Shown here: positions 1 through 64,000 of the stretch, one piece after another | How the letters are laid out: every line of letters starts with the position of its first letter | Position numbering within the stretch: the stretch's first letter is position 1 | Assembly: GCF_006345805.1 (NCBI RefSeq) | Contig: NW_021832004.1 | Coordinates: 1 to 64,000, forward strand | Length of the DNA: 64,000 nucleotides | Origin: Octopus sinensis | Taxonomy: Eukaryota | Direction of reading: 5' to 3' | Notes under the pieces: generated by a model | Databases searched by the model: none | Seen by the model: the letters and a program-made list of their open reading frames with translations, nothing else | Told to the model about the DNA's origin: nothing | Program-made: the position numbers and the translations under genes

Positions 1-118
1 TGTCTATCTATCTAGCCATCTGTCTGTCTACTTGTCTGTCTACCTGTCTGTCTGTCTGTCTATCTGCCTGTCAGTCTGTCTATCTGCCTGTCAGTCTGTC
101 TATCTTCCTGTCAGTCTG

Positions 119-214
<96 letters not shown>

Positions 215-215
215 A
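1..215. repeat. (TCTG)n/(TCTA)n microsatellite
   Basis: Seen directly in the sequence. Confidence 0.98.
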
Positions 216-405
216 TTAGTTATTGAGTCCATACCTTTATATGACATTGGACTTAGCCAATCGATAGAGCCAAGTAAATCAAAGTCGCAACCTCAATATA
301 ACAGACTAACACATTTTTGAAGGTGGTGCCTAAGTCTTGTCCAACTGACTGTGTATAATTCCAACAACAAAAAAATAAATAAAAACAAGAAAATGACGCC
401 CTTAC

Positions 406-636
406 CTCTGTTTATTTCGGTGTAAGTCCAATCTGTGTAAAAATTCAATTGAGCAGTTGTATGATCTTTAGATAACAACAAGCATCGTTTGTAATTAAAG
501 TTATAGTCAAACGATTGGCAAGTTGGTATTGCTTCGCAATTGAGCAGACATTGCGTATAATTGGAACCAGAAAAGAAACCCAAATCATAGTTAGAAGGTA
601 TAGCGGCTTTGTCAATAAAATCTAAAGGACATATTC
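406..636 (-). CDS. PAN/Apple-domain cassette exon A, left copy, intact (231 nt, phase 1-1)
   Basis: Acceptor ttcttacag| at 637 and donor |gtaagg at 405. Translates ICPLDFIDKAAIPSNYDLGFFSGSNYTQCLLNCEAIPTCQSFDYNFNYKRCLLLSKDHTTAQLNFYTDWTYTEINR, with the PAN pattern C-x3-C-x5-C-x-SF-x-Y...C-x-L. Confidence 0.85.
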
Positions 637-774
637 CTGTAAGAATAAGAAGGTAAATAAATCAACGTTGTCTTTTGTAGTTTTTCGTAATGGAGGTGAG
701 ACTATTTCACGTTGTACAGTGTTATTATTTTTGAATAATGAGAAATAACAGATATATTTTCTACTCTTTAAGAG

Positions 775-800
775 AGGATAATAATAATAAATATAATGAA

Positions 801-843
<43 letters not shown>

Positions 844-905
844 TAATAATAATAATAATAATAATAACAACAACGACAACAACAACAACAAAAACAACAA
901 CAAAG
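775..905. repeat. (AAT)n/(AAC)n microsatellite
   Basis: Seen directly in the sequence. Confidence 0.97.
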
Positions 906-3900
906 AGGAAAGTCTCTGACTTTAGCCATTTCAGACGAGTCCACCATACTACCGATTTCGCTACATCCACTAAACAAATAAAAATTGCCTGCTCCTCCCA
1001 GCCAAAGGAGGGCGGCGGGGTAATCCTCACTATGGATTCAGCTGATAGCCGTATCCGTCCAACACGTGACAGCAGGTGTTCGACATAAACCCACAGAGGT
1101 CAGCAATATTCGGTCACTGGACGAGGGCGTGTAGAACGGTTTCATCGTTCTGGGCACACCTCGAGCAGGCCTGGCTGACGGCACTTCCGTACCTGTAAAG
1201 TTTATCTCAAACAGTCAGCGCCCCTCGGTGGCACTGCCAGGCAAGGGATTTCTCGAGCTTATTCATAGGCCTAGGCCAGAAAGTTCTTCGAAACAGACCA
1301 TTTCGTTGATCTTCATCGACACCTAGAGTTTCCCCGAGAACGTCGTCGCGATATCCTTCCACTAGCCCTCTATAGAACGCTAGAATGGAACTACACCGAC
1401 CTCATTGTTCACCTGGCGGAGGGCGTAGACAAGCACCCCCTCTTCGGTCTACGCTTAATCCAGGTTTGCAGCTCAGTCAAAGGGACGGTCTGTGGAAAAA
1501 TGTACCTGACAAACAGTGACCACACCTGCTCATCGCCAAGGAAACGCTAGAGATGCCGCAAACTTAATGAATGTCTGCGCATTAGTAACAACGGCATGCC
1601 CAGCCCTCCATTCAGCGACTGTTGACAGTAGATGGAGCGCCTGAACATTGGAACGCGCGCCTTCCACAGAAAAGGGAAGAGTAAACGCTCTAGGTTGGTC
1701 AACCAGCAAACGGGGCAAGGGACGACGGTCAAGTGGTAATAGATGACAGATGCGATGTACACATTCGCCTCCTCCCCTCGACCGCTCTGAAGCAGCTCCC
1801 TATCGGCCCATTTCTGGGTTAGGTTGGTTACCTTCCTCGTCACTCCGTCCCAGTTTTTCTCCACCTGAAAGTCTGGACCAAACCAGACTCCGAGTAATGC
1901 AATTTAATGTGATCGTCTCTTTCGGTTCGAACACTTTGCATCCTTTCTGGTCCACCAAAGACCGAATGGTGGCTTTATTGCCACTTTTCACCTCCTTCAC
2001 GCGGGCCCATCATTTCGCTATCATTCCCTCTCCGCGGCTTTCGTGTTTGGCGTCGAAAATTGGTCAAGGGTCAACCTCACCGCCAACACGTCGGTTGCGA
2101 TGCATCTCCCTCTATTCTATTTCGTCCTATCGTCAACGCCTTGCTAAACCTAATTAATTCTTCTCTAATTTGCCCTTTTAAAAGCAAACCAACAGTTGTC
2201 GACGAGTGCCCCCGACAACGTCCGCTTAACTAATTCGCTAATCCGGTCTCTGTAAGCTTGACACATTGCCTTCGGCTTCCAGTAACCGGGACCGTGTCTA
2301 TGAAGCCTATCCAAGTCGACTGTAGAGATAAAAAATTTGTGTAGCTGACCATGTGAAATAATGAACACCCGATGATATCCTTGTCCGCTGGCTAACACAA
2401 TACTCTATCTAGATACGATCTAGATAACCAGATGCGGTTTGTTCAAGTCCACATTGGTACATTCGGGTAATCTAGTCGGTACCCGGCAGACAATGGAAAA
2501 CGTCTGAGTAAATTTTTGAGGATTTTGCACCCCATCTCTCATATAAGATACTTCCACGCAATCGAAACATCCATCTACGACAGCGTTCCAGTCCCCTACT
2601 AGTACGAATGTCCGCGACGTACTCCAGACACTTGAAATAATCAGACCACCCTGATCCTGTCAAAGCATAGGCAGCCGGCAGTCTGAAAGCCAAGCTGTCA
2701 CTGCTGTTGACATCTAGGACCACCAAATTACCTTCTGAATCCAGGAAGGCTGCCCTTATTTTCAAACCCGGACCCTTCCAGAAAAGCACCACAGTTCTAC
2801 TACTACAACACATTGGCCGACAAGGAGATAGAAAAATTTTCGTGGGTCGGATAATCTGGATTCACTAATGGCTGCAACATTTACAGTAAGGGACCTCAGC
2901 TCATGTAAAAGGTGACGTTGTTTCCAAGGTGACCCGAGGCCCCTGGCTTCTATAAAACTATCCTGAGCATCACCAAGTTAAAATAAATTTAGAATGGAGA
3001 AGAGCACCACTTACCACTGTCTCCTGGTATGATGGTACACTTCGTGTGGTTGTTTCCCTAGGTTTTTATATATTCGTTTTGTAAAAGTCTTTTGGAGCCA
3101 CCCCACAGCATCTGGAAATGTTGCTTTTATGGTGTTGTAATTTTGTTGTTTGGGTTTTAGTATATGCATGGGTGGTGGTGGTGAGTTCTGTCATGGCGGT
3201 GTTTGTATTGTCTCTTGAGTACGTAATTAAATCTATTATTGCCTGTATCAAAAGCTGTGAACTTTGTGGTGCTAGTAGAATCTGTTTGTGGTGGTATTGG
3301 TGTTTGAGTTGATAGCGCTGGTGGAGGTGGAGTTGGTGTTTGAGGTGATAGCACCGGAGGAGGTGGTGTTGGTGTTTGAGTTGATAGCGCTGGTGGAGGT
3401 GGAGTTGGTGTTTGAGGTGATAGTGCTGGTGGAGGTGGTGTTGTTGTTATCGGCTGTTGTGTGTGGGTGTTGCCGCTGTAGGGACGTTCAGTGTCCTTGC
3501 CCCTCCCCACTTTTTTCTTCTACAGTCTCACTAGATTTTTCTTTTTTTTCTTTGGTGGGGGTGGGGAAACTGTTTGCCACTCCCCTCCCCCCTCGACTTC
3601 ATTACTCGAACAGTCCGAGTTGTTTTGGTCGGGAAGGAGGATTGACTCCGACTTTTGGTTTTGGTGGTGTTCATTTGTTGCTGCTGCTACTGCTACAGTA
3701 GGTGTTGGTGGTGGTGTTACTGCTACTGGGGGTAGCAGTAACGATAAGGTCTTCTGAAAATAGTGGCACTGTGGAATGTTTTCTTGCTTCTTCCTTTGCG
3801 TAGCGCACTTCCACAGTACCGAACCATTTTCCACGTGTCACTTATGTTTTCTTCTTCCAAATTGGTTTCAGAATTAGTTCCAGTTATTCTTGTGTTGCTC

Positions 3901-5222
3901 GTTCCAATGACTTTGTTGTTTGTTTATACATTTGTACGTAATGCTTCTTCTGTTTGTGTCCAGAACAATTTCTTTCGGGGTATTTAGTGAGACATTATTA
4001 CCTTGTCCCACTAATAGCCCCTTGAATTTTTTTAAAATCCTCTAACGTGAAGTTTATCGTTTCTCTTGTTTGTTTCGCTGCAGAACCGAAACCGTGTGTA
4101 TTGGATTTGTCATTTGCGTTTGTGTTTGTATTTTCTTCGTTGTTTCTCTTGCTCATAGCGGTGGTGGCTTTGGCGGCGTTTAATTGACTTTTTTTCTTTT
4201 GCAGTGTTAATGGTTGTGTAGGTGCAGTTAGTGGTGTTGGTACTGTTCTTTGTGCTGTTCAGAGGATAAATCGCCGTGGTACTAACCGTCAGAAAAGCTG
4301 GGAGTTGGCAGAAACGTTTGCACGCCGGGCGAAATGCTTTGCGGTATTTCGTCTGCTGTTACGTTCTGAGTTCAAATTCTGCCGAGGTCGACTTTGCCTT
4401 TCATCCTTTCGGGGTCGATTAACTAAGTACCAGTTATGCACTGGGGTCGATATAATCGACTTAATCCGTTTGTCTGTCCTTCTTTGTTCCCTCTGTGTTT
4501 AGCCCCTTGTGGGTAGTAAAGAAATAGGTATTTCGTCTGCGGTTACGTTCTGAGTTCAAATTCCGCCGTGGTCGACTTTGCCTTTCATCCTTTCGGAGTC
4601 AATTAAATAAGTAGCAGTTACGAACTGGGGTCGATGTAATCGACTTAATCCGTTTGTCTGTCCTTGTTTGTCCCCTCTATGTTTAGCCCCTTGGGGTAGT
4701 AAAGAAATAGGTATTTCGTCTGCGGTTACGTTCTGAGTTCAAATTCTGCCGTGGTCGACTTTGCCTTTCATCCTTTCGGGGTAGATAAATTAAATACCAG
4801 TTACGCACTGGGGTCGATGTAATCGACTTAATCCGTTTGTCTGTCCTTGTTTCTCCCCTCAATGTTTAGCCCCTTGTGGGTAGTGATGAAATAGGTATCT
4901 TGTCTAACGTTACGTTCTGAGTTCAAATTCCGCCAAGGTCGACTTTGCCTTTCATCCTTTCGGGGTAGATAAATTAAATACCAGTTACGCACTGGGGTCT
5001 ATATAATCGACTTAATCCGTTTGTCTGTCCTCTCTGTGTTTAGCCCCTTGTGGGTAGTAAAGAAATAGGTACTGACCGTCAGAACTCTTAACGGAAAAGA
5101 ATCCCTTCTGTACACCAATAGGGGTTTAGAAAACAAAAACACTTACATAACAGTCAACAACCTTCAAAAATACACAAGAAAAAAATTCAAACATACTGAG
5201 CTTTCAAAACACGTCTTACCTC
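905..5222 (-). mobile_element. Tx1/L1-clade LINE 'Tx1-A', left copy, decayed, with internal and 3' deletions and a SINE array in its 5' region
   Basis: ORF2 fragments on the minus strand: GPGYWKP, NKATIRSLVD, VIYYHLTVVPCP, AKSVVWWTRLK. Bounded by AAT/AAC microsatellites on both sides. Confidence 0.85.
4295..5068 (+). mobile_element. tRNA-derived SINE head plus 4 tandem ~184-bp bodies, flanked by a 16-bp TSD
   Basis: Units start at 4,344, 4,528, 4,711 and 4,895 with GTATTTCGTCTG or a variant. TSD gtact(a/g)accgtcagaa at 4,279-4,294 and 5,069-5,084. Confidence 0.9.
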
Positions 5223-5258
5223 GACGACGACGACAAGAACAACAACAACAACAACGAC

Positions 5259-5310
<52 letters not shown>
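5222..5310. repeat. (GAC)/(AAC)/(AAT)n microsatellite
   Basis: Seen directly in the sequence. Confidence 0.97.
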
Positions 5311-5573
5311 TTGTGGTTATTAGGAGAGTAGACGTGATACTCAGGGTAATTGATGCACTTGGAAGTATCAGCACTCAACTACCAGCATGGCTGAAAAAGA
5401 TCGGTGCAAGTGTGAAAGTAGAACGCCTACAAAAATCAGCATTGCTTGGAACTACAAGAATTCTTCGCAGGGTCCTTGAAGCATGACCAGTAAATATGTG
5501 TCACATTAGTCCGCTGCTTGTGGACAGCTGACACTTTCCATGACACCCAGCAAAATAAGCTGTGAGTTTTCTT
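5310..5573 (+). mobile_element. 3' end of R4/Dong-like RLE non-LTR retrotransposon (right-arm copy ~45,470-45,730, minus)
   Basis: Translates VIDALGSISTQLPAWLKKIGASVKVERLQKSALLGTTRILRRVLEA*, the typical RLE-clade C-terminus. Embedded between (AAT)n and (TAC)n/(TAA)n. Confidence 0.7.
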
Positions 5574-5639
<66 letters not shown>

Positions 5640-5667
5640 TACTACTAATAATAATAATAATAATAGT
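5574..5667. repeat. (TAC)n(TAA)n microsatellite
   Basis: Seen directly in the sequence. Confidence 0.97.
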
Positions 5668-7020
5668 ATACTTTCTTATATTGGACCGCTCTTATAAAAA
5701 AGGAACAATACAACACAAAGGGACAAGTAGGGTGTTGAACAATGCCGTGTATACAATAAGTAACAGAAAATAGATAACAAAAAATAATTGAACAATAAAA
5801 ATTCCCAAAGGGGTTAGCTCCTCACAGGGACAACGACAGACCCCCACACTACCTGGTTATTCCGACCGCCAGTGCAACTCCTCCGTTTACAAACGAAAGT
5901 TCAGAGCAGGCCCCTTTACTAGGACCATCCTCACCACATACACCCACCTTTCATCAAATTTACTGGGGAGCAGAACTTCCCTCTCTACCCTCACTTACTT
6001 TTTTAAGTGGAACTTGAAAAAGTCAATGAGGGTTTGGCCCAAGAGGAAAGCATCTGTCTTCAGTCCTCTCAGTTTTATCAACCGCTTTCGCCATAGCTAC
6101 CAGACAGAGGAAGACTGTCTTTTCTTCCTGGTCAAGGAAGGAAGGAAGGAGGGTGGCGATCTTCACGATGGACTCAGATGATAACCGGATCTGTCCTACA
6201 CGCGATAACAACCGCTTGACAAAGCTCCACAAATCAGTAATGCAAGGAAACAGGATGAGTGCGTGCAGGACGGTTTCGTCATTCTGCGCACACTTCGAAA
6301 CAAACCAGTCTGACCGCACTTTCGTGTCTGCAGAGATCGTTTGGAGCCGGCAGAGCTCCCCGATAGCACAGCCAGGACATAGAAGTTTGGAAGTTATCCA
6401 TACGATTCGGCCTGATAGTCCTCCGAAAAGATCAGTTAGTTGATCCCTTCCGACGCCCAGAGTTTCCACAACGACGTGATTCTTACCCGCTACTAATCCC
6501 CTATAGAACTCCGCAGTGGAACTTCCTCTGACCGCGTTGCCCGACTGACAGGAGGCTCTGAGCTTTTCCTAACACTCCAGGTGCCACGCGTCCTTTCTGG
6601 GTCTACGCTTGATTGAGTACTATAACTCCGACAATAACATGAGCTGCAGAAAATCCTACTTGACAAATAGTGACCACATCTGTTCACCGTTAGAAAATGC
6701 TGGAGATGTTGTAGCCTCAGCGCATATCTGTACATCATTAGTCAGGGCACGCCCGGTCCTCCACTCTGTGGCTGTTGTTAGCAAATGAACCGTATGACGA
6801 GGGGAACACGTCCTTTCCAGAGAAGGCGGGATATTAAGCGTTCTAGCTTGGTCAGTTACAAAGCAGGGCAATGGACGATTGTCAGGTGGTAAGAGATGAG
6901 GGAAACTATGTACGCATTCGCCACCTCTACACAACCTTTCGGGAACAATTTCTTCTCTACCCATTTCTTGTGCGAGATTGGCTCTCCTGCTCGAGTGGTG
7001 GAATCGGAGACTAGCAAAAT
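5668..7020 (-). mobile_element. 5'-truncated Tx1-clade fragment 'Tx1-C' (right-arm copy ~43,990-45,365, plus)
   Basis: Motifs YAYIPSLIYYHL, DQLTDLF, ETVLHALI and IVKIA match the ORF2 C-terminus of the other Tx1 copies. The 3' end abuts a trinucleotide microsatellite. Confidence 0.8.
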
Positions 7021-7039
7021 TACGTGGGATTTCTTAATC

Positions 7040-7330
7040 CAAACAGATCAAGTGCTAGAGCTAACAGACCGGACATAGTGGTGGTGGACCGCATATGCTA
7101 TATCGTTGATGCTGCATACTCCTTTGACTCACGAATAGTCAAGAAAGAAGGCGATAAAATAATAACATACAAACCCTTGTTAAGTACAAAAAAACTCGGT
7201 TATGGGAAATGAAGAAGGTGAAGTCCCAATTATTGTGGTGGGTGGGGTTGGGACATTTCAGAAGGCACCATGAGAGGTATAAAGACATTGGAAAAAGGGC
7301 ACAGTAGAACTGTAACAAAAGGTTTGTCTC
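7040..7330 (+). mobile_element. RLE (PD-(D/E)xK) endonuclease fragment of an R2/R4-type LINE (right-arm copy ~43,680-43,960, minus)
   Basis: Translates ANRPDIVVVDRICYIVDAAYSFDSRIVKKEGDKIITYKPL. Confidence 0.65.
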
Positions 7331-8655
7331 TTATGCAAGGCCAGAATAATCAGGTAAATATTCAATGATGAAGCGAGAGTGGCTGCATGAAATCCAAGAT
7401 ACGTTAAGAAATATAGAAGCCCAAGAAGACATAATGATATGTACAGAATGGAAAAAAAAGCAATTAAGAAATTGACCCATAAAGACAGGAGAGCTCTCTT
7501 GAGCTCTGACACATTGAATAGGAACGTGCAGAAACACTGCTCTCTCAGATACCCCAAATTGCAAAGTCCATGGGATTGACATCTAGACTTAGGAGAGGCC
7601 ATATTTTCTTGTCTCCAAAACCGTTGAAATGCTCTTAAACCACCTCTGTCTCAAATTGGATGTGTGGGGCCGGAGCCCTGTTTAGAGTGAAGGTGTAACG
7701 GTCACGAAAGGTTTCTGTGATCCAGGGTAACACTATCTCATTCAACATTTCCAAATAAACCTCACTGTTATCCTTGACGCCCCAGAATCGATGAAGATCG
7801 ATGGCGGCTTGGACCCATCTGATGCATCTGTAACCCACACTATGAGAGAAGCTGTCTTCTGATGGCGTATATGAATCCTGTTACTGTCGGGCAAGTCCCC
7901 TGCATTATGTGCATAAAGCCTGTCATTCTATTAGAAACTGCCTCCGCGATGAATAGTTTCTCATCGAATCATATCAACACTTTGTTAGTGGCACGCTTCT
8001 TCTCAGCTAACATAGTTTTACCCCTGTCGAGCCGTTTCTTCTTGGATGTTGCTGAATTGACCGCTTGGATTGTTTCTTTTTTGCAGCAAGTTTTAAATCC
8101 CCTTTAAAATCCTGTTCATTGACGATTTCTATATATCAAGAGTTTTTGGAGCTTTTCTTGACTCCTGCTGGGATTTCCGTTCATTCGTTTCTTCACAGCT
8201 TCAATATTCCAATTGTTTGCTTCCTACCAGGAATTGGCTTGCTAGAAGTTGTAGTGGACTCCATATATTGTTTCCAGGTATTGAACAGTTTTACGACACA
8301 CATTCAACCGTTTTGTTATGTCATCGTTGCTCACTCTAGCTGCTCTCAAAGCGACAATCTGGTCACGTTTTTACTTTCGGTGCCATGTTTGTTTGCAAAC
8401 CAGTTTTAGACGAACGAAGCAATAGAAACATGAACAAAATACATAAGCAATCTTTACGTTAAATGTAGATATTACCTGAACCGATATTCTTTAGGAAGAG
8501 TTTTACACACGGGTAAATCTTTCTGGGGCACTCTGGACATGAATGACAGATATAGAAGAGAAGAGAAGAGAGAGAGGGGAGGGGAGAGAGAATGAATGAG
8601 TGAGAGAGAAAGAGAAAGAAAGAGAGAGAGAAGAGAAGATATATAGAAAAAGTGT

Positions 8656-8703
<48 letters not shown>

Positions 8704-9283
8704 AATAGAGTGTTACTCAGGATGTGGGTAATTCTGATTTGATCCAGTTTGAGGGTTTTCACTCATTTTTTCCCTTTTCTTTGATTTATATTTTAAAAAC
8801 AAAATGTGTTTTACACATTCAGTTAAGCATCTTGTGTAATTATTGTGCATAGTTTTAAAAACTGTTATCATATTCTGTTTTATTATAAGATCCTTTTCGT
8901 CTCCTCACAAACTGATGTCACATACATACACAACACACACACAGACATTTATTTTCATCATCAAATATATTGAGAATATTCTCTGAGAGTCACATGACAA
9001 AACGGTCTCATAAAACTTTACATTTTCTCTTCCCTCCTCGGTAATCTTGTGTCTCAATCCGTTTCTAAATTTTCTGCTAAACACATCACTAAAAACTTTA
9101 TTAGAACTTTAACTCTCCGGAATGAAAACTCTACAAACAATTATTTTCCAACTCACGCTAATCTACATCGACCAGAGAAATCGCAGACAATTTTCAAATG
9201 CCGACGGTATTGTTTCTCTTTGGACTAAAACATAGAATACAAGTCAAGGAATGAAATAAACACAAAAGATTCAATTTGTTTAC

Positions 9284-9543
9284 CGTCTCTATACTTGGTC
9301 GGCACAGATCTTCTCAACTGATAAAAATGGGTATTAGTTATTTTTATTAGCATCCTCTCTGTTGAGTCTTTCTTCGTATAAAATACAGCTTGGACTTATC
9401 GTTCTGCTCACGAAAGATTTACATGCAGAAGTTTCAAAACAACTCTTCGAACAGTGAAAGGCATCCAGGTCAAGTGTCATCAATGTATTACCGTCTTTCA
9501 GAGCACAGTTTGGTACTTTCATAAATATACTTCAGATATTCAA
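9284..9543 (-). pseudogene. PAN/Apple exon B, left copy, two 1-nt insertions (260 nt)
   Basis: Same acceptor (gttacag|) and donor (|gtaaac) as 41,448-41,705. It has an extra A in 'tatAtttatg' and in 'gaagaaAg' relative to the intact copy. This could be an assembly error. Confidence 0.75.
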
Positions 9544-11304
9544 CTGTAACAAAGCCAGGCAAATTAAACAACCAAAATACGAAGACGAAAATAAAACATT
9601 GTGAAAATAGATAATAATAAAGATAGAGAATATTAAATGTTTGAGGATCAGCATTGATATTTTTTACCAGGAAGAAGTGATAGAGTTGTTACTACCATAT
9701 TGGAGGTACAAAGCATCTTGGGATATATAATCTGTTTAATGGAAATGACTGCGAATGAGTCTTAAATGTTGTTTAATTAATTCTATTATTTAAATGATTC
9801 ACAAGTTATATGCTATAATGTTTAACGGTTGTCTGTTGTAAAGAATGTCCCCTAATACCAGCACTTTTTGTTTTATTTAACAAAATGCTTACAAGCTGAC
9901 GGAAAACTGAATTATCACCAATGGAAATTATGTTAAGAAGCGAATTCGTCATAATACGAGATTTATCTTGAGTTTCTTTTCATCTAATTTAATTAGGAAA
10001 GGAAAATATTTCTTCCACTGAACTTATAAATTAAAGTTTTGAGTAGTGATTTCCATAATTTTCATAGATATATGTCTATATATTGATATAAATTTACTTA
10101 CGTCCATTTCCAAATGTCAGTGAGATGTAGAAGAGAACTGCAATGAAAATTTATTTTGTAAAAAATTTCATATTTCATATTCACGTTTAACATTAATTTA
10201 CAAAGAATGAAGATGAAAGGAATAAGAAAGAAAGTGCTACAAGCATAATTCAGTAACAAATACGGCGATGACCACCACTACATCACCATAAAATTACCCA
10301 TTGAAATAATGAGGGAGAGCGACAAATTGGAGAGGGATAGAAAGAGAGGGAACATAAGAGAGAGGGGTAGGAGGAGTGAGGGTGAGATAAAAAAAGAGAG
10401 GAGCAAAAATAGAAAAAGAGGAAGAAGAAAAAGAAATGTTATTTGTTTCAACACGAGATCAGAAGCATCAGTATTTCTTGGAAAGAACATTCTAGACACT
10501 TCAGAGACTTTAGTGAAAGTATTACGTATAACTTGTTCGTAGAATTAACCACTTTTATAAAGGCGATTCACCACTTTTATAACGGGTTGATTCTATCTTA
10601 TTTATAGAGTGATTATTCTCCTGAGTAGACTTTTCTAAGTTCACGTCGGCTTGTCACCAATATATAAGGTTGTGTTGATAATCTGGTATAGAATGTTTTT
10701 GACTTGGAAAAGATAATAAATATAGATGTTTACTGAGTAGAAATCTATAGTGATAACCGGTCACTTATAACTTAACTATAAGTGTTATCACTATACATAA
10801 ATCTTAACTCAGGCTGCGTAAACACCGTGATGAATTATACACGAAGACGCTGAAACGTACATGTTGAAAGGTCACCGCTATAATAACAGTTTCATGGATA
10901 CAGAAATAAATCTCATTAACAGGTTGAAAGAATGAAGAAAGAGTAATTTTACTAAATTAGTTTATTTACGTACATTTAATATTTACAGTACATTTAGAAG
11001 TCAAAGAAAATTGTCGTAGAGAGTTACGACATAAACTTTATATTAACTAATTCTTCCATACGAAACTAGCAGAGTTTTACACAACGATTCAAAATAGTCT
11101 TGTGGGATTTAAGTAATAGAGATGGCATAAAAATAGCCAATATCTCAAGACAGGGAGTGTCGTGGAAATGAGTGACAGCCAACGAACACTGAGGGTGAGT
11201 GTCGTGGAGTCTAGTAACAACCAACGATCCCTGATTAATTTGATCTCACTGGACAAGGGATAGGCATAGTTCAGAAGGTTTAGGTCATGTTAATATTCAC
11301 CCAT

Positions 11305-11306
11305 TT

Positions 11307-11365
<59 letters not shown>

Positions 11366-11370
11366 TATAC

Positions 11371-11428
<58 letters not shown>

Positions 11429-11550
11429 TGTATATGTATGAATGTATGTATACATACACATATGTATATTCATTTTAATATATGTATACTCATGTGTATA
11501 TATGTGTGCATACATATAAAAACACACATATACATATACATACATACTGT
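11305..11550. repeat. (TA)n/(TATG)n microsatellite
   Basis: Seen directly in the sequence. Confidence 0.95.
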
Positions 11551-12511
11551 ATAATTGCATAAGTTGGAGTAACAAGAAGGAATACGAAGGAACATTTATT
11601 TGTAAACCCTAAATTGTTTCCAGGCATGCAGTCTTTCATTTTGGCAGGAATTTGGTTACGCAAAATTTCTCTTCATTGAGAATTCTTGTTGCGTCAACGG
11701 GTCGTCTGCATGTAACATTATTAAGATATAGTCACATGACAATCGTTCCTTGTGATACTCAGTGGTGAATAAAATATTGATTAATTGGTATAAACTGGTA
11801 TTAATAAAGGAGTATTGAGGCAAAGGAACTTGTTAATTATATATAAGAAAATTATAATCTAAGCAGGTTTTTTTATAAGTAATGAATACCAGTATAGTAT
11901 GATTTATAGAGATACAAAAATTAGAATTAATTTTATAAATAAAGGCTATTATAAAATAATAAAGAAATACAATAAAATGATCAGGTAGGGCAGAACACCA
12001 TAGAAAAGGAAAGAAATAACTTAATTTCCAATACTATGGTAAAGCATATGTAGCTTATTAACACCATAGAAATGATTTTTAGAAAAAGGATAATACTTCA
12101 AAATATATTAGACTAAAAATTATATATTTACTTATTTAGCTAATATCAATAAAAGGCTGATGTTTGATGTCAGCTAAAGGAATATTTAAGTTACGGAACA
12201 ATCGTATTTTACACTAATCTTTTTTTTTAAATAAGAGTCATATCAAAGATTTAAGAAGTTAATATTGTTACTCCCTACACGATATTTATAGTTCTTATTT
12301 TGTACTTGTTTAGAAGGGTTATTTAATAAAGGCCCTTGTCAATACTAAGATCAGGAGGATAGAGTCATTAAAGAAAGAGATAAGTCAAGTAATTTCTAAA
12401 GATCATTTCAACAATATTGTCTTATTGTATTAAGTTAAAGTTTAGGGTAATCAAGATTATTAAGAATGAAAATTTAACATAAGGATAAAACTTCTTTGAA
12501 TATTTAGAGTA

Positions 12512-13022
12512 CCATAAATCCTCGACTATAGTCCACCCTTGAGTATAACACGCAGGGGATTTTTTTTTGGGAGGGGCTCTACCTCTGAAAAACTTAAACT
12601 TGTGTATAATATGCACTCCTTCTCTAACTTGAGTCAAGGAGGTCTATATAACGTCCTTGGTTTGTAAAAATGTATTCGGTAACGTCCTTTATTATTATTG
12701 TTTATATCATAGTGGGAACGTGTAGTATTTTGTGCATTTTGTTTGCAGAAAATAAAGAAATAACAGTAATAACGTTTAATAAATGTTGCTTACTGCAAGT
12801 TATGGATGATTCTTTTATGACTTCATTGCTTTCATGTTTAGCTTAAGGTATTTTCACGCCCGGACATCACAAAATGCGTCTGAATAAACATAGCCAGAGA
12901 GCAAATTGAGACTCGGACATAGATTAGAAAAATTTTCATGTTTAACCTCGTATATAGTACGCACTAGGTATTTTGACCTTTAAATTTTAGGAAAAAAGCA
13001 GATTATTCTCGAGGATTTACGG
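12512..13022. mobile_element. 511-bp MITE with TA target duplication (Tc2/pogo-like termini)
   Basis: TA|CCATAAATCCTCGACTATAGTC at 12,510 and GATTATTCTCGAGGATTTACGG|TA ending 13,024. These are imperfect 22-bp inverted termini with no ORF between them. Confidence 0.75.
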
Positions 13023-13494
13023 TATATATCAAAGTTTTACCACAATAGAGGGAGGAAAAGAAATTGCATTACTTTTGATTATCCTTGTTGCTTATTTTGA
13101 TTTTAATCACCTTACTTTGAAATTGTATGGATAATAACCGTACTAAATTCTGGTCCCTCAACTTAAGTACCGTATTCATGTGAATCTAAATTTTACTGAA
13201 CTCATATATATATAAATTGTGTTCTTGTAGGGTCTCAGTCGTGATGGCTAAACTCTTAAAATTAAAAGCATATATTAATTATACAATAAAACATTTACAT
13301 ACAAATAATTTGAAGATAATTCCTCCTTAACATCCTGTCTGTTTCTAGGTAGAAATGGCTTTCAAGAACGAGATGTTACTTGTTTGAATTTATCCTCTTA
13401 ATGAAGTGTTTGTATCTATTCAATACACTTTATAAAGATACTCCGGGTGAAAAAGTATTGACTTAACGATTGAGATGGCATAAGATCACCAGAT

Positions 13495-13552
13495 GATACA
13501 CACACCACACACACCACATATATATTATATATATACATATAATATATATATA

Positions 13553-13595
<43 letters not shown>

Positions 13596-13695
13596 TATAT
13601 ATATAATATTATATATATATAGATATATACATATGTGTGGTTGTCTGTGTCTGTGTATGTGTGTGTGCTTTTGCATGTGTATGCGTATGCATGTT
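13495..13695. repeat. (CA)/(TA)/(TG)n microsatellite
   Basis: Seen directly in the sequence. Confidence 0.95.
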
Positions 13696-14989
13696 TATAC
13701 TACTACACAAAACCAACAACTTTATCAAAAAACGATTAAAGCAACCATTGATAAATTTCGTATCTAAAGACTTTGCCGTTTTTCATTCTTTTAAAAATTC
13801 CAATAATTCTTAAATGTGACATTTCCCGCTGTGAGTTGAAACTAAAGGGTCGCACTCATTTATAAAGTATACTTCCACTTGTGTTATAAAAACGATGACA
13901 GCTATTTCATGCCAACTCATATCGCACAATATCAGCTGTTTTAAGATCATCAAAAAATGCGAGCTCCTTCAACATGTAACAATTACAACCTCAGATAAAA
14001 TATTTCTTCTTGCTTTGGACTTGGAAATTAAAGTCTTGACATAATTCTCTCTTCTCATCTCTCGTGTACTTTCCAAACAGTCATCCCTTTGTCACACATA
14101 TAATGATAAGGAATCAATATGCAACCGGCGTCTTGTATTTCTGTATCATTTACTAAGGACAAACCATGATGGTAGAGGCGTGTTACGACGGGCAGCTCTT
14201 CTCTCTCTCTAACGCTTCTTTCTCATTACTTTCTCTGTAAAAGACAGATTCTTGCTGTTGCACTGGCAGCGAGTATAATAGCATGGAGTCTGTTATATAT
14301 TTTCATCATGTACAACTTCAACGTCCATCTTCCTTTTACTTATATTAAATTTAATGTTTTTGTAGCCTTTATAAAGTTACTTGAATATGTATTTCATTGA
14401 CTTGGTAGTCGGACATATTTGCATATTTACATGCGCTTTGAAAGTACGACATTGGTCCTTTCTATTGGGGACTACACACCTATTATTAACTTTATAAACT
14501 TGTATTGTCCCACCTGGCGTCACCTGTAGCATGGATAACCATTGTCATTGGCTCATGTTTCTTCAAGAAATTCGCTAGGAATCTTCTTTGACAGTGTCCG
14601 TTCACCATGCAAACATCCTCTCAGGTGTCTTTCACTCTCAGGTCCATGCTTCATGCGTGTTGTTTTAGAATATCATGAAACAAATGCTCAGTTTCTACGA
14701 CAGAAACTTCGCTGCTGCAAACAATTTGATCTATTTGCAACGAGTCCTCTGCATGTAATATTATTTTATGTCCTTGTGTTCGATATATAATTTAACAACT
14801 TCTCCCTACTATTACTATTACCTGAGATTCAACGCTCTCAATCACGGCTCACAGTGAACTGCTTACCAACTTGAACTGCCAATCGGTACACTCAATTAAG
14901 GACGTAATAATCTAATTTTTTCGAGTACATACTTTACGTGCTCTACGTGTTCATATCTGGATTCGTTTTTTTAATGACTATATTATCCA

Positions 14990-15420
14990 GATATGGAATT
15001 GCAAATTCACAGTCTGCTAATATTGCATCCAAAATATGTTGAAAATCGCTGGTGCGACTTTTAAGCCAAATTGTAACCTGTTGTATTTATACAGTCTTTC
15101 CTGTGTGTTAATTGTTATGCATTTAGAGCATTCATCGTTTACTCTAATTTGTAGGTACGCGTCAGAGAGATCCAATTTAGAAAAATCTTGACACCGTTTA
15201 ATTTCGCAAAAATATCCTCTGTAGAAAGTAACGGATTGTGGCACGTTTTAAAACATTCGTTTAAAACAGTGCAAAATCAGCACACACCTTGATTTTATTA
15301 TTCGTTTTCTTTTGTCGCGAAAGAGAATTCTAAATAAAATGAATGTGGACACACACACACACACACACACACAGAGGCGCACACACACACACACACACCA
15401 CACACACACCACACACGCAC

Positions 15421-15452
<32 letters not shown>

Positions 15453-16210
15453 CACACACACACACACAACACACACACATCTAATGACCGTGAGGAATAT
15501 TATTCTTTTTCTGTTGCTGTATCAGTCAGATAGATTCCTATTAAGCTGACGTGATTTTAGAACTTATAAAGAAATCAATAGGGGATCCGAACGAAGGGAC
15601 ACTATAAGCAGAGTAGCAAAGGATGTTCAGCATTCTAACACATTGGTAATCAACGGTAAATGATGATATCAGCAATTAAACAATTTCACGATCTCTTGCA
15701 CACTCTCAGAAATTAACAAGGTTAATTACAAAGTAGAAATCTTACTATAAGAATTTGAAATTAAAACTACAAAATGTTCACTTTACGCGATGATTCAAGT
15801 AATATACAACTTATTTGGACGTGGATAAAGTTTGGAGAAGAATTATGAAAATACATTTGATATGATGATTAAGTGGATCTCCGTTGATTTCGACGATGAA
15901 TTCGATCCTCAGGACAACTTACTCATTGAATTAGTGTACAAGTCGCTGAACATTCTATTGATAGGTGTACATTTAACGTAATTCTCAGATAGAACCAGAC
16001 TGAGACAATGCGACACGGTTTCACCTTTAAATTACAATGTTATCAACTGGATGGGATTCTACACAGTTTCTCCGGAATTTCCCTACAAAGCTTTGGTCGA
16101 CTCGAGTCTGTTGAGCGCTGGGCCACTTACACATTAATTTCAGGAGTAGGCTGTTCTTTTGATTGGATCAACTGGAACCCTCGTCGTCCGTAACCGACGG
16201 AGTGGCGTAG
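14990..16210 (-). mobile_element. Ty3/Gypsy LTR-retrotransposon remnant (RT fragment 15,017-15,244), split by (CA)n
   Basis: FSKLDLSDAYLQIRV...TINT...LYKYNRLQFGLKVAPAIF is a Gypsy RT signature. Gag/protease-like traces further upstream are weak. Confidence 0.6.
15349..15480. repeat. (CA)n microsatellite
   Basis: Seen directly in the sequence. Confidence 0.97.
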
Positions 16211-16214
16211 TAAG

Positions 16215-16264
<50 letters not shown>

Positions 16265-17429
16265 CATCAAGGTGTGTAAACATCGAATTCTATAACCAAG
16301 CAGTGATAATGTAGAAAAGTTTAGACAGCTATTGTTGTTGTGTTAGCTATTAGTTCGTCCGTCGTTGTCGACGATGACTAATGAGATCAGATGGCAGAAA
16401 GAGACAAGTTATGGTGTGTCTAGTTGCGATCCATTAGTCTGATGCGTGTCCAGAAGGCTCTGCCGCAAAAAGCGAGGCACCGGTGATCTGCGGGGGACTG
16501 AAGGAAAGCAGTTGTTGCTCAGGACTTGCGTAGTTTGCGTTTTCTTTCTGACCATGGAAAACTGTTTTGTTCTCAGGAGGTGGCACCGTTGTTGGAGCGG
16601 AACCATATGTGAGAAAGGCGGACGGATTACTCCGAACAGCACCACATGTTCCCTGTCAGAGCTATCACATCACCCAGATACCCGATGCACCACATCCTTA
16701 TTGTAGAGTGAGTAGAGAGATGCAATAATACACGTGAACTGTATTGTCACCCTCCAATAATTCTACAGCTTCTACCCTTGAACTTTGAAATCTCTACACA
16801 AAACCTACGACAACTGATCGCACATTATTATCAATCCCACCTCTCCCACTCATCTCCCAACTTTCCATTTCTACTACCCCCCCAACTCAATACTCTCATT
16901 ATTAACCCACTTCCTCTCACCATTTCCTGTCTTAATATTTCTCATAACCCCACCGACCCTCCTACTTCCTTTCTTCATTACGGATTGTTCTCCACATTTA
17001 ATCATTCCATCTTTGAATTTCTCTGCATTATCATCTGAAATGTAAGATCTTCTCTACCCTAACGACGGAGGTTCGAGTTGTCCAATGTTGATTGTTTCCA
17101 TTACGGCCGCATTTTGTCATGAAGTAAATCTGTCGACATTGTGATGGAACTTCGAGCCCCCAGAAACAACCCTTGAACTTTATATACATATTTCATAACC
17201 AATCTGTTATATTCAATATAAAATTGTTTATCTGCATAATTGACTCTCTCTCTCTCTCCTCTATATCCTCTCTCTCCTTTTTCTCTCTCTGCATGTTTCT
17301 CTCCCTCTATCTCTCTTTTTATATGTATATTTGTGTGTGTCTGCGTGTGTGCGTGTGTGCGTGCATGTGTGTGTGTGTCTGCGTGTGTGCGTGCACGTGT
17401 GTGTGAGAGTGTGTATGTGTGTTTGTCTC

Positions 17430-17600
17430 CAACCACCGCTTGACAACCGCTGTTGGTGTGTTTGCATCCCAGTAACCTAGCGGTTCGATAAAACAGACAG
17501 ATATAAAAGAGTACCAGGCTTAAAGGAAATACCGTGTTCAGTGCACTTAACCGGAAATTCTTCAAGGCGATGCCCCAGCTTGGTCGCAGTCTAAAGATGG
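17430..17600 (+). mobile_element. SINE 3' portion (second family)
   Basis: The sequence 'cgcttgacaaccg...ggcgatgccccagc.tggtcgcagtc' matches the SINE at 33,664-34,035. Confidence 0.7.
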
Positions 17601-17640
17601 AATAGATAAATAATTTGAATCAGAATGAAATTTCTAAAAG

Positions 17641-17830
17641 AAAGGCGGCCAGCTGGCAGAATAATTTGGACATCGGTGAAAATGGTGAGTGGCATTTCGT
17701 CTGTCATTACGCTCTGAGTTCATATTCCGTCTATCTCGACTTTGCCTTTCATTTCTCCGGGGGTCGATAAAAGAAGCGCCAACTGAGCAATGGGGCTCGT
17801 TGTAATTGACATACCCCTCCCCCGAAATTG
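17641..17830 (+). mobile_element. Diverged monomeric SINE (same head as the arrays)
   Basis: Reads 'aaggcggccagctggcagaa...ctgagttcatattcc...cgactttgcctttcat'. Confidence 0.7.
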
Positions 17831-18234
17831 CTAGCCTTCTGCTAAAATTTCAGAAAAACAACAAAACTATAATATGTTGTATTTATAATATTTGTTGCAA
17901 AGAGGTAAGAACGTTATAAATGTATGTATATCTATGTATAAATACAAATGTGAATGTTATAGACGTATCAGTGTGGTGGTAAATTCGTTGTGGCTACGAT
18001 CGTTGTTATTGTTCAACACTGTCCGTTCATGAATGAACTGGCATCTGATACAAGGGCTTCTCCTTCTCACCATCTTCTTGCCTTTTATTTGCCTTTAAGG
18101 AATGAATGACTACATTATTTAATCTGCACCCTATACTGTCGGATCGGTCAAACCTCTGGCAAAATGGTTTGAGTATCGCACAAAAATGCTATGCCCTAAT
18201 TCCTTACGGCTCTTAGTTGCGGATCTTATTTACC

Positions 18235-18352
18235 ACTCTTTGTTATTGTCCTTCGTTACGGCCTTTAGTTACCGTCCCTTGTTATAGTCCGTTGTTATGG
18301 CCCTTAGTTATCACCCTATGATGTAGTCCTTCGTTACGGCCTTTCGTTACAG
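18235..18352. repeat. Degenerate 13-bp minisatellite (~9 units, consensus near YCCTTMGTTAYRG)
   Basis: Units read tccttcgttacgg/cctttagttaccg/tcccttgttatag/tccgttgttatgg/cccttagttatca and so on. Confidence 0.7.
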
Positions 18353-18644
18353 TTTGTACTGAAATCGCGATGAGGTCAATCCTCCCGGAATCAACAAAGA
18401 TAAATATCAGTCAATGGATTTGTAGGAAATGCGAATGAAATTGCAGTCGAAGAATAAGAAGTGTAGCTCCTGCAATGATTGGTAGATCGATTTTATTCAT
18501 TTTGTATCGATAAAACTTATATACCACATTTGAAAGGGATCACAAACATTAGTGTGCAACTGGTTTGATGTTGCGCATTTTTGTAGTCCTGAATAAATGA
18601 TTTGTGCAGTGGCTTTCTACTCCCTTTTAACTGTTTGTGGATCT

Positions 18645-18880
18645 TTGTATGTATGTATGTATGTATGTATGTATGTATGTATGTTGTATGTATGTATGTA
18701 TGTATGTATGTATGTAGATGTATGTATGTATTATGTATATAGTATGATGTATGTATGTATGTATGTATGTATGTAAGTATGTATGTCTGATGTATGTATG
18801 TATGCATGTAAAGATGCATGTACGAAGGAGTAGTTATGTGTGGGATGTATGTACATTTATATACATTTATATATACACAC
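18645..18880. repeat. (TATG)n microsatellite
   Basis: Seen directly in the sequence. Confidence 0.95.
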
Positions 18881-20389
18881 CCGTTTAATTTAACCATCCT
18901 CGGTTTTGCTTTCACTACAATTCATTGAGTTAGAAAATATCTTGAGTTTGATTAGAAAATGTGATTAAAATTTAGGTCCGCTTTGGTTCAATACTATTTC
19001 TTGGTTTAATCTTAACATCTCCAGCTGTCTCTTGCCTATTTGATTCATTTATATTTCTTATATATAGTTTTATATACTTTCGAAAGCTATTCATTTCTTA
19101 TTATATCTACTATAATTACTTTACTCTCTCTCTCTCTCTCCTCATTCCTTCCTGTTTTTTTTTTTATAACATTAAGGACGGTGAATTCCCTGAACTGAAC
19201 TTAAATCTAGCACATTTATTTATATGATACAACATATTCTTTATTTTTACTCTTCATACCGAGCTAATTTTACCTAGCCCCGGTCTACCATTCAGTATAT
19301 TTATAATGTGAAAATCTTGTATGTATATGCAGAGTCGAATCGTTGATGTAACCATGCTGTTCTGGTTATCTGATGAGCTGGCTTCCTCCTTTTGCCTTGA
19401 TTTGTGAATATACAGCTGAATTGTAAAATGCGTAGCATATATATTGATGCAGGCATGTAAACATACTTTTTTATACACTGACATTTTTGTTACATAAAGA
19501 CGGCTGCGAAACGGCCGTAATACAAAGTGGGATAAAGGGTTAAAGAAATATGTTCACCTCTCATACATACTGACTTTTTTTGGTTTATAAACGCCGCATG
19601 AACTAATTTCATCGATCGGATCTCCCTTCACCATATTAAAGCGGAGGGACATGTGAAGAGACTAGCGTTACGAAACCAAAGTGTATGGACCACACGAGAG
19701 AGAAAGCTATTGTAAAGTTTATGTTACGAAGCTATATCACAGGCAAGAGAACATTTCGACAACAAAGAAGTCATTTATCTGAGAATGTTCCCAGCAGAAT
19801 AACTAAGTTATAACATGCTTGCTTGCACACAGAAAAAATGCAACAGAATTATGCGATGACAAACAACCCTCAATTAAGACCCGTTGTTTCTTCCAAGGAA
19901 GGCAAGAAAAGGCCTGGTGGAAGCATAACTTTAGTAGGGCGCGGAAAATTTTGTGCAAATGGTTGAAAGGGAGATTTAGAGAAAATATTCGTTTTCTCTT
20001 TTTTCAAGCATCATTGCAATGATGTATGTTTGCGTGGTCCAACTTGATTAAATCTAAGTACTTGTTGAATTGACTGTGCCATAGAGAAGGAATCCGGAGT
20101 GGAAATATGAAAGAAAGTGACTGAAATATGACGAAGTTCGAAGGTTGTATCAGGCACGAGAATAGCAGCATACATTGCTTCGAGTAGAGGTGGAAGATGT
20201 CTCGATTTTTAACTGAATTGATCAAGGCTGAGCGGGCTGTCAAAGCAAGCAACAAGATCCGTCAAAACATGTTTGGGATTGAACAATAAAAATGATCAAT
20301 CGCTGAAAATATTTTCTGACTCAGTGAATTTTAATGAAAGCAAAGTCGAGGATGGTTAAATGTATACGTGTGTGTATGTATAGGTGTAT

Positions 20390-20650
20390 ATAAATATACA
20401 TACATCCACACACTTAACTATTCGTTCATACATGCATCCTTGGATACATACATGCATGCATACATACATACATCATACTTACATCATACATACATACATA
20501 CATTCATACATGCATGCATGCATGCATACATACATACATACATACATACATACATACATACATACATACATACTACATCATACATACATGCATACATACA
20601 TACGTATGTACATACATACATGCATGCATACATACATATATATACACACT
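20390..20650. repeat. (CATA)n microsatellite
   Basis: Seen directly in the sequence. Confidence 0.95.
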
Positions 20651-20739
20651 GTACCTCATCTCTTTCTTCCATCTGAATATTTCAAAAATTGTTTCATCTC
20701 TTCCGAACACGCTGCTATTTAGAAGTTGCTGTACAGAGA

Positions 20740-20950
20740 TAAACTGAGTTCCATTCTTCTGTTTTATTATTCTTTTACTTGTTTCATTCATTAGATTGCA
20801 GCCATGCTGGAGCACCGCCTTGAGGAATTTTCGCCGAACTGACTACAGTACTGATCTTGAAGCCTGAAACATATTCTATTGGACTGTTTTGTCGAATCGC
20901 TAAGTTACTAGGTCAATCGCTAGTGGGAGACAACCACAGACACAAAGGCA
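20740..20950 (-). mobile_element. SINE 3' fragment (second family)
   Basis: Reverse complement of the 'ggcggtgctccagcatggctgcaatc' tail. Confidence 0.6.
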
Positions 20951-21540
20951 CACACACACAAACACACATTCTATTAAATAAACTGGACATGGGGATCATT
21001 GTATTCTTTCTTTCTCGAGATTCTCAGCCAAACGGCTGGGTGGATTCGCGTATTATAAGACTCTATTAGTACTGTATCTGTCAAGCACGCAGTGACCGAC
21101 AATAGAATGCTATAGTCGAGTCTACTGGGTGTATGACAATATATGCTTAGGATGCGAATGAACGTGTAAGGGTCCCGTGGCCGTTTGCGTGGTGATCGCG
21201 TCTTATCGGTTAATTTTTAATTCAATCAACCAATGAGCGATAGTTTGGCATGCAGCTATCTTCGAGAATTTTTTTCTTACTCATTTTCGCCTTCTCGCTT
21301 TGCATGGTACGTCGTTTTAAATTTTGCTCATGATTTTCTAAAAATTAATATTATTGATAATTTTTAAAATGGATTTCTTTATAGTACAGCTTATAATATA
21401 CGAGCTACTGTTCAGTATCTCTCCATATGATAATAAACAAATAATATTGTAACAGTTACACTATTCAATTGGTCGGCGTTTGGATGTCACTTTATTAGAG
21501 GTTGCCACACCATTAGGAGAAATACGGTGCATATATAGAA

Positions 21541-21901
21541 TACTAATAATATCGCCTGACGTTGCTCGGATTTGTTTCAACCCTTTAGAATTGGAATATA
21601 GCTTGTTATTCTCTTTAAGTGAAAATTTTTCTGCTTGAAATACACCGAAAATGGCGACACAGCAGCCAAAACTCGTAAAAAATAGGGATTTTCATAGAAA
21701 AAAAGCACCTTTTTATGTAAATAATTTTTGGTCTTAACATGGTCTGATTTGAAATTTTCTTCTACGGAAGGAAGAACAAGCCTTCTTCTATCTTACTCTC
21801 AATTTTGGTCAACTTGCGCCTCAGGGTCTCGGAGGAGATAGTGTTAGTTGAAGGCTACCAAACCTGCCATACACAGACAACTTCAGCTTTATATATATAG
21901 A
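21541..21901 (+). mobile_element. Possible non-autonomous Helitron/HINE-like element
   Basis: Starts TACTA...CGCCTGACGTTGCTCGG and ends CTTTATATATATAGA, resembling HINE-type termini. This rests on pattern recall only. Confidence 0.4.
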
Positions 21902-22665
21902 ATATTACAAGCGTTGCCTTAGAAAGTACGAAACTAGAACTGAAAAATGCGAACGCTCAAAAGGCTTGCAGAATGTTATAATAAACCTTTAGAAAGTATA
22001 GGAGTAGCATTCTTACTCAAAAATATTGGAATCACTATATATTGTACATTCTGTGGCATCTTTTTATCACAAGAAATTTGTTTAGTTCATCGAAATTAAG
22101 TTATATTAAAAATTAATTAAGTTAGATTATCGTATATTCACTTTTAACAAAACTTTTGTGAACAAATACATCTTTAGGCGATAATTCAATCTACCAATGA
22201 TAATTTATATAAATTTACAAGTAATGAATCAAAAATATTTTAGTAGTAATTTGTTTAATTCGCATAACGATTCCATTAATATGTGTATCATAAGGCAAAT
22301 TCTCTTTGCATATAATTATTTTGGTTTATTACTTTCGCTGTTATATAGATTCACATGCAGTGTGAAATATGTTTTTATATACTTTGGTATCAAAGTATTC
22401 AAACGAATTTACTTATTTGAAGTTAAAGATCATAATTTGTACATTTCCAGATTTTTTTAATTTTATTAAGAACTCGGTTTAATAATTATCGTGACATCGT
22501 AAGTCACACATAAGTCCCTTTTCGTTTTAAAATGCCGTACAATGTACAATATATAGTGATTCCAATAATTTTGAGCAACAATGCTATTCCCATGCTTTTA
22601 AAGGTTTATCATAACATTCTGTAACCCTTTTGAACGAGCGAATTTTTCAATTTTAGTATATGAAT

Positions 22666-23276
22666 AAGGCGGCGAGCCGGCAGATTCGTTAGCACGCCAG
22701 GCGAAATGCGTAGCTGTATTTCGTCTGCCGTAACGTTCTGAGTTCAAATTCCGCCGAGGTCGACTTTGCCTTTCATCCTTTTGGGGTCGATTAAATAAGT
22801 ACTAGTCATGCACTGGGGTCAATATAATCGAATTAATCCATTTGCCTGTCCTTGTTTGTCCTCTCTGTGTTTAGCCCTTTGTGGGTAGTAAAGAAATAGG
22901 TATTTCGTCTGCCGTTACGCTCTGAGTTCAAATTCCGCTGAGGTCGACTTTGTCTTTCATCATTTCGGGGTCGATGAATCAAGTACCAGTTACGCACTGG
23001 GGTCGATATAATCGACTTAATCCGTCCGTTTGTCTGTCCTTGTCTGTCCTCTCTGTGTTTAGCCCCTTGTGGGTAGAAAAGAAATAGGTATTTCGTCTGC
23101 CGTTGGGTTCTGAGTTCAAATTCCGCCGAGGTCGACTTTACCTTTCATCCTTCCCTGGTCGATAAATTAAGTCCCAGTTGCGCACTGTGGCCGATATAAT
23201 GAACTGTTCCCCCCCCCCCCCCAACACCACCACCACAAAATTTTGGGCCTTGTTCCTAGAGTAGAAAAGGATTCTT
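22666..23276 (+). mobile_element. SINE head plus 3 bodies with two tail types, flanked by the 10-bp TSD GTATATGAAT
   Basis: Unit starts at 22,716, 22,900 and 23,088. The last unit ends in 'ccccc...aaaattttgggccttgttcctagagtagaaaagg'. TSD at 22,656-22,665 and 23,277-23,286. Confidence 0.85.
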
Positions 23277-24319
23277 GTATATGAATGTGTGTATGCACGA
23301 ATGTTTGTCTGTACCTAGAGTATGTATGCGTGACTGAAAAAATGAAAGCATCTGTTTCACTTCCGGTCAGGGAAACCCCATAAGATATTTGATTCAAGTT
23401 ATTAATCAGAAAGAGTTAAAAGAAACAATCAAATTCAATTTATCGCCTGCTAAAAATAATTTTATATTGAAGTATATTTAAATAGGAACAGAGGAGAAGG
23501 GAGCTGAATACGACGACTTTAATATTTTTGATAAAATCACCACCAATTGAGAACCGATTTTGGATAAATATCTTGGTCTTCCATAATAATTCCATTCAAA
23601 TTTCGGGCCCTCTAAATGAATATTAAAGTGAATTCGAGGAAGAATGAAATAGCAAATTTGATTTGAGTGGGATATGAACTTAAGATGGGAAGGATCGTAA
23701 CTAAATACTGGATGCGATTTTGTCTCTCACTTTATTGATTCTGCCTATCCTTGAACGAAATCGAACATCTTAAACTGAAACATGTTTGTAAGATGAAAAG
23801 GAAAAACCCTGCCTATTTGCATGTTAATAATTCATCGGCCGATCAATTTCATATTTTTGCATTCGTTCAATAGTTTAATGATTTCTAACTTTGAGCCAAG
23901 GACACGTATTTGTAGGGAAGGTGTCCAGAACATTAAAAAAATTCAAGCAAGCAACCCACAAGGACTCAAACCACAGGCTTGTTGACAAATAGTTCTCTGT
24001 CAAAATCCAAACAATGAGGTTTAGAAGGTAATAAGTGAATATAAACAGGTGCATACAGGCTACACTTACAAATAAAAACTATGATCACAAGAAATGGCTT
24101 CAAAATGTAAATAAATAAATACGAGTTTGAAACGTGACGACGCGATCGATAATGTTGTTTTTCGACACTTGGCGTTATCTGTATTATTCTGTTGTTTTAT
24201 ATCTAAGGGTGTAACTTAGGAACCAATTCGACATAATCTGTTAGAGATAGAATAAGGATATTTATATTGTTCAAAAGATAAAGTCAGACAATGAAATAGT
24301 TGATATTAATATGATATGG

Positions 24320-24374
<55 letters not shown>

Positions 24375-24422
24375 GTCAATCTACCTAAACACACATACAC
24401 ACAAACGTACATACATAAATAT

Positions 24423-24472
<50 letters not shown>
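24320..24472. repeat. (TCTA)n/(CA)/(TA)n microsatellite
   Basis: Seen directly in the sequence. Confidence 0.95.
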
Positions 24473-24474
<2 letters not shown>

Positions 24475-24599
24475 CAAAACAAAAGTATTTCAGGCTGCAA
24501 GTTCATCGGTGGAATTTAAATCTCATAAATCCAGTGATTGGTTCTCAGATAGATCAGCAGAATTTCATGATTTACTTTTAGAAAAACAAAACTTAGGCA

Positions 24600-26720
24600 A
24601 TACACTTCTTTCTCAGTCCTTGAAACCCAAGTCAAACGAAACTTACAGAAAGCTGAAAGGGGGGGGGTGCAGATTGCTCTGAGGGAAATTAAACAAGAAT
24701 GGTGGAATGATAGAGCAAAAGGAGCACAATAAGTAGCTGATAGAAATGATCCCAAGGGTTTGTACTCTTATGTTAAGGAGGTATATGACCCAAAATCTTC
24801 CTCAATAGCTCTAGTGAGAACAACAAAGGGACGTTTATTTTTGACTGAGACCGCTTCTATTCATAAGCGTTGGGTAGAACAATTTCTGTACTTTTGAATA
24901 GACCACCATCCGTTGACATGAGGGCGATAGAAAAAAATTGAACACCTTCCAGTTAGAGAAGAGATGGCATTTGAAACAATTCTAAATGACATTTATTTAG
25001 CTGTGAATAAGCTGAATAACAATAAGTCTCCAGAGTCTGATGGAATTTGTGCAGAAGTCTTGAGATATGGGGGGGGATGTTTGAACTCTTAAATATATTA
25101 ATTTGTCACTGTTGGAGAACTGAGAAAGTGCCTCAAGGCTGGATTGATGCCATTTTAGTCTCCTTGTATAAATCGGAACCAAAGGATCTGTGCGGTTATT
25201 TTCGTGGGATTTCGCTTTTGTCTGTGGTTGGAAAGTACTTGCCTGCATTTTGTTACAACCTTTATACCTTTATATTTCCTTTATATTTCCAAATATAGTG
25301 TCTGAGTCTCAGTGTGGTTTTCGTTCCTGCAGAGGCATAGCTGATTGTATCTTTATTGTCAGACAATTACAAGAAAAGAGCATTGAACAGAATCTTGCTC
25401 TATACCATTGCTTTATTCATTTGAGAAACGCATTCGATACTGATAATCGAAATGTTCTGAGGCTAATTCTAAAGAAAATATGTTGTCCAGAATAATTTGT
25501 AAACATTATCAGGGCTTTGCATCAAGATATGAAAGCTAGATATAATTTTGGTGGTAGGCTCTCTGAATCTTTTGCCGTGGAAAATGGAGTAAAGCATGGA
25601 GACCTTGATACACCCACCCTCTTTGTAATATACTTTGCTGTTGTGTTGTCACATGCTTTTCAAAACTCCGAGGAAAATATTTACATAAAATATCGAACCA
25701 CAGGAAATGTTTTTAATCTGACCAGACTGAAATCTAAAACGAAGGTTTTTTACTTCACCCATTAGGGAACTTTTCTTTGCTGATGATTGCGATCTTGTCT
25801 GTCATTCTGAATCAGGTCTGCAATCTCTTGTATCTGCATTTGACTCAGCTTGTGATGACTTTCGCTTGACCATCAACTTGAAACAAAACGGTCGTAATGC
25901 ATCAATCTGCGTGTGGTACTAACCCCACTAAAACTTTTGTTAAGGGTAAGTTACTTGAGGTTATCGATTCGTCCTTCTAACTTGGAAGCTCTGTTCAAAA
26001 TTCTGGAAACCTTGATACAAAAATACATCTGTGAATTCAAAGGGTATCAAAAGCATTTAGTGGCTTGGAGTCGCGCGTTTGGTGCCAGCGAAACATTAAA
26101 TGGAATTCTTTTACTCCAACGCAGATGTCCTTGCATCTGCAGGTATCATCTCAATTAAAGCTATGATTTTGAGGAACCAAATGAGATGGTGTGGCCATAT
26201 TGTTCGAATGGCAGATGAACGCATGCCGAAACAACTGTTTTATGGCGACCTTGCAGAGGGGAAATGCTATCGGTGTAAACGTAAAAAAAGGTTTAAGGAC
26301 GGCATAAGGATTACTATGAAGTCACTTGGAATGGTTCCAAAAGATATAGAAACCCTTGCTTTGGATCGAGCTGGATGGCGAACAAAAGTGTGGAGTGGAG
26401 TAAAATCATTTCAAGAGGCCAGGATAACGCAAGTAAGACTCAAAAGAGATCTAAGGAAGAATGTAATGATCGAGAAGGTGAATGACAATGACCTTTTTTG
26501 TGTGCACAATCTATTACAGACCATGCCTGTCTTTGGCTGGCATCAAATCTCATTTGTGAACCTATGGAAAACGAACCTCCACCAACTATTCTGCCTATAT
26601 GTCTGTGCACAACTTTGAATGCAGTGTATGCCAGATGGTTTGCAACTCCAACGGAGGCCTCAAAAGACATGATAAGACTCACAAATAGCAGAACTTATCT
26701 GTAGGTATTGGTGGTCCAAA
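24600..26720 (+). mobile_element. Decayed RTE-clade LINE
   Basis: Motifs KSPESDGICAEVL, FRGISLLSVVGK, ESQCGFRSCRG..DCIFIVRQLQEK and LRNQMRWCGHIVRMADERMPKQLFYG. Many stops and frameshifts. Confidence 0.85.
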
Positions 26721-26850
26721 TCAGAGGTGCAACCTATGTGGGTCTCTTTCAAGAACATTGTCTAGTTTAAAAAGCTACATCAGACGCCATGATGGTGCTA
26801 AGCTGTAGGTACAGGAGGTGGTCAAACTCTGTATAAGGAGTACACAACCA

Positions 26851-26886
<36 letters not shown>

Positions 26887-27084
26887 TTATACGATGGGCT
26901 TCTTTTACTTTCCTTCCACCAAATCCACTCACATGGTTTATTCACTCAATAAAAATGTTTGATATGAAACGATTTTAAATTTAATATATGAAACCAGTGT
27001 ATCTTGGATAAATATCCTTATAAGAGGTTTGAATATCCTCATTGTCACTATATAATATATATATATGCATACAACGGTTTTCTC

Positions 27085-27235
27085 TTGGGTTCGTGCTGCA
27101 AATTCACTCACAAAGTTTTGGTTGGCCGACACTTATAATACAAGATGCTTACCCAAGGTACCACGCAGTGGGGCCGAGACAGGAATCAAAATCGAAACCA
27201 TGTGGTCGGGAAGCAAATCTCTTATCTCATAGCCA
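27085..27235 (-). mobile_element. SINE head fragment (second family)
   Basis: Reverse complement resembles 'cttcccgaccacatggtt...ctgcgtggtaccttgggtaagcatctt'. Confidence 0.6.
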
Positions 27236-27629
27236 TACTAAAAAAGGAATCCTCTTATAGCCATCACTGGAATGCCTTTCTTTGGAGTTAAACTGGAGTT
27301 TTGATAACACAGTGATAACATGTTCGTAAAGGTTTCCTAATTTTTCGTTTGACTGGCTAGAATTAGCTGCCAATTTCTTTTAATTCACACCAAAGCATCT
27401 TTAAAGAGAATATTAAAAGAGGAATGAGCAAGAGTCAGATACCGGAATGTCGCCGTTTAAAATTTGTCTTCATAGAGAATCTTGATAACCTTGTTATCAT
27501 TGTGGTTTCATTGCTCCGGTTCACCTCGACCGTCTACTTTATATAAAACCAATGAAAGGAGTCGATTTTTAGAGTAACATCGACATTGAGTAATTTCTCC
27601 TGGAGGCACAAGGGCTTAGATTTGTGGGG

Positions 27630-27810
27630 TGTGGGCTAGTCGATGACATGGACCTCAGTATTCATCTGATACTTAATTTATCGACCCGGAAGGGATGAAA
27701 GGTAAAGTCGACATCGGTGGAATTTGAACTCAGAACGTAGCGACGGAGTAAACACCGCTACGCTTTCCGTCCGGCGGGCTAACGATTTTGCCAGCTCACC
27801 GACTTATCGT
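27630..27810 (-). mobile_element. Monomeric SINE (array-type head)
   Basis: Reads 'gatgaaaggtaaagtcgac...gaatttgaactcagaacg...gctaacgattttgccagctc'. Confidence 0.7.
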
Positions 27811-27934
27811 TACTAAATAACAAGAGCTCCAATGCATCAGATCTGTTGTTTACCAAGTTCACGTTTCATGATTGTTAGAGAAATAATTGATGGAATTTGA
27901 TAAACAGGAGTGTTTACTAACAACGGAAGAAGAT

Positions 27935-28275
27935 ATAACAACAACAACAATAATGATAATAATAATAATATTAATAATAACAATAATAATGAGTAGTAGT
28001 AGTAGTAGTTGTTGTTGTTGTTGTTGTTGTTGTTGATGCTGCTGCTGTCATTTTGATCACCTTGTGTGAATGTGTGGGAGTTACAAAAAAAGAATAATAA
28101 TAATCTACCACCATTATCATCATCACTATCATCATGATGATCATCATCATCATCGTACCTATCTGAATCACCATCGTCTTCATAGTGATTGAGAAACCGC
28201 TGCTACTCTTACTACTACTATAACTACCACTACAACTAGTGATGATGATGGTGATGATGATGATGATGATGATGA
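27935..28275. repeat. Compound trinucleotide microsatellite (AAC/AAT/AGT/TTG/CAT/GAT)
   Basis: Seen directly in the sequence. Confidence 0.9.
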
Positions 28276-28729
28276 GGCCCTCCTCCCCACCAATGACGCA
28301 ATACAAATATCCTTCAGACCAATATAAAACAGACGGCGATGTCGAGAAAATATATTTTTACAATTTCCTCTCGGGCACTCGACACTCAACGGTTCGCTCT
28401 GCAGTTTCAATAACTTTCAACGTTTCAAAATGCTCAAACTATTTCGCAGGTTGTCCTCCATTTTTGGTAAGCTAAATATTCTTACATTTCTCTCCACGCA
28501 TTTCCAGTTTTCTTTTAAAATCAAACTCAATGGCAATTTTAATGTGTTCCATAATAATATTTAGTGATTGTGTATAAATACGATGTTTTCTCTATAAAAT
28601 GATTCTGTAGAAAACTAGCGCTACACGAAGAAATTTCACAAATATTTCCAAAATGATAAAATTGTTGGAATCCTGTAAGAAAACTGCAAAAATATGAAAT
28701 TTCTTTGGAAATTATTTGTTCTTTTATCT

Positions 28730-28800
28730 TTTACTTGTTCCATTCATTAGAGTGTGGCCATGCTGGGGCATCGCCTTGAAGAATGAACTGATCGCAGTAT
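28730..28800 (-). mobile_element. SINE tail fragment (second family)
   Basis: Reads 'tggccatgctggggcatcgccttgaagaat'. Confidence 0.5.
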
Positions 28801-29384
28801 TTATCGTTTTTCAAGCTCAATACTTATAAATTCGGTCTCTAAACACACCAACATTGGTTGTCACACGGTGTTGAGGGGGGCGCACGCACATGCACACGCG
28901 CGCACCCCCACTCGCACACAACCATACACACACGCGCACACACATACACACACGTCTAAAGTAATTAATAGCAACAGAAGCTGTCTAACTACCAAAAGGT
29001 AATATTTGTCTCCCACCTTAAAGTAGATGTTGTGTTAGAACACAGGATACTGAGTAACATTCCATGAGAGAACCTCTCGTAAGAGAGAGATTTATCTAAA
29101 TTAACCCCAGTTTTATTGTCATTCAACGTAAATGAAGGGGGAAATGTGACTTTAGTATTTGAAGCAAAAGGGGAAAATCGAAGCAATGCCGTCTGAGAAC
29201 AATGAGCGCGTGTCGGATTGATTATGCGCCTCATAATTCACTGGATGGATGGTTGATAATATGATAATATCTAGTCCTGAAAAAGCGAGATATAATACGT
29301 GAACATCATCATTTGGCAGTGTGTGTGATTGTTAATTTCATATACCAAGACCAAACCTGTTTATTTGCATCACTGTCTCTCTCA

Positions 29385-29433
29385 CTGTATTATGTATGTA
29401 TGTGTGCATGTGTGTATGTTATGCGTGTATGTA

Positions 29434-29478
<45 letters not shown>

Positions 29479-29519
29479 CATACATATAGATAGATAGATA
29501 GATAGATAGATAGACAGAC

Positions 29520-29583
<64 letters not shown>

Positions 29584-29808
29584 GATAGATAGATTGATAG
29601 ATATATGTATATATATGATAGAAATATTAAAATTACTAAGTCTCTATAAAAGAGATTATGGCAGCGTTTACTGGAAATTAATTGTTATCAATTAATTAAC
29701 TGTTGGCAGCGATTATTCTTATATCTATAAGAATGCCATATTAATATGGCGATAACAATTAATTTGTATATATATGTTTATATATATATATATATATATA
29801 TAATATAT

Positions 29809-29840
<32 letters not shown>
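29385..29840. repeat. (TA)n/(TAGA)n microsatellites
   Basis: Seen directly in the sequence. Confidence 0.9.
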
Positions 29841-29964
29841 CCGGAAAAAGCACATAAATGTGAAACAAGGTGGAAAAAAGTACTAACATACATACAGAGG
29901 TAGAGTAATATGTTTTATTTAAAGCATATTATATATACATATATATATATATATATTTATATAT

Positions 29965-31813
29965 GAGAGAAAAATTAAGGAGATTAACGACTCGAATAAG
30001 ATCTTCGTTAATTCTGACAAGACAAGAAACTTATATGCACTTGATAAGGACGTTTATAAACGCCTGATTTCGAATAGTGTCACGGACACATACAAAAAAG
30101 ACAACACGAATATATACAAAGAGGTGAACTTAGAAGCAAGAGGAATAGCTAACGATCTTAAGATTAGCGATAGGATTGAATACCTTTCACCACGACCAGC
30201 TTTTATTACTCTGAAAGACCATAAAGACAATTTTAGTAGAAACCCCAATGTAGATTGATAAATCCGGCTAAAACTGAGATAGGAATTATTAGCAAAAATA
30301 TTTTGGACCGTATTTTAGTTAAGTTAGATAGTGAAGTAGACTTGAGAATTTGGAAGAATAGTAAGTCAGTTATAGAGTGGTTTAAAGGTATTAGCTATAA
30401 GAATAATTGTAGTTTCACACAATTCGACATTATTGACTTTTACCCGTCGATATCTAGGACGTTGCTCCTAAGGGCATTGGACTTCGCCAAGCAGTATGTC
30501 AACATCGATAGCTCGGAAATTGAAATTATTATGCATGCGAGGAAATCGCTTCTGTTTTTCGAGGATTCCACCTGGATTAAGAAGACTGAGGATTCTCTTT
30601 TCGATGTACCGATGGGGGCATACGACGGGGCTGAATTATGTATGCTCATAGGAGCCTTTATTCTCCATAATCTAAAAATAGAATTCCCATTTATAGATGC
30701 AGGTCTATATAGGGATGACGGCCTTATAGCCACGCATAATCTAAACGGCCATGAATCAGATAGACTTAGGAAGGACCTTATAGCTTTCTTTCAAAGGATG
30801 GGCTTACGGATTACGATAGATACTAACCTGAATAGTGTAGATTTTTTAGACGTAAATTTTAATGTAAGATCGGATAGATTTAAACCTTTCCGTAAGCCCA
30901 ATGAAAAGCTATCGTATATTAGCAAAGATTCGAACCATCCACCAGTTATCCTTAGCAACTTAGTCAGCAATGTAGGTAGAAGAATATCTTCAATTTCTTC
31001 GGACGAGGCAGCATTCCATAATGCTGCACCTTATTACGATAGCGCATTAAAGAATAGTGGATTCCCGGAGAAGATCCAGTTCAACCAGCTTAATGCTAAT
31101 AATAATGCTGCACGAAGAACTAGGACCAGGAAAGTTTTGTGGTTCAACCCGGCTTTCAATTTGGCCGTAAAGACTAATATAGGTAAGGAATTTTTGAGAT
31201 TAGTCTCTAAGCATTTTAAGCAGGGTCATAAATTCTACAGAATATTTAATAGAAGAACCCTGAAGGTTAGCTATTCTTGTTGCAGAAATTTCGCCTCTTA
31301 CATTAGCCAACATAATAGGAAGCTAATTGAGATTAGAAATGGTGCCGAGCCCATTAAGAAATGTAATTGTAAAAACGAAAGCTCCTGTCCGTTAGAAGGG
31401 AAATGTCTAGTGAAAGGAGTAGTTTATAGAGCCAAGGTGCAAGTGGAAGGCTCATCGGAATACAAGACATACACAGGGGCTTCAGAAAATTCATTTAAAA
31501 CAAGATTTTATTCTCATAAGAATTCTTTTAAATACCCAGAGAATAGGAAGAAAACCAGCCTAGCAAAATATGTCTGGGAACTAAAAGAAAGGAAGCCCCA
31601 CCTTTCAACGTGACATGGAGCATTCTGGACAGGGCGGCACCATACAGGCATGGAGCTTACAAATATAATTTCAAGTGCAAGCTTTGCTTATTAGAAAAAA
31701 TGCACATATTATTCAAAGACAATAATTCTTTGAATCAAAGAAGTGAGTTAATGAACTTATGTAGGCACGCGGCTAAATTTAAAATGTCGAATATAAATAT
31801 ACCATATGGATAG
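29965..31813 (+). mobile_element. Penelope-like element (RT plus C-terminal GIY-YIG endonuclease), 5'-truncated, two single-base frameshifts
   Basis: Motifs FITLKDHKDNF/RLINPAK, QFDIIDFYPSI, MGAYDGAELC, YRDDG, the Cys linker CNC-x5-CPLEGKC, VVY...YTG and CKLCLLEK...LNQRSEL..CRH. Frameshifts near 30,248 and 31,605. Confidence 0.9.
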
Positions 31814-32624
31814 AGTATATATTTTGTATTTTGATTTTTGATTTTTGATTTTGACTCTTAAGCGCTACGACGGATCTATAGCAAAGTCTTATTGTTTCTA
31901 CATATATATTAGGAAAAACCTACAAACTTTGTTTTCATGTTATTGTATTGCATAGGATTACCTTGATTATTTATATTACCTTGATTATTTATAAATGACC
32001 CAAAATAGGATGTTATATTTTATTTTATATGTCTTTCGTATATATTTTTATTAATGCACCCATTTTTTAAAAGCAATGTTTTTTTTAAAAAAAGCAATGT
32101 TGTCAATTTAGAATGTTTATAAAGTTTGTGTATAGCAAAGCATATGTATTTGTAAGCATGCGTATCTGTGTATGTGTAAGTGAAAGTATGCTTGTGCTTA
32201 AGCACGCATACACACGACGGTATGTATATGTATCAATTCAAACTTGTGTATGTATACTGGCCTCTATAGATGCCAATAACATCGCTACAAGTTCCCCCCC
32301 ACCCCTCTTTAGTTCCTTTTTTCTCTCTTTCCCTTTCTTTCGTTCCCCCTCCTTGCTCAGTATATGAGAATTGCTACATAGATGAATTTTAGCTTGCGTG
32401 CGAGACGGTTTGCGTGAATATATGTACACATGCTTTTATGTGTATAATTTAGATTCATATTCATACGTCTGTATATGTATGTATGGCGTTTACGCGCATC
32501 CTTTTGTGTATGTTGATATATATATGTGGATTTTAATATAAATATGTATTGCAGTATTTATAACAGGTTTAATTTCTATGCATTAATTTGTACTGTCTTC
32601 ATTAACGGCAATAGGTTTTTCCTC

Positions 32625-32655
<31 letters not shown>

Positions 32656-32846
32656 CTCGGATTTTATAATTTTTATAATTTTTATAAGTTTTTTTATATA
32701 TATATATACATATATTTTTGACCTTTTTGTTTATCGCTCGAAGATTGACCGTTTTTTCTAAAGGGCCAATCAAACAAGTCCATTTCTTTTTAAGGTGTAG
32801 CGTTTGTAAGAGTATAGATTGAATTAATATATATGTTCCATTCTAG

Positions 32847-32897
32847 CAAAAACTGTCTGATGAACGGCAACGAGAAACTCAGAGTAACAGATTTTGT
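32847..32897 (+). ncRNA. Minimal type-I hammerhead ribozyme motif, copy 1
   Basis: CTGT-CTGATGA-A-CG(GCAA)CG-A-GAA-ACTC(A)GAGT-A-ACAG. The core is conserved, stem III is palindromic, the cleavage triplet is GUA at 32,884-32,886, and stem I extends. The stem II closing pair is non-canonical (A/A). Confidence 0.65.
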
Positions 32898-33081
32898 TGA
32901 ATTTTCTGCTGCTTAAAATAAAGTATATATATTTATATATATATACATATATTTTTGACCTTTTTGTTTATCGCTCGAAGATTGACCGTTTTTTCTAAAG
33001 GCCAATCAAACAAGTCCATTTCTTTTTAAAGGTGTAGCGTTTGTAAGAGTATAGATTGAATTAATATATATTCCATTCTAG

Positions 33082-33131
33082 CAAAAACTGTCTGATGAAC
33101 GGCAACGAGAAACTCAGAGTACAGATTTTGT
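33082..33131 (+). ncRNA. Hammerhead motif copy 2, missing one A at the cleavage site/stem I
   Basis: CTGATGA at 33,092; reads 'gagtacag' instead of 'gagtaacag'. Confidence 0.5.
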
Positions 33132-33166
33132 TGAATTTTCTGCTGCTTAAAATAAAGTATATATAT

Positions 33167-33203
<37 letters not shown>

Positions 33204-33222
33204 TATATTTATTTATATATAA

Positions 33223-33254
<32 letters not shown>

Positions 33255-33663
33255 ATTATGTATGTTATCAATGTATTATGTGTATATATACATATATATA
33301 TATGTTTTGTATGTATGTAATGTATGTATGTATTTAAGTATGTATTTATGTATGTTACGTACGTTATATCAGGTCGCTCCTGAGTTCTACTGGTATCATG
33401 TCATCCAGTACAACCTGTCGCATGGTGGGGCCGTCGGCGACTAAACTGGCAACCCCACCAGGCGTGCTTGGTGTGGAGGGTGTTGGACATCATGCTAGAT
33501 AAAAAAAAGACCCGTCAAATGTTGAAGGAACTCGTGAACAGTCATTTCTTTATTCACCATATAAGGTTAAGAAAAAGAGGAGACGATAGGAGGAGACAAA
33601 ACAATATTTGGGGTCAGGGGATCGAATGGAACGAAACGTATGAATAGAAATTTAAATATATAC

Positions 33664-34035
33664 GAGTGGCTGTGTGGTAAGTAGCTTGCTTACCAATTAC
33701 ATGGTTCCGGATTCAGTCCCACCGCATGGCACCTTGGGCAAGTGTCTTCTACTATAGCCTCGGGCCGACCAAAGCCTTGTGAGTGGATTTGGTAGACGGA
33801 ATCTGAAAGAAGCCCGTCGTATATATTATATATCTATGTGTGTGCGTGTGTGTTGTGTGTCTGTGTTTGTCCCCCTAGCATTGCTTGACAACCGATGCTG
33901 GTTGTGTTTATGTCCCCGTCACTTAGCGGTTCGGCGAAAGAGACCGGGCTTACAAAGAATAAATCTCGGGGTCGAGTTGTTCGACTAAAGGTGGTGCTCC
34001 AGCATGGCTGCAGTCAAATGACTGAAACAAGTAAA
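33664..34035 (+). mobile_element. Near full-length tRNA-derived SINE (second family)
   Basis: Head 'gagtggctgtgtggtaagtagcttgcttacc...ggattcagtccc', an internal (TG)n tract, and the tail 'ggtgctccagcatggctgcagtcaaatgactgaaacaagtaaaagag'. Confidence 0.85.
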
Positions 34036-34049
34036 AGAGTAATTAAATG

Positions 34050-35745
34050 AGAATGAATGATTAACAAAAAATGAAGCGGAGGATGCGGTCGACACCCTCA
34101 CCCTGAAGACTTTGTTTTTCCCTTTTTTTGTCCTCGCTTAAGCAGGATCTTTCACTCGCAACATACTTGCTACTGACTTTCATCTCTTACGCGACACACT
34201 TTGCAACAGGCATTTCTTTTCCAGCCTTATTTTCCTTTCCTTGTGGAAATGGAAGCAGTTGACTAAGCCTAAGCTTGAGACGAAAATGTCTGTCGCAATT
34301 CCTTTCACTCTCGTCTTCCATACTACCTCTTTCACAACAGCAACTACCGAGAGAAAACAAGCTCGCTCCTCCCTATTCAGGGAGGGCAGCGGAATGATCT
34401 TAATTACAGATTCGTTCGACAGTTGTACTCTTCTCGAATACGACAGTAGGTGTTCGACATAAGCCCAGAGCTCAGTCACCTTGGGGCATTGCACAATCGC
34501 GTGCAGGTCAGTTTCACTGTCCTGCTCGCATCTTGCATAAACCGGCGAAGGCGCACACCCGTGTTTAAAGAGCTTATTTCGAACCGGTAAAGCTCCTCTT
34601 TAACATTTCCAAGCCAGAGACTTTTAGTAATTATCCATAGGTCCTGGCCCGAAGGCTCTTCGGAATAGTTTGGCGAGTCGGTCTTCGTCGAAGCCTAGGA
34701 TTCCCAGGACGTCGTCACACTTGAACTCTACTAACCCTCAATAAGAAAGACGAGGTAGTACCCCTGCTTCCGGCGTTGTCCGATTGGGAGAGAAACACGA
34801 GTGCCTGATGGCACTCTGCTTGCCACGCACCCAACCTCGTTCTACGCTTGATCCATGGGTCCAGTTCAGTAAAAGATGTGAACTATGGAAATACCAGCTT
34901 GACGAACGGAAGCTACACTTGCTCACCGTCCAGGAAAAACCAGGGGTGCCTAAGCTTCAGCGCATGTCTGCGCATTTTTAGCAACGGCATCCCGAGCCTA
35001 CCCTTCAGCGGCTTTTGACAGCAGATTGAGTGCCTTACAAGAGATCTGCTGCCCCTTCACAAGAAGCGGAAGAGCATGTGTTCCATCTTGTTTAACCACG
35101 AATCGGGACATGGCACGACGGTCAGGTGGTAAGTGATTACAGAGGTAATAAACACCTCTGCAACCCTCGCCCTCCCTTTCAAGGACAGCCTCCGCTCAGA
35201 CCAGTCTGAATTAGGAGAGCCACCTGCTCGCACCTCGCTCCAATTTTTCTCTATCTGGAGATCTGGACCAAACCAGACTCCAAGCTTTTTCACCGGCCCC
35301 TCTGTTCAACGTCCCACGACGCTGTCGGAAAGCATCGACTTGCCCCTTCAGGTGCCGATTTGCAAGCCGAACGATTTATCCGGTTAAGTTTCGCCGCTGC
35401 CACCGCTTCGTAATCTCTTAAGCCTCACCTATCTGCTGTAGATGCTCGATCCGAGATACGATGACAGTGGTGTCGTCCGCGTATGCCAAAGTTGACTTTC
35501 TACACCCTAGATCTTGCAGAGCCTCTAACTTCCTCAGCAATGGCTCGAGGGCCAAGACATAGAGAAGCGGAGAGAGAGAGCACCATTGATGTATCGATCG
35601 TTCAATGCAGAGCGGCTCCGAAAAGAAACCGTTTACCCGAACTACCGATTCGATGTCGCTGTATAAAGCGGTGATCTATCCAAGGGAGGTCGGGCCGAAG
35701 CCAGCCACCGCGAGGACCGCCACCAGATATTAATGGTCTACCCTA
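34050..35745 (-). mobile_element. Decayed 5'-truncated Tx1-clade LINE 'Tx1-D'
   Basis: Motifs LGVWFGPDLQIEKNW, RLSLKGRA and WAYVEHLLS...VVWKTRVKG. Confidence 0.85.
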
Positions 35746-35764
35746 TTGAACGCTTTGGATTGGT

Positions 35765-35785
35765 CTAATCTATCCATCTATCTAT

Positions 35786-35862
<77 letters not shown>

Positions 35863-35949
35863 CAACTATCTATCTATCTATCTATCTATCCATCTATCTA
35901 TCTATTTTTCTATCTATCTAACTCTCTATCTATCTAACTATTTATTTAT

Positions 35950-36021
<72 letters not shown>

Positions 36022-36030
36022 GTATCTATG

Positions 36031-36074
<44 letters not shown>

Positions 36075-36144
36075 ATCTATCTATCTATCTATCTATTTTT
36101 CTATCTATCTAACTCTCTATCTATCCAACTATCTATCCATCTAT
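35765..36144. repeat. (TCTA)n microsatellite between Tx1-D and Tx1-E
   Basis: Seen directly in the sequence. Confidence 0.97.
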
Positions 36145-39100
36145 GTACGCTAGACTTAGGTAAGACACTTAGGCAGGGTCCCGGATACTGGAAACTAAAC
36201 GCGTCTTTCCCATCGAGACAGGTTTTCAGAGACCGGATTAGCACACTAGTAAAGAGGGCTTTGACGGGAGCCATCATCAACAACAAATGGTGGTTTGCCC
36301 TCAAGAGAGCAGTAAAAGCAGAAGCGATTAGGTACAGCAACGCACTAGCCATAGATAGAAATAGAGTAGATGGTGAGCTAGTTAAGAAGCTAGAAGAGGC
36401 AATTAGAAGCGGCATCGCATCCGACGTTTTGGCGGCGAGGTTGGCCCTCGACCAACACTTCAACGCCAAACACGAAGGATGTGCTGTCAGAGCTAGGATG
36501 CGTGCTCTAAGGAACGAAGGTGTTGGAGCCGCGAGAGAGGCCCGGGTGGCAGAGGCGCAACAGGGCAACAAAGCCACCATTCGGTCCCTGGTAGATGAAC
36601 AGGGGCGCGAATTGCTCGAGCCAAGTAAAATGTGTGAGGCCTTTCAGCAGCATTTTACCCGACTGTTCGGAACGAGTGGAGGGCAAGAACGTAGGGTGGA
36701 CTTCAGTGCCTACCTACATAGCCTACCACGACTCTCGACAAGAAAGGCAGGGTGCTGCGAAGGTGCCATCACGACGGCGGAAGTGCAGGAAGCGATGGCA
36801 GAATGCTCGAGGGACAAATCACCGGGTTTGGATGGTCTACCCTACGAGCTTTACAATTGTATGCCAGACTTGTTTGGAAATCTCTTGGCGGCGGTGTACT
36901 GCAACTGGCAGCAAAACGGGAGCATTCCTGGTTTTGTGAGCCGAGGAGCCGTAACACTGCTGAAGAAAGATCTAAACAAGGGAAATGTAATAGATAACTT
37001 TAGGCCCATCACTCTGCTTAATGCAGACTTGAAAATTTTGGCCAAGGTGCTAGCCAAGAGGTTGGCGCTTGTCATCGAGAAACTGGTCGACAAGGCGCAA
37101 ACATGCGCCGTGCCAGGCCGGACCATCCATGACAACCTCCACCTGATGCGCTACATCATAAACAGGGTAGTTAACGAACCTGGCATGGGTGGGGCGCTGA
37201 TCAATTTGGATCAATCGAAAGCTTTCGATAGGGTAGACCATCGATACTTGGAGGCGGTCCTCGGAGCGGCTGGCTTCGGTCCCGTCTTCCGCGGCTGGAT
37301 AGCCGCCTTGTACAGAGGCATCCGTTCGGTAATTCGCGTGAATGGACATCTATCGAGACCCTTCGACATCGCACGTTCGGTCCGTCAGGGATGCCCCCTC
37401 TCGGCGCTTCTATACGTATTGACTCTCGAGCCATTATTGCGGAAGCTGGCAACCTTGAGAGGCATCCCGCGAGAACTGGGATGCGGGACGAGCGTGTCTG
37501 CATACGCGGACGACGTCACCGTCATAGTGTCTAGCCACGAGCACATCGAGCAGGTCGGCGAGACACTGAAAAACTACGAAGCGGTGACAGGAGCGAAAAT
37601 CAACCGGGAAAAGTCAGTGGGCTTGCGACTAGGCACCTGGAGAAGCAAGCCCATGCCGTCCACCAGCGCCTCCGTCGTGGGACGCTGGACCGACGGCCCG
37701 GTTGAGTTGCTCGGGGTCTGGTTTGGTCCGGACCTCCAAGTGGAGAAGAACTGGAACAAGATAACGAGTAGGGTGGTCACTCTCGCCCGGCAATGGGCCG
37801 AGAGGAAACTGTCCCTAAAAGGTCGGGCGGAGGTGGCGAACACGTACATCGCGTCCGTCATCTACTACCGCCTGACCGTCGTACCTTGTCCCGACCCTAC
37901 CATCACCAAACTACAACGCATTCTCTTTCGCTTCTTGTGGAAAGGATGCGTCCCGATGGTCAGGCGATCCATTTGCTGTCAACACCCGTTAAAAGGAGGG
38001 CTGGGCATGCCGTGGTTGATGATGCGCAGACACGCGCTGAGACTGCGACATCTCTGGCTCTATGTAGACGACGGTGAACAGGTGTGGTCGCTGTTTGTGA
38101 GGCACGCTTTCCCGCAGCTCGTCTCCATGACCGAACTGCAGTCGTGGATCAAAAAGAGGCCGAGGAAGGGCGAATGGCACCGCGAGTGTCGCGTTGCTCT
38201 CAAGCAACTCTGCCGTCCTGGGTCGACCTTGAGTGACTTCAACACAACCAAAGCATTCTATAGGGGTTTAATGGAGGTACGACGACGAGCTCGGGGCGAA
38301 CCTGGACGTCGACGAGGAGTACCTGACCCGCCTGTTCAGGACGACTTTCGGGCCAGGGCCCATGGACAACTTCCAGAGATCCCTGGCCTGGCAGTGCTAC
38401 CGAGAAGCGCTACCCGTTCGGGATAAGCTCTACAGACACGGCTCGAGAAACACGGGGCCGACCTGCCCGAGATGCGGTCAGAGCGACGAAACCGTTCTGC
38501 ACGCACTCGTGCAGTGTCCAACAATTTCCGACCTGTGGGCTTATGTCGAACAACTGCTGTCACGTGTGGGACGAGTCGGTTTACCAGCTGAGTCTATCGT
38601 CAATATTGTCACGCCTCCTTCCTTCAAACGGGAAGGAAGAGCTATTTTCATCATCCTTGTGGCTATGGCGAAAGAATGTATCTGGTGGACGCGTCTGAAA
38701 GGATTGGAGACAAACACTTTCCTCTCTGGTCAATCTCTCATCAACTTCTTCAAGTACCACTTGAAAAGGAAAGTGAGAGTAGAGAGGCAAGTTTTGTCTA
38801 GCGAATGTTTTAAAAAAAGATGGGTGAATGTAGCAAGAATGGCACGTATGAATGACGAAGCCACCTTGAGCATGATCCTATGAACCCAGAAATTGAAAAC
38901 AGAGAGTTGCTTATTCGCAAAAAAAAAAAAAAAAAAAGAAATATAACATGTGACTCCATTGACCGAGGTTACCGTGGTCTTTTCTGTAGGCTTTTCTTTC
39001 CACGGGTAAACCTCACCTGTCCTCCCCTTTACACTTCATATTGACATTACTGTGATAACGATCCCTATTGATAAATTTTTTATTTTTTTTGCTCTCCCCC

Positions 39101-39256
39101 TTTTTTTAACCCCCCTTTTTTGTCCTCTTTCTCTCCTTTTACGATCCCTTTTGATCGAAACTCCCCCTTCCTTTTTTTTTTTAAACCTTCAAAAGAAAAG
39201 CTCTACCTTGTAATTTGTTCTATCTGTGTGCAGCCCTGTGTGGCTAATAAAGAAAC
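36145..39256 (+). mobile_element. Young 5'-truncated Tx1-clade LINE 'Tx1-E' inside a (TATC)n tract
   Basis: The 721-aa ORF (36,261-38,426) and the 173-aa ORF (38,362-38,883) join with one frameshift near 38,275. RT motifs RQGCPLS and YADD, and CPRC...HA..QC. Ends 'cagccctgtgtggctaataaagaaac'. Confidence 0.92.
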
Positions 39257-39275
39257 ATATCTATCTATCTATCTA

Positions 39276-39332
<57 letters not shown>

Positions 39333-41447
39333 TATGCATAAATGAATATACCTTTGGATGTATTTCCTTTGAGAGTTTTAATTCAAATTTCATTTTCTTG
39401 CAAATATATGAATATATTTTGTTTATTTTATTGGATCAGTTAATGTCTAGAGAATGTGTTGTGATACATTATTTCGTTGTGATTGTTTGCAGTGTGTGTT
39501 GTGTAAAATATAAACATTTTATTGGCCAGTGATTATATATGGAATGTTTTGCATGCAGAGAATGGAAAAATTTGAGATGGACGACTAAATTGAAAGTGGC
39601 TTGCGTACGATGTGGGCCGAGTTTAGTTGGATTATCTTTTGGATGGAGAATAACGTTGACATGGGATTTACGATTTTCTTCATATTTTTATCATACCTTG
39701 TGATTCAATTATTATTGATAGCGTTTTCATATTCATACATGCTTCCTGATCATTTTAAATTCATGAAACTTGAACATTTGCAGTTTCTACCCCTCTCACT
39801 GGAAATGCTTCGACAACAAAATAATTGAAATATCAATCAGAGTACAGATATCATTGTTTCATTCCTTGGCAAATTATTTTTGCACAGTTCTCCTTGATGT
39901 CTTTATCTGTCATTCCGCAGTTAATTGTGGTCGGGTCGTTATAATGGATTCTGTTTGATGTTTTATCATTTCTTATCCGTTCTTTTCTTCAAATTGCGAT
40001 CCATGGACATATATTCCTGTCTGGGAACATTATTGGTCTTGGCAAAGGAACGGATCACCGGAAAGGATGTGGTCAACTCTCTCATTATGTTTTTCGTTGT
40101 ATAATCTATGTTCCGCATACAGAAGTCAGTCCTAAAAAGTTCTCCAATAAGTACGTATTAGGCTACATTTCGCTGCGGATGTCTGATAAGACGAAAACAT
40201 GTCCGGATTTAACCCAAAACCTACTAAAAATTAGGTTCGTTCCCCACTGCTTACCTCTACATTATTTTTAATCAATTTCAATTTCAGAATTTCTCTCCCT
40301 TCCATCTCTTAACAACGGTCATCATTTAATCAGATAATTTCCCCCCTCTTCATTACATGCATAATTTCAATTAATTAAATATTCTTCTTGGTTCACTACA
40401 TTCACTCTTTATCCCGCTCTTAATATACGTAATACTTTCACTAAAGCCTCTGAAGTGTCTAGAATGTTCTATTCCAAGAAATACTGAGGCTTCCTATCTC
40501 GTTTGAAACTAATAGAATTTTTTTTTTATTTCTTCATCTCTCCCTTTTTCTATTTCTGCTCCTCTCTTTTTTTATCTCACCCTCACTCCTCCTATCACTC
40601 TCTCTTCTGTTCCCTCTCTTTCTATCCCTCTCCAATTTATCGCATTCCTTCATTATTTCAATGGATAATTTTATGGTGATGTAGTGGTGGTCATCGCCGT
40701 ATTTGTTACTGAATTATGCTTGTAGCACTTCTCTTTCTTATTCCTTTCATCTTTATTGTTTGTAAATTAATGTTAAACGCGAATATGAAATATGAAATTT
40801 TTTTACAAAATAATATGAAATAGGAAATTTTTTACAAAATTTTCGTTGCAGTTCTCTTCTACATCTCACTGACATTTGGAAATGGACGTAAGTAAATTTA
40901 TATCAATATATAGATATATATCTATGAAAATTATGAAAATCACTACTCAAAACTTTAATTTATAAGTTCAGTGGAAGAAAATATTTTCCTTTTCTAAGTA
41001 AATTAGATGAAAAGAAAACTCAAGATAAATCTCGTGTTATGACGAATTCAATTCTTAACATAATTTCCATTGGTGATAATTCAGTTTTCCGTCAGTTTGT
41101 AAGCATTTTGTTAAATAAAACAAAAAGTGCTGGTATTAGGGGACATTCTTTACAACAGACAACCGTTAAACATTATAGCATATAATATGTGAATCATTTA
41201 AATAATAGAATTAATTAAACAACATTTAAGACTCATTCGCAGTCATTTTCATTAAACAGATTATATATCCCAAGATGCTTTGTACCTACAATATGGTAGT
41301 AACAACTTTATTCACTTCTTCCTGGTAAAAATATCAATGCTGATCCTCAAACATTTAATATTCTCTATCTTTATTATTATCTATTTTCACAATGTTTTAT
41401 TTTCGTCTTCGTATTTTGGTTGTTTAATTTGCCTGGCTTTGTTACAG

Positions 41448-41705
41448 TTGAATATCTGAAGTATTTTATGAAAGTACAACACGCCGGTCTGAAAGATGCC
41501 AAAACATTGATGACATTTGACGTGGATGCCTTCAACTGTTCGAAGAGTTGTTTTGAAACTTCTGCATGTAAATCCTTCGTGAGCAGAACGATAAGTCCAA
41601 GCTGTATTTTATACGAAGAAGACTCAACAGAGAGGATGCTAATAAAAATAACTAATACCCATTTTTATCAGTTGAGAAGATCTGTGCCGACCAAGTATAG
41701 AGACG
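41448..41705 (+). CDS. PAN/Apple-domain cassette exon B, right copy, intact (258 nt, phase 1-1)
   Basis: Acceptor ctttgttacag|tt and donor gacg|gtaaac. Translates EYLKYFMKVQHAGLKDAKTLMTFDVDAFNCSKSCFETSACKSFVSRTISPSCILYEEDSTERMLIKITNTHFYQLRRSVPTKYRD. Confidence 0.82.
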
Positions 41706-42599
41706 GTAAACAAATTTGAATCTTTCTGTGTTTATTTCATTCCTTGACACTTGTATTCTATGTTTTAGTCCAATGAGAAACAATACGGTTAGCATTTAAA
41801 AATTGACTGCGATTTCTCTGGTCGATGTAGATAAGAGTGAGTTGAAAAATAATTGTTTGTAGAGTTTTCATTCCGGAGAGTTAAAGTTCTAATAAAGTTT
41901 TTAGTGATATGTTTAGCAGAAAATTTAGAAACGGATTGAGACACAAGATTACCGAGGAGGGAAGAGAAAATGTAAAGTTTTATAAGACCGTTTTGTCATG
42001 TGACTCTCAGAGAATATTCTCAATATATTTGATGATGAAAATAATGCATGTCTGGTGTGTAATATTTGTGTATGGATGACATCAGTTTGTGAGGGAGACG
42101 AAAAGGGATCTTATAAGAAAACAGAATATGATAAGAGTTTTTAAAATTACGCACAATAATTACACAAGATGCTTAACTGAATGTGTAAAACATATTTTGT
42201 TTTTTAAAATATAAATCAAAGAAAATGGGAAAAAAGTAGGGTAACTTACTCACAAATGAATGAAAACCCTCAAACTGGATCAAATCAGAATTGCCCACAA
42301 TCCTGAGTAACACTCTATATTCTCTCTCTCTCTCTCTCCCTTTTTCTATATCTCTTCTTCTCTTCTCTTCTCTCTCTCTCTCTTTCTTTCTCTTTCTCTC
42401 TCACTCATTCATTCTCTCTCCCCCTCCCCTCTCTTTCTTTTCAGTATCTGTCATTCATGTCCAGAGTGCCCCAGAAAGATTTACCCATGTGTAAACCTCT
42501 TCCTAAAGAATATCGGTTCAGGTAATATCTACATTTAACGTAAAGATTTGCTTATGTCTTTTGTTCATGTTTCTATTGTTTCGTTCGTCTAAAACTGGT

Positions 42600-43670
42600 T
42601 TGCAAACAAACATGGCGTCGAAAGTAAAAACATGACCAGATTGTCGCTTTGAGAGCAGCTAGAGTGAGCAACGATGACATAACAAAACGGTTGAATGTGC
42701 GTCGTAAACAGTGTTCAATACCTGGAAACAATATCTGGAGTCCACTACAACTTCTAGCAAGCCAATTCCTGGTAGGAACCGAGCAATTGAAATGTTGAAG
42801 CTGTGAAGAAACGAATGAACGGAAATCCCCGCAGGATGCAAGAAAAGCTGCAAAAGCTCTCTTAATATTTCGAAATCGTCAATGAACAGGATTTTTAAAG
42901 TGGATTTAAAACTTGCTGCAAAAAAGAAACAATCCAAGCGGTCAATTTCAGCAACATCCAAGAAGAAACGGCTCGACAGGGGTAAAACTATGTTAGCTGA
43001 GAAGAAGCGTGCCACTAACAAAGTGTTGATATGGTCTGATGAGAAACTATTCATCGCGGAGGCAGTTTCCAATAGAATGACAGGCTTTATGCATATAATG
43101 CAGGGGACTTGCCCGACGGTAACAGGATTCATATACGCCATCAGAAGACAGCTTCTCTCATAGTGTGGGTTACAGATGCATCAGATGGGTCCAAGTCTCC
43201 ATCGATCTTCATCGATTCTGGGCGTGAAGGATAACAGTAAAGTTTATTTTGAAATGTTGGATGAGATAGTGTTGCCCTGGATCACAGAAACAGTTGGTGA
43301 CCGTTACACCTTCACTCTAGACAGGGCTCCGGCCCACACATCCAATTTGATACAGAGGTGGTTTAAAGAGCATTTCAACGGTTTTGGAGATAAGAATATA
43401 TGGCCTCTCCTAAGTCTGGACGTCAATCCCATGGACTTTGCAATTTGGGGTGTCTGAGAGAGCAGTGTTTCTGCACGTTCCTATTCAAATGTGTCAGAGC
43501 TCAAGAGAGATCTTCTGTCTTTATGGGTCAATTTCTTAATTGCTTTTTTTTTCCCTTTCTGTACATATCATTATGTCTTCTTGGGCTTCTATATTTCTTA
43601 ACGCATCTTGGATTTCATTCAGCCACTCCGCTTCATCACTGAATATTTACCTGATTATCATGGCCTTGCC
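42600..43670 (+). mobile_element. Decayed Tc1/mariner transposase, DD37D/maT-like (left-arm copy ~7,350-8,410, minus)
   Basis: Motifs LIWSDEKLF, YTFTLDRAPAHT and WPLLSLDVNPMDFAIWG. Frameshifted, and TIRs were not found. Confidence 0.75.
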
Positions 43671-45365
43671 AAGGAGGAAAACCTTTTGTTAAAGTTCTAC
43701 TGTGCCCTTTTTCCGGTGTCTTTTATACCTCTCATGGTTCCTTCTGATAATGTCCCCAAGGATCCAGCAATAATTGGGACTATCTTCACCTTCTTCATTT
43801 CCCATAACCGAGGTTTTTCGTACTTAAGATGGTTGTATTTATTTATTTTATCGCCTTCCTACATGACTGTTCGTGAGTCAAAGGAATGTGGAGCATCAAC
43901 GATATAGCATATGCGGTTCACCACCACTATGTCCGGTCTGTTAGCTCTAGCACTTGATCTGTTTGGATTAAGAAATCCCACGTGATTTTGCTAGTCTCCG
44001 ACTCCACCACTCGAACAGGATAGCCAATCTCACCCAGAAATGGGTAGAGAAGAAATTGTCCCCGAAAGGTTGGGTGGAGGTGGCGCATGCATACATAGCT
44101 TCCCTCATCTATTATCACCTGACAGTAGTCCATTGCCCTGCTTTGAAACTGACCAAGCTAGAACGCTTAATATCCCGCCTTCTGTGGAAAGAACGTCTTC
44201 CCCTCGTCATACGGTTCATCTGCTATCAACAGCCACAGAGTGGAGGACTGGGCGTGCTGTGGCTAATGATGCACAGATGTGCGCTGAGGCTACAATATCT
44301 CCAGCATTTTCTTAACGTTGAACAGATGTGGTCACCGTGTGTCAAGTAGGATTTTCTGCTGCTCATCTCATTGACGGAGTTATAGTACTCAATCAAACGT
44401 AGACCCAGAAAGGACGCGTGGAACGTGGAGTGTCAGCAGCGCTCACAGCTTCCTGTCAGTCGGGCAGCGCGGTCAGAGGAAGTTCCACTGCGGTGTTCTA
44501 TAGGGGATTAGTAGCGGGTAAGAATCACGTCGTCCTTGTGGAAACTGGGCGACGGAAGGGATCAACTAACTGATCTTTTCCGGAGGACTATCAGGCCGAA
44601 TCGTATGGATAACTTCCAAAGTTCTATGGCCTGCCTGTGCTATCGGGGAGCTCTGCCGGCTCCAAACGATCTCTGCAGATACAAAAGTGCTGTCAGTCTG
44701 GTTTGTTCGAGGTGTGCGCAGAACGACAAAACCGTCCTGCACGCACTCATTCATTGTCTGAGCATTACTGACTAGTGCAGCTTTGTCAAACGGCTGTTAT
44801 CGCGTGTAGGACAGATCCGGTTATCATCTGAGTCCATCGTGAAGATCGCCACCCTCCTTCCTTCCTTCCTTTGGCCAGGAAGAAAAGACAGTTTTCCTCT
44901 GTCTGGTGGCTATGGTGAAGGCGGTGGACGAAACTGAGAGGACTGAAGGCGAATGCTTTCCTCTTGGGCCAACCCTCATCGACATTTTCAAGTTCCACTT
45001 AAAAAGGTAAGTGAGGGTAGAGAGGGAAGTTCTGCTCCCCAGTAAATTTGATGAAAGGTGGGTGTATGTGGTGAGGATGGTCCGAGTAAAGGGGCCTGCT
45101 CTGAACTTTCTTTTGTAAACCGGAGGGGTTGAGAAGGAGAGAGGCGCCTTCTGAGTAGCACTGGCGGTCGGAATAACCAGGTAGTGTGGGGGGTCTGCGG
45201 TTGTCCCTGTGAGGAGCTAACCCCTTTTGGGGAATTTTTATTGTTCAATTTCTTTTTGTTATTTATTTTCTGTTACTTATTGCATACACGGCATTGTTCA
45301 ACACCCCACTTGTCCATTTGTGTTGTATTGTCCCTATTTTTATAAGAAAGGTCCGATATAAAAAA

Positions 45366-45414
45366 GTATTACTATTATTACTATTATTATTATTACTATT
45401 ATTATTATTATTAC

Positions 45415-45467
<53 letters not shown>
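45366..45467. repeat. (TTA)n microsatellite
   Basis: Seen directly in the sequence. Confidence 0.97.
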
Positions 45468-45729
45468 GAAAACTCACAACTTATTTTGCTGGGTATGATG
45501 GAAAGTGTCAGCTGTCCACAAGCAGCGGACTAAGGTGACACATATTTACTGGTCATGCTTCACGAACCCTGCGAAAAATTCTTGTAGTTCCAAGCAATGG
45601 TGATATTTGTAGGCGTTCTACCTTCACACTTGCACCGATCTTTTTCAGCCATGTTGGTAGTTGAGTACTGATACTTCGAACTGCATCAATTACCCTGGGT
45701 ATCACGTCTACCCTCCTCATTAACCACAA

Positions 45730-45756
45730 CATTATTATTATTATTATTATTGTTGC

Positions 45757-45790
<34 letters not shown>

Positions 45791-45825
45791 ATAATAATAA
45801 TAACTATTATTATTATTATTATTAA

Positions 45826-45865
<40 letters not shown>

Positions 45866-45922
45866 TTTATCCTTATCATTCTTATTGCTATTGTTATTGT
45901 CGTTGTTGTTGTCGTTGACGAC
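45730..45922. repeat. (ATT)n/(GTT)n microsatellite
   Basis: Seen directly in the sequence. Confidence 0.97.
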
Positions 45923-46074
45923 GAGGTAAGACCTGTTTTGAACGCTCCGTCAGTTTGAATTTTTCTTGTGTATTTTTGAAGGTTGTTGACTGTTATGTAA
46001 GTGTTTTTGTTTTCTAAACCCCTATTGGTGTATAGAAGGGATTCTTTTCCACTAAGAGTTCTGACGGTCAGTAC

Positions 46075-46996
46075 CTATTTCTTTACTACCCACAAGGGGC
46101 TAAACACAGAGAGGAGAAACAAGGACAGACAAACAGATTCAGTCGATCATATCAACCCCAGTGCGTAACTGGCACTCAATTTATCGACCCCGAAAGGATG
46201 AAAGGCAAAGTCGACCTCGGCAGAATTTGAACTCAGAACGTAACCGCAGAAGAAATACTTATTTCTTTACTACCCACAAGGGGCTAAACATAGAGGAGAC
46301 AAACAAGGACAGACATAGGTATTAAGTCGATTACATCGACCTCAGTGCGTAACTGGTACTTAATTTATCGACCCCGAAAGGATGAAAGGCAAAGTTTACC
46401 TCGGCGGAATTTGAACCCACAACGTAACGGCGGACGAAATACCTATTTCTTTATTACCCACAAGGGGCTAAACATAGAGGGGACAAATAAGGACAGACAT
46501 AGGTATTAAATCGATTACATCGACCTCAGTGCGTAACTGGTACTCAATTTATCGACCCCGAAAGGATGAAAGGCAAAGTCGACCTCGGCGGGATTTGAAC
46601 TCAGAACGTAACCGCAGAAGAAATACCTATTTCTTTACTACCCACAAGGGGCTAAACATAGGTGGGACAAACAAGGACAGACATAAGTATCAAGTCGATT
46701 ACATCGACCTCAGTGCGTAACTGGTACTTAATTTATCGACCCCGAAAGGATGAAAGGCAAAGTTTACCTCGGCGGAATTTGAACCCACAACGTAACGGCG
46801 GACGAAATACCTATTTTTTTATTACCCGCAAGGGGCTAAACATAGAGGGGACAAACAAGGACAGACATAGGTATTAAGTCGATTACATCGACCTCAGTGC
46901 GTAACTGGTACTCAATTTATCGACCCCGAAAGGATGAAAGGCAAAGTCGACCTCGGCGGGATTTGAACTCAGAACGAAATACGGCAGACGAAATAC
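46075..46996 (-). mobile_element. Five tandem SINE bodies (184,184,184,184,186 bp); the head lies at 52,117-52,177 beyond Tx1-B
   Basis: Junctions at 46,258, 46,442, 46,626, 46,810 and 46,996. Outer TSD at 46,059-46,074 and 52,178-52,193 (2 mismatches). Confidence 0.9.
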
Positions 46997-49900
46997 GAAT
47001 TTCTTTATTGCCCACCGGGGGCCAAACATAGATATGGACAGTACAACTGATGGGATCAGGGAATCGATATGATTTTACATAAATGTGACATTAAAAATAA
47101 AATACAATACATAAAAATCGAATGGAATACACAGTACAAAAACAATACAAATGAAGCGATGATCAAGTTACGCTCCGATCGCACAAGCCCCGATCTACCG
47201 CTGATACCTTTTTATTTTTCCTTTTTTTTTTTTTTTTTCCTCGTCTATTCACACGGTTCCTTGCATGCACAACACTCGTGCAACATACTTCCATCTCTTT
47301 TGGAACGTACACTCTGACAGACACCTCTTCTCCAGCCACAGTTTCCTTTTCAAATGAAAAGAAAAAAAGGATCGTAAATTGTCACCAGAGATAAAGTTGC
47401 CTGTCTTAATTCCTTTAATCCTAGTCTTCCATACAGCCTCTTTTGCTATTGCTACAACCGTGAGAAAACAATTCTTACCTTCGTTCGTTAGAACTCCCGG
47501 TGGGTCAATTTTTATAATTGACTCAGTCGACAGCCGTACTCTTCCTTCGCCGGACAACAGATGTTCAGCATAAGCCCACATTTCAGTTATCTCCGGACAC
47601 TGAACAATAGCGTGAGGGACGGTTTCCCTGTCCCCCCCCGCATCTTGGACAGGTCGGCGACTGACGTTTACCATGTCTTGCGAGCTTATCCCAAACGGGC
47701 AAGGCACCTCTGTAGCATTGCCAGGTTAAGGACTTTTGGAAGTTGTCCAACGTTCTCAACCCGAATGTACGATGAAACAAGCTGTCCAGTTGAATAAATC
47801 CGAGACCTAGAGTCGACCCCAGGCCATCGTCGCATTCAGACTCTACCAACCCACTATATAAAATCCGTGTGGAACCCTCACCGCTGGCGTTGCCCGAGCG
47901 CCGGAACAGCAAGAGGGCCTTACGGCACTCTTTATGCCACTCACTCGACCTCGGTCTACGAGAACACCAGGCTTCCTGTTCGCAAAAACTCTTGAACTCA
48001 GGGAACATTTGTCTGGCCAGCGGAGACCACACCCGTTCACTATCCAGGAGAATCCAGAGGTGCCTCAACCTCAACGCATGTCTGCGCATCATTAACCAAG
48101 GCATCCCTAAACCTCCATTTAAAGGCTTTTGACAGCAGACAGAGCGTTTCACAAGTGGAGACCTGCCCTTCCACAAAAAGCGAAAGAGCTGTCTCTCCAA
48201 CCAACAACACTGTCTGAAGGCATCGACTTGCCAACCCAGGTGCCGAGCTGCAAGCCGACCGACTTTTCCTGGTTAATCTTTGCTCCTGCTACCTCCTCGT
48301 AAGCCTCAATAGTCTTACCTACTTCACGTAGGCGTGCCACTGTGGTTACACTGATAGTGATATCATCCGCGAAAGCCGTAAAAAACTCCTCTAGTCCTGG
48401 TTCTCTCGGGATGCCACTCAACCTTTGCAGTAATGGCTCGAGAGCCATCACATACAAAAGTGGTGAAAGCGGACATCCTTGACGAACCGAGCGTCTGATG
48501 CAGAACGGCTTCGAAAGGAAACCGTTCACCCGAACTATCGAGTCAATGTTGTGGTACAAAGCGATAAACCACCTGAGGAAGCCAAGGCCCAGGCCAAACC
48601 GCGCAATTACAGTCGCTAGGTATCGATGGTCAACCCTATCAAAAGCTTTAGACTGGTCCAAATGCACCAATGCCCCACCTTTGCCAGATTTATTACCAAA
48701 CCTCTCTATGGTATAGCGAATAAGATGGAGGGTATCCTGAATGGTTCTGCCTGGGATGGCACATGTCTGTGCCTCCCCGACTATACCATTCGCGACACGC
48801 GCCAACCTTTTTGCTAGAACCTTGACCAAAATCTTCACTTCTGCGTTTAACAGAGTGATGGGCCTGAAATTCTCTAGAACGTCCCCCTTGTCCGGGTCCT
48901 TTCTGACCAACGTCACTACTCCCCGGCGCACAGATCTGGGGATAAACCCATTCTGTTTCCAGTTCGCGTACACGTCAGTCAGTAGTTGCCCGAACAAGTC
49001 TGGCATACATTTATACAGCTCGTACGGAAGACCATCAAGTCCCGGTGACTTACCCGCTTTACAATCGGCCAAAGCCTCCATCACCTCCTCAGGTGTGATT
49101 GGCCCTTCGCAAGACTCCGCATCCGACCCCGAGAGGCACGGCAGCCCTGTAAGAAAGTCCTCGAGGGCTCTCCCACTACCAGGACCGCCGTCACCCCCGA
49201 ACAGCTGGGCGAAGTACTCCCGAAAGACCTCACACATTTTCTCGGGTTCGTTTATCAAGACACCATTTTGATTCGTCAAAGACCGAATAGAGGAACTATT
49301 TCCTTGCCGAGCTTCCACCACTCGGGCCCATCCAGCGGCTTTGATTCCTTCACTTCCCATTGCACGTAACTTAGCTCTGGTAATACTTCCCATGTGGTGG
49401 GCTTCAAGATGCTGGTTTAACTCCAGTCTTTTCACCCTCGCTTGGTCTGTATTACCAGTCCTCCAGGCTTCTTCTAGTTCCTTAACTAGACCATCTCCTA
49501 TTTTACGTCCCTTCTTAGCTAAACTTATGCTAAACCTAATAGACTCATATTTGATGGCTCTTTTTAGGGCGTGCCACCATTTGTTATTAATGATGGTACC
49601 TGTTAATGCCCTCTGTATTAACATCTTGATCCGCTTTCTGTACTCCTCAATCGCCAAAAGGGACGTATTGAGTTTCCAGTAGCCAGATCCCTGTCTATGC
49701 AACTTATCTACCGTCAGTTTACAGGTAACCATCTTGTGGTCACTGTAGCTGACTAGAAAAAACTGTGGACACTCAACTATGGACTTATCTTTTTCTCTAA
49801 TTAAAATCCTATCTAGATATGTTCTGGTAGACCCGTCACTATTTGACCACGTCCACTGTGGAGTGTTCGAGTGCTCCAACCTATATGGATCTGCTAGCTG

Positions 49901-52116
49901 AAATTGACTTAGCAGATCCCGAAAGCCTGGGTTACATTTTCTGTTCATGTTCGAGTTTGAGCCAACACAATCTGTGTGTGCTGCACATATTGTATTAGAG
50001 TCTCCTAACACTACTAGTGAATGCGACGTGGCTAGGAACTTTCCTAGGCCACGAAAATATTCAGTTTGCGGGCCAATAATGTTTGGTGCGTAAATAGCGA
50101 CCAGCCTGATTGTCTTGCCACAACTGAATGTCAAGTCGAGAACGACCAGCCTGCCTTCTGGGTCAGAAAAAAAACAACTTTTTCTCGGCTACCCGGTTTC
50201 TTTTTAGTAGGACCAACACCCCACCCCCACCTCCCGCCCGACTCGGAGAAACGTATTTCTCGTAGCCGTTCAGGAGGGGGAGCAGATCTCTTGGCCCCTT
50301 CACCCGGGTTTCCGTTGCAACAATTACATCCAAATTTCTCCACCTGATGTCATTCAGAAAGCGTCCTTGCTTCCAGCTTGACAACAGGCCATGAACATTT
50401 AAACAACCAATGTGAATAGCCATCACTTACCTGTTTAATTAGGATTGTCGGGTGGAGGGGGACCCTCCACCTTTTTTTGATCCAGGGTCGGAGGTGGACG
50501 GTCTTGGGAAATAGATTTGTCAAAATCCCGTCTCACCACCGACACAGAATTATCAGGTGGAGGGGGAATCTCCACCTTTTCCTTTCTCGCGGGATCGGAG
50601 CTGGTAATCCCTGAAATATCGACTTGTTAAAATCTAATCTCAATGAAGATACAGTCTTTCTGTACTTATTTGTAGAATTCTATAAGTCTTATTTGAGACT
50701 TCATATATGTCGTATTGATAAATTCCTCTGAAAGGTTATCAATTTTTTTTACAGTCTTTATGAGTTGAATGTCTCTCATGAGCTCAGTATCTTTAGTGTA
50801 TACGGCTATTATGCCTTTTTCTTCTTTTTCTCTTCTGGCAGTCTTTTTGGTCGTTGTTCTGTAGTAGTCGCCGCTCTCAGTTGAGTTGCTGGTAGTTTCC
50901 TTTGTTTGTTGTTTTTTCTCATCTGTTTCTTCTTTTTCATCTTCCTCTTTGTCTTTTTTCTCTCCTTCCTCCTCTTCCTCATTTTCCTTGCAGTTCCTTC
51001 GAATGTGGCCTAATTGACTACATAAAAAACATCGAGATTTTCGGCTCTCAAAAACACCACGAGGTTCTCCTCCCCTACCTCAATTGTCTCGGGAATTGCT
51101 TGAATTATTTTAGGGTCCGCTTGAATAAGGAGATTAATGTTTTGACCATCCCAGTGTGTGTTTTCGGTAGCGGTAGCCTGGAGGAGAGTAATTTTTTCTT
51201 CCTCTTTGATCAGGACTGCCGCCAACAACCACATAGGGTCCACTTCCGTGGGACCATTGTAATTTTATTCTGGACGTTCTCATCCCATATATAGGAGATA
51301 AGCTCCACGTCGTTGGTTTTCAGCGTTTCTACTGAGTTCTTTTGTGCTATTTCTTATTGGTGAACCTTACTTCCACCGTTCCGAATTTCTTGCCTCTTCT
51401 CAGATAAACTATGTCGTCCCATATTGGCTTTAAGCACTTTTCTATTTCTCTTCTGACATTCTTTCATTTTTTTCTTTTTTGTAGACAATATGTTTTGAAA
51501 ATTAAAGTTTTTTGGTTTTTTTCTTGTAATAACTTTTCCGGAGGTTCAATTTTCACAACGTTGTCAGTTATTTTCATCATTTGGCTATATTTCATAAAGT
51601 CGCTCTTATTCGTCGACAGCAGCCAGATTCCACTCCCAGCTGCCAACGCAAAACATTTTTTCCCATTTTTGGTTCTGTCTGGATGCTAGGCACATCAATT
51701 ACTCTTTTCGACACAGTGCCTTTGTTCTCTGGCAAAGTCGGAAACTCTTCTGGTGATAGTTCTGACGAGCTTTCAGACACATCTCCAAAAAAATCAAATA
51801 TATTATCTATTCTGCTATTCTTTCTTGTAGCGAGGGAAACCCTTATTTCCCTGTCTGTAGTTGGCTCCTCGCCGGACATGTATTTCCTCCTCTCAACAGG
51901 AGAAACAAGTATTCTGCTCCAACGGCAGGCTCTATGCTAGACGACATTCTTCCCCCTAAAGGGGGAATGAACAACGCGTGCTACTACAAGCACTAAGTGT
52001 TTTCAAATAAAAACTCCAACAGTTAAGTTATTCAACAGTTTAACAAGAAAAACACAGTTATTAACAATATTAACACCAAGAAGAAACAGCAACTTTTACC
52101 ACGAACACATGTGTGA
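46997..52116 (-). mobile_element. Full-length Tx1/L1-clade LINE 'Tx1-B' (5,120 bp) inserted inside the SINE
   Basis: ORF1 pieces lie at ~51,947-50,900 with the CCHC knuckle CFLCSQLGHIRRNC. ORF2 runs from 50,426 (GCLNVHGL...ETRV, APE), through a 661-aa EN+RT segment (RQGCPLSP, FADD), to a C-terminal CPRC...H...C. It has a few frameshifts. The 12-bp TSD is at 46,985-46,996 and 52,117-52,128. Confidence 0.92.
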
Positions 52117-53099
52117 CAGACTAAATACGGCTACGCATTTCGCCCGGCGTGCTAACGTTTCTGCCAGCTCGCTGCCATTCTGACGCCCAGTACCTCAACG
52201 ATTTATCTTCTGAACAGCACAAAGAACAGTACCAACACCACTAACTGCACCGGCACCACCATTAACACTGAAAAAGAAAAAAGTCAAGAAAACACCGCTG
52301 TGAACAAGAAAAACAACGAAGAAAATACAAACACAAACGCAAATGACAGATCCAATAGACACGGTTTCGCTTCTGCAGCGAAACAAACAAGAGAAACGAT
52401 AAACGTCACATTAGAGGATTTAAAAAATTTCAAGGGGCTCTTAGTGAGACAAGGTAATAATGTCTCTCTAATACCCCGAAAGAAATTGTTCTGGACACAA
52501 ACAGAAGAAGCATTACGTACAAATGTATAAACAAACAAAAAAAGTCATTGGAACGAGCAACACAAGAATAACTGGAACTAATTCTGAAACCAATTTGGAA
52601 GAAGAAAACATAAGTGACACGTGGAAAATGGTTCGGTACTGTGGAAGTGCGCTACGCAAAGGAAGAAGCAAGAAAACATTCCACAGTGCCACTATTTTCA
52701 GAGACCTTATCGTCGTGCCGACATGTCTTGGTCGGCATGTTAACAAAATTAATATCGGCCGGGGGGGGGAGTACCCCTGAATTAAACATATGTTGGCTGA
52801 TGGCCGCTGTCTTCTATGATATAGAGGATACGGCCGCGATCCTGGAGGTGTATAAGTTGCACCGACAAAATTGGACGGGTCAGGAGTTGGAACGCTTGTC
52901 CAAATGGAACAAGAGGACCTCAAGTCTATCCCTGACTCCTTAAACTCACCGAAGAGCACGAGACTACGCGTAGCTGTGGAGGGCAGGAGGCCGAGGTGCT
53001 ACTTTCGTGGAAACAATCAGCACCTTAACATCGACTGCCAAAATACAAGGAGATGCGTCGAACGCTACAACCGACACCAGAAAAAGGGACATCTCCTAA

Positions 53100-53130
<31 letters not shown>

Positions 53131-56100
53131 CGGAGTACCCCCCCCCACCCCCGCCACCGGCCGGGGTACCACTACCCCGTCGCAGCAGTAACACCACCAC
53201 CACAACTACTGTAGCAGTAGCAGCAGTAACAAATGAACACCAACAAAACCAAAAGTCGGAGTCATCCTCCTCCCGACCAAAACAACTCGGACTGTTCGAG
53301 TAACGAAGTCGAGAGGGGGGGGGGTGGCAAACAGTTTCCCCCCCCACCAAAGAGAAAAAAAGAAAAATCTACTGAGACAGTAGAAGAAAAAGTGGGGAGG
53401 CGCTAGTAGACACTGAACGTCCCAACAGCGGCAACACCACACTCAACAGCCATAACAAACAACACACCTCCACCAGCACTATCACCTCAAACACAAACTC
53501 CACCACAGATTCTACTAGCACCACAAACTTCACAGCTATTGATACAGGCAATAATAGATTTAATTACATACTCAAGAGACAATACAAACACCACCATGAC
53601 AGAACTCACCACCACCACCACCACCACCACCACGCATACAAATATTAAAAACCACACAACAAATTTACAAACCATAAAAGCAACATTTCCAGATGCTGTG
53701 GGGTGGCTCCAAAAGACTTTTACAAAAAGAATATATAAAAACCTAGGGAAACATCCACATGAAGTGTACCATCATACCAGAGGACAGTGGTAAGAGGTGC
53801 TCTTCTCCATTCTATAGTTATTTTAACTTGGTGATGCTAAGAATAGTTTTATAGAGGCCAGGGGCCTCGGGTCACCTTGGAAACAACGTCAGCTTTTAAA
53901 TGACCTGAGGTCACTTACTGTAAATGTTGCAGTCATTAGTGAATCCAGATATCCGACCCACGGAGATTTTTCTTTCTCCGTGTCGGCCTGGGTGGTGTAA
54001 TAGTAAAACTGTGGTGCTTTTCTGGAAGGGTCCGGATTTGAATATAAGGGCAGTCTTCCTGGATCAGAAGGTAAGTTGGTGGTCCTAGATGTCAACAGCA
54101 GTGACGGCTGGGCTTTCAAACTGGTGGCTGACAGGGGCAGGGTGGTCTGATTACTTCAAGCGTCTGGAGTACGTCTCGAACATTCGTACTAGTAGGGGAT
54201 TAGAACGCTGTCTTAGATGGATGTTTCGATTGCGTGGGAGTTTCTTATAAGAGATGTGGGGTGCAAAAACCTCAAAAATCTACTCAGACGTTTTTCCATT
54301 GTCTGCCGGGTACCGACTAGATTATCCGAATGTCCCAATGTGGACTTGAACAACCGCATCTGGTTATCTAGATCGTATCTAGATAGAGTATTGTGTAAGC
54401 CAGCGGACAGGATATCATCGGGTGTTCATAATTTCACATGGTCAACTACACAGACCACAAATTTGTGATCTGTACAGTCGACTTGGATAGGCTTCATAGA
54501 CATGGTCCCGGTTACTGGAAGCCGAAGGTGACGTGTCAAGCTTACAGTGACCGGATTAGCGAATTAGTTAAGCGGACGTTGTCGGGGGCAATCGTCAACA
54601 ACTGTTGGTTTGCTTTTAAAAGAGCAAATTAGAGAAGAAGAATTAATTAGGTTTAGCAAGGCGTTGACGATAGGACGAATAGAATAGAGGGAGATGCATC
54701 GGAACTGACGTGTTGGCGGTGAGGTTGACCCATGACCAATATTTCGACACCAAACACGAAAGCCGCGGAGAGGGAATGATAGCGTAATGATAGGCCCGCG
54801 TGACGGAGGTGAAAAGTGACAATAAAGGCACCATTCGGTCTTTGGTGGACCAGGAAGGACACATGGTGTTCGAACCGAAAGAGACGGGCCATTAAATTGC
54901 ATTGCTCGGAATCTAGTTTGGTCCAGACCTTCAGGCGCAGAAAAAACTGGGACGAGGTGACGAGGAAGGTAGCCAGCCTTACACAGACATGGGCCTATAG
55001 GGAGCTGCTTCAGAGCGGTCGAGGCGAGGAGGCGAATGTGTACATCGCATCTGTCATCGATTACCACTTGACCGTCGTCCCTTGCCCCGTTTGCTGGTTG
55101 ACCAACCTGGTGCGTTTACTCTTCCCTTTTCTGTGGAAGGGGCGCGTTCCACTGGTCAGGCGCTCCATCAACTGTCAACAGTCGCTGAATGAAGGGCTGG
55201 GCATGCCGTGGTTACTAATTCGCAGACATTCATTAAGTTTGCGGCATCTCTAGCGTTTCCTTGGCGGTGAGCAGGTGTGGTCACTGTTTGTCAGATACAT
55301 TTTTCCACAGACCGTCCCTTTGACTGAGCTGCAAACCTGGATTAAGCGTAGACCGAAGAGGGAGTGCTTGTCACAGCCCTCCGCCAGGCGAACAATGAAG
55401 TCGGTGTAGTTTCACTCTAGCGTTCTATAGAGGGCTAGTGGAAGGATATCGCGACGACGTTCTCAAGGAAACTCTAGGCATCGATGAAGATCAACGAAAT
55501 GGTCTGTTTCGGAGAACTTTCTGGCCTAGGCCTATGAATAAGTTCGAGAAGTCCCTTGCCTGACAGTGCCACCGAGGGGCGCTGACTGTTTGAGATAAAC
55601 TTTACAGGTACGGAAGTGCCGTCAGCCAGGCCTGCTCGAGGTGTGCCCAGAATGAGGAAACCGTTCTACACGCCCTTGTTCAGTGACCGAATATTGCTGA
55701 CCTCTGTGGGTTTATGTCGAACACCTGCTGTCACGTGTTGGACGGATCCGCTATCAGCTGAATCCATAGTGAGGATTACCCTACCGTCCTCCTTTGGCTG
55801 GGAGGAGCAGGCAATTTTTATTTGTTTAGTGGCTGTAGCGAAATCGGTAGTATGGTGGACTCGTCTGAAAGGGCTAAAGTCAGAGACCTTCCTCTTTGGC
55901 CAAGCCCTTACCAACTTTTTCAAGTTTCATTTGAAATGGAATTTGGGGGTGGAGAGGGAAGTGTTGCCTTGTAGTAATTGTGTTGAAAGGAGGGTGAATG
56001 TTGGAAGAATGTCCAGTGCAAAAAGACCAATTCTTTGCGCGCACCTGTAAACAATAAAAGGGATTTAAAGAAGGCCTCTTGCTCTGTTGATCAGGCACCC

Positions 56101-56289
56101 GTGGCCTTTGTGGGGTTTTCCACGAGGATCTTAAGCGCCTCCCCTATTAGGTGTTTTTTTATTTGTTTGATTTACTTGCTATATATATTGTTTACACGCC
56201 GTAAAACCCATTGTATCTTCCCGTTTTTGTCTGTTATGTTGTTGCATGTCATTCAATGTTATTTTATGTGAGTGATCATGGCTAATAAA

Positions 56290-56334
56290 ATAATTTATTA
56301 CTATTATTATTATCATTATTATTATTGTTATTGC

Positions 56335-56389
<55 letters not shown>

Positions 56390-56400
56390 TATTATTATTA
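56290..56400. repeat. (ATT)n microsatellite
   Basis: Seen directly in the sequence. Confidence 0.97.
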
Positions 56401-56582
56401 TCCTCACTTTTATCATCACAATATTATCACAATATTGATATTTATTAAAGAGTAGAAAATAATCTATTAATTATTTCTCATTATTCAAAAATAATAACAC
56501 TATACAACGTGAAACAGTTCCACCACCATTACGAAAAACAACAAAAGACAACAGTGATTTATTTATTTTCTTCTTCTTACAG

Positions 56583-56812
56583 GAAGATGTCCTTTAGATT
56601 TTATTGAAAAGCTGCTATACCTTCTCACAATGATTTGGGTGACTTTAAAGACTTCAGTTACACGCAATGTCTGCTTCATTGCGAAGCAAAAGCAAAATGC
56701 CAATCGTTTGACTATCACTATAATGACAAAAAATGCCACTTGTCATCTAAAGATCATAGAACTGTTGAATTGTATTTTTACAAAAATTACATTTACACCG
56801 AAATAAACAGAG
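56583..56812 (+). pseudogene. PAN/Apple exon A, right copy, 1-nt deletion in an A-run (230 nt)
   Basis: Splice sites are intact. 'attgaaaagct' has one base fewer than left 'attgacaaagcc'. The downstream frame reads DLGDFKDFSYTQCLLHCEAKAKCQSFDYHYNDKKCHLSSKDHRTVELYFYKNYIYTEINR. This could be a homopolymer error. Confidence 0.75.
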
Positions 56813-57001
56813 GTAAGGGCGTCATTTTCTTGTTTTTATTTATTTATTTTGTTGGAATTATACACAGTCAGTTGGACAAGACTAAGGCACCACCTTCAAA
56901 AATGTGTTAGTCTGTTATATTGAGGTTGGGTCTTTGATTTACTTGGCTCTATCGATTGGCTAAGTCCAATGTCATATAAAGGTACGGACTCAATACCAAA
57001 T

Positions 57002-57046
57002 TAGATAGATAGATAGAAAGATAGATAGATAGATAGACAGATCGAT

Positions 57047-57078
<32 letters not shown>

Positions 57079-57200
57079 CAGATACATACATACATACATA
57101 CATACATACATACATACATACATACATTCATACATACATACATACTCGCATACATATATAGATGCACGCATACATGCATACTTACATGCACGCACACACT
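57002..57200. repeat. (TAGA)n/(TACA)n microsatellite
   Basis: Seen directly in the sequence. Confidence 0.95.
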
Positions 57201-57204
57201 CATA

Positions 57205-57860
57205 CGTCAAGATAACTACTAAATAATCGATGAACAAAAGGGACAAAGATAGCATCAAACCTCCATGCTGTGATGGAAAATGTTGGCTCAGCTATACCAG
57301 TGTGGAAGATGTCACCCACATCATCAGTAGTTGTGACAAAATGCCTACGAGATTCTACCTGCCCCTGAGGCATGATATAGTTGCAAAGACTATTTACGAT
57401 GCTACCCATAGGAAGGACTGCTCGGACGTATACATCGAAGCCATGTTAGAACCAGCAAGTAATCAGACATTTTGAAAGCAAGGAATACTGTTGGAACTCC
57501 CCGCAAAAACGAACGTCAATTCGGTACAAATATAGCAGACCTGATATTGTTCTGTGTTACAGGGGAAAAATGTCATGCATTGTTGTAGGGGTCAGCTGCC
57601 CAGAGGATGTGAATGTACAATCAAAAGTCTTAGGAAAATAGAACATTTATGGCAAACTTACAGTCCTTGTACCCTGACCATAAAGTCTCGTTTGCACCTT
57701 TCATCAGAAGTGCATTAGATTATGTAGCAACAATTTTGTACATTTGCAGAAAAACCTATAAATACTCGGTTTCACAGAGAAAGAGCAAAAGAAAAAACTG
57801 ACGCGGATTATCCAAATCCAATGTTTTAGTGGCACAGTGAAGGTTTGTAAAACATTGCCA
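57205..57860 (+). mobile_element. Decayed RLE-type LINE C-terminus (CCHC plus PD-(D/E)xK)
   Basis: Motifs CWL...EDVTHIISSC..M...YLPLRHDIVAKTIY and RPDIVL...SCPEDVNV. Confidence 0.7.
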
Positions 57861-58399
57861 AACTATTCCATCTGTGATTCTTATGTGAATAGATGCACAC
57901 GATTGAGTGTATGCATCGACAGTCCCACGATCTCAACCACACATTTGCAATCACCGGGAACTCACTCATCTCAAAACCCTTGTCGCTTTCTTATCGACTG
58001 TATGATTATTGCATTCAGATGGCGGGAATTTCTCCAAATCGCTTCTTGCGTTGAAAGACAATTTGAAACAGCGAAGTGTGTACAGACACAAAAGTATACT
58101 TCAAACTGCTGACAGACCAATTCTTTCAATAGAACCTGTCTTGAAGTCCAAGAACCAAGTCAGATGTTGTGCCTGGGGAGATGGTATTACTTTTACGACC
58201 CTGTCTCTTTGAATTATTATCAAAACCCAGCAGCAACCGGGGTTCATTATTGAGGAGTGGTGGAGTGAAACTATCTTGTACCAGACTTTCCTAGAGAAAG
58301 GGAATTCATCACCTTTAAGGGACTGCATGAATCCCTCAACAGTGATGATGTTGACTGCAAAGGAAGTCATTTGGAAAGCAATGTTACATTTACTGATGT

Positions 58400-58830
58400 A
58401 AACAATTTTCAGTGTCGATGATGCCTGCCTTTGTGTTTCATTTTGTTTTTTTTGTATATTCCACCCTAGGTTGTTTTTCCCTGCTTCGATACAGTCCTGG
58501 CAACTGGCAATTGATCAAGCCACTCCCATCCTTTCTTCTGGACAAGTGTCAGTCTTAGTATGGAAAGCTCCGTGCACTGTCAAAAATGTTTCTGGTCTTG
58601 GTATTCTTCATTTCTCTCTTTTGCCATTTTATAATTCCCACTCCATACCGAAGTGATGCTATCGCCCACGTATCGACTGCTTGGATTTTATTCTATCCAG
58701 TCAATTTTTAGCGCAACACCAAACTCAGTAGTCAGACATACTAGGGCCCTAGTCTGTCCATGAAGATAGCTTCCTCATAGACAGACTAGAACCCCAAATT
58801 AACAACATGCTGCATATTTTCAGCCAGCAT
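58400..58830 (-). mobile_element. Decayed R4/Dong-like RT C-terminal region
   Basis: The reverse strand reads DTWAIASLRYGVGIIKW...KTR..LTVHGAFH.KTD...RRKDGSGL. Confidence 0.55.
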
Positions 58831-60256
58831 ATAATTCAGCTACATCTGGATGTGTGTAAGTTCATTTCTGGTAACATGCTCAGGTATTATAAAAAATACT
58901 GCACGTACAATAATACATGACTTAGAAGCAGCGCTGCGGATATGCCAACACACCGGAACTCGAGACAGGGCCACCCTCACGCACTTCTCATGAAGAATTC
59001 CAGCAGGGCTTCGTAAGACCACTGCAGAGACGCTTCCGAAAAATAAATTCAGTAAGCGTTGGGGGAAAACCGTTGATAGCAGTAACTCGATCAATTCCTA
59101 GCAATATCTGTAGAAGGAATTTTTATATTCCGAAATATTACTATATCAGACTATGAGTAATTAATTTATAACAGTTATGATAGTCCACTCTGCATTGTTC
59201 TGCCATTGAAGACACGTTATATTTCGCACTGTATATATTTGCAGGCCACTAAAATAGTCACACCAGATTGTTCGGTTATAAAATTATGTGACGGAAAAAA
59301 GGAGAAGAAAAACAGAGAAAAAGAAAAAGATGTAAAATATAATAAAAAACCCAAAGAAAATAAGGGGCAAAAACAGGAAAGAAAATTCACAGCGACTTTG
59401 CTCTTCTCAATACGTGTGACATGTCGGTTAATACAATCTGTTGATTTCCAACATGAATGGTAATCTAGGGATCATTCTTAAAAAATCTTCAGTTCAAGTG
59501 ATCCTATAACCACTGGTATTGTAACCGTCTTGAGATGCCATCTTTGCTCCTACTACTGTGTGGTATTATCATATGTTGTTTAGTTTCCACTTTTGTCTTG
59601 TACATAATATCATCATAAATATGTGAGGGCTGGAGGTGATAGTAGGAGAAAGAGGAGTAGCTTGCAGGTGGGGTGGATATTTTTAAATTTTCCTTTGCTT
59701 TCTTTAGGTTTTTCTGTGTTTTATAGTTTTCGTAATTGTGCAGTTTGTATACATTGGCAGGTGCTTATCTCCTTAATTTTTTTCATTCGTTTAATTTGTT
59801 GCTATAAAAGGTACGTTTACATAATTGAGTAGTCAGGGTGAAAAGAAGAGTAAAATTTTCATAAAAAATTGTAGATATTAAAGTTTTAAATTTTCTCAAG
59901 ATGACCGTTTGTATGTCCGGCCAGAGAAAACTGTAGCGTTCTTGCAATAAAAGGGGGTTGTTTATTTTTGAATATTCAGGGAGGAAGGAGAGAGATAGTA
60001 TTCACAGAAGTTGTAAATATTTTTAATGATTTTTAAAGATTTTAAAGATGATCGTCTGTGTGTTCGCCCAGAGAAAATTAAAGATATGTAAGTTTCTAGC
60101 CTTATGGGGTGGTGGTGAGATTTTAAAATACTCACAGGAGATTGTAGATGTTCCAATTACCAAAAGTTATATTTCAGTTGTTCTGCCGGGTGTGTTAGTG
60201 TTTCTGTGTCTTCGGCTACTGACTGGTCAGTGTAGTTGCTGTCAAGGCTAGCGTTC

Positions 60257-60257
<1 letters not shown>

Positions 60258-60302
<45 letters not shown>

Positions 60303-60352
60303 TATTATTTTTATTATTATCACCATTATTATTATTGTTATCATTATTATTG
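60258..60352. repeat. (TTA)n microsatellite
   Basis: Seen directly in the sequence. Confidence 0.95.
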
Positions 60353-60369
60353 ATTTTGGTATTTTAGAA

Positions 60370-60460
60370 GGATTGACGAACCTCATCACAAAGGTAAATA
60401 GACAATACGAAAAGCATTTCGTCTGGCGTGCTAACGATTCGGCCAGTCCGCCGCTTTAGC
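60370..60460 (-). mobile_element. SINE head fragment
   Basis: Reads 'gcatttcgtctggcgtgctaacgattcggccagtccgccgc'. Confidence 0.6.
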
Positions 60461-62174
60461 ATTGCAGACAACATATTAAAATTAATTCCGATCTATTCTA
60501 CACGCTTCCCTGAACTGTTCCAGAAAAAATCATTTTTTCCAACTCCAATGCGGACTAATTATATTGTAAGACATATACCCCGGACTCCTTAACAAGAATC
60601 GAAACCTCGGTCTTCACGCTTGTTATATTGTTTCCTTGCCATTTGTGTTAGAATCCATTCGTTTTACCTATTTAATTCGCCACCATTTTAGATGAGACAG
60701 AGTGTAATCTTGTTAATCCATTCCGATCTATTGTCAATGGTCTGACTTGACTTTAGCACTGCAATAAATTCGAGATACCAAGAGAAAAATGTTCTCTTTC
60801 CTTTGCAACTTCCAAACAGTTAACTATGGCACCTTCTCGCGAGCTTTGCCCCATTTACCCACCTCAAGTTAGGGTTCACTATTAACAACTGCCATGGTAA
60901 TAGATTATCCATAAAAACTAACTAAATTTTGTGTTTACTTCCCATTCGTCGCACTTGCAGAACCGCGTAAGTAAAATCTACAGTAAGTGTGAAATACCTT
61001 TCAGCAGTTCTTTGCAGTGCATCCAGAAATATTATCTACGCATTGCACAGTCTTTCGCCAACTTGTCACATCTCTACGTGTTACAAACAACTTGCTACAT
61101 CGTGCCTGTTACGCTTTTCCCGTTACAATTATACCGTTATACATATAAAGACATGTTTGAAGTACATTTCGAACGTAGCTAGGATCTTTATAAACGTATG
61201 TCCCTTCATATCTGAGGCCTTGTGTTATTACTAGAAATAACTGATAGTAAATAAAACTCAACATATATTAAAGAAGTAATGACTTCTTATATAAAATTAT
61301 CTTATATATAAATAGGTAACTCGATTGTATTAAGGAGATTAGGATTTCTTTATTAATATTAAAGAAACCACGAAAGATATTAAGACCATCAGAAGAATAA
61401 GAAACTATTTTATTCCATTTCAGAACTTTGGAACGATTTCAAACAGTCAAATACACTGGACAAGATTAACTCTGTGGGATGTGGTATATATTTTTCGACT
61501 CTAATTATTTCGTTGACAGTAAGACCCTATTTTTGTTTATTTTTTGTGTTTTTCGTTTCTGTTTCTGGTTTCTCATCTTTAATTCATTGATCTCTAGTTT
61601 TGCCACAAAAAATTAAAAAATAAATAAATATCTCTTTCTTCTACATCACATGAGTATTTCTACTTAGAAACTTAATTCTTAATTAAATATATTAACAGTA
61701 AAATTATTATATCCATCCAAAAGAATGTTGTAAAACAACCCACAAATACATTTAAAATCTGGCAAATGGATTAATATTAATCTCCGTTGTCATTAAAATT
61801 CTCAACACGCTTCCTTACTAATCTGCAAGAAATACCTCAATACATCTCGCCGGTAATACGAGAACCACTCCCTCCGAGACACCCAACAACATTCTCATTC
61901 TCATTCTCCCGTCATACATGCTATTTCACCAGCCAGATCCCACATCAATTATTATCCCCAGTCCTTCCTTTCTAGATTATACAACACTCACGAACTCACT
62001 CCCTACTCACACTAACCTAAAGATGTCCAAACGGAACATGAATAAAATCGATCTATCGAATCAATAGGCCACATCTATTCGTTTCCCTTGTACTTTGTCA
62101 GACTAGAGCAATAATTTAATTTATGCTCTTATATTTATTGTGTTTCCTCTTTCCAATTTTTCTTTCTCTTGCAG

Positions 62175-62365
62175 AAAAAGAAACTAATGATTTGACAGCT
62201 TATTCAACATTTTCCTTCAAACAAAATCCAAATCTCTACCTTATAACCGAGGCCCAAATGGATGCTCACTCGGTTCTGGATTGTTCCCGTTTATGTATGA
62301 TATCTTCTACATGTACTGCCTTTTCATATACTAACACTAAGTGCCTACTAAAGAAACTGATCTGA
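62175..62365 (+). CDS. PAN/Apple terminal exon C1 (phase-1 acceptor to TGA)
   Basis: Acceptor ttctcttgcag|aa. Translates KETNDLTAYSTFSFKQNPNLYLITEAQMDAHSVLDCSRLCMISSTCTAFSYTNTKCLLKKLI*. AATAAA at 62,811. Confidence 0.75.
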
Positions 62366-62938
62366 ACTTTAATTGAATTCACCCAAAAAGTACTTACTTC
62401 TCCATGAAATGTGAGCAAGACTTCAACAGATCAGGTTTGCTAACCTATTTTGCTTATTTTTTTGTGTGCTTTTTTCTTTTTATTGTATCTCATATTTAAT
62501 TTATTGATCTTCTGTCTCCAGTTCTTGTCGAAAAAATAAGAGAAATTAATGTCGCTTTCTTCTTCATCGCATTATGTCTTCTAATTAGAGTCCTAATTCT
62601 TAGTTAAATATATTAGCAGTAAATTTATAATTCCTCTCCCCGAGATAGCCAGCCACATGCCCCTTCTCCTTCTCCCGTCATACATGCTATTACACCAACC
62701 AGATCACATCCCGCATCAATTATTATCCCCAATCCTTCCTTTCTAGATTATACAACACTCAGAAACTCACTCCCTACTCTCACTACTCTAAAGATGTCCA
62801 ACGGAACATTAATAAAATCGATCTATCGAATCAATAGTCCATATCCATTCGTTTCCCTTGTACCCTCCAATGAAGAGCAATAATTTCATTTATGTTGTTA
62901 TATTTCTTGTGTTTTCTCTTGCTTTTTTTCTATTGCAG

Positions 62939-63129
62939 AAAAAGAAAATAATGATTTGACAACTTATTCAACTTTTTCCTTCAAAACAAATCCATATCAC
63001 AACCTTATTACCAAGGCCCAAATGCATGCTCACTCGGTTCTGGATTGTTCCCGTTTATGTTTGATATCTTCTACATGTACCGCCTTTTCATATACTAACA
63101 CTAAGTGCCTACTAAAGAAACTGATCTGA
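62939..63129 (+). CDS. PAN/Apple terminal exon C2 (tandem duplicate of C1, intact)
   Basis: Acceptor ttctattgcag|aa. Translates KENNDLTTYSTFSFKTNPYHNLITKAQMHAHSVLDCSRLCLISSTCTAFSYTNTKCLLKKLI*. AATAAA at 63,241. Missed by the ORF track because it has no in-frame ATG upstream. Confidence 0.75.
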
Positions 63130-64000
63130 ACTTTAATGGAATTCACCCAAAAATTACTTCTCCATGAAATGTGAGCAAGTCTTCAACGGATCACGTTTGC
63201 TAATTATAATTATATAAGATAAAATGTGTGTTTCTTTGTGAATAAAATCAATTTAATTCAGTTATTCTTTTGTTGATTAATTTTAATTGCTAACGTTTTT
63301 CGTTCTAAATTAGTCTTATCTTAGAACGTGATTGCTAATTTGAGTTTTAGCTCTGGTCTCTCGGAAACTATTTTAAGCTGGCTGATCTAAACTGCTTTTA
63401 TTAAGGATTATAAAGCGAAATTAAAATAAGAATCTTTTCTTTTTCTCTATGGACGAAAGTTTGTGTTTCAGCAACTTATTTGCAACTTATTAGTACAGGT
63501 TAAACGAAGAATAGGTTAAACCAAAACACGAAATCAATTATACGGAAAACGAAATCTAATAGAAATTTGATCGTAAACTCAGAAGCCCCACGATTTCTTT
63601 CAGGTTATCGAAAAGTTAAAATAGTTTTTTGCTGTGAAAAACATAAATTGCAATGCTGACCATACATGTCGTAAAATGTTCCTTTTGTTTTCATTTGTTT
63701 AGTTTTAGATTAATATTGGATTCTTTGTTAATAGTTTCTTGAAGTGGACATTGTGTTGCAATTCTTTATGGATTGGTGAGATCGATACGGTTAATGCTTA
63801 GTTTGAAGATTTGTGTGTCGACATCTGTTGGGAAAATTGGATCAGGGATTGCATTTCAGGCGATTAATGTTCTGGAGCAGTGGAGACCCAATCGCTGTGT
63901 TGTAGCCCAGTCAGCATTAGTTTTAAAAAAGCACGGGCAAAATTTTAAATAAATAATAATTTGACTTTTGATTTAATAAATGAAATTTGAAATCAACTTC

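Follow-up and report, generated by a model that had tools for sequence, protein, structure and literature searches.

A head-to-head pair of PAN-domain gene copies in Octopus sinensis, most likely disabled by the turnover of an octopod-restricted family

An inverted pair of multi-PAN/Apple-domain genes at the start of an unplaced octopus scaffold raises the question of whether the two copies form a working divergent gene pair, a pair of decaying duplicates, or a product of the assembly. The stretch of DNA analysed here (the window) has 64,000 nucleotides and corresponds to bases 1-64000 of the Octopus sinensis scaffold VCDQ01003122.1, which is ~81 kb long, unplaced, derived from a long-read assembly, and starts in a microsatellite. 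This placement rests on record L006, whose positions 1-5534 match window 58467-64000 without a single mismatch. An initial annotation described the pair as two genes built from one-domain phase-1 exons that encode a lineage-specific family of secreted recognition or adhesion proteins. The inverted pair of PAN genes is confirmed, and the interpretation given to it is supported in part. With a probability of about 0.68 for this explanation as a whole, the window represents part of the array of an octopod-restricted gene family, in which two old paralogous copies lie head to head (Table 1). Both copies are apparently disabled, and ordinary gene-family turnover is the most likely account of them, rather than a working gene pair.

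Table 1. Features of the window, with coordinates as positions in the window.
Feature	Coordinates	Strand	Description
Upstream region of left gene	13334..14892	-	90-94% conserved with the regions upstream of LOC118761175 and LOC118766702
Left exon 1	13303..13333 (starts 13333)	-	ATG, 'MLRRNYLQII' plus one base, GTATGT donor, phase 1
Left exon 2	10102..10137	-	36 nt, phase 1-1; remainder of putative signal peptide, 'FLFYISLTFGNG'
Left exon B (B_L, PAN 1)	9284..9543	-	260 nt; two 1-nt insertions
Left exon A (A_L, PAN 2)	406..636	-	231 nt, phase 1-1, open frame
Remnant of right-copy intron 1	39258..40423	+	homologous to intron 1 of an O. vulgaris paralog
Right exon 2	40852..40887	+	36 nt, phase 1-1
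Right exon B (B_R, PAN 1)	41448..41705	+	258 nt, phase 1-1, intact
Right exon A (A_R, PAN 2)	56583..56812	+	230 nt; 1-nt deletion
Right linker exon D ('ELWNDFKQSNTLDKINSVGCGI...')	61424..61518	+	95 nt, expected 96
Terminal exon copy C1 (short PAN 3)	62175..62365	+	phase-1 acceptor; ends '...CLLKKLI' plus TGA
Terminal exon copy C2	62939..63129	+	tandem duplicate of C1
Left arm	121..10530	-	collinear reverse-complement HSPs to 57096-40424
Right arm	40424..57096	+	16.7 kb; reverse-complement HSPs to left arm
Self-BLAST segment pair 1	121-888 / 57096-56316		reverse-complement
Self-BLAST segment pair 2	901-3329 / 55898-53465		reverse-complement
Self-BLAST segment pair 3	3398-3724 / 53504-53184		reverse-complement
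Self-BLAST segment pair 4	3741-4355 / 52713-52117		reverse-complement
Self-BLAST segment pair 5	5259-10530 / 45781-40424		reverse-complement
Private non-LTR (LINE) retrotransposon	47033..52116	-	RVT_1, zf-RVT-like tail, poly(A)
Transposon-rich spacer between copies	14893..39257	.	reverse-transcriptase fragments, LINE, microsatellites, 188-bp array

All six exons named in the initial annotation (A_L, B_L, B_R, A_R, C1 and C2) have AG acceptors in phase 1, and the A and B exons have GT donors, likewise in phase 1. The outermost end points that it reported, 406 and 63129, are exact exon ends. Its description of genes made of one-domain phase-1 exons holds in that each of these exons encodes one PAN domain and the introns are GT-AG and in phase 1, but the genes also have a linker exon of 96 nt and two short exons for a putative signal peptide. 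Similarly, the symmetric 1-1 phases apply to intact B (258 nt) and intact A (231 nt), but not to B_L and A_R, the lengths of which are not multiples of three, or to C, a terminal exon with a phase-1 acceptor and no donor. Exon 2 (36 nt) and the ancestral exon D (96 nt) are phase 1-1 as well. Intact B and A are exon-shuffling modules in the sense of one domain per exon bounded by phase 1 at both ends.

The PAN identity of the exons is borne out by Pfam profiles, as all six exon peptides match PAN_1 (PF00024, gathering cut-off 21.4 bits), with scores of 38.9 (A_R), 32 (A_L), 25.1 (B_R), 24 (C1), 22 (C2) and 21.2 bits (B_L), the last of which falls 0.2 bits short of the cut-off. The intact relatives P0004, P0002 and P0017 each contain three PAN_1 stretches, scoring 58.8-73 bits. 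The core of the PAN/Apple fold is an alpha-helix packed on an antiparallel beta-sheet, with four cysteines that form two conserved disulfides, and the strict apple domain of factor XI and prekallikrein has six cysteines, the third disulfide joining the first and the last. Translations and alignment reveal a C-x3-C-x5-C-x10-12-C motif in B, A and C that is invariant or near-invariant throughout the family. There are five cysteines in A_L, A_R and B_L and four in B_R, C1 and C2, none of which is thus a strict six-cysteine apple domain; a sixth cysteine is found in some paralogs only. An AlphaFold2 model of the relative P0004 has a mean pLDDT of 47.5 and is confident for PAN 2 only (70-82), and in a Foldseek search this predicted domain matches Sarcocystis SML-2, the PAN domain of plasminogen (rmsd 1.6 A over 74 columns), MIC4, the HGF N domain and leech LAPP.

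The close relatives of the window copies are ~14 uncharacterised Octopus proteins and one Argonauta protein. Among 5.8 billion proteins searched by a word index, matches came solely from Octopus sinensis, O. vulgaris and O. bimaculoides; a full HMMER profile search brought in Argonauta hians as well, along with giant multi-PAN proteins of Octopus. As these protein searches return Octopus and Argonauta members only, the proposed lineage-specific character of the family is upheld, and so is the statement that no standard gene name applies, since none was found. Literature searches for the family, the locus names, and PAN/apple domains in octopus or molluscs gave nothing on the family. The family gene model is SP1-SP2-B-A-(D)-C, with B and A as the PAN exons, D optional, C the terminal short-PAN exon ending in KKLI and a stop, and all introns in phase 1; the same exon order is found in records L001, L002 (two genes), L003, L004 and L006. 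Intact members have ~265-282 residues, comprising a putative signal peptide, PAN 1, PAN 2, an optional 32-residue linker and a short PAN 3. The product of exons 1 and 2 (MLRRNYLQIIFLFYISLTFGNG) reads like a signal peptide: the n-region is basic, the core hydrophobic, and the residues at -1 and -3 are small. As intact members start with such a signal-peptide-like sequence, the suggestion that the proteins are secreted is reasonable. The same exon order and phases as in the window copies are found in O. sinensis LOC118766702, LOC118761175, LOC118766713 and LOC118761179, O. bimaculoides LOC106868906 and the CAI-type “hypothetical predicted proteins” of O. vulgaris, the closest uncharacterised “Apple domain-containing” relatives. 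Protein identity between the window exons and these relatives is 82-98% for B, 85-100% for C and 36-65% for A, and the stop context KKLI* is shared. The database members, several of them with truncated or chimeric models, are predicted to be intact. The window copies differ from them in their frameshifts, in a lost 5' part or an end cut off by the scaffold, and in the inversion of one copy relative to the array.

The left copy keeps its promoter-proximal region and exon 1. No other exon 1 occurs in the window, and this one is situated beyond the repeat arm. Its protein sequence is exactly that with which O. sinensis LOC118766702 and LOC118761175 begin, and a TATAAA is located 101 nt upstream. 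The two insertions in B_L, near 9526 and in the A-run at 9368-9370, break the frame, and neither is shared by any of three close paralogs, namely LOC118766702, LOC118761175 and the right copy; translated as assembled, the left exons reach a stop after 40 residues. Left exons D and C would fall past the scaffold start and none is found on the scaffold, and the left gene, which was thought to continue outside the window, actually runs off the scaffold start.

Searches with a degenerate pattern and by BLAST with the exon-1 regions of four loci found no exon 1 for the right copy, only the one at 13333 (minus), and none occurs on the plus strand in the 26 kb upstream of right exon 2. The remnant of its intron 1 is cut on the upstream side by a LINE at 35.9-39.3 kb; positions 5786-7486 of the O. 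vulgaris record L002 match window 39258-40958 at 83%, and positions 5554-8659 of the O. sinensis record L003 match window 39332-36144. The deletion in A_R, between 56607 and 56608, causes a frameshift by which the first cysteine is cut off from the remaining domain, and exon D has a 1-nt deletion at 61487/61488 that is absent from 5/5 paralogous D exons examined. C1 and C2, previously taken for successive domains, are instead tandem duplicates of a stop-bearing terminal exon: both lack a donor, each closes with the family's genuine stop codon, and each encodes a short PAN only (Pfam positions ~16-53 of 76). The duplication units (61868-62443 and 62634-63203) are 87.8% identical. The end of C1 is the same as in O. 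bimaculoides LOC106868906, and C2 is most similar to the C exon of a gene that lies upstream of LOC118766702 on chromosome CM016875.1.

As assembled, neither copy is predicted to encode a family protein, as an uninterrupted frame from the ATG to the KKLI stop is present in neither. Four frameshifting 1-nt indels are found, two in B_L and one each in A_R and D. Given these frameshifts, the missing right exon 1 and the left copy cut by the scaffold end, the copies are, as assembled, not intact genes and most probably not the working pair that was envisaged, but unprocessed pseudogenes or duplicates in decay. They would have arisen by birth-and-death turnover, would make no protein and, at most, might serve as conversion donors. 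It is doubtful that at least the left copy works, with frameshifts that are assembly errors in a genuine divergent pair of secreted three-PAN genes. This idea is consistent with the conserved upstream region, TATAAA and ATG exon of the left copy, with its canonical GT-AG sites throughout, and with the core cysteines and conserved motifs retained in all exons. Moreover, every lesion is a 1-nt indel beside an A or T run, in A/T-rich sequence of a repeated family on an unplaced long-read scaffold, and some lesions could be assembly errors, since polishing is weakest there. However, an orthologous comparison of O. vulgaris and O. sinensis contains 21 1-nt indels in 24392 nt (0.86 per kb), a baseline that bounds assembly error at ~1.3 expected in 1559 exon nt, versus the 4 disabling indels observed (Poisson P ~0.05). 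Between the arms there are 78 1-nt indels per 9307 nt (8.4 per kb), and the exons common to both arms contain 3 in 525 nt, approximately the neutral expectation, such that the exon indel density equals that of the introns. The lack of an exon 1 in the right copy likewise argues against a working pair, as does the searched protein collection, which holds no protein encoded by either window copy, while the neighbouring LOC118761175 is represented. As the splice sites and core cysteines are all intact, any inactivation would be recent. Unprocessed pseudogenes in birth-and-death arrays likewise keep their introns, have a neutral density of frameshifts, lose a 5' exon and acquire a transposon, and where interlocus gene conversion acts in such arrays, exon patches are discordant with their flanks, as here too; the inverted copy is the only unusual trait.

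The divergent, inverted arrangement itself is confirmed by self-BLAST, in which the two arms are reverse-complementary and collinear. The left arm begins at the scaffold end, adjoining a (TCTA)n microsatellite, and contains exons 2, B and A of the left copy, alongside a 184-bp tandem array and fragments of old LINEs; the excess length of the right arm is due to a 5.08-kb LINE and two ~0.45-kb inserts. The substitution identity between the arms is 93.6% over 9307 ungapped columns (~91% with gaps counted), within the 90-96% estimated in the initial annotation. Orthologous divergence between O. vulgaris and O. sinensis in the PAN family is 0.3-0.6%, and the arm divergence of ~6%, being ~10-20 times this interspecies level, counts against a haplotype mis-join. 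Collinear, reverse-complementary and diverged beyond alleles, the arms thus appear to be an inverted segmental duplication. That the inverted juxtaposition is instead an assembly artefact, in which haplotypes or paralogous regions were joined in the spacer, or a deeply divergent haplotig, seems unlikely. An artefact would fit an unplaced 81-kb scaffold with a microsatellite start, the right part of which, from 59.4 to 81.2 kb, aligns collinearly with the 22.01-Mb region of chromosome CM016875.1, and the head-to-tail orientation of all other family copies examined (records L001, L002 and L006). The exon 2-B tree, ((left, right), (LOC118761175, LOC118766702)) with ~5.5% within pairs, is also the pattern of two loci times two haplotypes. 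Nevertheless, with 5.7-6.4% substitutions, 110 indels, and a private LINE and inserts, alleles would predate the species split many times over, and a fold-back read artefact would leave near-identical arms. The window, furthermore, contains no N gaps, and beyond the repeat boundary the copies diverge in sequence, each resembling a different paralog lineage.

The 5-kb insertion reported as private to one arm is indeed so, and is the LINE retrotransposon of the right arm, which sits within the B-A intron of the right copy beside a 184-bp tandem array. Its ORF at 50188-48152 (minus) bears RVT_1, the zf-RVT-like tail is at 47252-47725 and the poly(A) near 47.23 kb; relatives bear a PF03372 endonuclease, RVT_1 and zf-RVT, the best match being only 56% identical. 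The other right-arm-only pieces (55899-56315 and 52714-53183) are ~0.4-0.5 kb each. In the spacer between the copies, reverse-transcriptase fragments occur on the minus strand at 15.0-15.2 and 34.1-35.7 kb and the LINE on the plus strand at 35.9-39.3 kb, together with microsatellites and, at 22716-23200, a 188-bp array; a search of 14893-39257 found no PAN-family exon. A candidate relic C exon at 27.37-27.59 kb (-) was rejected as a chance match, given its weak tblastn E of 0.1-1, no similarity at the DNA level, and stops in all frames. Arms of at least 10 kb that are 94% identical, inverted, within 30 kb of each other and endowed with exon sequences common with expressed paralogs have a geometry from which transcription through the pair might yield a long hairpin RNA, and from it small RNAs regulating intact PAN paralogs. 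Such a role is very improbable, as geometry is all that speaks for it, the spacer consists of 30 kb of transposons, and tRNA and Rfam scans of the window gave no matches.

Patterns of sequence similarity indicate that gene conversion has carried exon patches from one paralog to another. Within the 5' portion of exon B, 11 informative sites group left with LOC118761175 and right with LOC118766702; in the intron, 19 sites group left with right and LOC118761175 with LOC118766702. Consistent with this, B_R and exon B of LOC118766702 differ at 4/258 nt, with flanks that are ~7.5% different. No other 231-nt window of the arms is as diverged as exon A (38/230 sites, dS 0.16, dN 0.20). Positive selection was considered for this excess and rejected, because dS is raised like dN and the diverged block enters the upstream intron; omega ranges from 0.45 to 1.2, without any significant omega >1, and family-wide, exon divergence is about that of the flanks. 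A mosaic or gene-conversion origin of the exon A divergence would be at least as likely. Short gene-conversion tracts shift exon patches among paralogs. Between modules, divergence is 35% for PAN 2 versus 13% for PAN 1 and PAN 3.

It is tempting, if rather unlikely, to regard the three-PAN family as an octopod-specific, germline-diversified recognition repertoire, the variable PAN loops of which would be shuffled among many tandem copies by short-tract conversion, with broken or inverted copies as donor cassettes. Mucosal or immune lectins and salivary or reproductive binding proteins are examples of roles for such a repertoire. Conversion tracts confined to exon patches, the excess divergence of PAN 2, omega near 1 and the many copies on unplaced scaffolds are compatible with it. 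Judging from the domain type, functional relatives of the window copies would act as secreted lectin-like or protein-binding modules, and binding specificity would lie in variable loops, chiefly those of PAN 2.

The octopus family has in common with plasminogen and the HGF N domain, the apple domains of prekallikrein and factor XI, and nematode PAN proteins the PAN_1 match and the four-cysteine core, and the predicted helix-on-sheet fold of PAN 2 superposes on the plasminogen PAN domain at 1.6 A. Unlike these, it lacks a protease, kringle or other catalytic partner domain, and its PAN 3 ends after the fourth core cysteine. Of the solved structures, Sarcocystis muris SML-2 and Toxoplasma MIC4 match best in both structure and sequence, at an identity of only ~16%. 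They are similar in being small, secreted tandem PAN/apple proteins, which in SML-2 and MIC4 bind a ligand, galactose, but their lineage and biology are unrelated to those of the octopus family. The leech anti-platelet protein LAPP (1i8n), a salivary protein, is likewise small, secreted, of invertebrate origin and devoid of domains other than PAN, although it has one PAN rather than three.

With respect to the two window copies as decaying duplicates, the locus is unsurprising for a fast-evolving tandem family, and its main value lies in annotation, as two unannotated and probably dead copies can be assigned to a PAN family that is restricted to octopods, uncharacterised and probably secreted. 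Given its copy turnover, exon-scale conversion and variable PAN 2, this family would be a reasonable candidate in a search for cephalopod-specific proteins of saliva, reproduction or extracellular recognition. New here is the full six-exon gene model, including the exons missed by the initial annotation, and the comparison also exposes flaws in the databases, where one O. vulgaris model is chimeric and some of those for O. sinensis are truncated.

All six stop-free stretches that the initial annotation had read as PAN exons match Pfam PAN_1 (21.2-38.9 bits, cut-off 21.4). AG phase-1 acceptors are found on each, with GT phase-1 donors on the A and B exons, and the outer limits set at the time, 406 and 63129, coincide exactly with exon ends. 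These base-level boundaries and PAN_1 matches thus confirm the original observation. The locus holds two diverged copies of an octopod-specific three-PAN gene, both with introns and lying in inverted orientation to each other. Further exons were located by tblastn with family proteins and by direct reading of the sequence. The left exon 1 has a TATAAA 101 nt upstream, and 1.5 kb of its upstream sequence is conserved with two paralogs. A second exon 1 was not found in the window by pattern or BLAST search and is absent from the right copy. There, ~1.2 kb of the ancestral intron 1 survives (39258-40423), with a LINE at 35.9-39.3 kb interrupting it farther upstream. C1 and C2 are tandem duplicates of the terminal exon rather than successive domains (duplicated units 87.8% identical), each containing the family's true stop codon.

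Table. Exons of the two copies (_L, left; _R, right), right-arm insertions and the neighbouring family gene
Feature	Position	Strand	Remarks
Exon 1, single	13333-13303	minus	outside repeat arm
Exon 2, left arm	10137-10102	minus	
Exon B_L	9543-9284	minus	260 nt
Exon A_L	636-406	minus	231 nt
Exon 2, right arm	40852-40887	plus	
Exon B_R	41448-41705	plus	258 nt
Exon A_R	56583-56812	plus	230 nt
Linker exon D	61424-61518	plus	
Exon C1	62175-62365	plus	191 nt
Exon C2	62939-63129	plus	191 nt
5-kb block	47033-52116	minus	non-LTR retrotransposon; 679-codon ORF with RVT_1, zf-RVT-like tail, poly(A) near 47.23 kb
Smaller right-arm-only piece	52714-53183		
Smaller right-arm-only piece	55899-56315		
LOC118761175, third family gene	exon 1 at contig position 68467; 10001-14446 of the surrounding stretch (L006)	plus	5.3 kb past window end

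The gene model was drawn from intact family members of 265-282 residues. In these, exon 1 encodes 'MLRRNYLQII' and exon 2 'FLFYISLTFGNG', which jointly look like a signal peptide; exons B and A encode PAN 1 and PAN 2, an optional exon D supplies a linker ('ELWNDF...'), and exon C encodes a short PAN 3, the protein ending at '...CLLKKLI' before the stop. Three PAN_1 stretches were confirmed in each intact protein. The AlphaFold model is of low confidence (mean pLDDT 47.5), PAN 2 alone being reliable (70-82); as modelled, PAN 2 matches Sarcocystis SML-2, the nearest solved structure by sequence (E 5e-4), a plasminogen PAN (rmsd 1.6 A), MIC4, the HGF N domain and leech LAPP. We infer that intact members of the family are secreted binding proteins, probably glycosylated, in which the PAN modules would bind a protein or glycan ligand and specificity would reside in the variable PAN 2 loops. 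The most conserved stretch of the family alignment (columns 96-112) is the segment between PAN 1 and PAN 2, 'FYQLRRSVPTKYRDG(R/K)CP', which holds a dibasic RR that is not kept in Argonauta or in more distant O. bimaculoides paralogs.

Searching with the joined exons yielded twelve proteins and no others, labelled 'uncharacterized' or 'Apple domain-containing' and all belonging to Octopus sinensis, O. vulgaris or O. bimaculoides; a profile search brought in two further Octopus proteins. The full HMMER search gave 233 matches among 1.84 billion representatives. The close ones are from Octopus, plus one Argonauta hians protein of identical layout, which makes the earlier inference of a lineage-specific family reasonable. 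Next come giant Octopus proteins with 14-21 PAN repeats and Sushi repeats, and the few weaker matches (E 1e-21 and above) that were looked up are all Octopus. A literature search for the family and its locus names found no paper mentioning either. In the predicted protein of O. bimaculoides LOC128249715, residues ~186-355, after exon A, match LINE fragments of the window by tblastn, suggesting an exonised transposon or a mis-prediction. The 298-aa O. vulgaris model (OX597830.1 region L002, 10001-51098) is a chimera of two neighbouring tandem genes: the first contributes exon B, D and part of C, the second part of B, A and C.

Self-comparison of the window, which contains no N gaps, places the two copies in the arms of a large inverted repeat (left 121-10530, right 57096-40424). 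Over five collinear reverse-complement blocks (9307 ungapped columns) the arms are 93.6% identical by substitution, or ~91% with gaps, within the 90-96% first estimated. The right arm exceeds the left by 6.3 kb, mostly through the 5.08-kb block, the private insertion noted earlier, which is a LINE whose database relatives combine an AP-endonuclease domain with RVT_1 and zf-RVT. Could the arms be ordinary haplotypes, or a fold-back artefact of assembly? Across the 1.4 kb that span exons 2 and B, the four nearest O. sinensis copies group as left with right (5.7%) and LOC118761175 with LOC118766702 (5.3%). Orthologs of O. vulgaris and O. sinensis are only 0.3% apart in this alignment and 0.63% apart over 24 kb, so divergence between the arms is 10-20 times that between the species. 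The arms further differ by 110 indels and several insertions, and past the inner edge of the repeat the two copies resemble different paralog lineages. Neither explanation fits these observations. The arms may nevertheless be balanced haplotypes of great age, or a chimeric join may lie within the 24-kb transposon-rich spacer.

The scaffold itself (VCDQ01003122.1, 81,245 bp, assembly GCA_006345805.1) is unplaced. The window comprises its bases 1-64000, so the left gene, once described as continuing off-window, is instead cut by the scaffold start. At the other end, window 58467-64000 equals bases 1-5534 of L006 with zero mismatches over the 5534-base overlap, leading to LOC118761175, whose protein resembles left exon B. 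The 121-aa RefSeq model of this gene runs past the exon B donor into intron sequence, and a search of the 8 kb of scaffold that remain found no exon A. The final ~22 kb of the scaffold, starting at 59.4 kb, are collinear with chromosome CM016875.1 at 22.01 Mb (L006 941-22779 versus region L001, 1-24621), where an unannotated copy, present as its 3' end, precedes LOC118766702. Substitutions amount to 3-6% but drop to 0.6% over the final 2.2 kb, and the collinearity represents either a two-gene segmental duplication or a very divergent haplotig. The two genes in L001, the two in O. vulgaris L002, and the right copy with LOC118761175 all run head to tail; the left copy is the sole inverted one among those examined.

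The description as a pair of genes holds for structure; on coding integrity, the two copies are most likely a pseudogene pair. Relative to intact paralogs there are four frame-breaking indels: two 1-nt insertions in B_L (near 9526 and in the A-run 9368-9370), and 1-nt deletions in A_R (56607/8) and exon D (61487/8). Spliced unedited, the left copy stops after 40 residues, and the right, which has no start exon, loses the frame in A and changes it once more in D. Assembly error may account for some of these sites. Over 24.4 kb of orthologous family sequence, O. sinensis and O. vulgaris are separated by 153 substitutions but just 21 one-base indels, and this 0.86 per kb sets a ceiling on the combined error of the two assemblies; at most ~1.3 indels are thus expected in 1559 window exon bases, against four observed (Poisson P ~0.05). 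The arms differ from each other by 8.4 one-base indels per kb, and the exons common to both hold three in 525 nt, near the 4.4 expected without constraint. The lesions are therefore probably real, both copies probably being unprocessed pseudogenes that would yield no product, an apparently dead, new member pair of a known gene kind. In the unannotated copy upstream of LOC118766702 (L001 2645-2831), tblastn splits the C exon across two frames, and this copy is probably also a pseudogene.

Divergence is unevenly distributed. Of all 231-nt stretches in the repeat, exon A is the most diverged between the arms (38/230 sites, 2.6-fold the arm average; dS 0.16, dN 0.20), and the diverged block reaches into the upstream intron and stops sharply at the exon 3' end. 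Differences in exon B are concentrated in its first third, where 11 informative sites pair left with LOC118761175 and right with LOC118766702, against 19 sites in the adjoining intron that pair left with right; zero sites support the third grouping of the four copies. Right exon B differs from LOC118766702 at 4/258 nt, while the flanks differ by 7.5%. Exon patches have been swapped with paralogs, and the discordant groupings and near-identical exon are signatures of short-tract gene conversion. Among seven to eight copies, exons have diverged as much as their flanks, and module A (0.35) is far more diverged than B and C (0.13). Pairwise omega of 0.45-1.2 indicates weak constraint and demonstrates no positive selection.

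Remnants of the same LINE family (901-1897, 5925-6993, 34115-35768, 37707-38842, 44017-45080, 54902-56011) are old, ~66-68% identical to one another, and spread over both arms and the spacer; those within the arms are older than the duplication. Tandem arrays of a 184-188-bp unit (4343-5071, 22716-23200, 46072-47032; copies 87-93% alike) likewise lie in both arms and the spacer, the LINE insertion sitting at the edge of the right-arm array. ARAGORN called zero tRNA genes in the window, so that a tRNA-derived SINE origin of these arrays is unsupported. A 452-codon ORF (30255-31613, plus) has no Pfam match even at E 0.5; it has an 'LYRDDGL' motif that recalls reverse-transcriptase motif C and a cysteine-rich tail, and may be an unclassified retroelement. 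Inside the B-A intron of the arms lies a 36/72-bp minisatellite (3290-3448; 53.1-53.5 kb), one strand of which translates to a proline-rich repeat (PPPPALSPQTPT), and the spacer contains a 237-bp tandem duplication at 32694-33187 (2.1 copies, 97% identical).

Follow-up and report, generated by a model that had tools for sequence, protein, structure and literature searches.

Analysis of a 64,000-nucleotide window of Octopus sinensis DNA (positions 1 to 64,000 of contig NW_021832004.1) revealed a LINE inserted inside a SINE, where its insertion point, to the nucleotide, and its orientation coincide with those of each of the nine junctions in the tandem arrays formed by that SINE. The shared position is marked by a 12-bp segment of the SINE, here called T. 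Our preferred reading, to which we assign a probability of about one half from comparison of the sequences, is that T may have been a recurrent entry point for target-primed reverse transcription (TPRT) in which the 5′ end of the new copy was resolved by homology, followed by unequal crossover. The observations behind it are a LINE insertion with its duplication, identical array junctions, a 3′ tail common to LINE and SINE, a mixture of SINE subfamilies in one array (array 2) and a duplicated dimer in another (array 3).

The SINE, approximately 234 bp long, begins with a 49-bp head, followed by the 12-bp T (GTATTTCGTCTG) and then a body of 172 bp, with a tail that ends ...TAGCCCCTTGTGGGTAGTAAAGAAATAG. 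The ~88 nt at its 5′ end form a long hairpin (z -3.2 and -2.8), and T makes up the 3′ strand of the 12-bp stem at the tip, next to the apical loop. GTA occurs six times in the SINE, and only the GTA located in T serves as a junction. B-box-like (GAGTTCAAATTCC) and A-box-like (TAGCACGCC) motifs are visible; for a tRNA origin of the head, ARAGORN detected no tRNA and Rfam gave no match at gathering or E-value thresholds. A conserved hairpin in the SINE tail was also considered, but the alignment fold was weak (-1.5 kcal/mol, 4 pairs) and it was dropped as evidence.

TRF identified 184-188-bp arrays at 4343-5071 (array 1, 4 units), 22716-23200 (array 2, 2.6 units as scored) and 46072-47032 (array 3, 5.2 units). 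Their internal junctions all (9/9) read ...GAAATA(G/A)|GTAT(T/C)T.. and map to a single breakpoint in the SINE, so the single junction position claimed in the preliminary description holds within the window. Its count of three arrays was upheld only in part: all three exist at 184 bp, but arrays 1 and 3 both lie within an inverted duplication of ~10 kb (121-10530 versus 57096-40424, ~91% identity) and are therefore paralogous, which rules out three independent arrays and leaves two independent array loci. The two arms of this duplication, A and B, differ in copy number (4 and 5 units, respectively). A 3′ truncation of array 2 at 23200 was likewise rejected, as its last unit continues to 23276 with an old-type, C-rich 3′ module. 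Both independent arrays open with exactly one head, the added units have no 49-bp head and carry T inside each unit, and each array as a whole lies at a non-SINE site between the two copies of one ordinary duplication, which measures 16 bp for arrays 1 and 3 and 10 bp, with exact copies, for array 2. The features of these loci are as follows.

52178-52193, minus strand: 5′ copy of the founder SINE duplication in arm B, GTACTGGGCGTCAGAA, matching 46059-46074 and the arm A pair
52129-52177, minus strand: SINE head (H) in arm B, providing the loop and 5′ arm of a 12-bp hairpin that T completes as 3′ arm
52117-52128, minus strand: T, upstream copy of the LINE target-site duplication, GTATTTAGTCTG
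46997-52116, minus strand: LINE, putatively L1/Tx1-type, 5,120 bp, in the same orientation as the SINE, with ~1.7 kb taken up by 5′ UTR and a putative, degenerate ORF1 region, then a broken ORF2 and a 3′ UTR that ends ...GGCCCCCGGTGGGCAATAAAGAAATTC
47252-50426, minus strand: LINE ORF2 in four frame pieces (50171-50426, 48149-50170, 47631-48200 and 47252-47635)
47213-47240, minus strand: A-rich tract after the LINE ORF2
46997-47040, minus strand: 3′ tail of the LINE, with homology to that of the SINE, 34/43 identical (79%)
46985-46996, minus strand: T, downstream copy of the LINE target-site duplication and first 12 bp of unit v1, GTATTTCGTCTG
46075-46996, minus strand: array 3, five head-less 184-bp units (v1 46811-46996, v2 46627-46810, v3 46443-46626, v4 46259-46442, v5 46075-46258)
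46059-46074, minus strand: 3′ copy of the founder SINE duplication in arm B, GTACTGACCGTCAGAA
4279-5084, plus strand: arm A locus, paralog of arm B and empty site of the LINE, in the order duplication (4279-4294), head (4295-4343), units u1-u4 (4344-5068, with T at 4344-4355) and duplication (5069-5084)
22656-23286, plus strand: array 2, the independent locus
22656-22665 and 22666-22715, plus strand: duplication GTATATGAAT and head of array 2
22716-22899 and 22900-23087, plus strand: new-type units of array 2
23088-23276 and 23277-23286, plus strand: resident C-rich old-type unit of array 2 and the closing duplication

The LINE splits the SINE head from its body and is flanked on both sides by T in the form GTATTT(A/C)GTCTG. 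This arrangement, with its 12-bp target-site duplication, had been proposed in the preliminary description and was confirmed by the paralogous empty site: when the LINE and one copy of T are removed, arm B is colinear with 4230-4460 in arm A. The duplication measures 12 bp, or 13 bp counting a shared C, and the comparison of filled and empty paralogous sites therefore identifies a genuine TPRT-type LINE insertion. Comparison of the paralogous arms also indicates that the LINE joined an already existing array, later than the arm duplication. For a random insertion into a 234-bp SINE, the probability of that position and orientation is ~0.002-0.006, for a coincidence that was noticed post hoc.

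The LINE is decayed, with at least three frame disruptions in ORF2. The stitched ORF2 contains Exo_endo_phos (3.9e-9), RVT_1 (2.7e-28) and zf-RVT (3.4e-6) domains. This set corresponds to the L1-superfamily layout, in which an AP-type endonuclease at the N terminus precedes a reverse transcriptase and a zinc-binding motif at the C terminus. The solved structure closest to the ORF2 protein is human L1 ORF2p (2.7e-49); judged by its sequence, the protein belongs to the L1 superfamily. In the 1.7 kb upstream of the ORF2 start, where ORFs are short and broken, no ORF1 domain was detected (no Pfam match at E<=5). With this and the broken ORF2, the ‘full-length’ label of the preliminary description is a provisional one. 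A protein search with a 661-aa ORF returned Argonauta hians proteins as the nearest public sequences (46-59% identity, unnamed or ‘hypothetical’) and no match above 59% identity. The Tx1 part of the label is a lead, taken by analogy from the annotation of octopus L1-like LINEs as L1-Tx1 (PMC13282606). A related LINE at 36145-39259 has (TCTA)n on either side and looks target-associated.

Both LINE and SINE stop a few bases past an AATAAA-like motif, and their genomic copies have no poly(A). Their 3′ tail homology makes borrowing of LINE enzymes by the SINE in trans plausible, as had been put forward earlier, although the tail belongs to the LINE group and not solely to the copy at 46997-52116. 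The SINE tail is 76% identical (32/42) to the LINE at 36145-39259, compared with 79% for the inserted LINE, so the latter is not singled out as the SINE partner, and the same tail is common to related LINEs in the window and in Argonauta hians.

The founder duplications and T share their first three letters, GTA, a pattern suggestive of a short nick motif and not of 12-bp recognition. The sites that hold the SINE arrays are not SINEs and carry ordinary duplications of 16 bp and 10 bp, so the machinery does not act at T exclusively; the solo SINE at 27.6 kb probably also integrated outside SINEs, with a duplication matching T at GTA only. Judged from these sites, any specificity for T would be a preference and not a rule, and the one LINE insertion and two array loci hint at a preferred landing site, inside the SINE, for the enzyme by which the SINE is mobilized. 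In a stronger version, which follows the preliminary description, the LINE endonuclease would be truly specific for the 12-bp T of its own passenger SINE, and the two would form a co-evolved pair in which SINEs are an expanding safe harbour for the LINE. All the support for T as a recurrent entry point applies to this version too, the related LINE at 36145-39259 offers a target-associated relative, and site-specific families are known from just two clades with an AP endonuclease, of which Tx1 is one (PMC13295347, PMC4494074). We nevertheless regard it as quite improbable, since the founder SINEs lie in non-SINE sites and their duplications match T at GTA only, the tail matches another LINE family nearly as well, and none of the 12 further T copies in the window (0/12) carries a LINE. 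The LINE family has one copy in the window (n=1), located at T; a LINE family has been defined as target-specific when over 20% of the flanks of its copies carry an identical sequence (Kojima 2015, PMC4494074). Priming by pairing of the RNA 3′ end with nicked T was rejected, because the RNA finishes in ...GAAAUAG and the primer at T in ...GAAATAC, which resemble each other and show no complementarity; priming would therefore need read-through RNA or no annealing.

Evidence on how the arrays grew comes from their units. Array 2 has the order head-T-new-T-new-T-old, in which new and old units differ across the whole core-to-tail region. The resident old unit belongs to a C-rich subfamily also present as solo copies at 27.6 kb and 17.6 kb, and the other units, being of another subfamily, must have been added and are not local copies of the resident. 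A single head per independent array is what would be expected from insertion into a full-length founder SINE with homology-guided 5′ resolution. In array 3, a dimer has been duplicated (v1 and v3 are 96.2% identical, v2 and v4 96.7%), identity is 93% at offset 368 versus 90% at offset 184, and v3 appears to be a mosaic of adjoining units, so DNA-level recombination shapes the arrays too. The earlier suggestion that SINE copies stack by addition at T with a homology-resolved 5′ end thus agrees with the mixed subfamilies of array 2 and the single heads, but leaves the array 3 dimer to another process. Apart from these dimer pairs, within-array identity is neither above nor below between-array identity, and the units therefore give no independent dating.

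Ordinary DNA-level tandem duplication of SINEs, by microhomology and then unequal crossover, would make the position of the LINE coincidental or the use of a mere GTA site. Such an origin fits the two-unit higher-order repeat of array 3, the reduction of arrays 1 and 3 to a single locus, and the 4-5 nt that T has in common with the 3′ flank of each array (GGTA at array 1, TGTAT at array 2), which is typical of breakpoint microhomology and would allow slippage at array 1. Slippage as the full explanation of the arrays, a condition that the preliminary description had set against its own model, is permitted by array 1 but not by array 2 with its mixed subfamilies; similarly, unequal crossover alone accounts for the dimer repeat of array 3 but not for the resident subfamily of array 2. 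We consider a purely DNA-level origin improbable, as the upstream units of array 2 are not duplicates of its resident, two unrelated loci have an identical junction, and the LINE position and orientation would be left to the low chance probability given above.

The arrays might also derive from single retroposition events, through Pol III read-through of a multimeric master array with initiation at an internal tail, or through a jump of the reverse transcriptase from one SINE RNA onto the 3′ end of a second one, with a rare junction then being copied and the enzyme having a loose N|GTA nick preference. There is no TTTT anywhere in arrays 1 and 3 nor in the new-type units, so a Pol III transcript could span an entire array and propagate a junction that had formed once. 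The single 5′ head, as Pol III transcripts would give, and the one ordinary non-SINE duplication around each whole array also fit, and template switching by LINE enzymes is established (as cited in Kojima 2015, PMC4494074). We think this origin unlikely, because the two loci would require two distinct composite masters (new x4 and new-new-old), the units of arrays 1 and 2 show no positional orthology, and the insertion of the LINE exactly at T after the arm duplication would remain a coincidence. Furthermore, template jumping is known from the 5′ ends of RNAs, but T has an internal position next to the loop at the tip of a stable hairpin.

If T is instead a recurrent entry point, an enzyme of the LINE group would nick the bottom strand just 5′ of a GTA, with the initial GTA of T being favoured. 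LINE RNA copied at T would give head-T-LINE-T-body, as at 46985-52128. When a same-orientation SINE RNA is copied at T, the cDNA would extend to its own T and head, and the upstream target end (...head-T-3′OH, or ...tail-T-3′OH in an array) could anneal to the homologous cDNA stretch. Second-strand synthesis would begin at this annealed stretch for a net gain of one head-less T-plus-body unit of 184 bp, repeated rounds would build arrays of the form head-(T-body)n, and unequal crossover and gene conversion would afterwards reshuffle the units. That the enzyme prefers this nick, that homology guides 5′ resolution and that units originated as separate retroposition events are inferences from one LINE copy (n=1) and two independent array loci (n=2), with the positional coincidence seen post hoc. 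A broader proposal, that an octopod L1/Tx1-type LINE family prefers to nick beside the apical hairpin loop of its own tail-sharing SINE, so that every SINE copy acts as a landing pad for SINE and LINE alike and same-orientation, homology-resolved SINE insertions turn dispersed SINEs into growing head-less arrays, is tentative and in our judgement has low odds.

By analogy, the closest precedent is found in crocodilians, where Tx1-Mar LINEs and SINEU-3 have one common target and tandem SINEs were ascribed to sequential insertion (Kojima 2015, PMC4494074). In both cases a LINE of L1/Tx1 type with an AP endonuclease shares its target position, inside another repeat, with a non-autonomous SINE; the duplications are long (about 16 bp there; here 12 bp, with founders of 10-16 bp) and SINE copies are stacked head-to-tail. 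The crocodilian target is an unrelated DNA transposon, Mariner-N4_AMi, whereas here it lies inside the SINE itself, and specificity is derived there from hundreds of copies, here from one LINE. SINEU-3 stacks consist of whole SINEs parted by the duplication; the octopus units have no 49-bp head, and T serves as both duplication and part of the unit, so the mechanism may be similar but the product differs.

Other L1-like LINEs also occupy one defined position of a multicopy sequence, sometimes another transposable element, including Tx1L in Tx1D (Xenopus laevis), Keno in U2 snRNA, and Kibi and Koshi in microsatellites (as summarised in PMC4494074). Unlike the targets of these LINEs, the octopus target is the SINE that shares the tail of the LINE; the octopus LINE itself is a putative Tx1 member. 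Pairs of a LINE and a SINE that share one 3′ tail (Ohshima and Okada; Kajikawa and Okada 2002, as cited in PMC4758252 and PMC4494074) are comparable in that the last ~43 bp of the octopus SINE are homologous to the LINE 3′ end. The usual pairs insert at dispersed sites and are not known to have a SINE-internal landing site or head-less array. In R1/R2-type elements, co-transcribed target sequence anneals at the target (as cited in PMC4494074), which resembles the proposed 5′ resolution via homology between cDNA and upstream target and a possible role of read-through tail-T RNA in priming. However, R2 uses a restriction-like endonuclease and targets rDNA, and the octopus case is known from sequence alone. 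The dimer repeat of array 3 and the 4 versus 5 units of the paralogous arms are reminiscent of SINE-derived satellites formed by unequal crossover, from which the identical junction at unrelated loci, the subfamily mix of array 2 and the LINE at the junction site set the octopus arrays apart. The literature searched contained no account of this LINE/SINE pair or of cephalopod SINE arrays with head-less units.

The conversion of dispersed SINEs into tandem arrays and satellite-like DNA is usually credited to unequal crossover, without a defined first step. If the preferred reading is correct, a SINE-internal landing site would supply a concrete, testable retroposition-based first step toward arrays. 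Under the broader, low-odds proposal, SINEs would moreover have a path to satellite-like DNA by retroposition, and the LINE and SINE a niche that reinforces itself. The target range of Tx1-type elements (DNA transposons, snRNA genes and microsatellites) would widen to their own passenger, and array growth would be readable from the order of subfamilies within an array. If the landing-site preference is false, the locus amounts to a LINE nested in a SINE array in the ordinary way. In octopus genomes, the SINE share is about a tenth or higher (PMC13282606, PMC8967140).

Exact scans with a SINE 27-mer and 35-mer gave 0 matches in metagenome contigs and prokaryote genome contigs, and an antisense ORF spanning an array junction, used as a query for SINE arrays elsewhere, yielded no candidates. 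T and the SINE head are absent from two Argonauta hians loci and one further locus that were compared; the same three loci carry a homologous SINE body and tail, together with related LINE tails.

Array units were delimited by BLAST with one full SINE element as the query, which confined a head of ~49 bp to the 5' end of each array. The full SINE is laid out as a 49-bp head, a 12-base stretch named T (GTATTTCGTCTG) and a 172-bp body, and every array follows the formula head-(T-body)n. All internal junctions (9/9, three arrays) read ...GAAATA(G/A)|GTAT.. at one identical nucleotide position, and of the six GTAs in the SINE only that of T is used. The single dominant breakpoint predicted in the preliminary description is therefore found throughout the arrays of the window.

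SINE arrays (Tandem Repeats Finder, 184-188-bp period)
4343-5071, plus strand, array 1
22716-23200, plus strand, array 2
46072-47032, minus strand, array 3

Arrays 1 and 3 lie inside an inverted duplication with about 91% identity, in which 121-10530 (arm A, plus) aligns with 57096-40424 (arm B, minus). This ~10.4-kb duplication encloses ~30 kb and is a candidate segmental duplication or, alternatively, may form the terminal repeats of one very large element; besides the LINE, its arms differ by indels and SINE unit number. These two arrays, with four units in arm A and five in arm B, are therefore paralogs of one locus, so that all three arrays described previously are present but only two loci are independent.

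Features of the LINE insertion in arm B
46997-52116, minus strand, LINE of 5,120 bp, orientation matching that of the SINE
52129-52177, minus strand, SINE head upstream of the LINE
52117-52128, minus strand, T upstream of the LINE
46996, minus strand, start of the first array 3 unit after the LINE

Arm A has no LINE at the corresponding site, and the LINE flanks, joined minus one T, are base-for-base colinear with it. This proves that the LINE is a true insertion, later than the duplication and with a 12-bp target-site duplication, and its earlier placement between SINE head and body is borne out by this empty site. Just 3' of the LINE (46971-46996), v1, the array 3 unit nearest to it, reads GTATTTCGTCTGCC-GTATTTCG-TTCTGAG in place of the GTTACG of other units; this partial second copy of T may have been left as a scar by the insertion.

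A separate, ordinary target-site duplication, located in non-SINE sequence, bounds each whole array.

Target-site duplications of the founder SINEs
4279-4294 and 5069-5084 (arm A), 52178-52193 and 46059-46074 (arm B), arrays 1 and 3, (G)GTACTGACCGTCAGAA
22656-22665 and 23277-23286, array 2, GTATATGAAT

The founders, the SINEs first inserted at these loci, thus did not need T. Both founder duplications and T begin with GT(A), as possibly does the duplication of a solo copy at 27.6 kb, and this shared start suggests a short motif for nicking (N|GTA, top strand) and not recognition of all 12 bp.

The LINE codes for a broken ORF2 with, once frame breaks are stitched, AP-type endonuclease, RVT_1 and zf-RVT domains; among solved structures, human L1 ORF2p is its best match (2.7e-49). 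No ORF1 domain was detectable in the 1.7 kb upstream of ORF2. By these sequence features, the LINE is classed as a decayed L1-superfamily element, for which 'Tx1' and 'full-length', as used in the preliminary description, are provisional labels. A protein search gave no self-hit and no relative above 59% identity, a search with the SINE-derived ORF gave zero matches, and exact SINE words were absent from metagenome and prokaryote contigs. The last ~43 bp of the LINE (...TGTCCATATCTATGTTTGGCCCCCGGTGGGCAATAAAGAAATTC) and the SINE tail (...TGTCCCCTCTATGTTTAGCCCCTTGTGGGTAGTAAAGAAATAG) share homology, with 34/43 positions identical. Other L1-like LINEs in the window end in the same tail type (39259, ~33543), and in Argonauta hians contigs it terminates LINEs as well as a homologous SINE. 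Given this homology, the SINE belongs to the classical tail-sharing class and could plausibly use the enzyme of this LINE group. Since its tail is 79% identical to that of the LINE at 46997-52116 and 76% to that of another LINE family, the tail does not single out this copy as the partner. The strong version of the preliminary proposal, in which the SINE provides a co-evolved, sequence-specific 'safe harbour', is very unlikely.

Array growth is best read from array 2. Its 3'-most unit (23088-23276) runs untruncated and belongs, by its C-rich module and tail, to an older subfamily, of which solo copies lie at 27.6 kb and 17.6 kb; the two units upstream are of a 'new' type. Because of this difference, the upstream units cannot be local copies of the resident and were added between resident head-T and resident body.

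Older copies, solo or partial, from the same SINE superfamily, in which the C-rich module replaces the new-type 3' region
17642-17858, plus strand
27596-27822, minus strand
60380-60456, minus strand, with an internal deletion

Insertion of SINE RNA at T predicts exactly the product seen in array 2. The bottom strand would be nicked immediately 5' of T and the SINE RNA reverse-copied from the tail through the body up to T. The target end lying upstream (...T-3'OH) would then anneal with the cDNA at its homologous T, or at head plus T, and second-strand synthesis primed there would add one head-less unit. That the necessary nicks do occur at T is shown directly by the LINE, which inserted there. 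The model also requires exactly one head in each independent array, as is found. A random LINE insertion in the 234-bp SINE would share the junction position and orientation with a chance of about 0.002-0.006, a coincidence noted post hoc for one LINE copy and two loci. We assign a probability of about 0.5 to our main reading, in which target-primed reverse transcription recurred at T, homology guided the resolution of the 5' end, and unequal crossover followed. Between the nicked T and the 3' end of the RNA there is similarity, not complementarity, and annealing-assisted priming would therefore need a read-through tail-T RNA.

The units of array 3 form a dimer repeat (v1 and v3 96.2% identical, v2 and v4 96.7%), v1-v4 have common variants missing from v5 and arm A, and v3 appears mosaic; duplication and conversion at the DNA level have thus clearly acted here. 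Microhomology-mediated duplication could also have begun array 1, since GGTA or TGTAT is common to T and the 3' flanks, but it cannot explain array 2. Slippage of this kind, raised previously as a potential full explanation, may thus hold for the start of array 1 only, and it is quite unlikely that the arrays reflect DNA-level duplication alone with a coincidental LINE position.

The SINE head and start of the body (first ~88 nt) fold as a long imperfect hairpin, not a cloverleaf (90 nt at 22668-22757, -38.2 kcal/mol, z -3.2; 4300-4385, z -2.8), and neither ARAGORN nor Rfam called a tRNA in the SINE. In the apical stem of 12 bp (CAGGCGAAATGC / loop GTAGCT / GTATTTCGTCTG), T forms the 3' strand, and the old 60.4-kb copy retains the 5' arm with perfect complementarity. 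G-U pairs in this stem suggest a role for the structure at the RNA level. Single-event models, with a loose GTA preference, are unlikely. In one such route, Pol III could read entire arrays, whose units lack TTTT, and multimer retroposition could spread a once-formed junction. Reverse transcriptase template jumping offers another route, but the jumps known so far take place at the 5' ends of RNAs and not next to an internal hairpin loop.

The Tx1 clade often chooses defined multicopy targets (Tx1L/Tx1D, Keno, Kibi, Koshi; PMC4494074), and among AP-endonuclease clades site-specific members are known only in Tx1 and R1 (PMC13295347). Of the systems described so far, that of crocodilian Tx1-Mar, a Tx1 LINE group, and SINEU-3 comes closest: both use one target in Mariner-N4_AMi, where the duplication is ~16 bp long, and SINEU-3 tandem copies are attributed to sequential insertion (PMC4494074). 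In contrast, the octopus site sits within the LINE group's own tail-sharing SINE, and the product is consequently a head-less array with the duplication as part of the unit. No account of such a site or such arrays was found in the cephalopod-repeat literature searched.

In Argonauta hians, two full-length homologous SINE copies lie directly head-to-tail (BAAFZT010000001.1, locus L002, 14824-15313), with 71-75% identity to the window SINE in body and tail and a different head. With no more than 77% identity between the two, they are diverged copies placed in tandem with heads kept.

Several other repeats lie in the window. A 5'-truncated L1-like LINE (36145-39259, plus; 70% amino acid identity to the protein P0001) is flanked by (ATCT)94 (35768-36144) and (TCTA)4(TCTG)13 (39260-39330), and either inserted into a (TCTA)n microsatellite or carries a (TCTA)n tail; the repeats on both sides are in line with target-associated habits in the LINE group. 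An Argonauta relative (locus L003, ~12790) ends in ...AAGAAATCTAT, followed by (CTAT)n. In the opposite orientation, the truncated 5' end of an L1-like fragment (34150-35789, minus) adjoins the flanking microsatellite; this fragment ends in ...GTGAATAAAGAAATGA at ~33543 and its 3' UTR contains a different SINE-like insert (~33660-34020). Two more L1-like fragments (44011-45366 and 54174-56294; arm A counterparts 5650-6969 and 870-2332) have (TAT)n/(TTA)n microsatellites (45367-45465, 56295-56401) directly adjoining their 3' ends. A 237-bp unit repeated 2.1 times at 97% identity (32694-33187), with AT-rich simple repeats on either side, has no relation to the SINE, and a direct repeat of ~575 bp with 88% identity occupies 61868-62443 and 62634-63203.

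What the first reader, a model, noticed from the sequence alone, without database searches (positions are those of the whole stretch)
56583..56812. Exon A paralogs diverge faster than their introns, almost entirely at amino-acid-changing sites
Seen (manual count against 406-636): 39 substitutions in 230 nt (~17%), 27 codons changed in amino acid and only 3 purely synonymous codons. All five Cys and the QSFDY, SKDH and YTEINR motifs are unchanged. Adjacent intron differs by about 7 substitutions in ~195 nt downstream and about 11 in ~110 nt upstream. Inference: diversifying selection on a binding surface, as in gamete-recognition, immune or toxin proteins. Neutral decay after the frameshift would not exceed the intron rate or spare the cysteines.
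Basis: partly seen in the sequence, partly recalled or inferred. Interest (0 to 1): 0.78.

Follow-up and report, generated by a model that had tools for sequence, protein, structure and literature searches.

The report
Hypervariable PAN-domain exon in duplicated octopus gene
The two exon copies encode the variable middle domain of an uncharacterised octopus family of small secreted PAN/Apple-domain proteins; their extra divergence is real, but it seems to come from gene-conversion patchwork together with family-wide selection for variation, and this one pair of (probably dead) copies does not prove such selection.

Summary
The counts are right: 38 substitutions plus one 1-nt deletion, 26 amino-acid-changing codons, 3 synonymous-only codons, five Cys intact. 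Exon A is the most divergent 230-nt stretch of a 10-kb inverted duplication (16.5% against 6.0%).

The N/S split is what random mutation gives. Thirty-eight random hits yield about 26 changed and 6 silent codons. Omega is 1.2 (NG86) or 1.8 (ML, CI 0.6-6.6), not above 1.

The high-divergence block runs past the exon into the upstream intron (10.6%; exon versus that intron p=0.19). Only the downstream intron is very similar (2.7%).

The arms are a mosaic. In the neighbouring PAN1 exon a 70-nt patch groups each arm with a different paralog elsewhere, which marks gene conversion.

Exon A encodes PAN2 of an octopod-only family of secreted triple-PAN proteins (window = Octopus sinensis VCDQ01003122.1). 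Family-wide, PAN2 is far more diverged than PAN1 and PAN3, at synonymous sites too.

My site models find about 21% of PAN2 codons with omega near 4 (M1a/M2a LRT 29.7, M7/M8 33.4). The arm differences concentrate at those codons (p=0.005).

Both window copies carry frameshifts.

Verdict: observation real, interpretation partly supported, confounded by conversion.

The parts
56583..56812 (+). Exon A, arm-2 copy. It is coding exon 4 (second PAN/Apple domain, PAN2), 230 nt, with a 1-nt deletion near 56608 that shifts the frame.
   Evidence: ag/gt boundaries and alignment. Pfam PAN_1 40.2 bits.
406..636 (-). Exon A, arm-1 copy. PAN2 exon, 231 nt, phase 1-1, open frame.
   Evidence: Pfam PAN_1 32.8 bits. 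AF2 pLDDT 91.5 with PAN/Apple fold hits.
56407..56792 (.). High-divergence block of arm 2 (equivalent to arm 1 426-805): 62/378 = 16.4% against 3.9% in the surrounding 1 kb. It covers the exon core and the upstream intron. The 5' limit lies in an (ATT)n zone and is imprecise.
   Evidence: Change-point scan, 2*dlnL = 55.8; 100-column bins.
121..10530 (.). Arm 1 of the inverted duplication.
   Evidence: blastn chain against 57096-40424, 87-92% identity including gaps; 6.2% mismatches over 9,310 columns.
40424..57096 (.). Arm 2 of the inverted duplication. It carries an extra insertion of about 5 kb (47.0-52.1 kb) with a LINE RT ORF.
41448..41705 (+). PAN1 exon (coding exon 3), arm 2, open frame.
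9284..9543 (-). PAN1 exon, arm 1, with two separate 1-nt insertions (frame broken).
41471..41540 (+). 70-nt cassette patch in PAN1 with 14 differences between the arms. It is flanked by 168- and 194-nt runs of perfect identity. The arm-2 type matches P0068 and the arm-1 type matches P0071.
   Evidence: 11 informative sites support (arm2,P68)|(arm1,P71). All 19 arm-defining flank informative sites support (arm1,arm2)|(P71,P68); 3 columns in an indel-adjacent stretch just past the exon show the third pattern.
40852..40887 (+). Coding exon 2 (second half of the signal peptide), arm 2. The arm-1 equivalent is 10102-10137 (-).
13303..13333 (-). Coding exon 1 (ATG, MLRRNYLQII) of the arm-1 gene, outside the repeat arm. 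No counterpart was found upstream of arm 2.
61424..61518 (+). Coding exon 5 (linker, ELWNDF...). It is 95 nt, with a 1-nt deletion relative to three relatives (96 nt).
62175..62365 (+). Terminal PAN3 exon (ends in a stop). A tandem duplicate lies at 62939-63129.

Best explanation
Exon A is the PAN2 exon of two inverted paralogs of an octopod-specific family of small (about 280 aa) secreted proteins. Each protein has a signal peptide and three PAN/Apple domains. PAN2 is the family's hypervariable module.

The two copies differ more than their surroundings for two reasons acting together.

(1) History. The family evolves by concerted evolution with short-tract gene conversion, so the 10-kb arms are a patchwork of young (0-4%) and old (12-20%) blocks. 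A block of about 380 nt covers the exon core and the upstream intron. It either escaped arm-to-arm homogenisation or was imported from another PAN2 lineage. That makes the three relatives arm 1, arm 2 and P0066 roughly equidistant inside the exon.

(2) Selection regime. Inside PAN2, about 30% of codons (Cys and scaffold residues) are conserved. About 20% take replacements faster than silent changes across the family, and the arm differences fall preferentially on these codons.

The pairwise N/S counts add nothing beyond neutrality. Both window copies now look non-functional, if the frameshifts are not assembly errors.

Shown: the counts, the block structure, conversion in PAN1, the family-level rates and the PAN fold.
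Inferred: that the exon A block has the same origin as the PAN1 patch, and that the fast codons form a binding surface.
For: Identity and family:
- The window equals O. sinensis GCA_006345805.1 VCDQ01003122.1:1-64000.
- There are 16 family proteins, all from Octopus or Argonauta and all unnamed.
- PAN fold.

Mosaic:
- Dispersion index 3.06.
- Block at 56407-56792.
- PAN1 patch with 11 informative sites against 0 for the arm grouping, and the reverse in the flanks.
- Domain trees disagree: P12 pairs with P67 in PAN1 but with P65 in PAN2 and PAN3.

History rather than rate:
- For the same gene pairs the median dS is 0.755 in PAN2, 0.141 in PAN1 and 0.248 in PAN3.
- In the N-terminal half of exon A pS is 21.6% and pN 17.1%.
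- In the exon core the three possible groupings of arm 1, arm 2 and P0066 get equal support. Distances are 38, 41 and 48.
- In other pairs the exon does not outrun its introns.

Selection:
- Site-model LRTs of 29.7, 33.4 and 27.9; 23.6 without the window copies; 42 for the C-terminal half on its own tree. Null simulations reached at most 21.5.
- Enrichment of arm differences at selected codons, p=0.005.
- No stop codons and five intact Cys, joint p=0.010.

Decay:
- Frameshifts in exons 3, 4 and 5 and no exon 1 for arm 2.
- Replacements at family-conserved sites in both copies.
Against: - No donor sequence for the exon A block was found in the eight loci I could fetch, so conversion at exon A is inferred by analogy with PAN1.
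- Synonymous sites are few (about 43), so 'synonymous divergence is also raised' rests on p=0.04-0.08.
- The exon core (20.6%) still exceeds the upstream intron (10.6%) at p=0.036.
- In the C-terminal half silent divergence is low, which fits real acceleration better than old ancestry.
- The site models are my own implementation on NJ trees of 7-10 short sequences. Simulated recombination inflated false positives to 25% at the nominal 5% level.
Confidence: 0.55

Rival explanations
1. After a single duplication about 6% ago, diversifying selection on a PAN2 binding surface drove replacements in both copies. The introns are a valid neutral yardstick, and conversion plays no role at exon A.
For: - pN of 17.4% against an arm background of 6.0% (p about 1e-8).
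- Differences by codon position are 13/17/8.
- In the C-terminal half pN is 17.8%, pS 6.4% and the downstream intron 2.7%. The ML LRT against omega=1 for that half is 8.6.
- Family-level site tests and the enrichment at selected codons.
- Cys and reading frame preserved, p=0.010.
Against: - Whole-exon omega is not above 1 (p=0.31-0.38).
- The count-based test for the C-terminal half gives p=0.15.
- The N-terminal half has pS 21.6%, above pN.
- The elevated block extends into the upstream intron.
- Conversion is shown in the same arms.
- Other family pairs under the same regime show exon divergence at or below intron divergence.
- Both copies carry frameshifts.
Confidence: 0.25
2. Neutral decay of two pseudogenes inside a locally old or fast-mutating block. 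There is no selection on these copies at all.
For: - Omega is indistinguishable from 1.
- The N/S codon counts match a random scatter.
- Frameshifts in exons 3, 4 and 5 and no exon 1 for arm 2.
- Seven replacements fall at codons that are conserved in the family, spread over both copies.
Against: - No stop codon and all five Cys intact has joint p=0.010 under random scatter.
- Replacements are non-random and enriched at the family's fast codons (p=0.005), with fewer at conserved codons (p=0.054).
- Splice sites are intact in both copies.
Confidence: 0.15
3. Artefact: a mis-assembled inverted repeat or a bad alignment on an unplaced long-read scaffold.
For: - The scaffold is unplaced.
- There are four single-base indels in coding exons, several of them in A/T runs.
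Against: - The arms differ by 6% plus many indels, and a 5-kb LINE insertion is present in one arm only.
- The exon aligns without ambiguity, with one gap.
- P0066 supplies an independent third copy with the same exon structure.
Confidence: 0.05

Closest known systems
PAN/Apple domain (Pfam PF00024 PAN_1): plasminogen N-terminal domain, HGF N domain, factor XI/prekallikrein apple domains
   Same: The HMM hit is above the gathering score. The four core Cys are invariant in 13 sequences. The AF2 model has pLDDT 91.5 and a beta-beta-alpha-beta-beta-beta order, with Foldseek TM 0.75-0.80 to plasminogen and HGF N domains.
   Different: Here the domains make up a tiny stand-alone secreted protein of three PAN modules with no protease, kringle or other partner domain. 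Sequence identity to these proteins is only 14-20%.
Apicomplexan Apple-domain lectins: Sarcocystis muris SML-2 (2yil/2yio) and Toxoplasma MIC4 (4a5v, 2ll3)
   Same: These are the best matches to solved structures by sequence (E=6e-5 and 3e-4) and the highest identity among fold matches (25%, TM 0.71). They too are small secreted proteins built only of tandem Apple domains. The PDB titles record SML-2 in complex with a galactose analogue, so a lectin-like role is a reasonable lead.
   Different: They come from a different kingdom and there is no evidence of common descent beyond the domain. Sugar binding was not tested here and binding residues were not compared.
Multigene families shaped by both diversifying selection and short-tract gene conversion (MHC class I/II and similar; from my own knowledge, not tested here)
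   Same: There is a hypervariable patch within an otherwise homogenised gene. Cassette types are shared between loci in conflict with their flanks. A codon class with omega>1 exists. Pseudogene copies sit in the cluster.
   Different: The fold is unrelated. No function, polymorphism or expression data exist. Donor-recipient relations were seen only for PAN1, not for exon A.
Leech anti-platelet protein (1i8n), a salivary PAN-domain protein
   Same: It is a single small secreted invertebrate PAN module (Foldseek TM 0.66).
   Different: The match is weak (E=0.027, 13% identity), and nothing here points to salivary expression.

Membership tests
PAN/Apple domain (PF00024) | Profile HMM match above Pfam's gathering score | tested here: met
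   32.8 and 40.2 bits against a cut-off of 21.4 for the two exon A translations. 58.8-73 bits for full-length relatives.
PAN/Apple domain (PF00024) | Conserved core cysteines forming the disulfide scaffold | tested here: met
   C29, C33, C39 and C51 are invariant and C2 nearly invariant in 13 sequences. All five are identical in both arms. Disulfide pairing itself was not tested.
PAN/Apple domain (PF00024) | Hairpin-loop fold (strands packed on one helix) | tested here: met
   AF2 pLDDT 91.5 and pTM 0.80. The top 34 Foldseek PDB hits are PAN/Apple domains, TM 0.70-0.80.
Gene under diversifying (positive) selection | Pairwise dN/dS significantly above 1 for the two exon A copies | tested here: not met
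   NG86 omega 1.22, Fisher p=0.38. ML omega 1.77, CI 0.61-6.59, LRT p=0.31.
Gene under diversifying (positive) selection | Site models: a codon class with omega>1 (M1a/M2a, M7/M8) | tested here: met
   PAN2: LRT 29.7, 33.4 and 27.9, with 21-23% of codons at omega about 4. It exceeds all 60 null simulations. Caveats: my own implementation, 9 sequences, and recombination inflates the test.
Gene under diversifying (positive) selection | Nonsynonymous rate above a valid local neutral rate | tested here: inconclusive
   pN of 17.4% exceeds the arm background of 6% and the downstream intron of 2.7%. Against the upstream intron (10.6%) the whole exon is not significant (p=0.19). The yardstick itself is a conversion mosaic.
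Gene under diversifying (positive) selection | Variable sites cluster on an exposed surface | tested here: inconclusive
   Fast codons fall at i/i+4 on the helix (28, 32), i/i+2 on a strand (50, 52) and in the 45-48 hairpin and 61-69 loop. No coordinates were available to measure exposure.
Concerted evolution / gene-conversion mosaic | Adjacent segments with conflicting phylogenies | tested here: met
   PAN1 patch: 11 sites support (arm2,P68)|(arm1,P71). Flanks: all 19 arm-defining informative sites support (arm1,arm2); 3 indel-adjacent columns show the third pattern. Domain trees disagree.
Concerted evolution / gene-conversion mosaic | Identified donor for the exon A block | tested here: not met
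   No PAN2 exon in the window or in L001-L008 is closer to either arm's core than P0066, which is equidistant. The whole genome could not be searched.
Unprocessed pseudogene | Disrupted reading frame or missing essential exons | tested here: met
   Arm-2 gene: a 1-nt deletion in exon 4, a 1-nt deletion in exon 5, and no exon 1 in the window. Arm-1 gene: two 1-nt insertions in exon 3. No protein model for either copy was returned. Assembly error is not excluded.

The most novel reading that the evidence does not exclude
Octopods may carry a lineage-specific, germline-encoded repertoire of small secreted triple-PAN, lectin-like recognition proteins. The middle domain would be kept diverse by positive selection, and short hypervariable cassettes would be shuffled between loci by gene conversion. 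Frameshifted cluster members such as the two in this window would then serve as cassette reservoirs. That would be a molluscan analogue of pseudogene-templated diversification, built on an Apple-domain scaffold.
Probability: 0.15. Interest if true: 0.7.

Novelty: new member of a known kind. Interest (0 to 1): 0.42.

Why it matters
The family is unnamed and I found no paper on it. It is restricted to octopods in a search of 5.8 billion proteins.

It combines a well-understood binding fold with a hypervariable middle domain, evidence for positive selection, and cassette-like exchange between paralogs. That pattern is typical of recognition molecules in immunity, gamete or prey interaction. It makes the family a concrete candidate for a cephalopod-specific recognition system.

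The case is also a methodological warning. In multigene clusters, 'exon more divergent than intron' and a raw count of replacement against silent codons are not evidence of selection. Random mutation gives the same counts, and conversion distorts the intron yardstick.

Tried and rejected
- A word-indexed protein search with the 76-aa exon peptide found nothing. The index-free HMMER scan was needed to find the family.
- A search for further PAN exons in the window by phmmer found only PAN1, PAN2 and PAN3 of the known copies.
- I looked for a conversion donor for exon A in the window and eight fetched loci and found none.
- Polarising the differences with P0066 gave 20 arm-2-derived against 13 arm-1-derived changes, so there is no significant asymmetry.
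- Four-taxon informative sites in the exon core were uninformative: about 4-5 sites for each grouping.
- CpG mutability was rejected as a cause by inspection, since there are few CpGs in the exon.
- The ML result of 'omega = infinity' for the C-terminal half (LRT 8.6) was not taken at face value, because the count-based test on the same codons gives p=0.15.
- The full-length AF2 model was too poor to use (pLDDT 52.7); only the single-domain model was used.
- P0064 could not be located on a contig.
- The Pro/Thr-rich ORF at 3157-3510 (-) was considered as an exon. I set it aside because no family protein contains such a segment.

Full report
**What is there.**
The window is AT-rich eukaryotic DNA with microsatellites and LINE reverse-transcriptase ORFs. 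Its last 5.5 kb is 100% identical, at identical coordinates, to locus L002. The window is therefore Octopus sinensis GCA_006345805.1, unplaced scaffold VCDQ01003122.1, bases 1-64000.

The two regions in the finding are in opposite orientation. They belong to a large inverted duplication: arm 1 is 121-10530 and arm 2 is 57096-40424, with a 30-kb spacer. Over 9,310 aligned columns the arms differ at 6.2% of sites, or 5.97% outside exon A.

**The observation.**
Window 56583-56812 (+) and 406-636 (-) are ag|...|gt-bounded exons. The copy at 406-636 is 231 nt and phase 1-1.
- I count 38 substitutions plus one 1-nt deletion in the 56583 copy.
- 26 codons change the amino acid, one more is hit by the frameshift, and 3 are synonymous-only.
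- All five Cys and the QSFDY, SKDH and YTEINR motifs are unchanged.
- The downstream intron differs at 5/183 sites and the upstream intron at 12/113.
- The exon is the most divergent 230-column window of the whole arm alignment (p=1e-8 against background).

**Do the counts mean selection?**
Only about 19% of sites in these AT-rich codons are synonymous.
- NG86 gives Sd 6.25/42.8 and Nd 31.75/182.2, so dS 0.162, dN 0.198 and omega 1.22 (Fisher p=0.38).
- My GY94 pairwise ML gives omega 1.7-1.8 under three frequency models, with LRT against omega=1 at p about 0.31. The 95% profile interval is 0.61-6.59.
- Dropping 38 substitutions at random on the exon yields 26.2 +/- 2.4 changed codons and 5.9 silent ones, with P(<=3 silent)=0.14.

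The headline '27 against 3' is therefore the neutral expectation. What random scatter does not give easily is an exon with no stop codon and all five Cys untouched (joint p=0.010). Some purifying filter acted during the divergence.

**Is the exon really faster than its introns?**
Divergence along the arms is strongly overdispersed (index 3.06; 100-column bins range from 0 to 25 mismatches).
- A change-point scan of the outer 1.4 kb finds one high block, arm 2 56407-56792 (arm 1 426-805). It has 16.4% divergence against 3.9% outside (2*dlnL=55.8).
- The block begins 20 nt inside the 3' end of the exon and continues about 175 nt into the upstream intron. Its far edge lies in an (ATT)n tract and is imprecise.
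- The whole exon against the 113-nt upstream intron is 16.5% vs 10.6% (p=0.19).
- The exon core against that intron is 20.6% vs 10.6% (p=0.036).
- The upstream intron against the downstream intron is 10.6% vs 2.7% (p=0.008).

**The gene and its family.**
The exon encodes a PAN_1 domain. An index-free HMMER scan and a profile search recovered 16 relatives. All come from O. sinensis, O. bimaculoides, O. vulgaris or Argonauta hians, and all are 'uncharacterized' or 'Apple domain-containing'.

The complete members (for example P0012, 276 aa) consist of a signal peptide, PAN1, PAN2, a short linker and PAN3. Mapping them onto the window gives six coding exons:

| Coding exon | Arm-1 gene (-) | Arm-2 gene (+) | State |
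|---|---|---|---|
| E1 (ATG) | 13303-13333 | none found | missing for arm 2 |
| E2 (signal peptide) | 10102-10137 | 40852-40887 | both present |
| E3 (PAN1) | 9284-9543 | 41448-41705 | arm 1 has two 1-nt insertions |
| E4 (PAN2, exon A) | 406-636 | 56583-56812 | arm 2 has a 1-nt deletion |
| E5 (linker) | off window | 61424-61518 | 1-nt deletion against three relatives |
| E6 (PAN3) | off window | 62175-62365 | tandem duplicate at 62939-63129 |

No protein model for either copy was returned. Both copies look like unprocessed pseudogenes, unless the indels are assembly errors on this unplaced long-read scaffold. I masked the broken codons and did not mend them.

An AF2 model of the arm-1 PAN2 domain is confident (pLDDT 91.5). 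It matches plasminogen and HGF N domains, the Sarcocystis lectin SML-2, MIC4 and factor XI apple domains. By sequence the nearest solved structures are SML-2 and MIC4. I found no paper on the family.

**Direct evidence for conversion in the same arms.**
In the PAN1 exon the arms differ at 14 of 70 positions (41471-41540). This patch is flanked by the longest and third-longest runs of perfect identity in the whole alignment, 194 and 168 nt.

I made a four-way alignment with the next gene on the scaffold (P0071, L002) and a chromosomal paralog (P0068, L003).
- All 11 informative sites in the patch group arm 2 with P0068 and arm 1 with P0071.
- All 19 arm-defining informative sites in the flanks group the two arms together; 3 columns in an indel-adjacent stretch just past the exon show the third pattern.
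- Five of the 15 exon differences are synonymous (omega about 0.5).

This patch is a shared cassette, not new mutation.

**Family-wide rates.**
I extracted PAN1, PAN2 and PAN3 exons from eight loci. For the same seven genes:

| Domain | Median dN | Median dS |
|---|---|---|
| PAN1 | 0.129 | 0.141 |
| PAN2 | 0.454 | 0.755 |
| PAN3 | 0.095 | 0.248 |

- PAN2 is thus three to five times more diverged at silent sites too. This points to PAN1 and PAN3 being homogenised while PAN2 lineages stay old.
- In eight other pairs PAN2 exon divergence (13-34%) is no higher than at least one of its flanking introns, and nowhere exceeds both by more than about 1 percentage point.
- For the tandem PAN3 duplicate the exon (6.8%) is less diverged than its upstream flank (12.3%).
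- With P0066 as a third copy, the exon distances are 38 (arm1-arm2), 41 and 48. All three groupings get equal support in the exon core, whereas the flanks group the arms.

**Family-level selection tests.**
I wrote a codon-likelihood program (GY94, F3x4, NJ trees, all branch lengths optimised).
- PAN2, nine sequences: M0 omega 0.92. M1a against M2a gives LRT 29.7 (p=4e-7), with 21% of codons at omega 4.2. M7/M8 gives 33.4 and M8a/M8 27.9.
- Without the window copies the LRT is 23.6. The arm1/arm2 replacements are then enriched in the independently defined positive class (10/15 against 16/60, p=0.005), with 7 of 31 at conserved codons.
- The signal sits in the C-terminal half (LRT 42 on its own tree; N-terminal half 5.4).
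- PAN1 gives LRT 12.1 and PAN3 is not significant.
- Null simulations behave as expected without recombination (maximum 9.0 in 16). Complete reshuffling of two or three segments inflates the test (maxima 14.9 and 21.5; 25% of the 28 three-segment replicates exceed 5.99). None of 60 replicates reached the observed value.

**Splitting exon A.**

| Half of exon A | pS | pN | Comparable intron |
|---|---|---|---|
| N-terminal | 21.6% | 17.1% | upstream intron (10.6%) |
| C-terminal | 6.4% | 17.8% | downstream intron (2.7%) |

This fits old ancestry at the 5' side and true replacement excess at the 3' side. The tests disagree, though: Fisher gives p=0.15 and the ML LRT is 8.6. The halves do not differ significantly in silent changes.

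**Conclusion.**
The most likely account combines three things:
- a conversion-made block mosaic;
- a family-wide regime in which the PAN2 surface is free, or driven, to change;
- probable loss of function in both window copies.

It is not demonstrated by this pair.

Noticed in passing
window 41471-41540 (+) and about 9450-9520 (-): A two-type cassette in the PAN1 exon (QHAGLKDAK..N against PNCALKDGN..H) is shared with paralogs P0068 and P0071 in conflict with the flanks. PAN1 as a whole has family omega about 1.2 and M1a/M2a LRT 12.1.
   Followed up: yes
window 62175-62365 and 62939-63129: Tandem duplication (764-nt period) of the terminal PAN3 exon. The exon differs at 6.8% and the upstream flank at 12.3%, the opposite pattern to exon A. 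It is unclear which copy, if either, is spliced.
   Followed up: partly
window 61424-61518: The linker exon (ELWNDF...) is 95 nt against 96 nt in three relatives, so it is a second frameshift in the arm-2-side gene.
   Followed up: partly
window 9170-15204 and L002 7591-14520: The 5' region of the arm-1 gene, including exon 1 at 13303-13333, is 90-92% identical to the 5' region of the next gene on the scaffold (LOC118761175, just beyond the window). Homology runs well past the inverted-repeat boundary, so the scaffold holds at least three copies.
   Followed up: partly
window 47000-52117, ORF 48149-50134 (-); also 36261-38426 (+): LINE-type reverse-transcriptase ORFs (RVT_1). The first sits in an insertion of about 5 kb present only in arm 2, so it post-dates the duplication.
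   Followed up: partly
window 4281-5012, 22653-23205, 46072-47107: Arrays of a 184-nt satellite (86-92% identity between copies). They occur in both arms and once in the spacer.
   Followed up: no
window 3254-3469 (ORF 3157-3510, -): A 36-nt minisatellite whose minus strand reads as a Pro/Thr-rich repeat (TPTPPPPALS...). It lies in the intron between PAN1 and PAN2, and no family protein contains it.
   Followed up: no
window 30255-31613 (+): A 452-aa open reading frame in the spacer with no Pfam match. Its origin is unknown.
   Followed up: no
L004, L005, L007 (PAN1, PAN2, PAN3 trees): Domain trees disagree. O. bimaculoides P0012 pairs with P0067 in PAN1 but with O. sinensis P0065 in PAN2 and PAN3. 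Its PAN1 dS to P0065 (0.30) is double its PAN2 dS (0.15). This suggests exon-scale exchange after speciation.
   Followed up: partly
window 1-215 and 57000-57130: The outer ends of both arms run into (TATC)n/(TACA)n microsatellites, so the true outer limit of the duplication cannot be read. Arm 1 may continue off the window.
   Followed up: no
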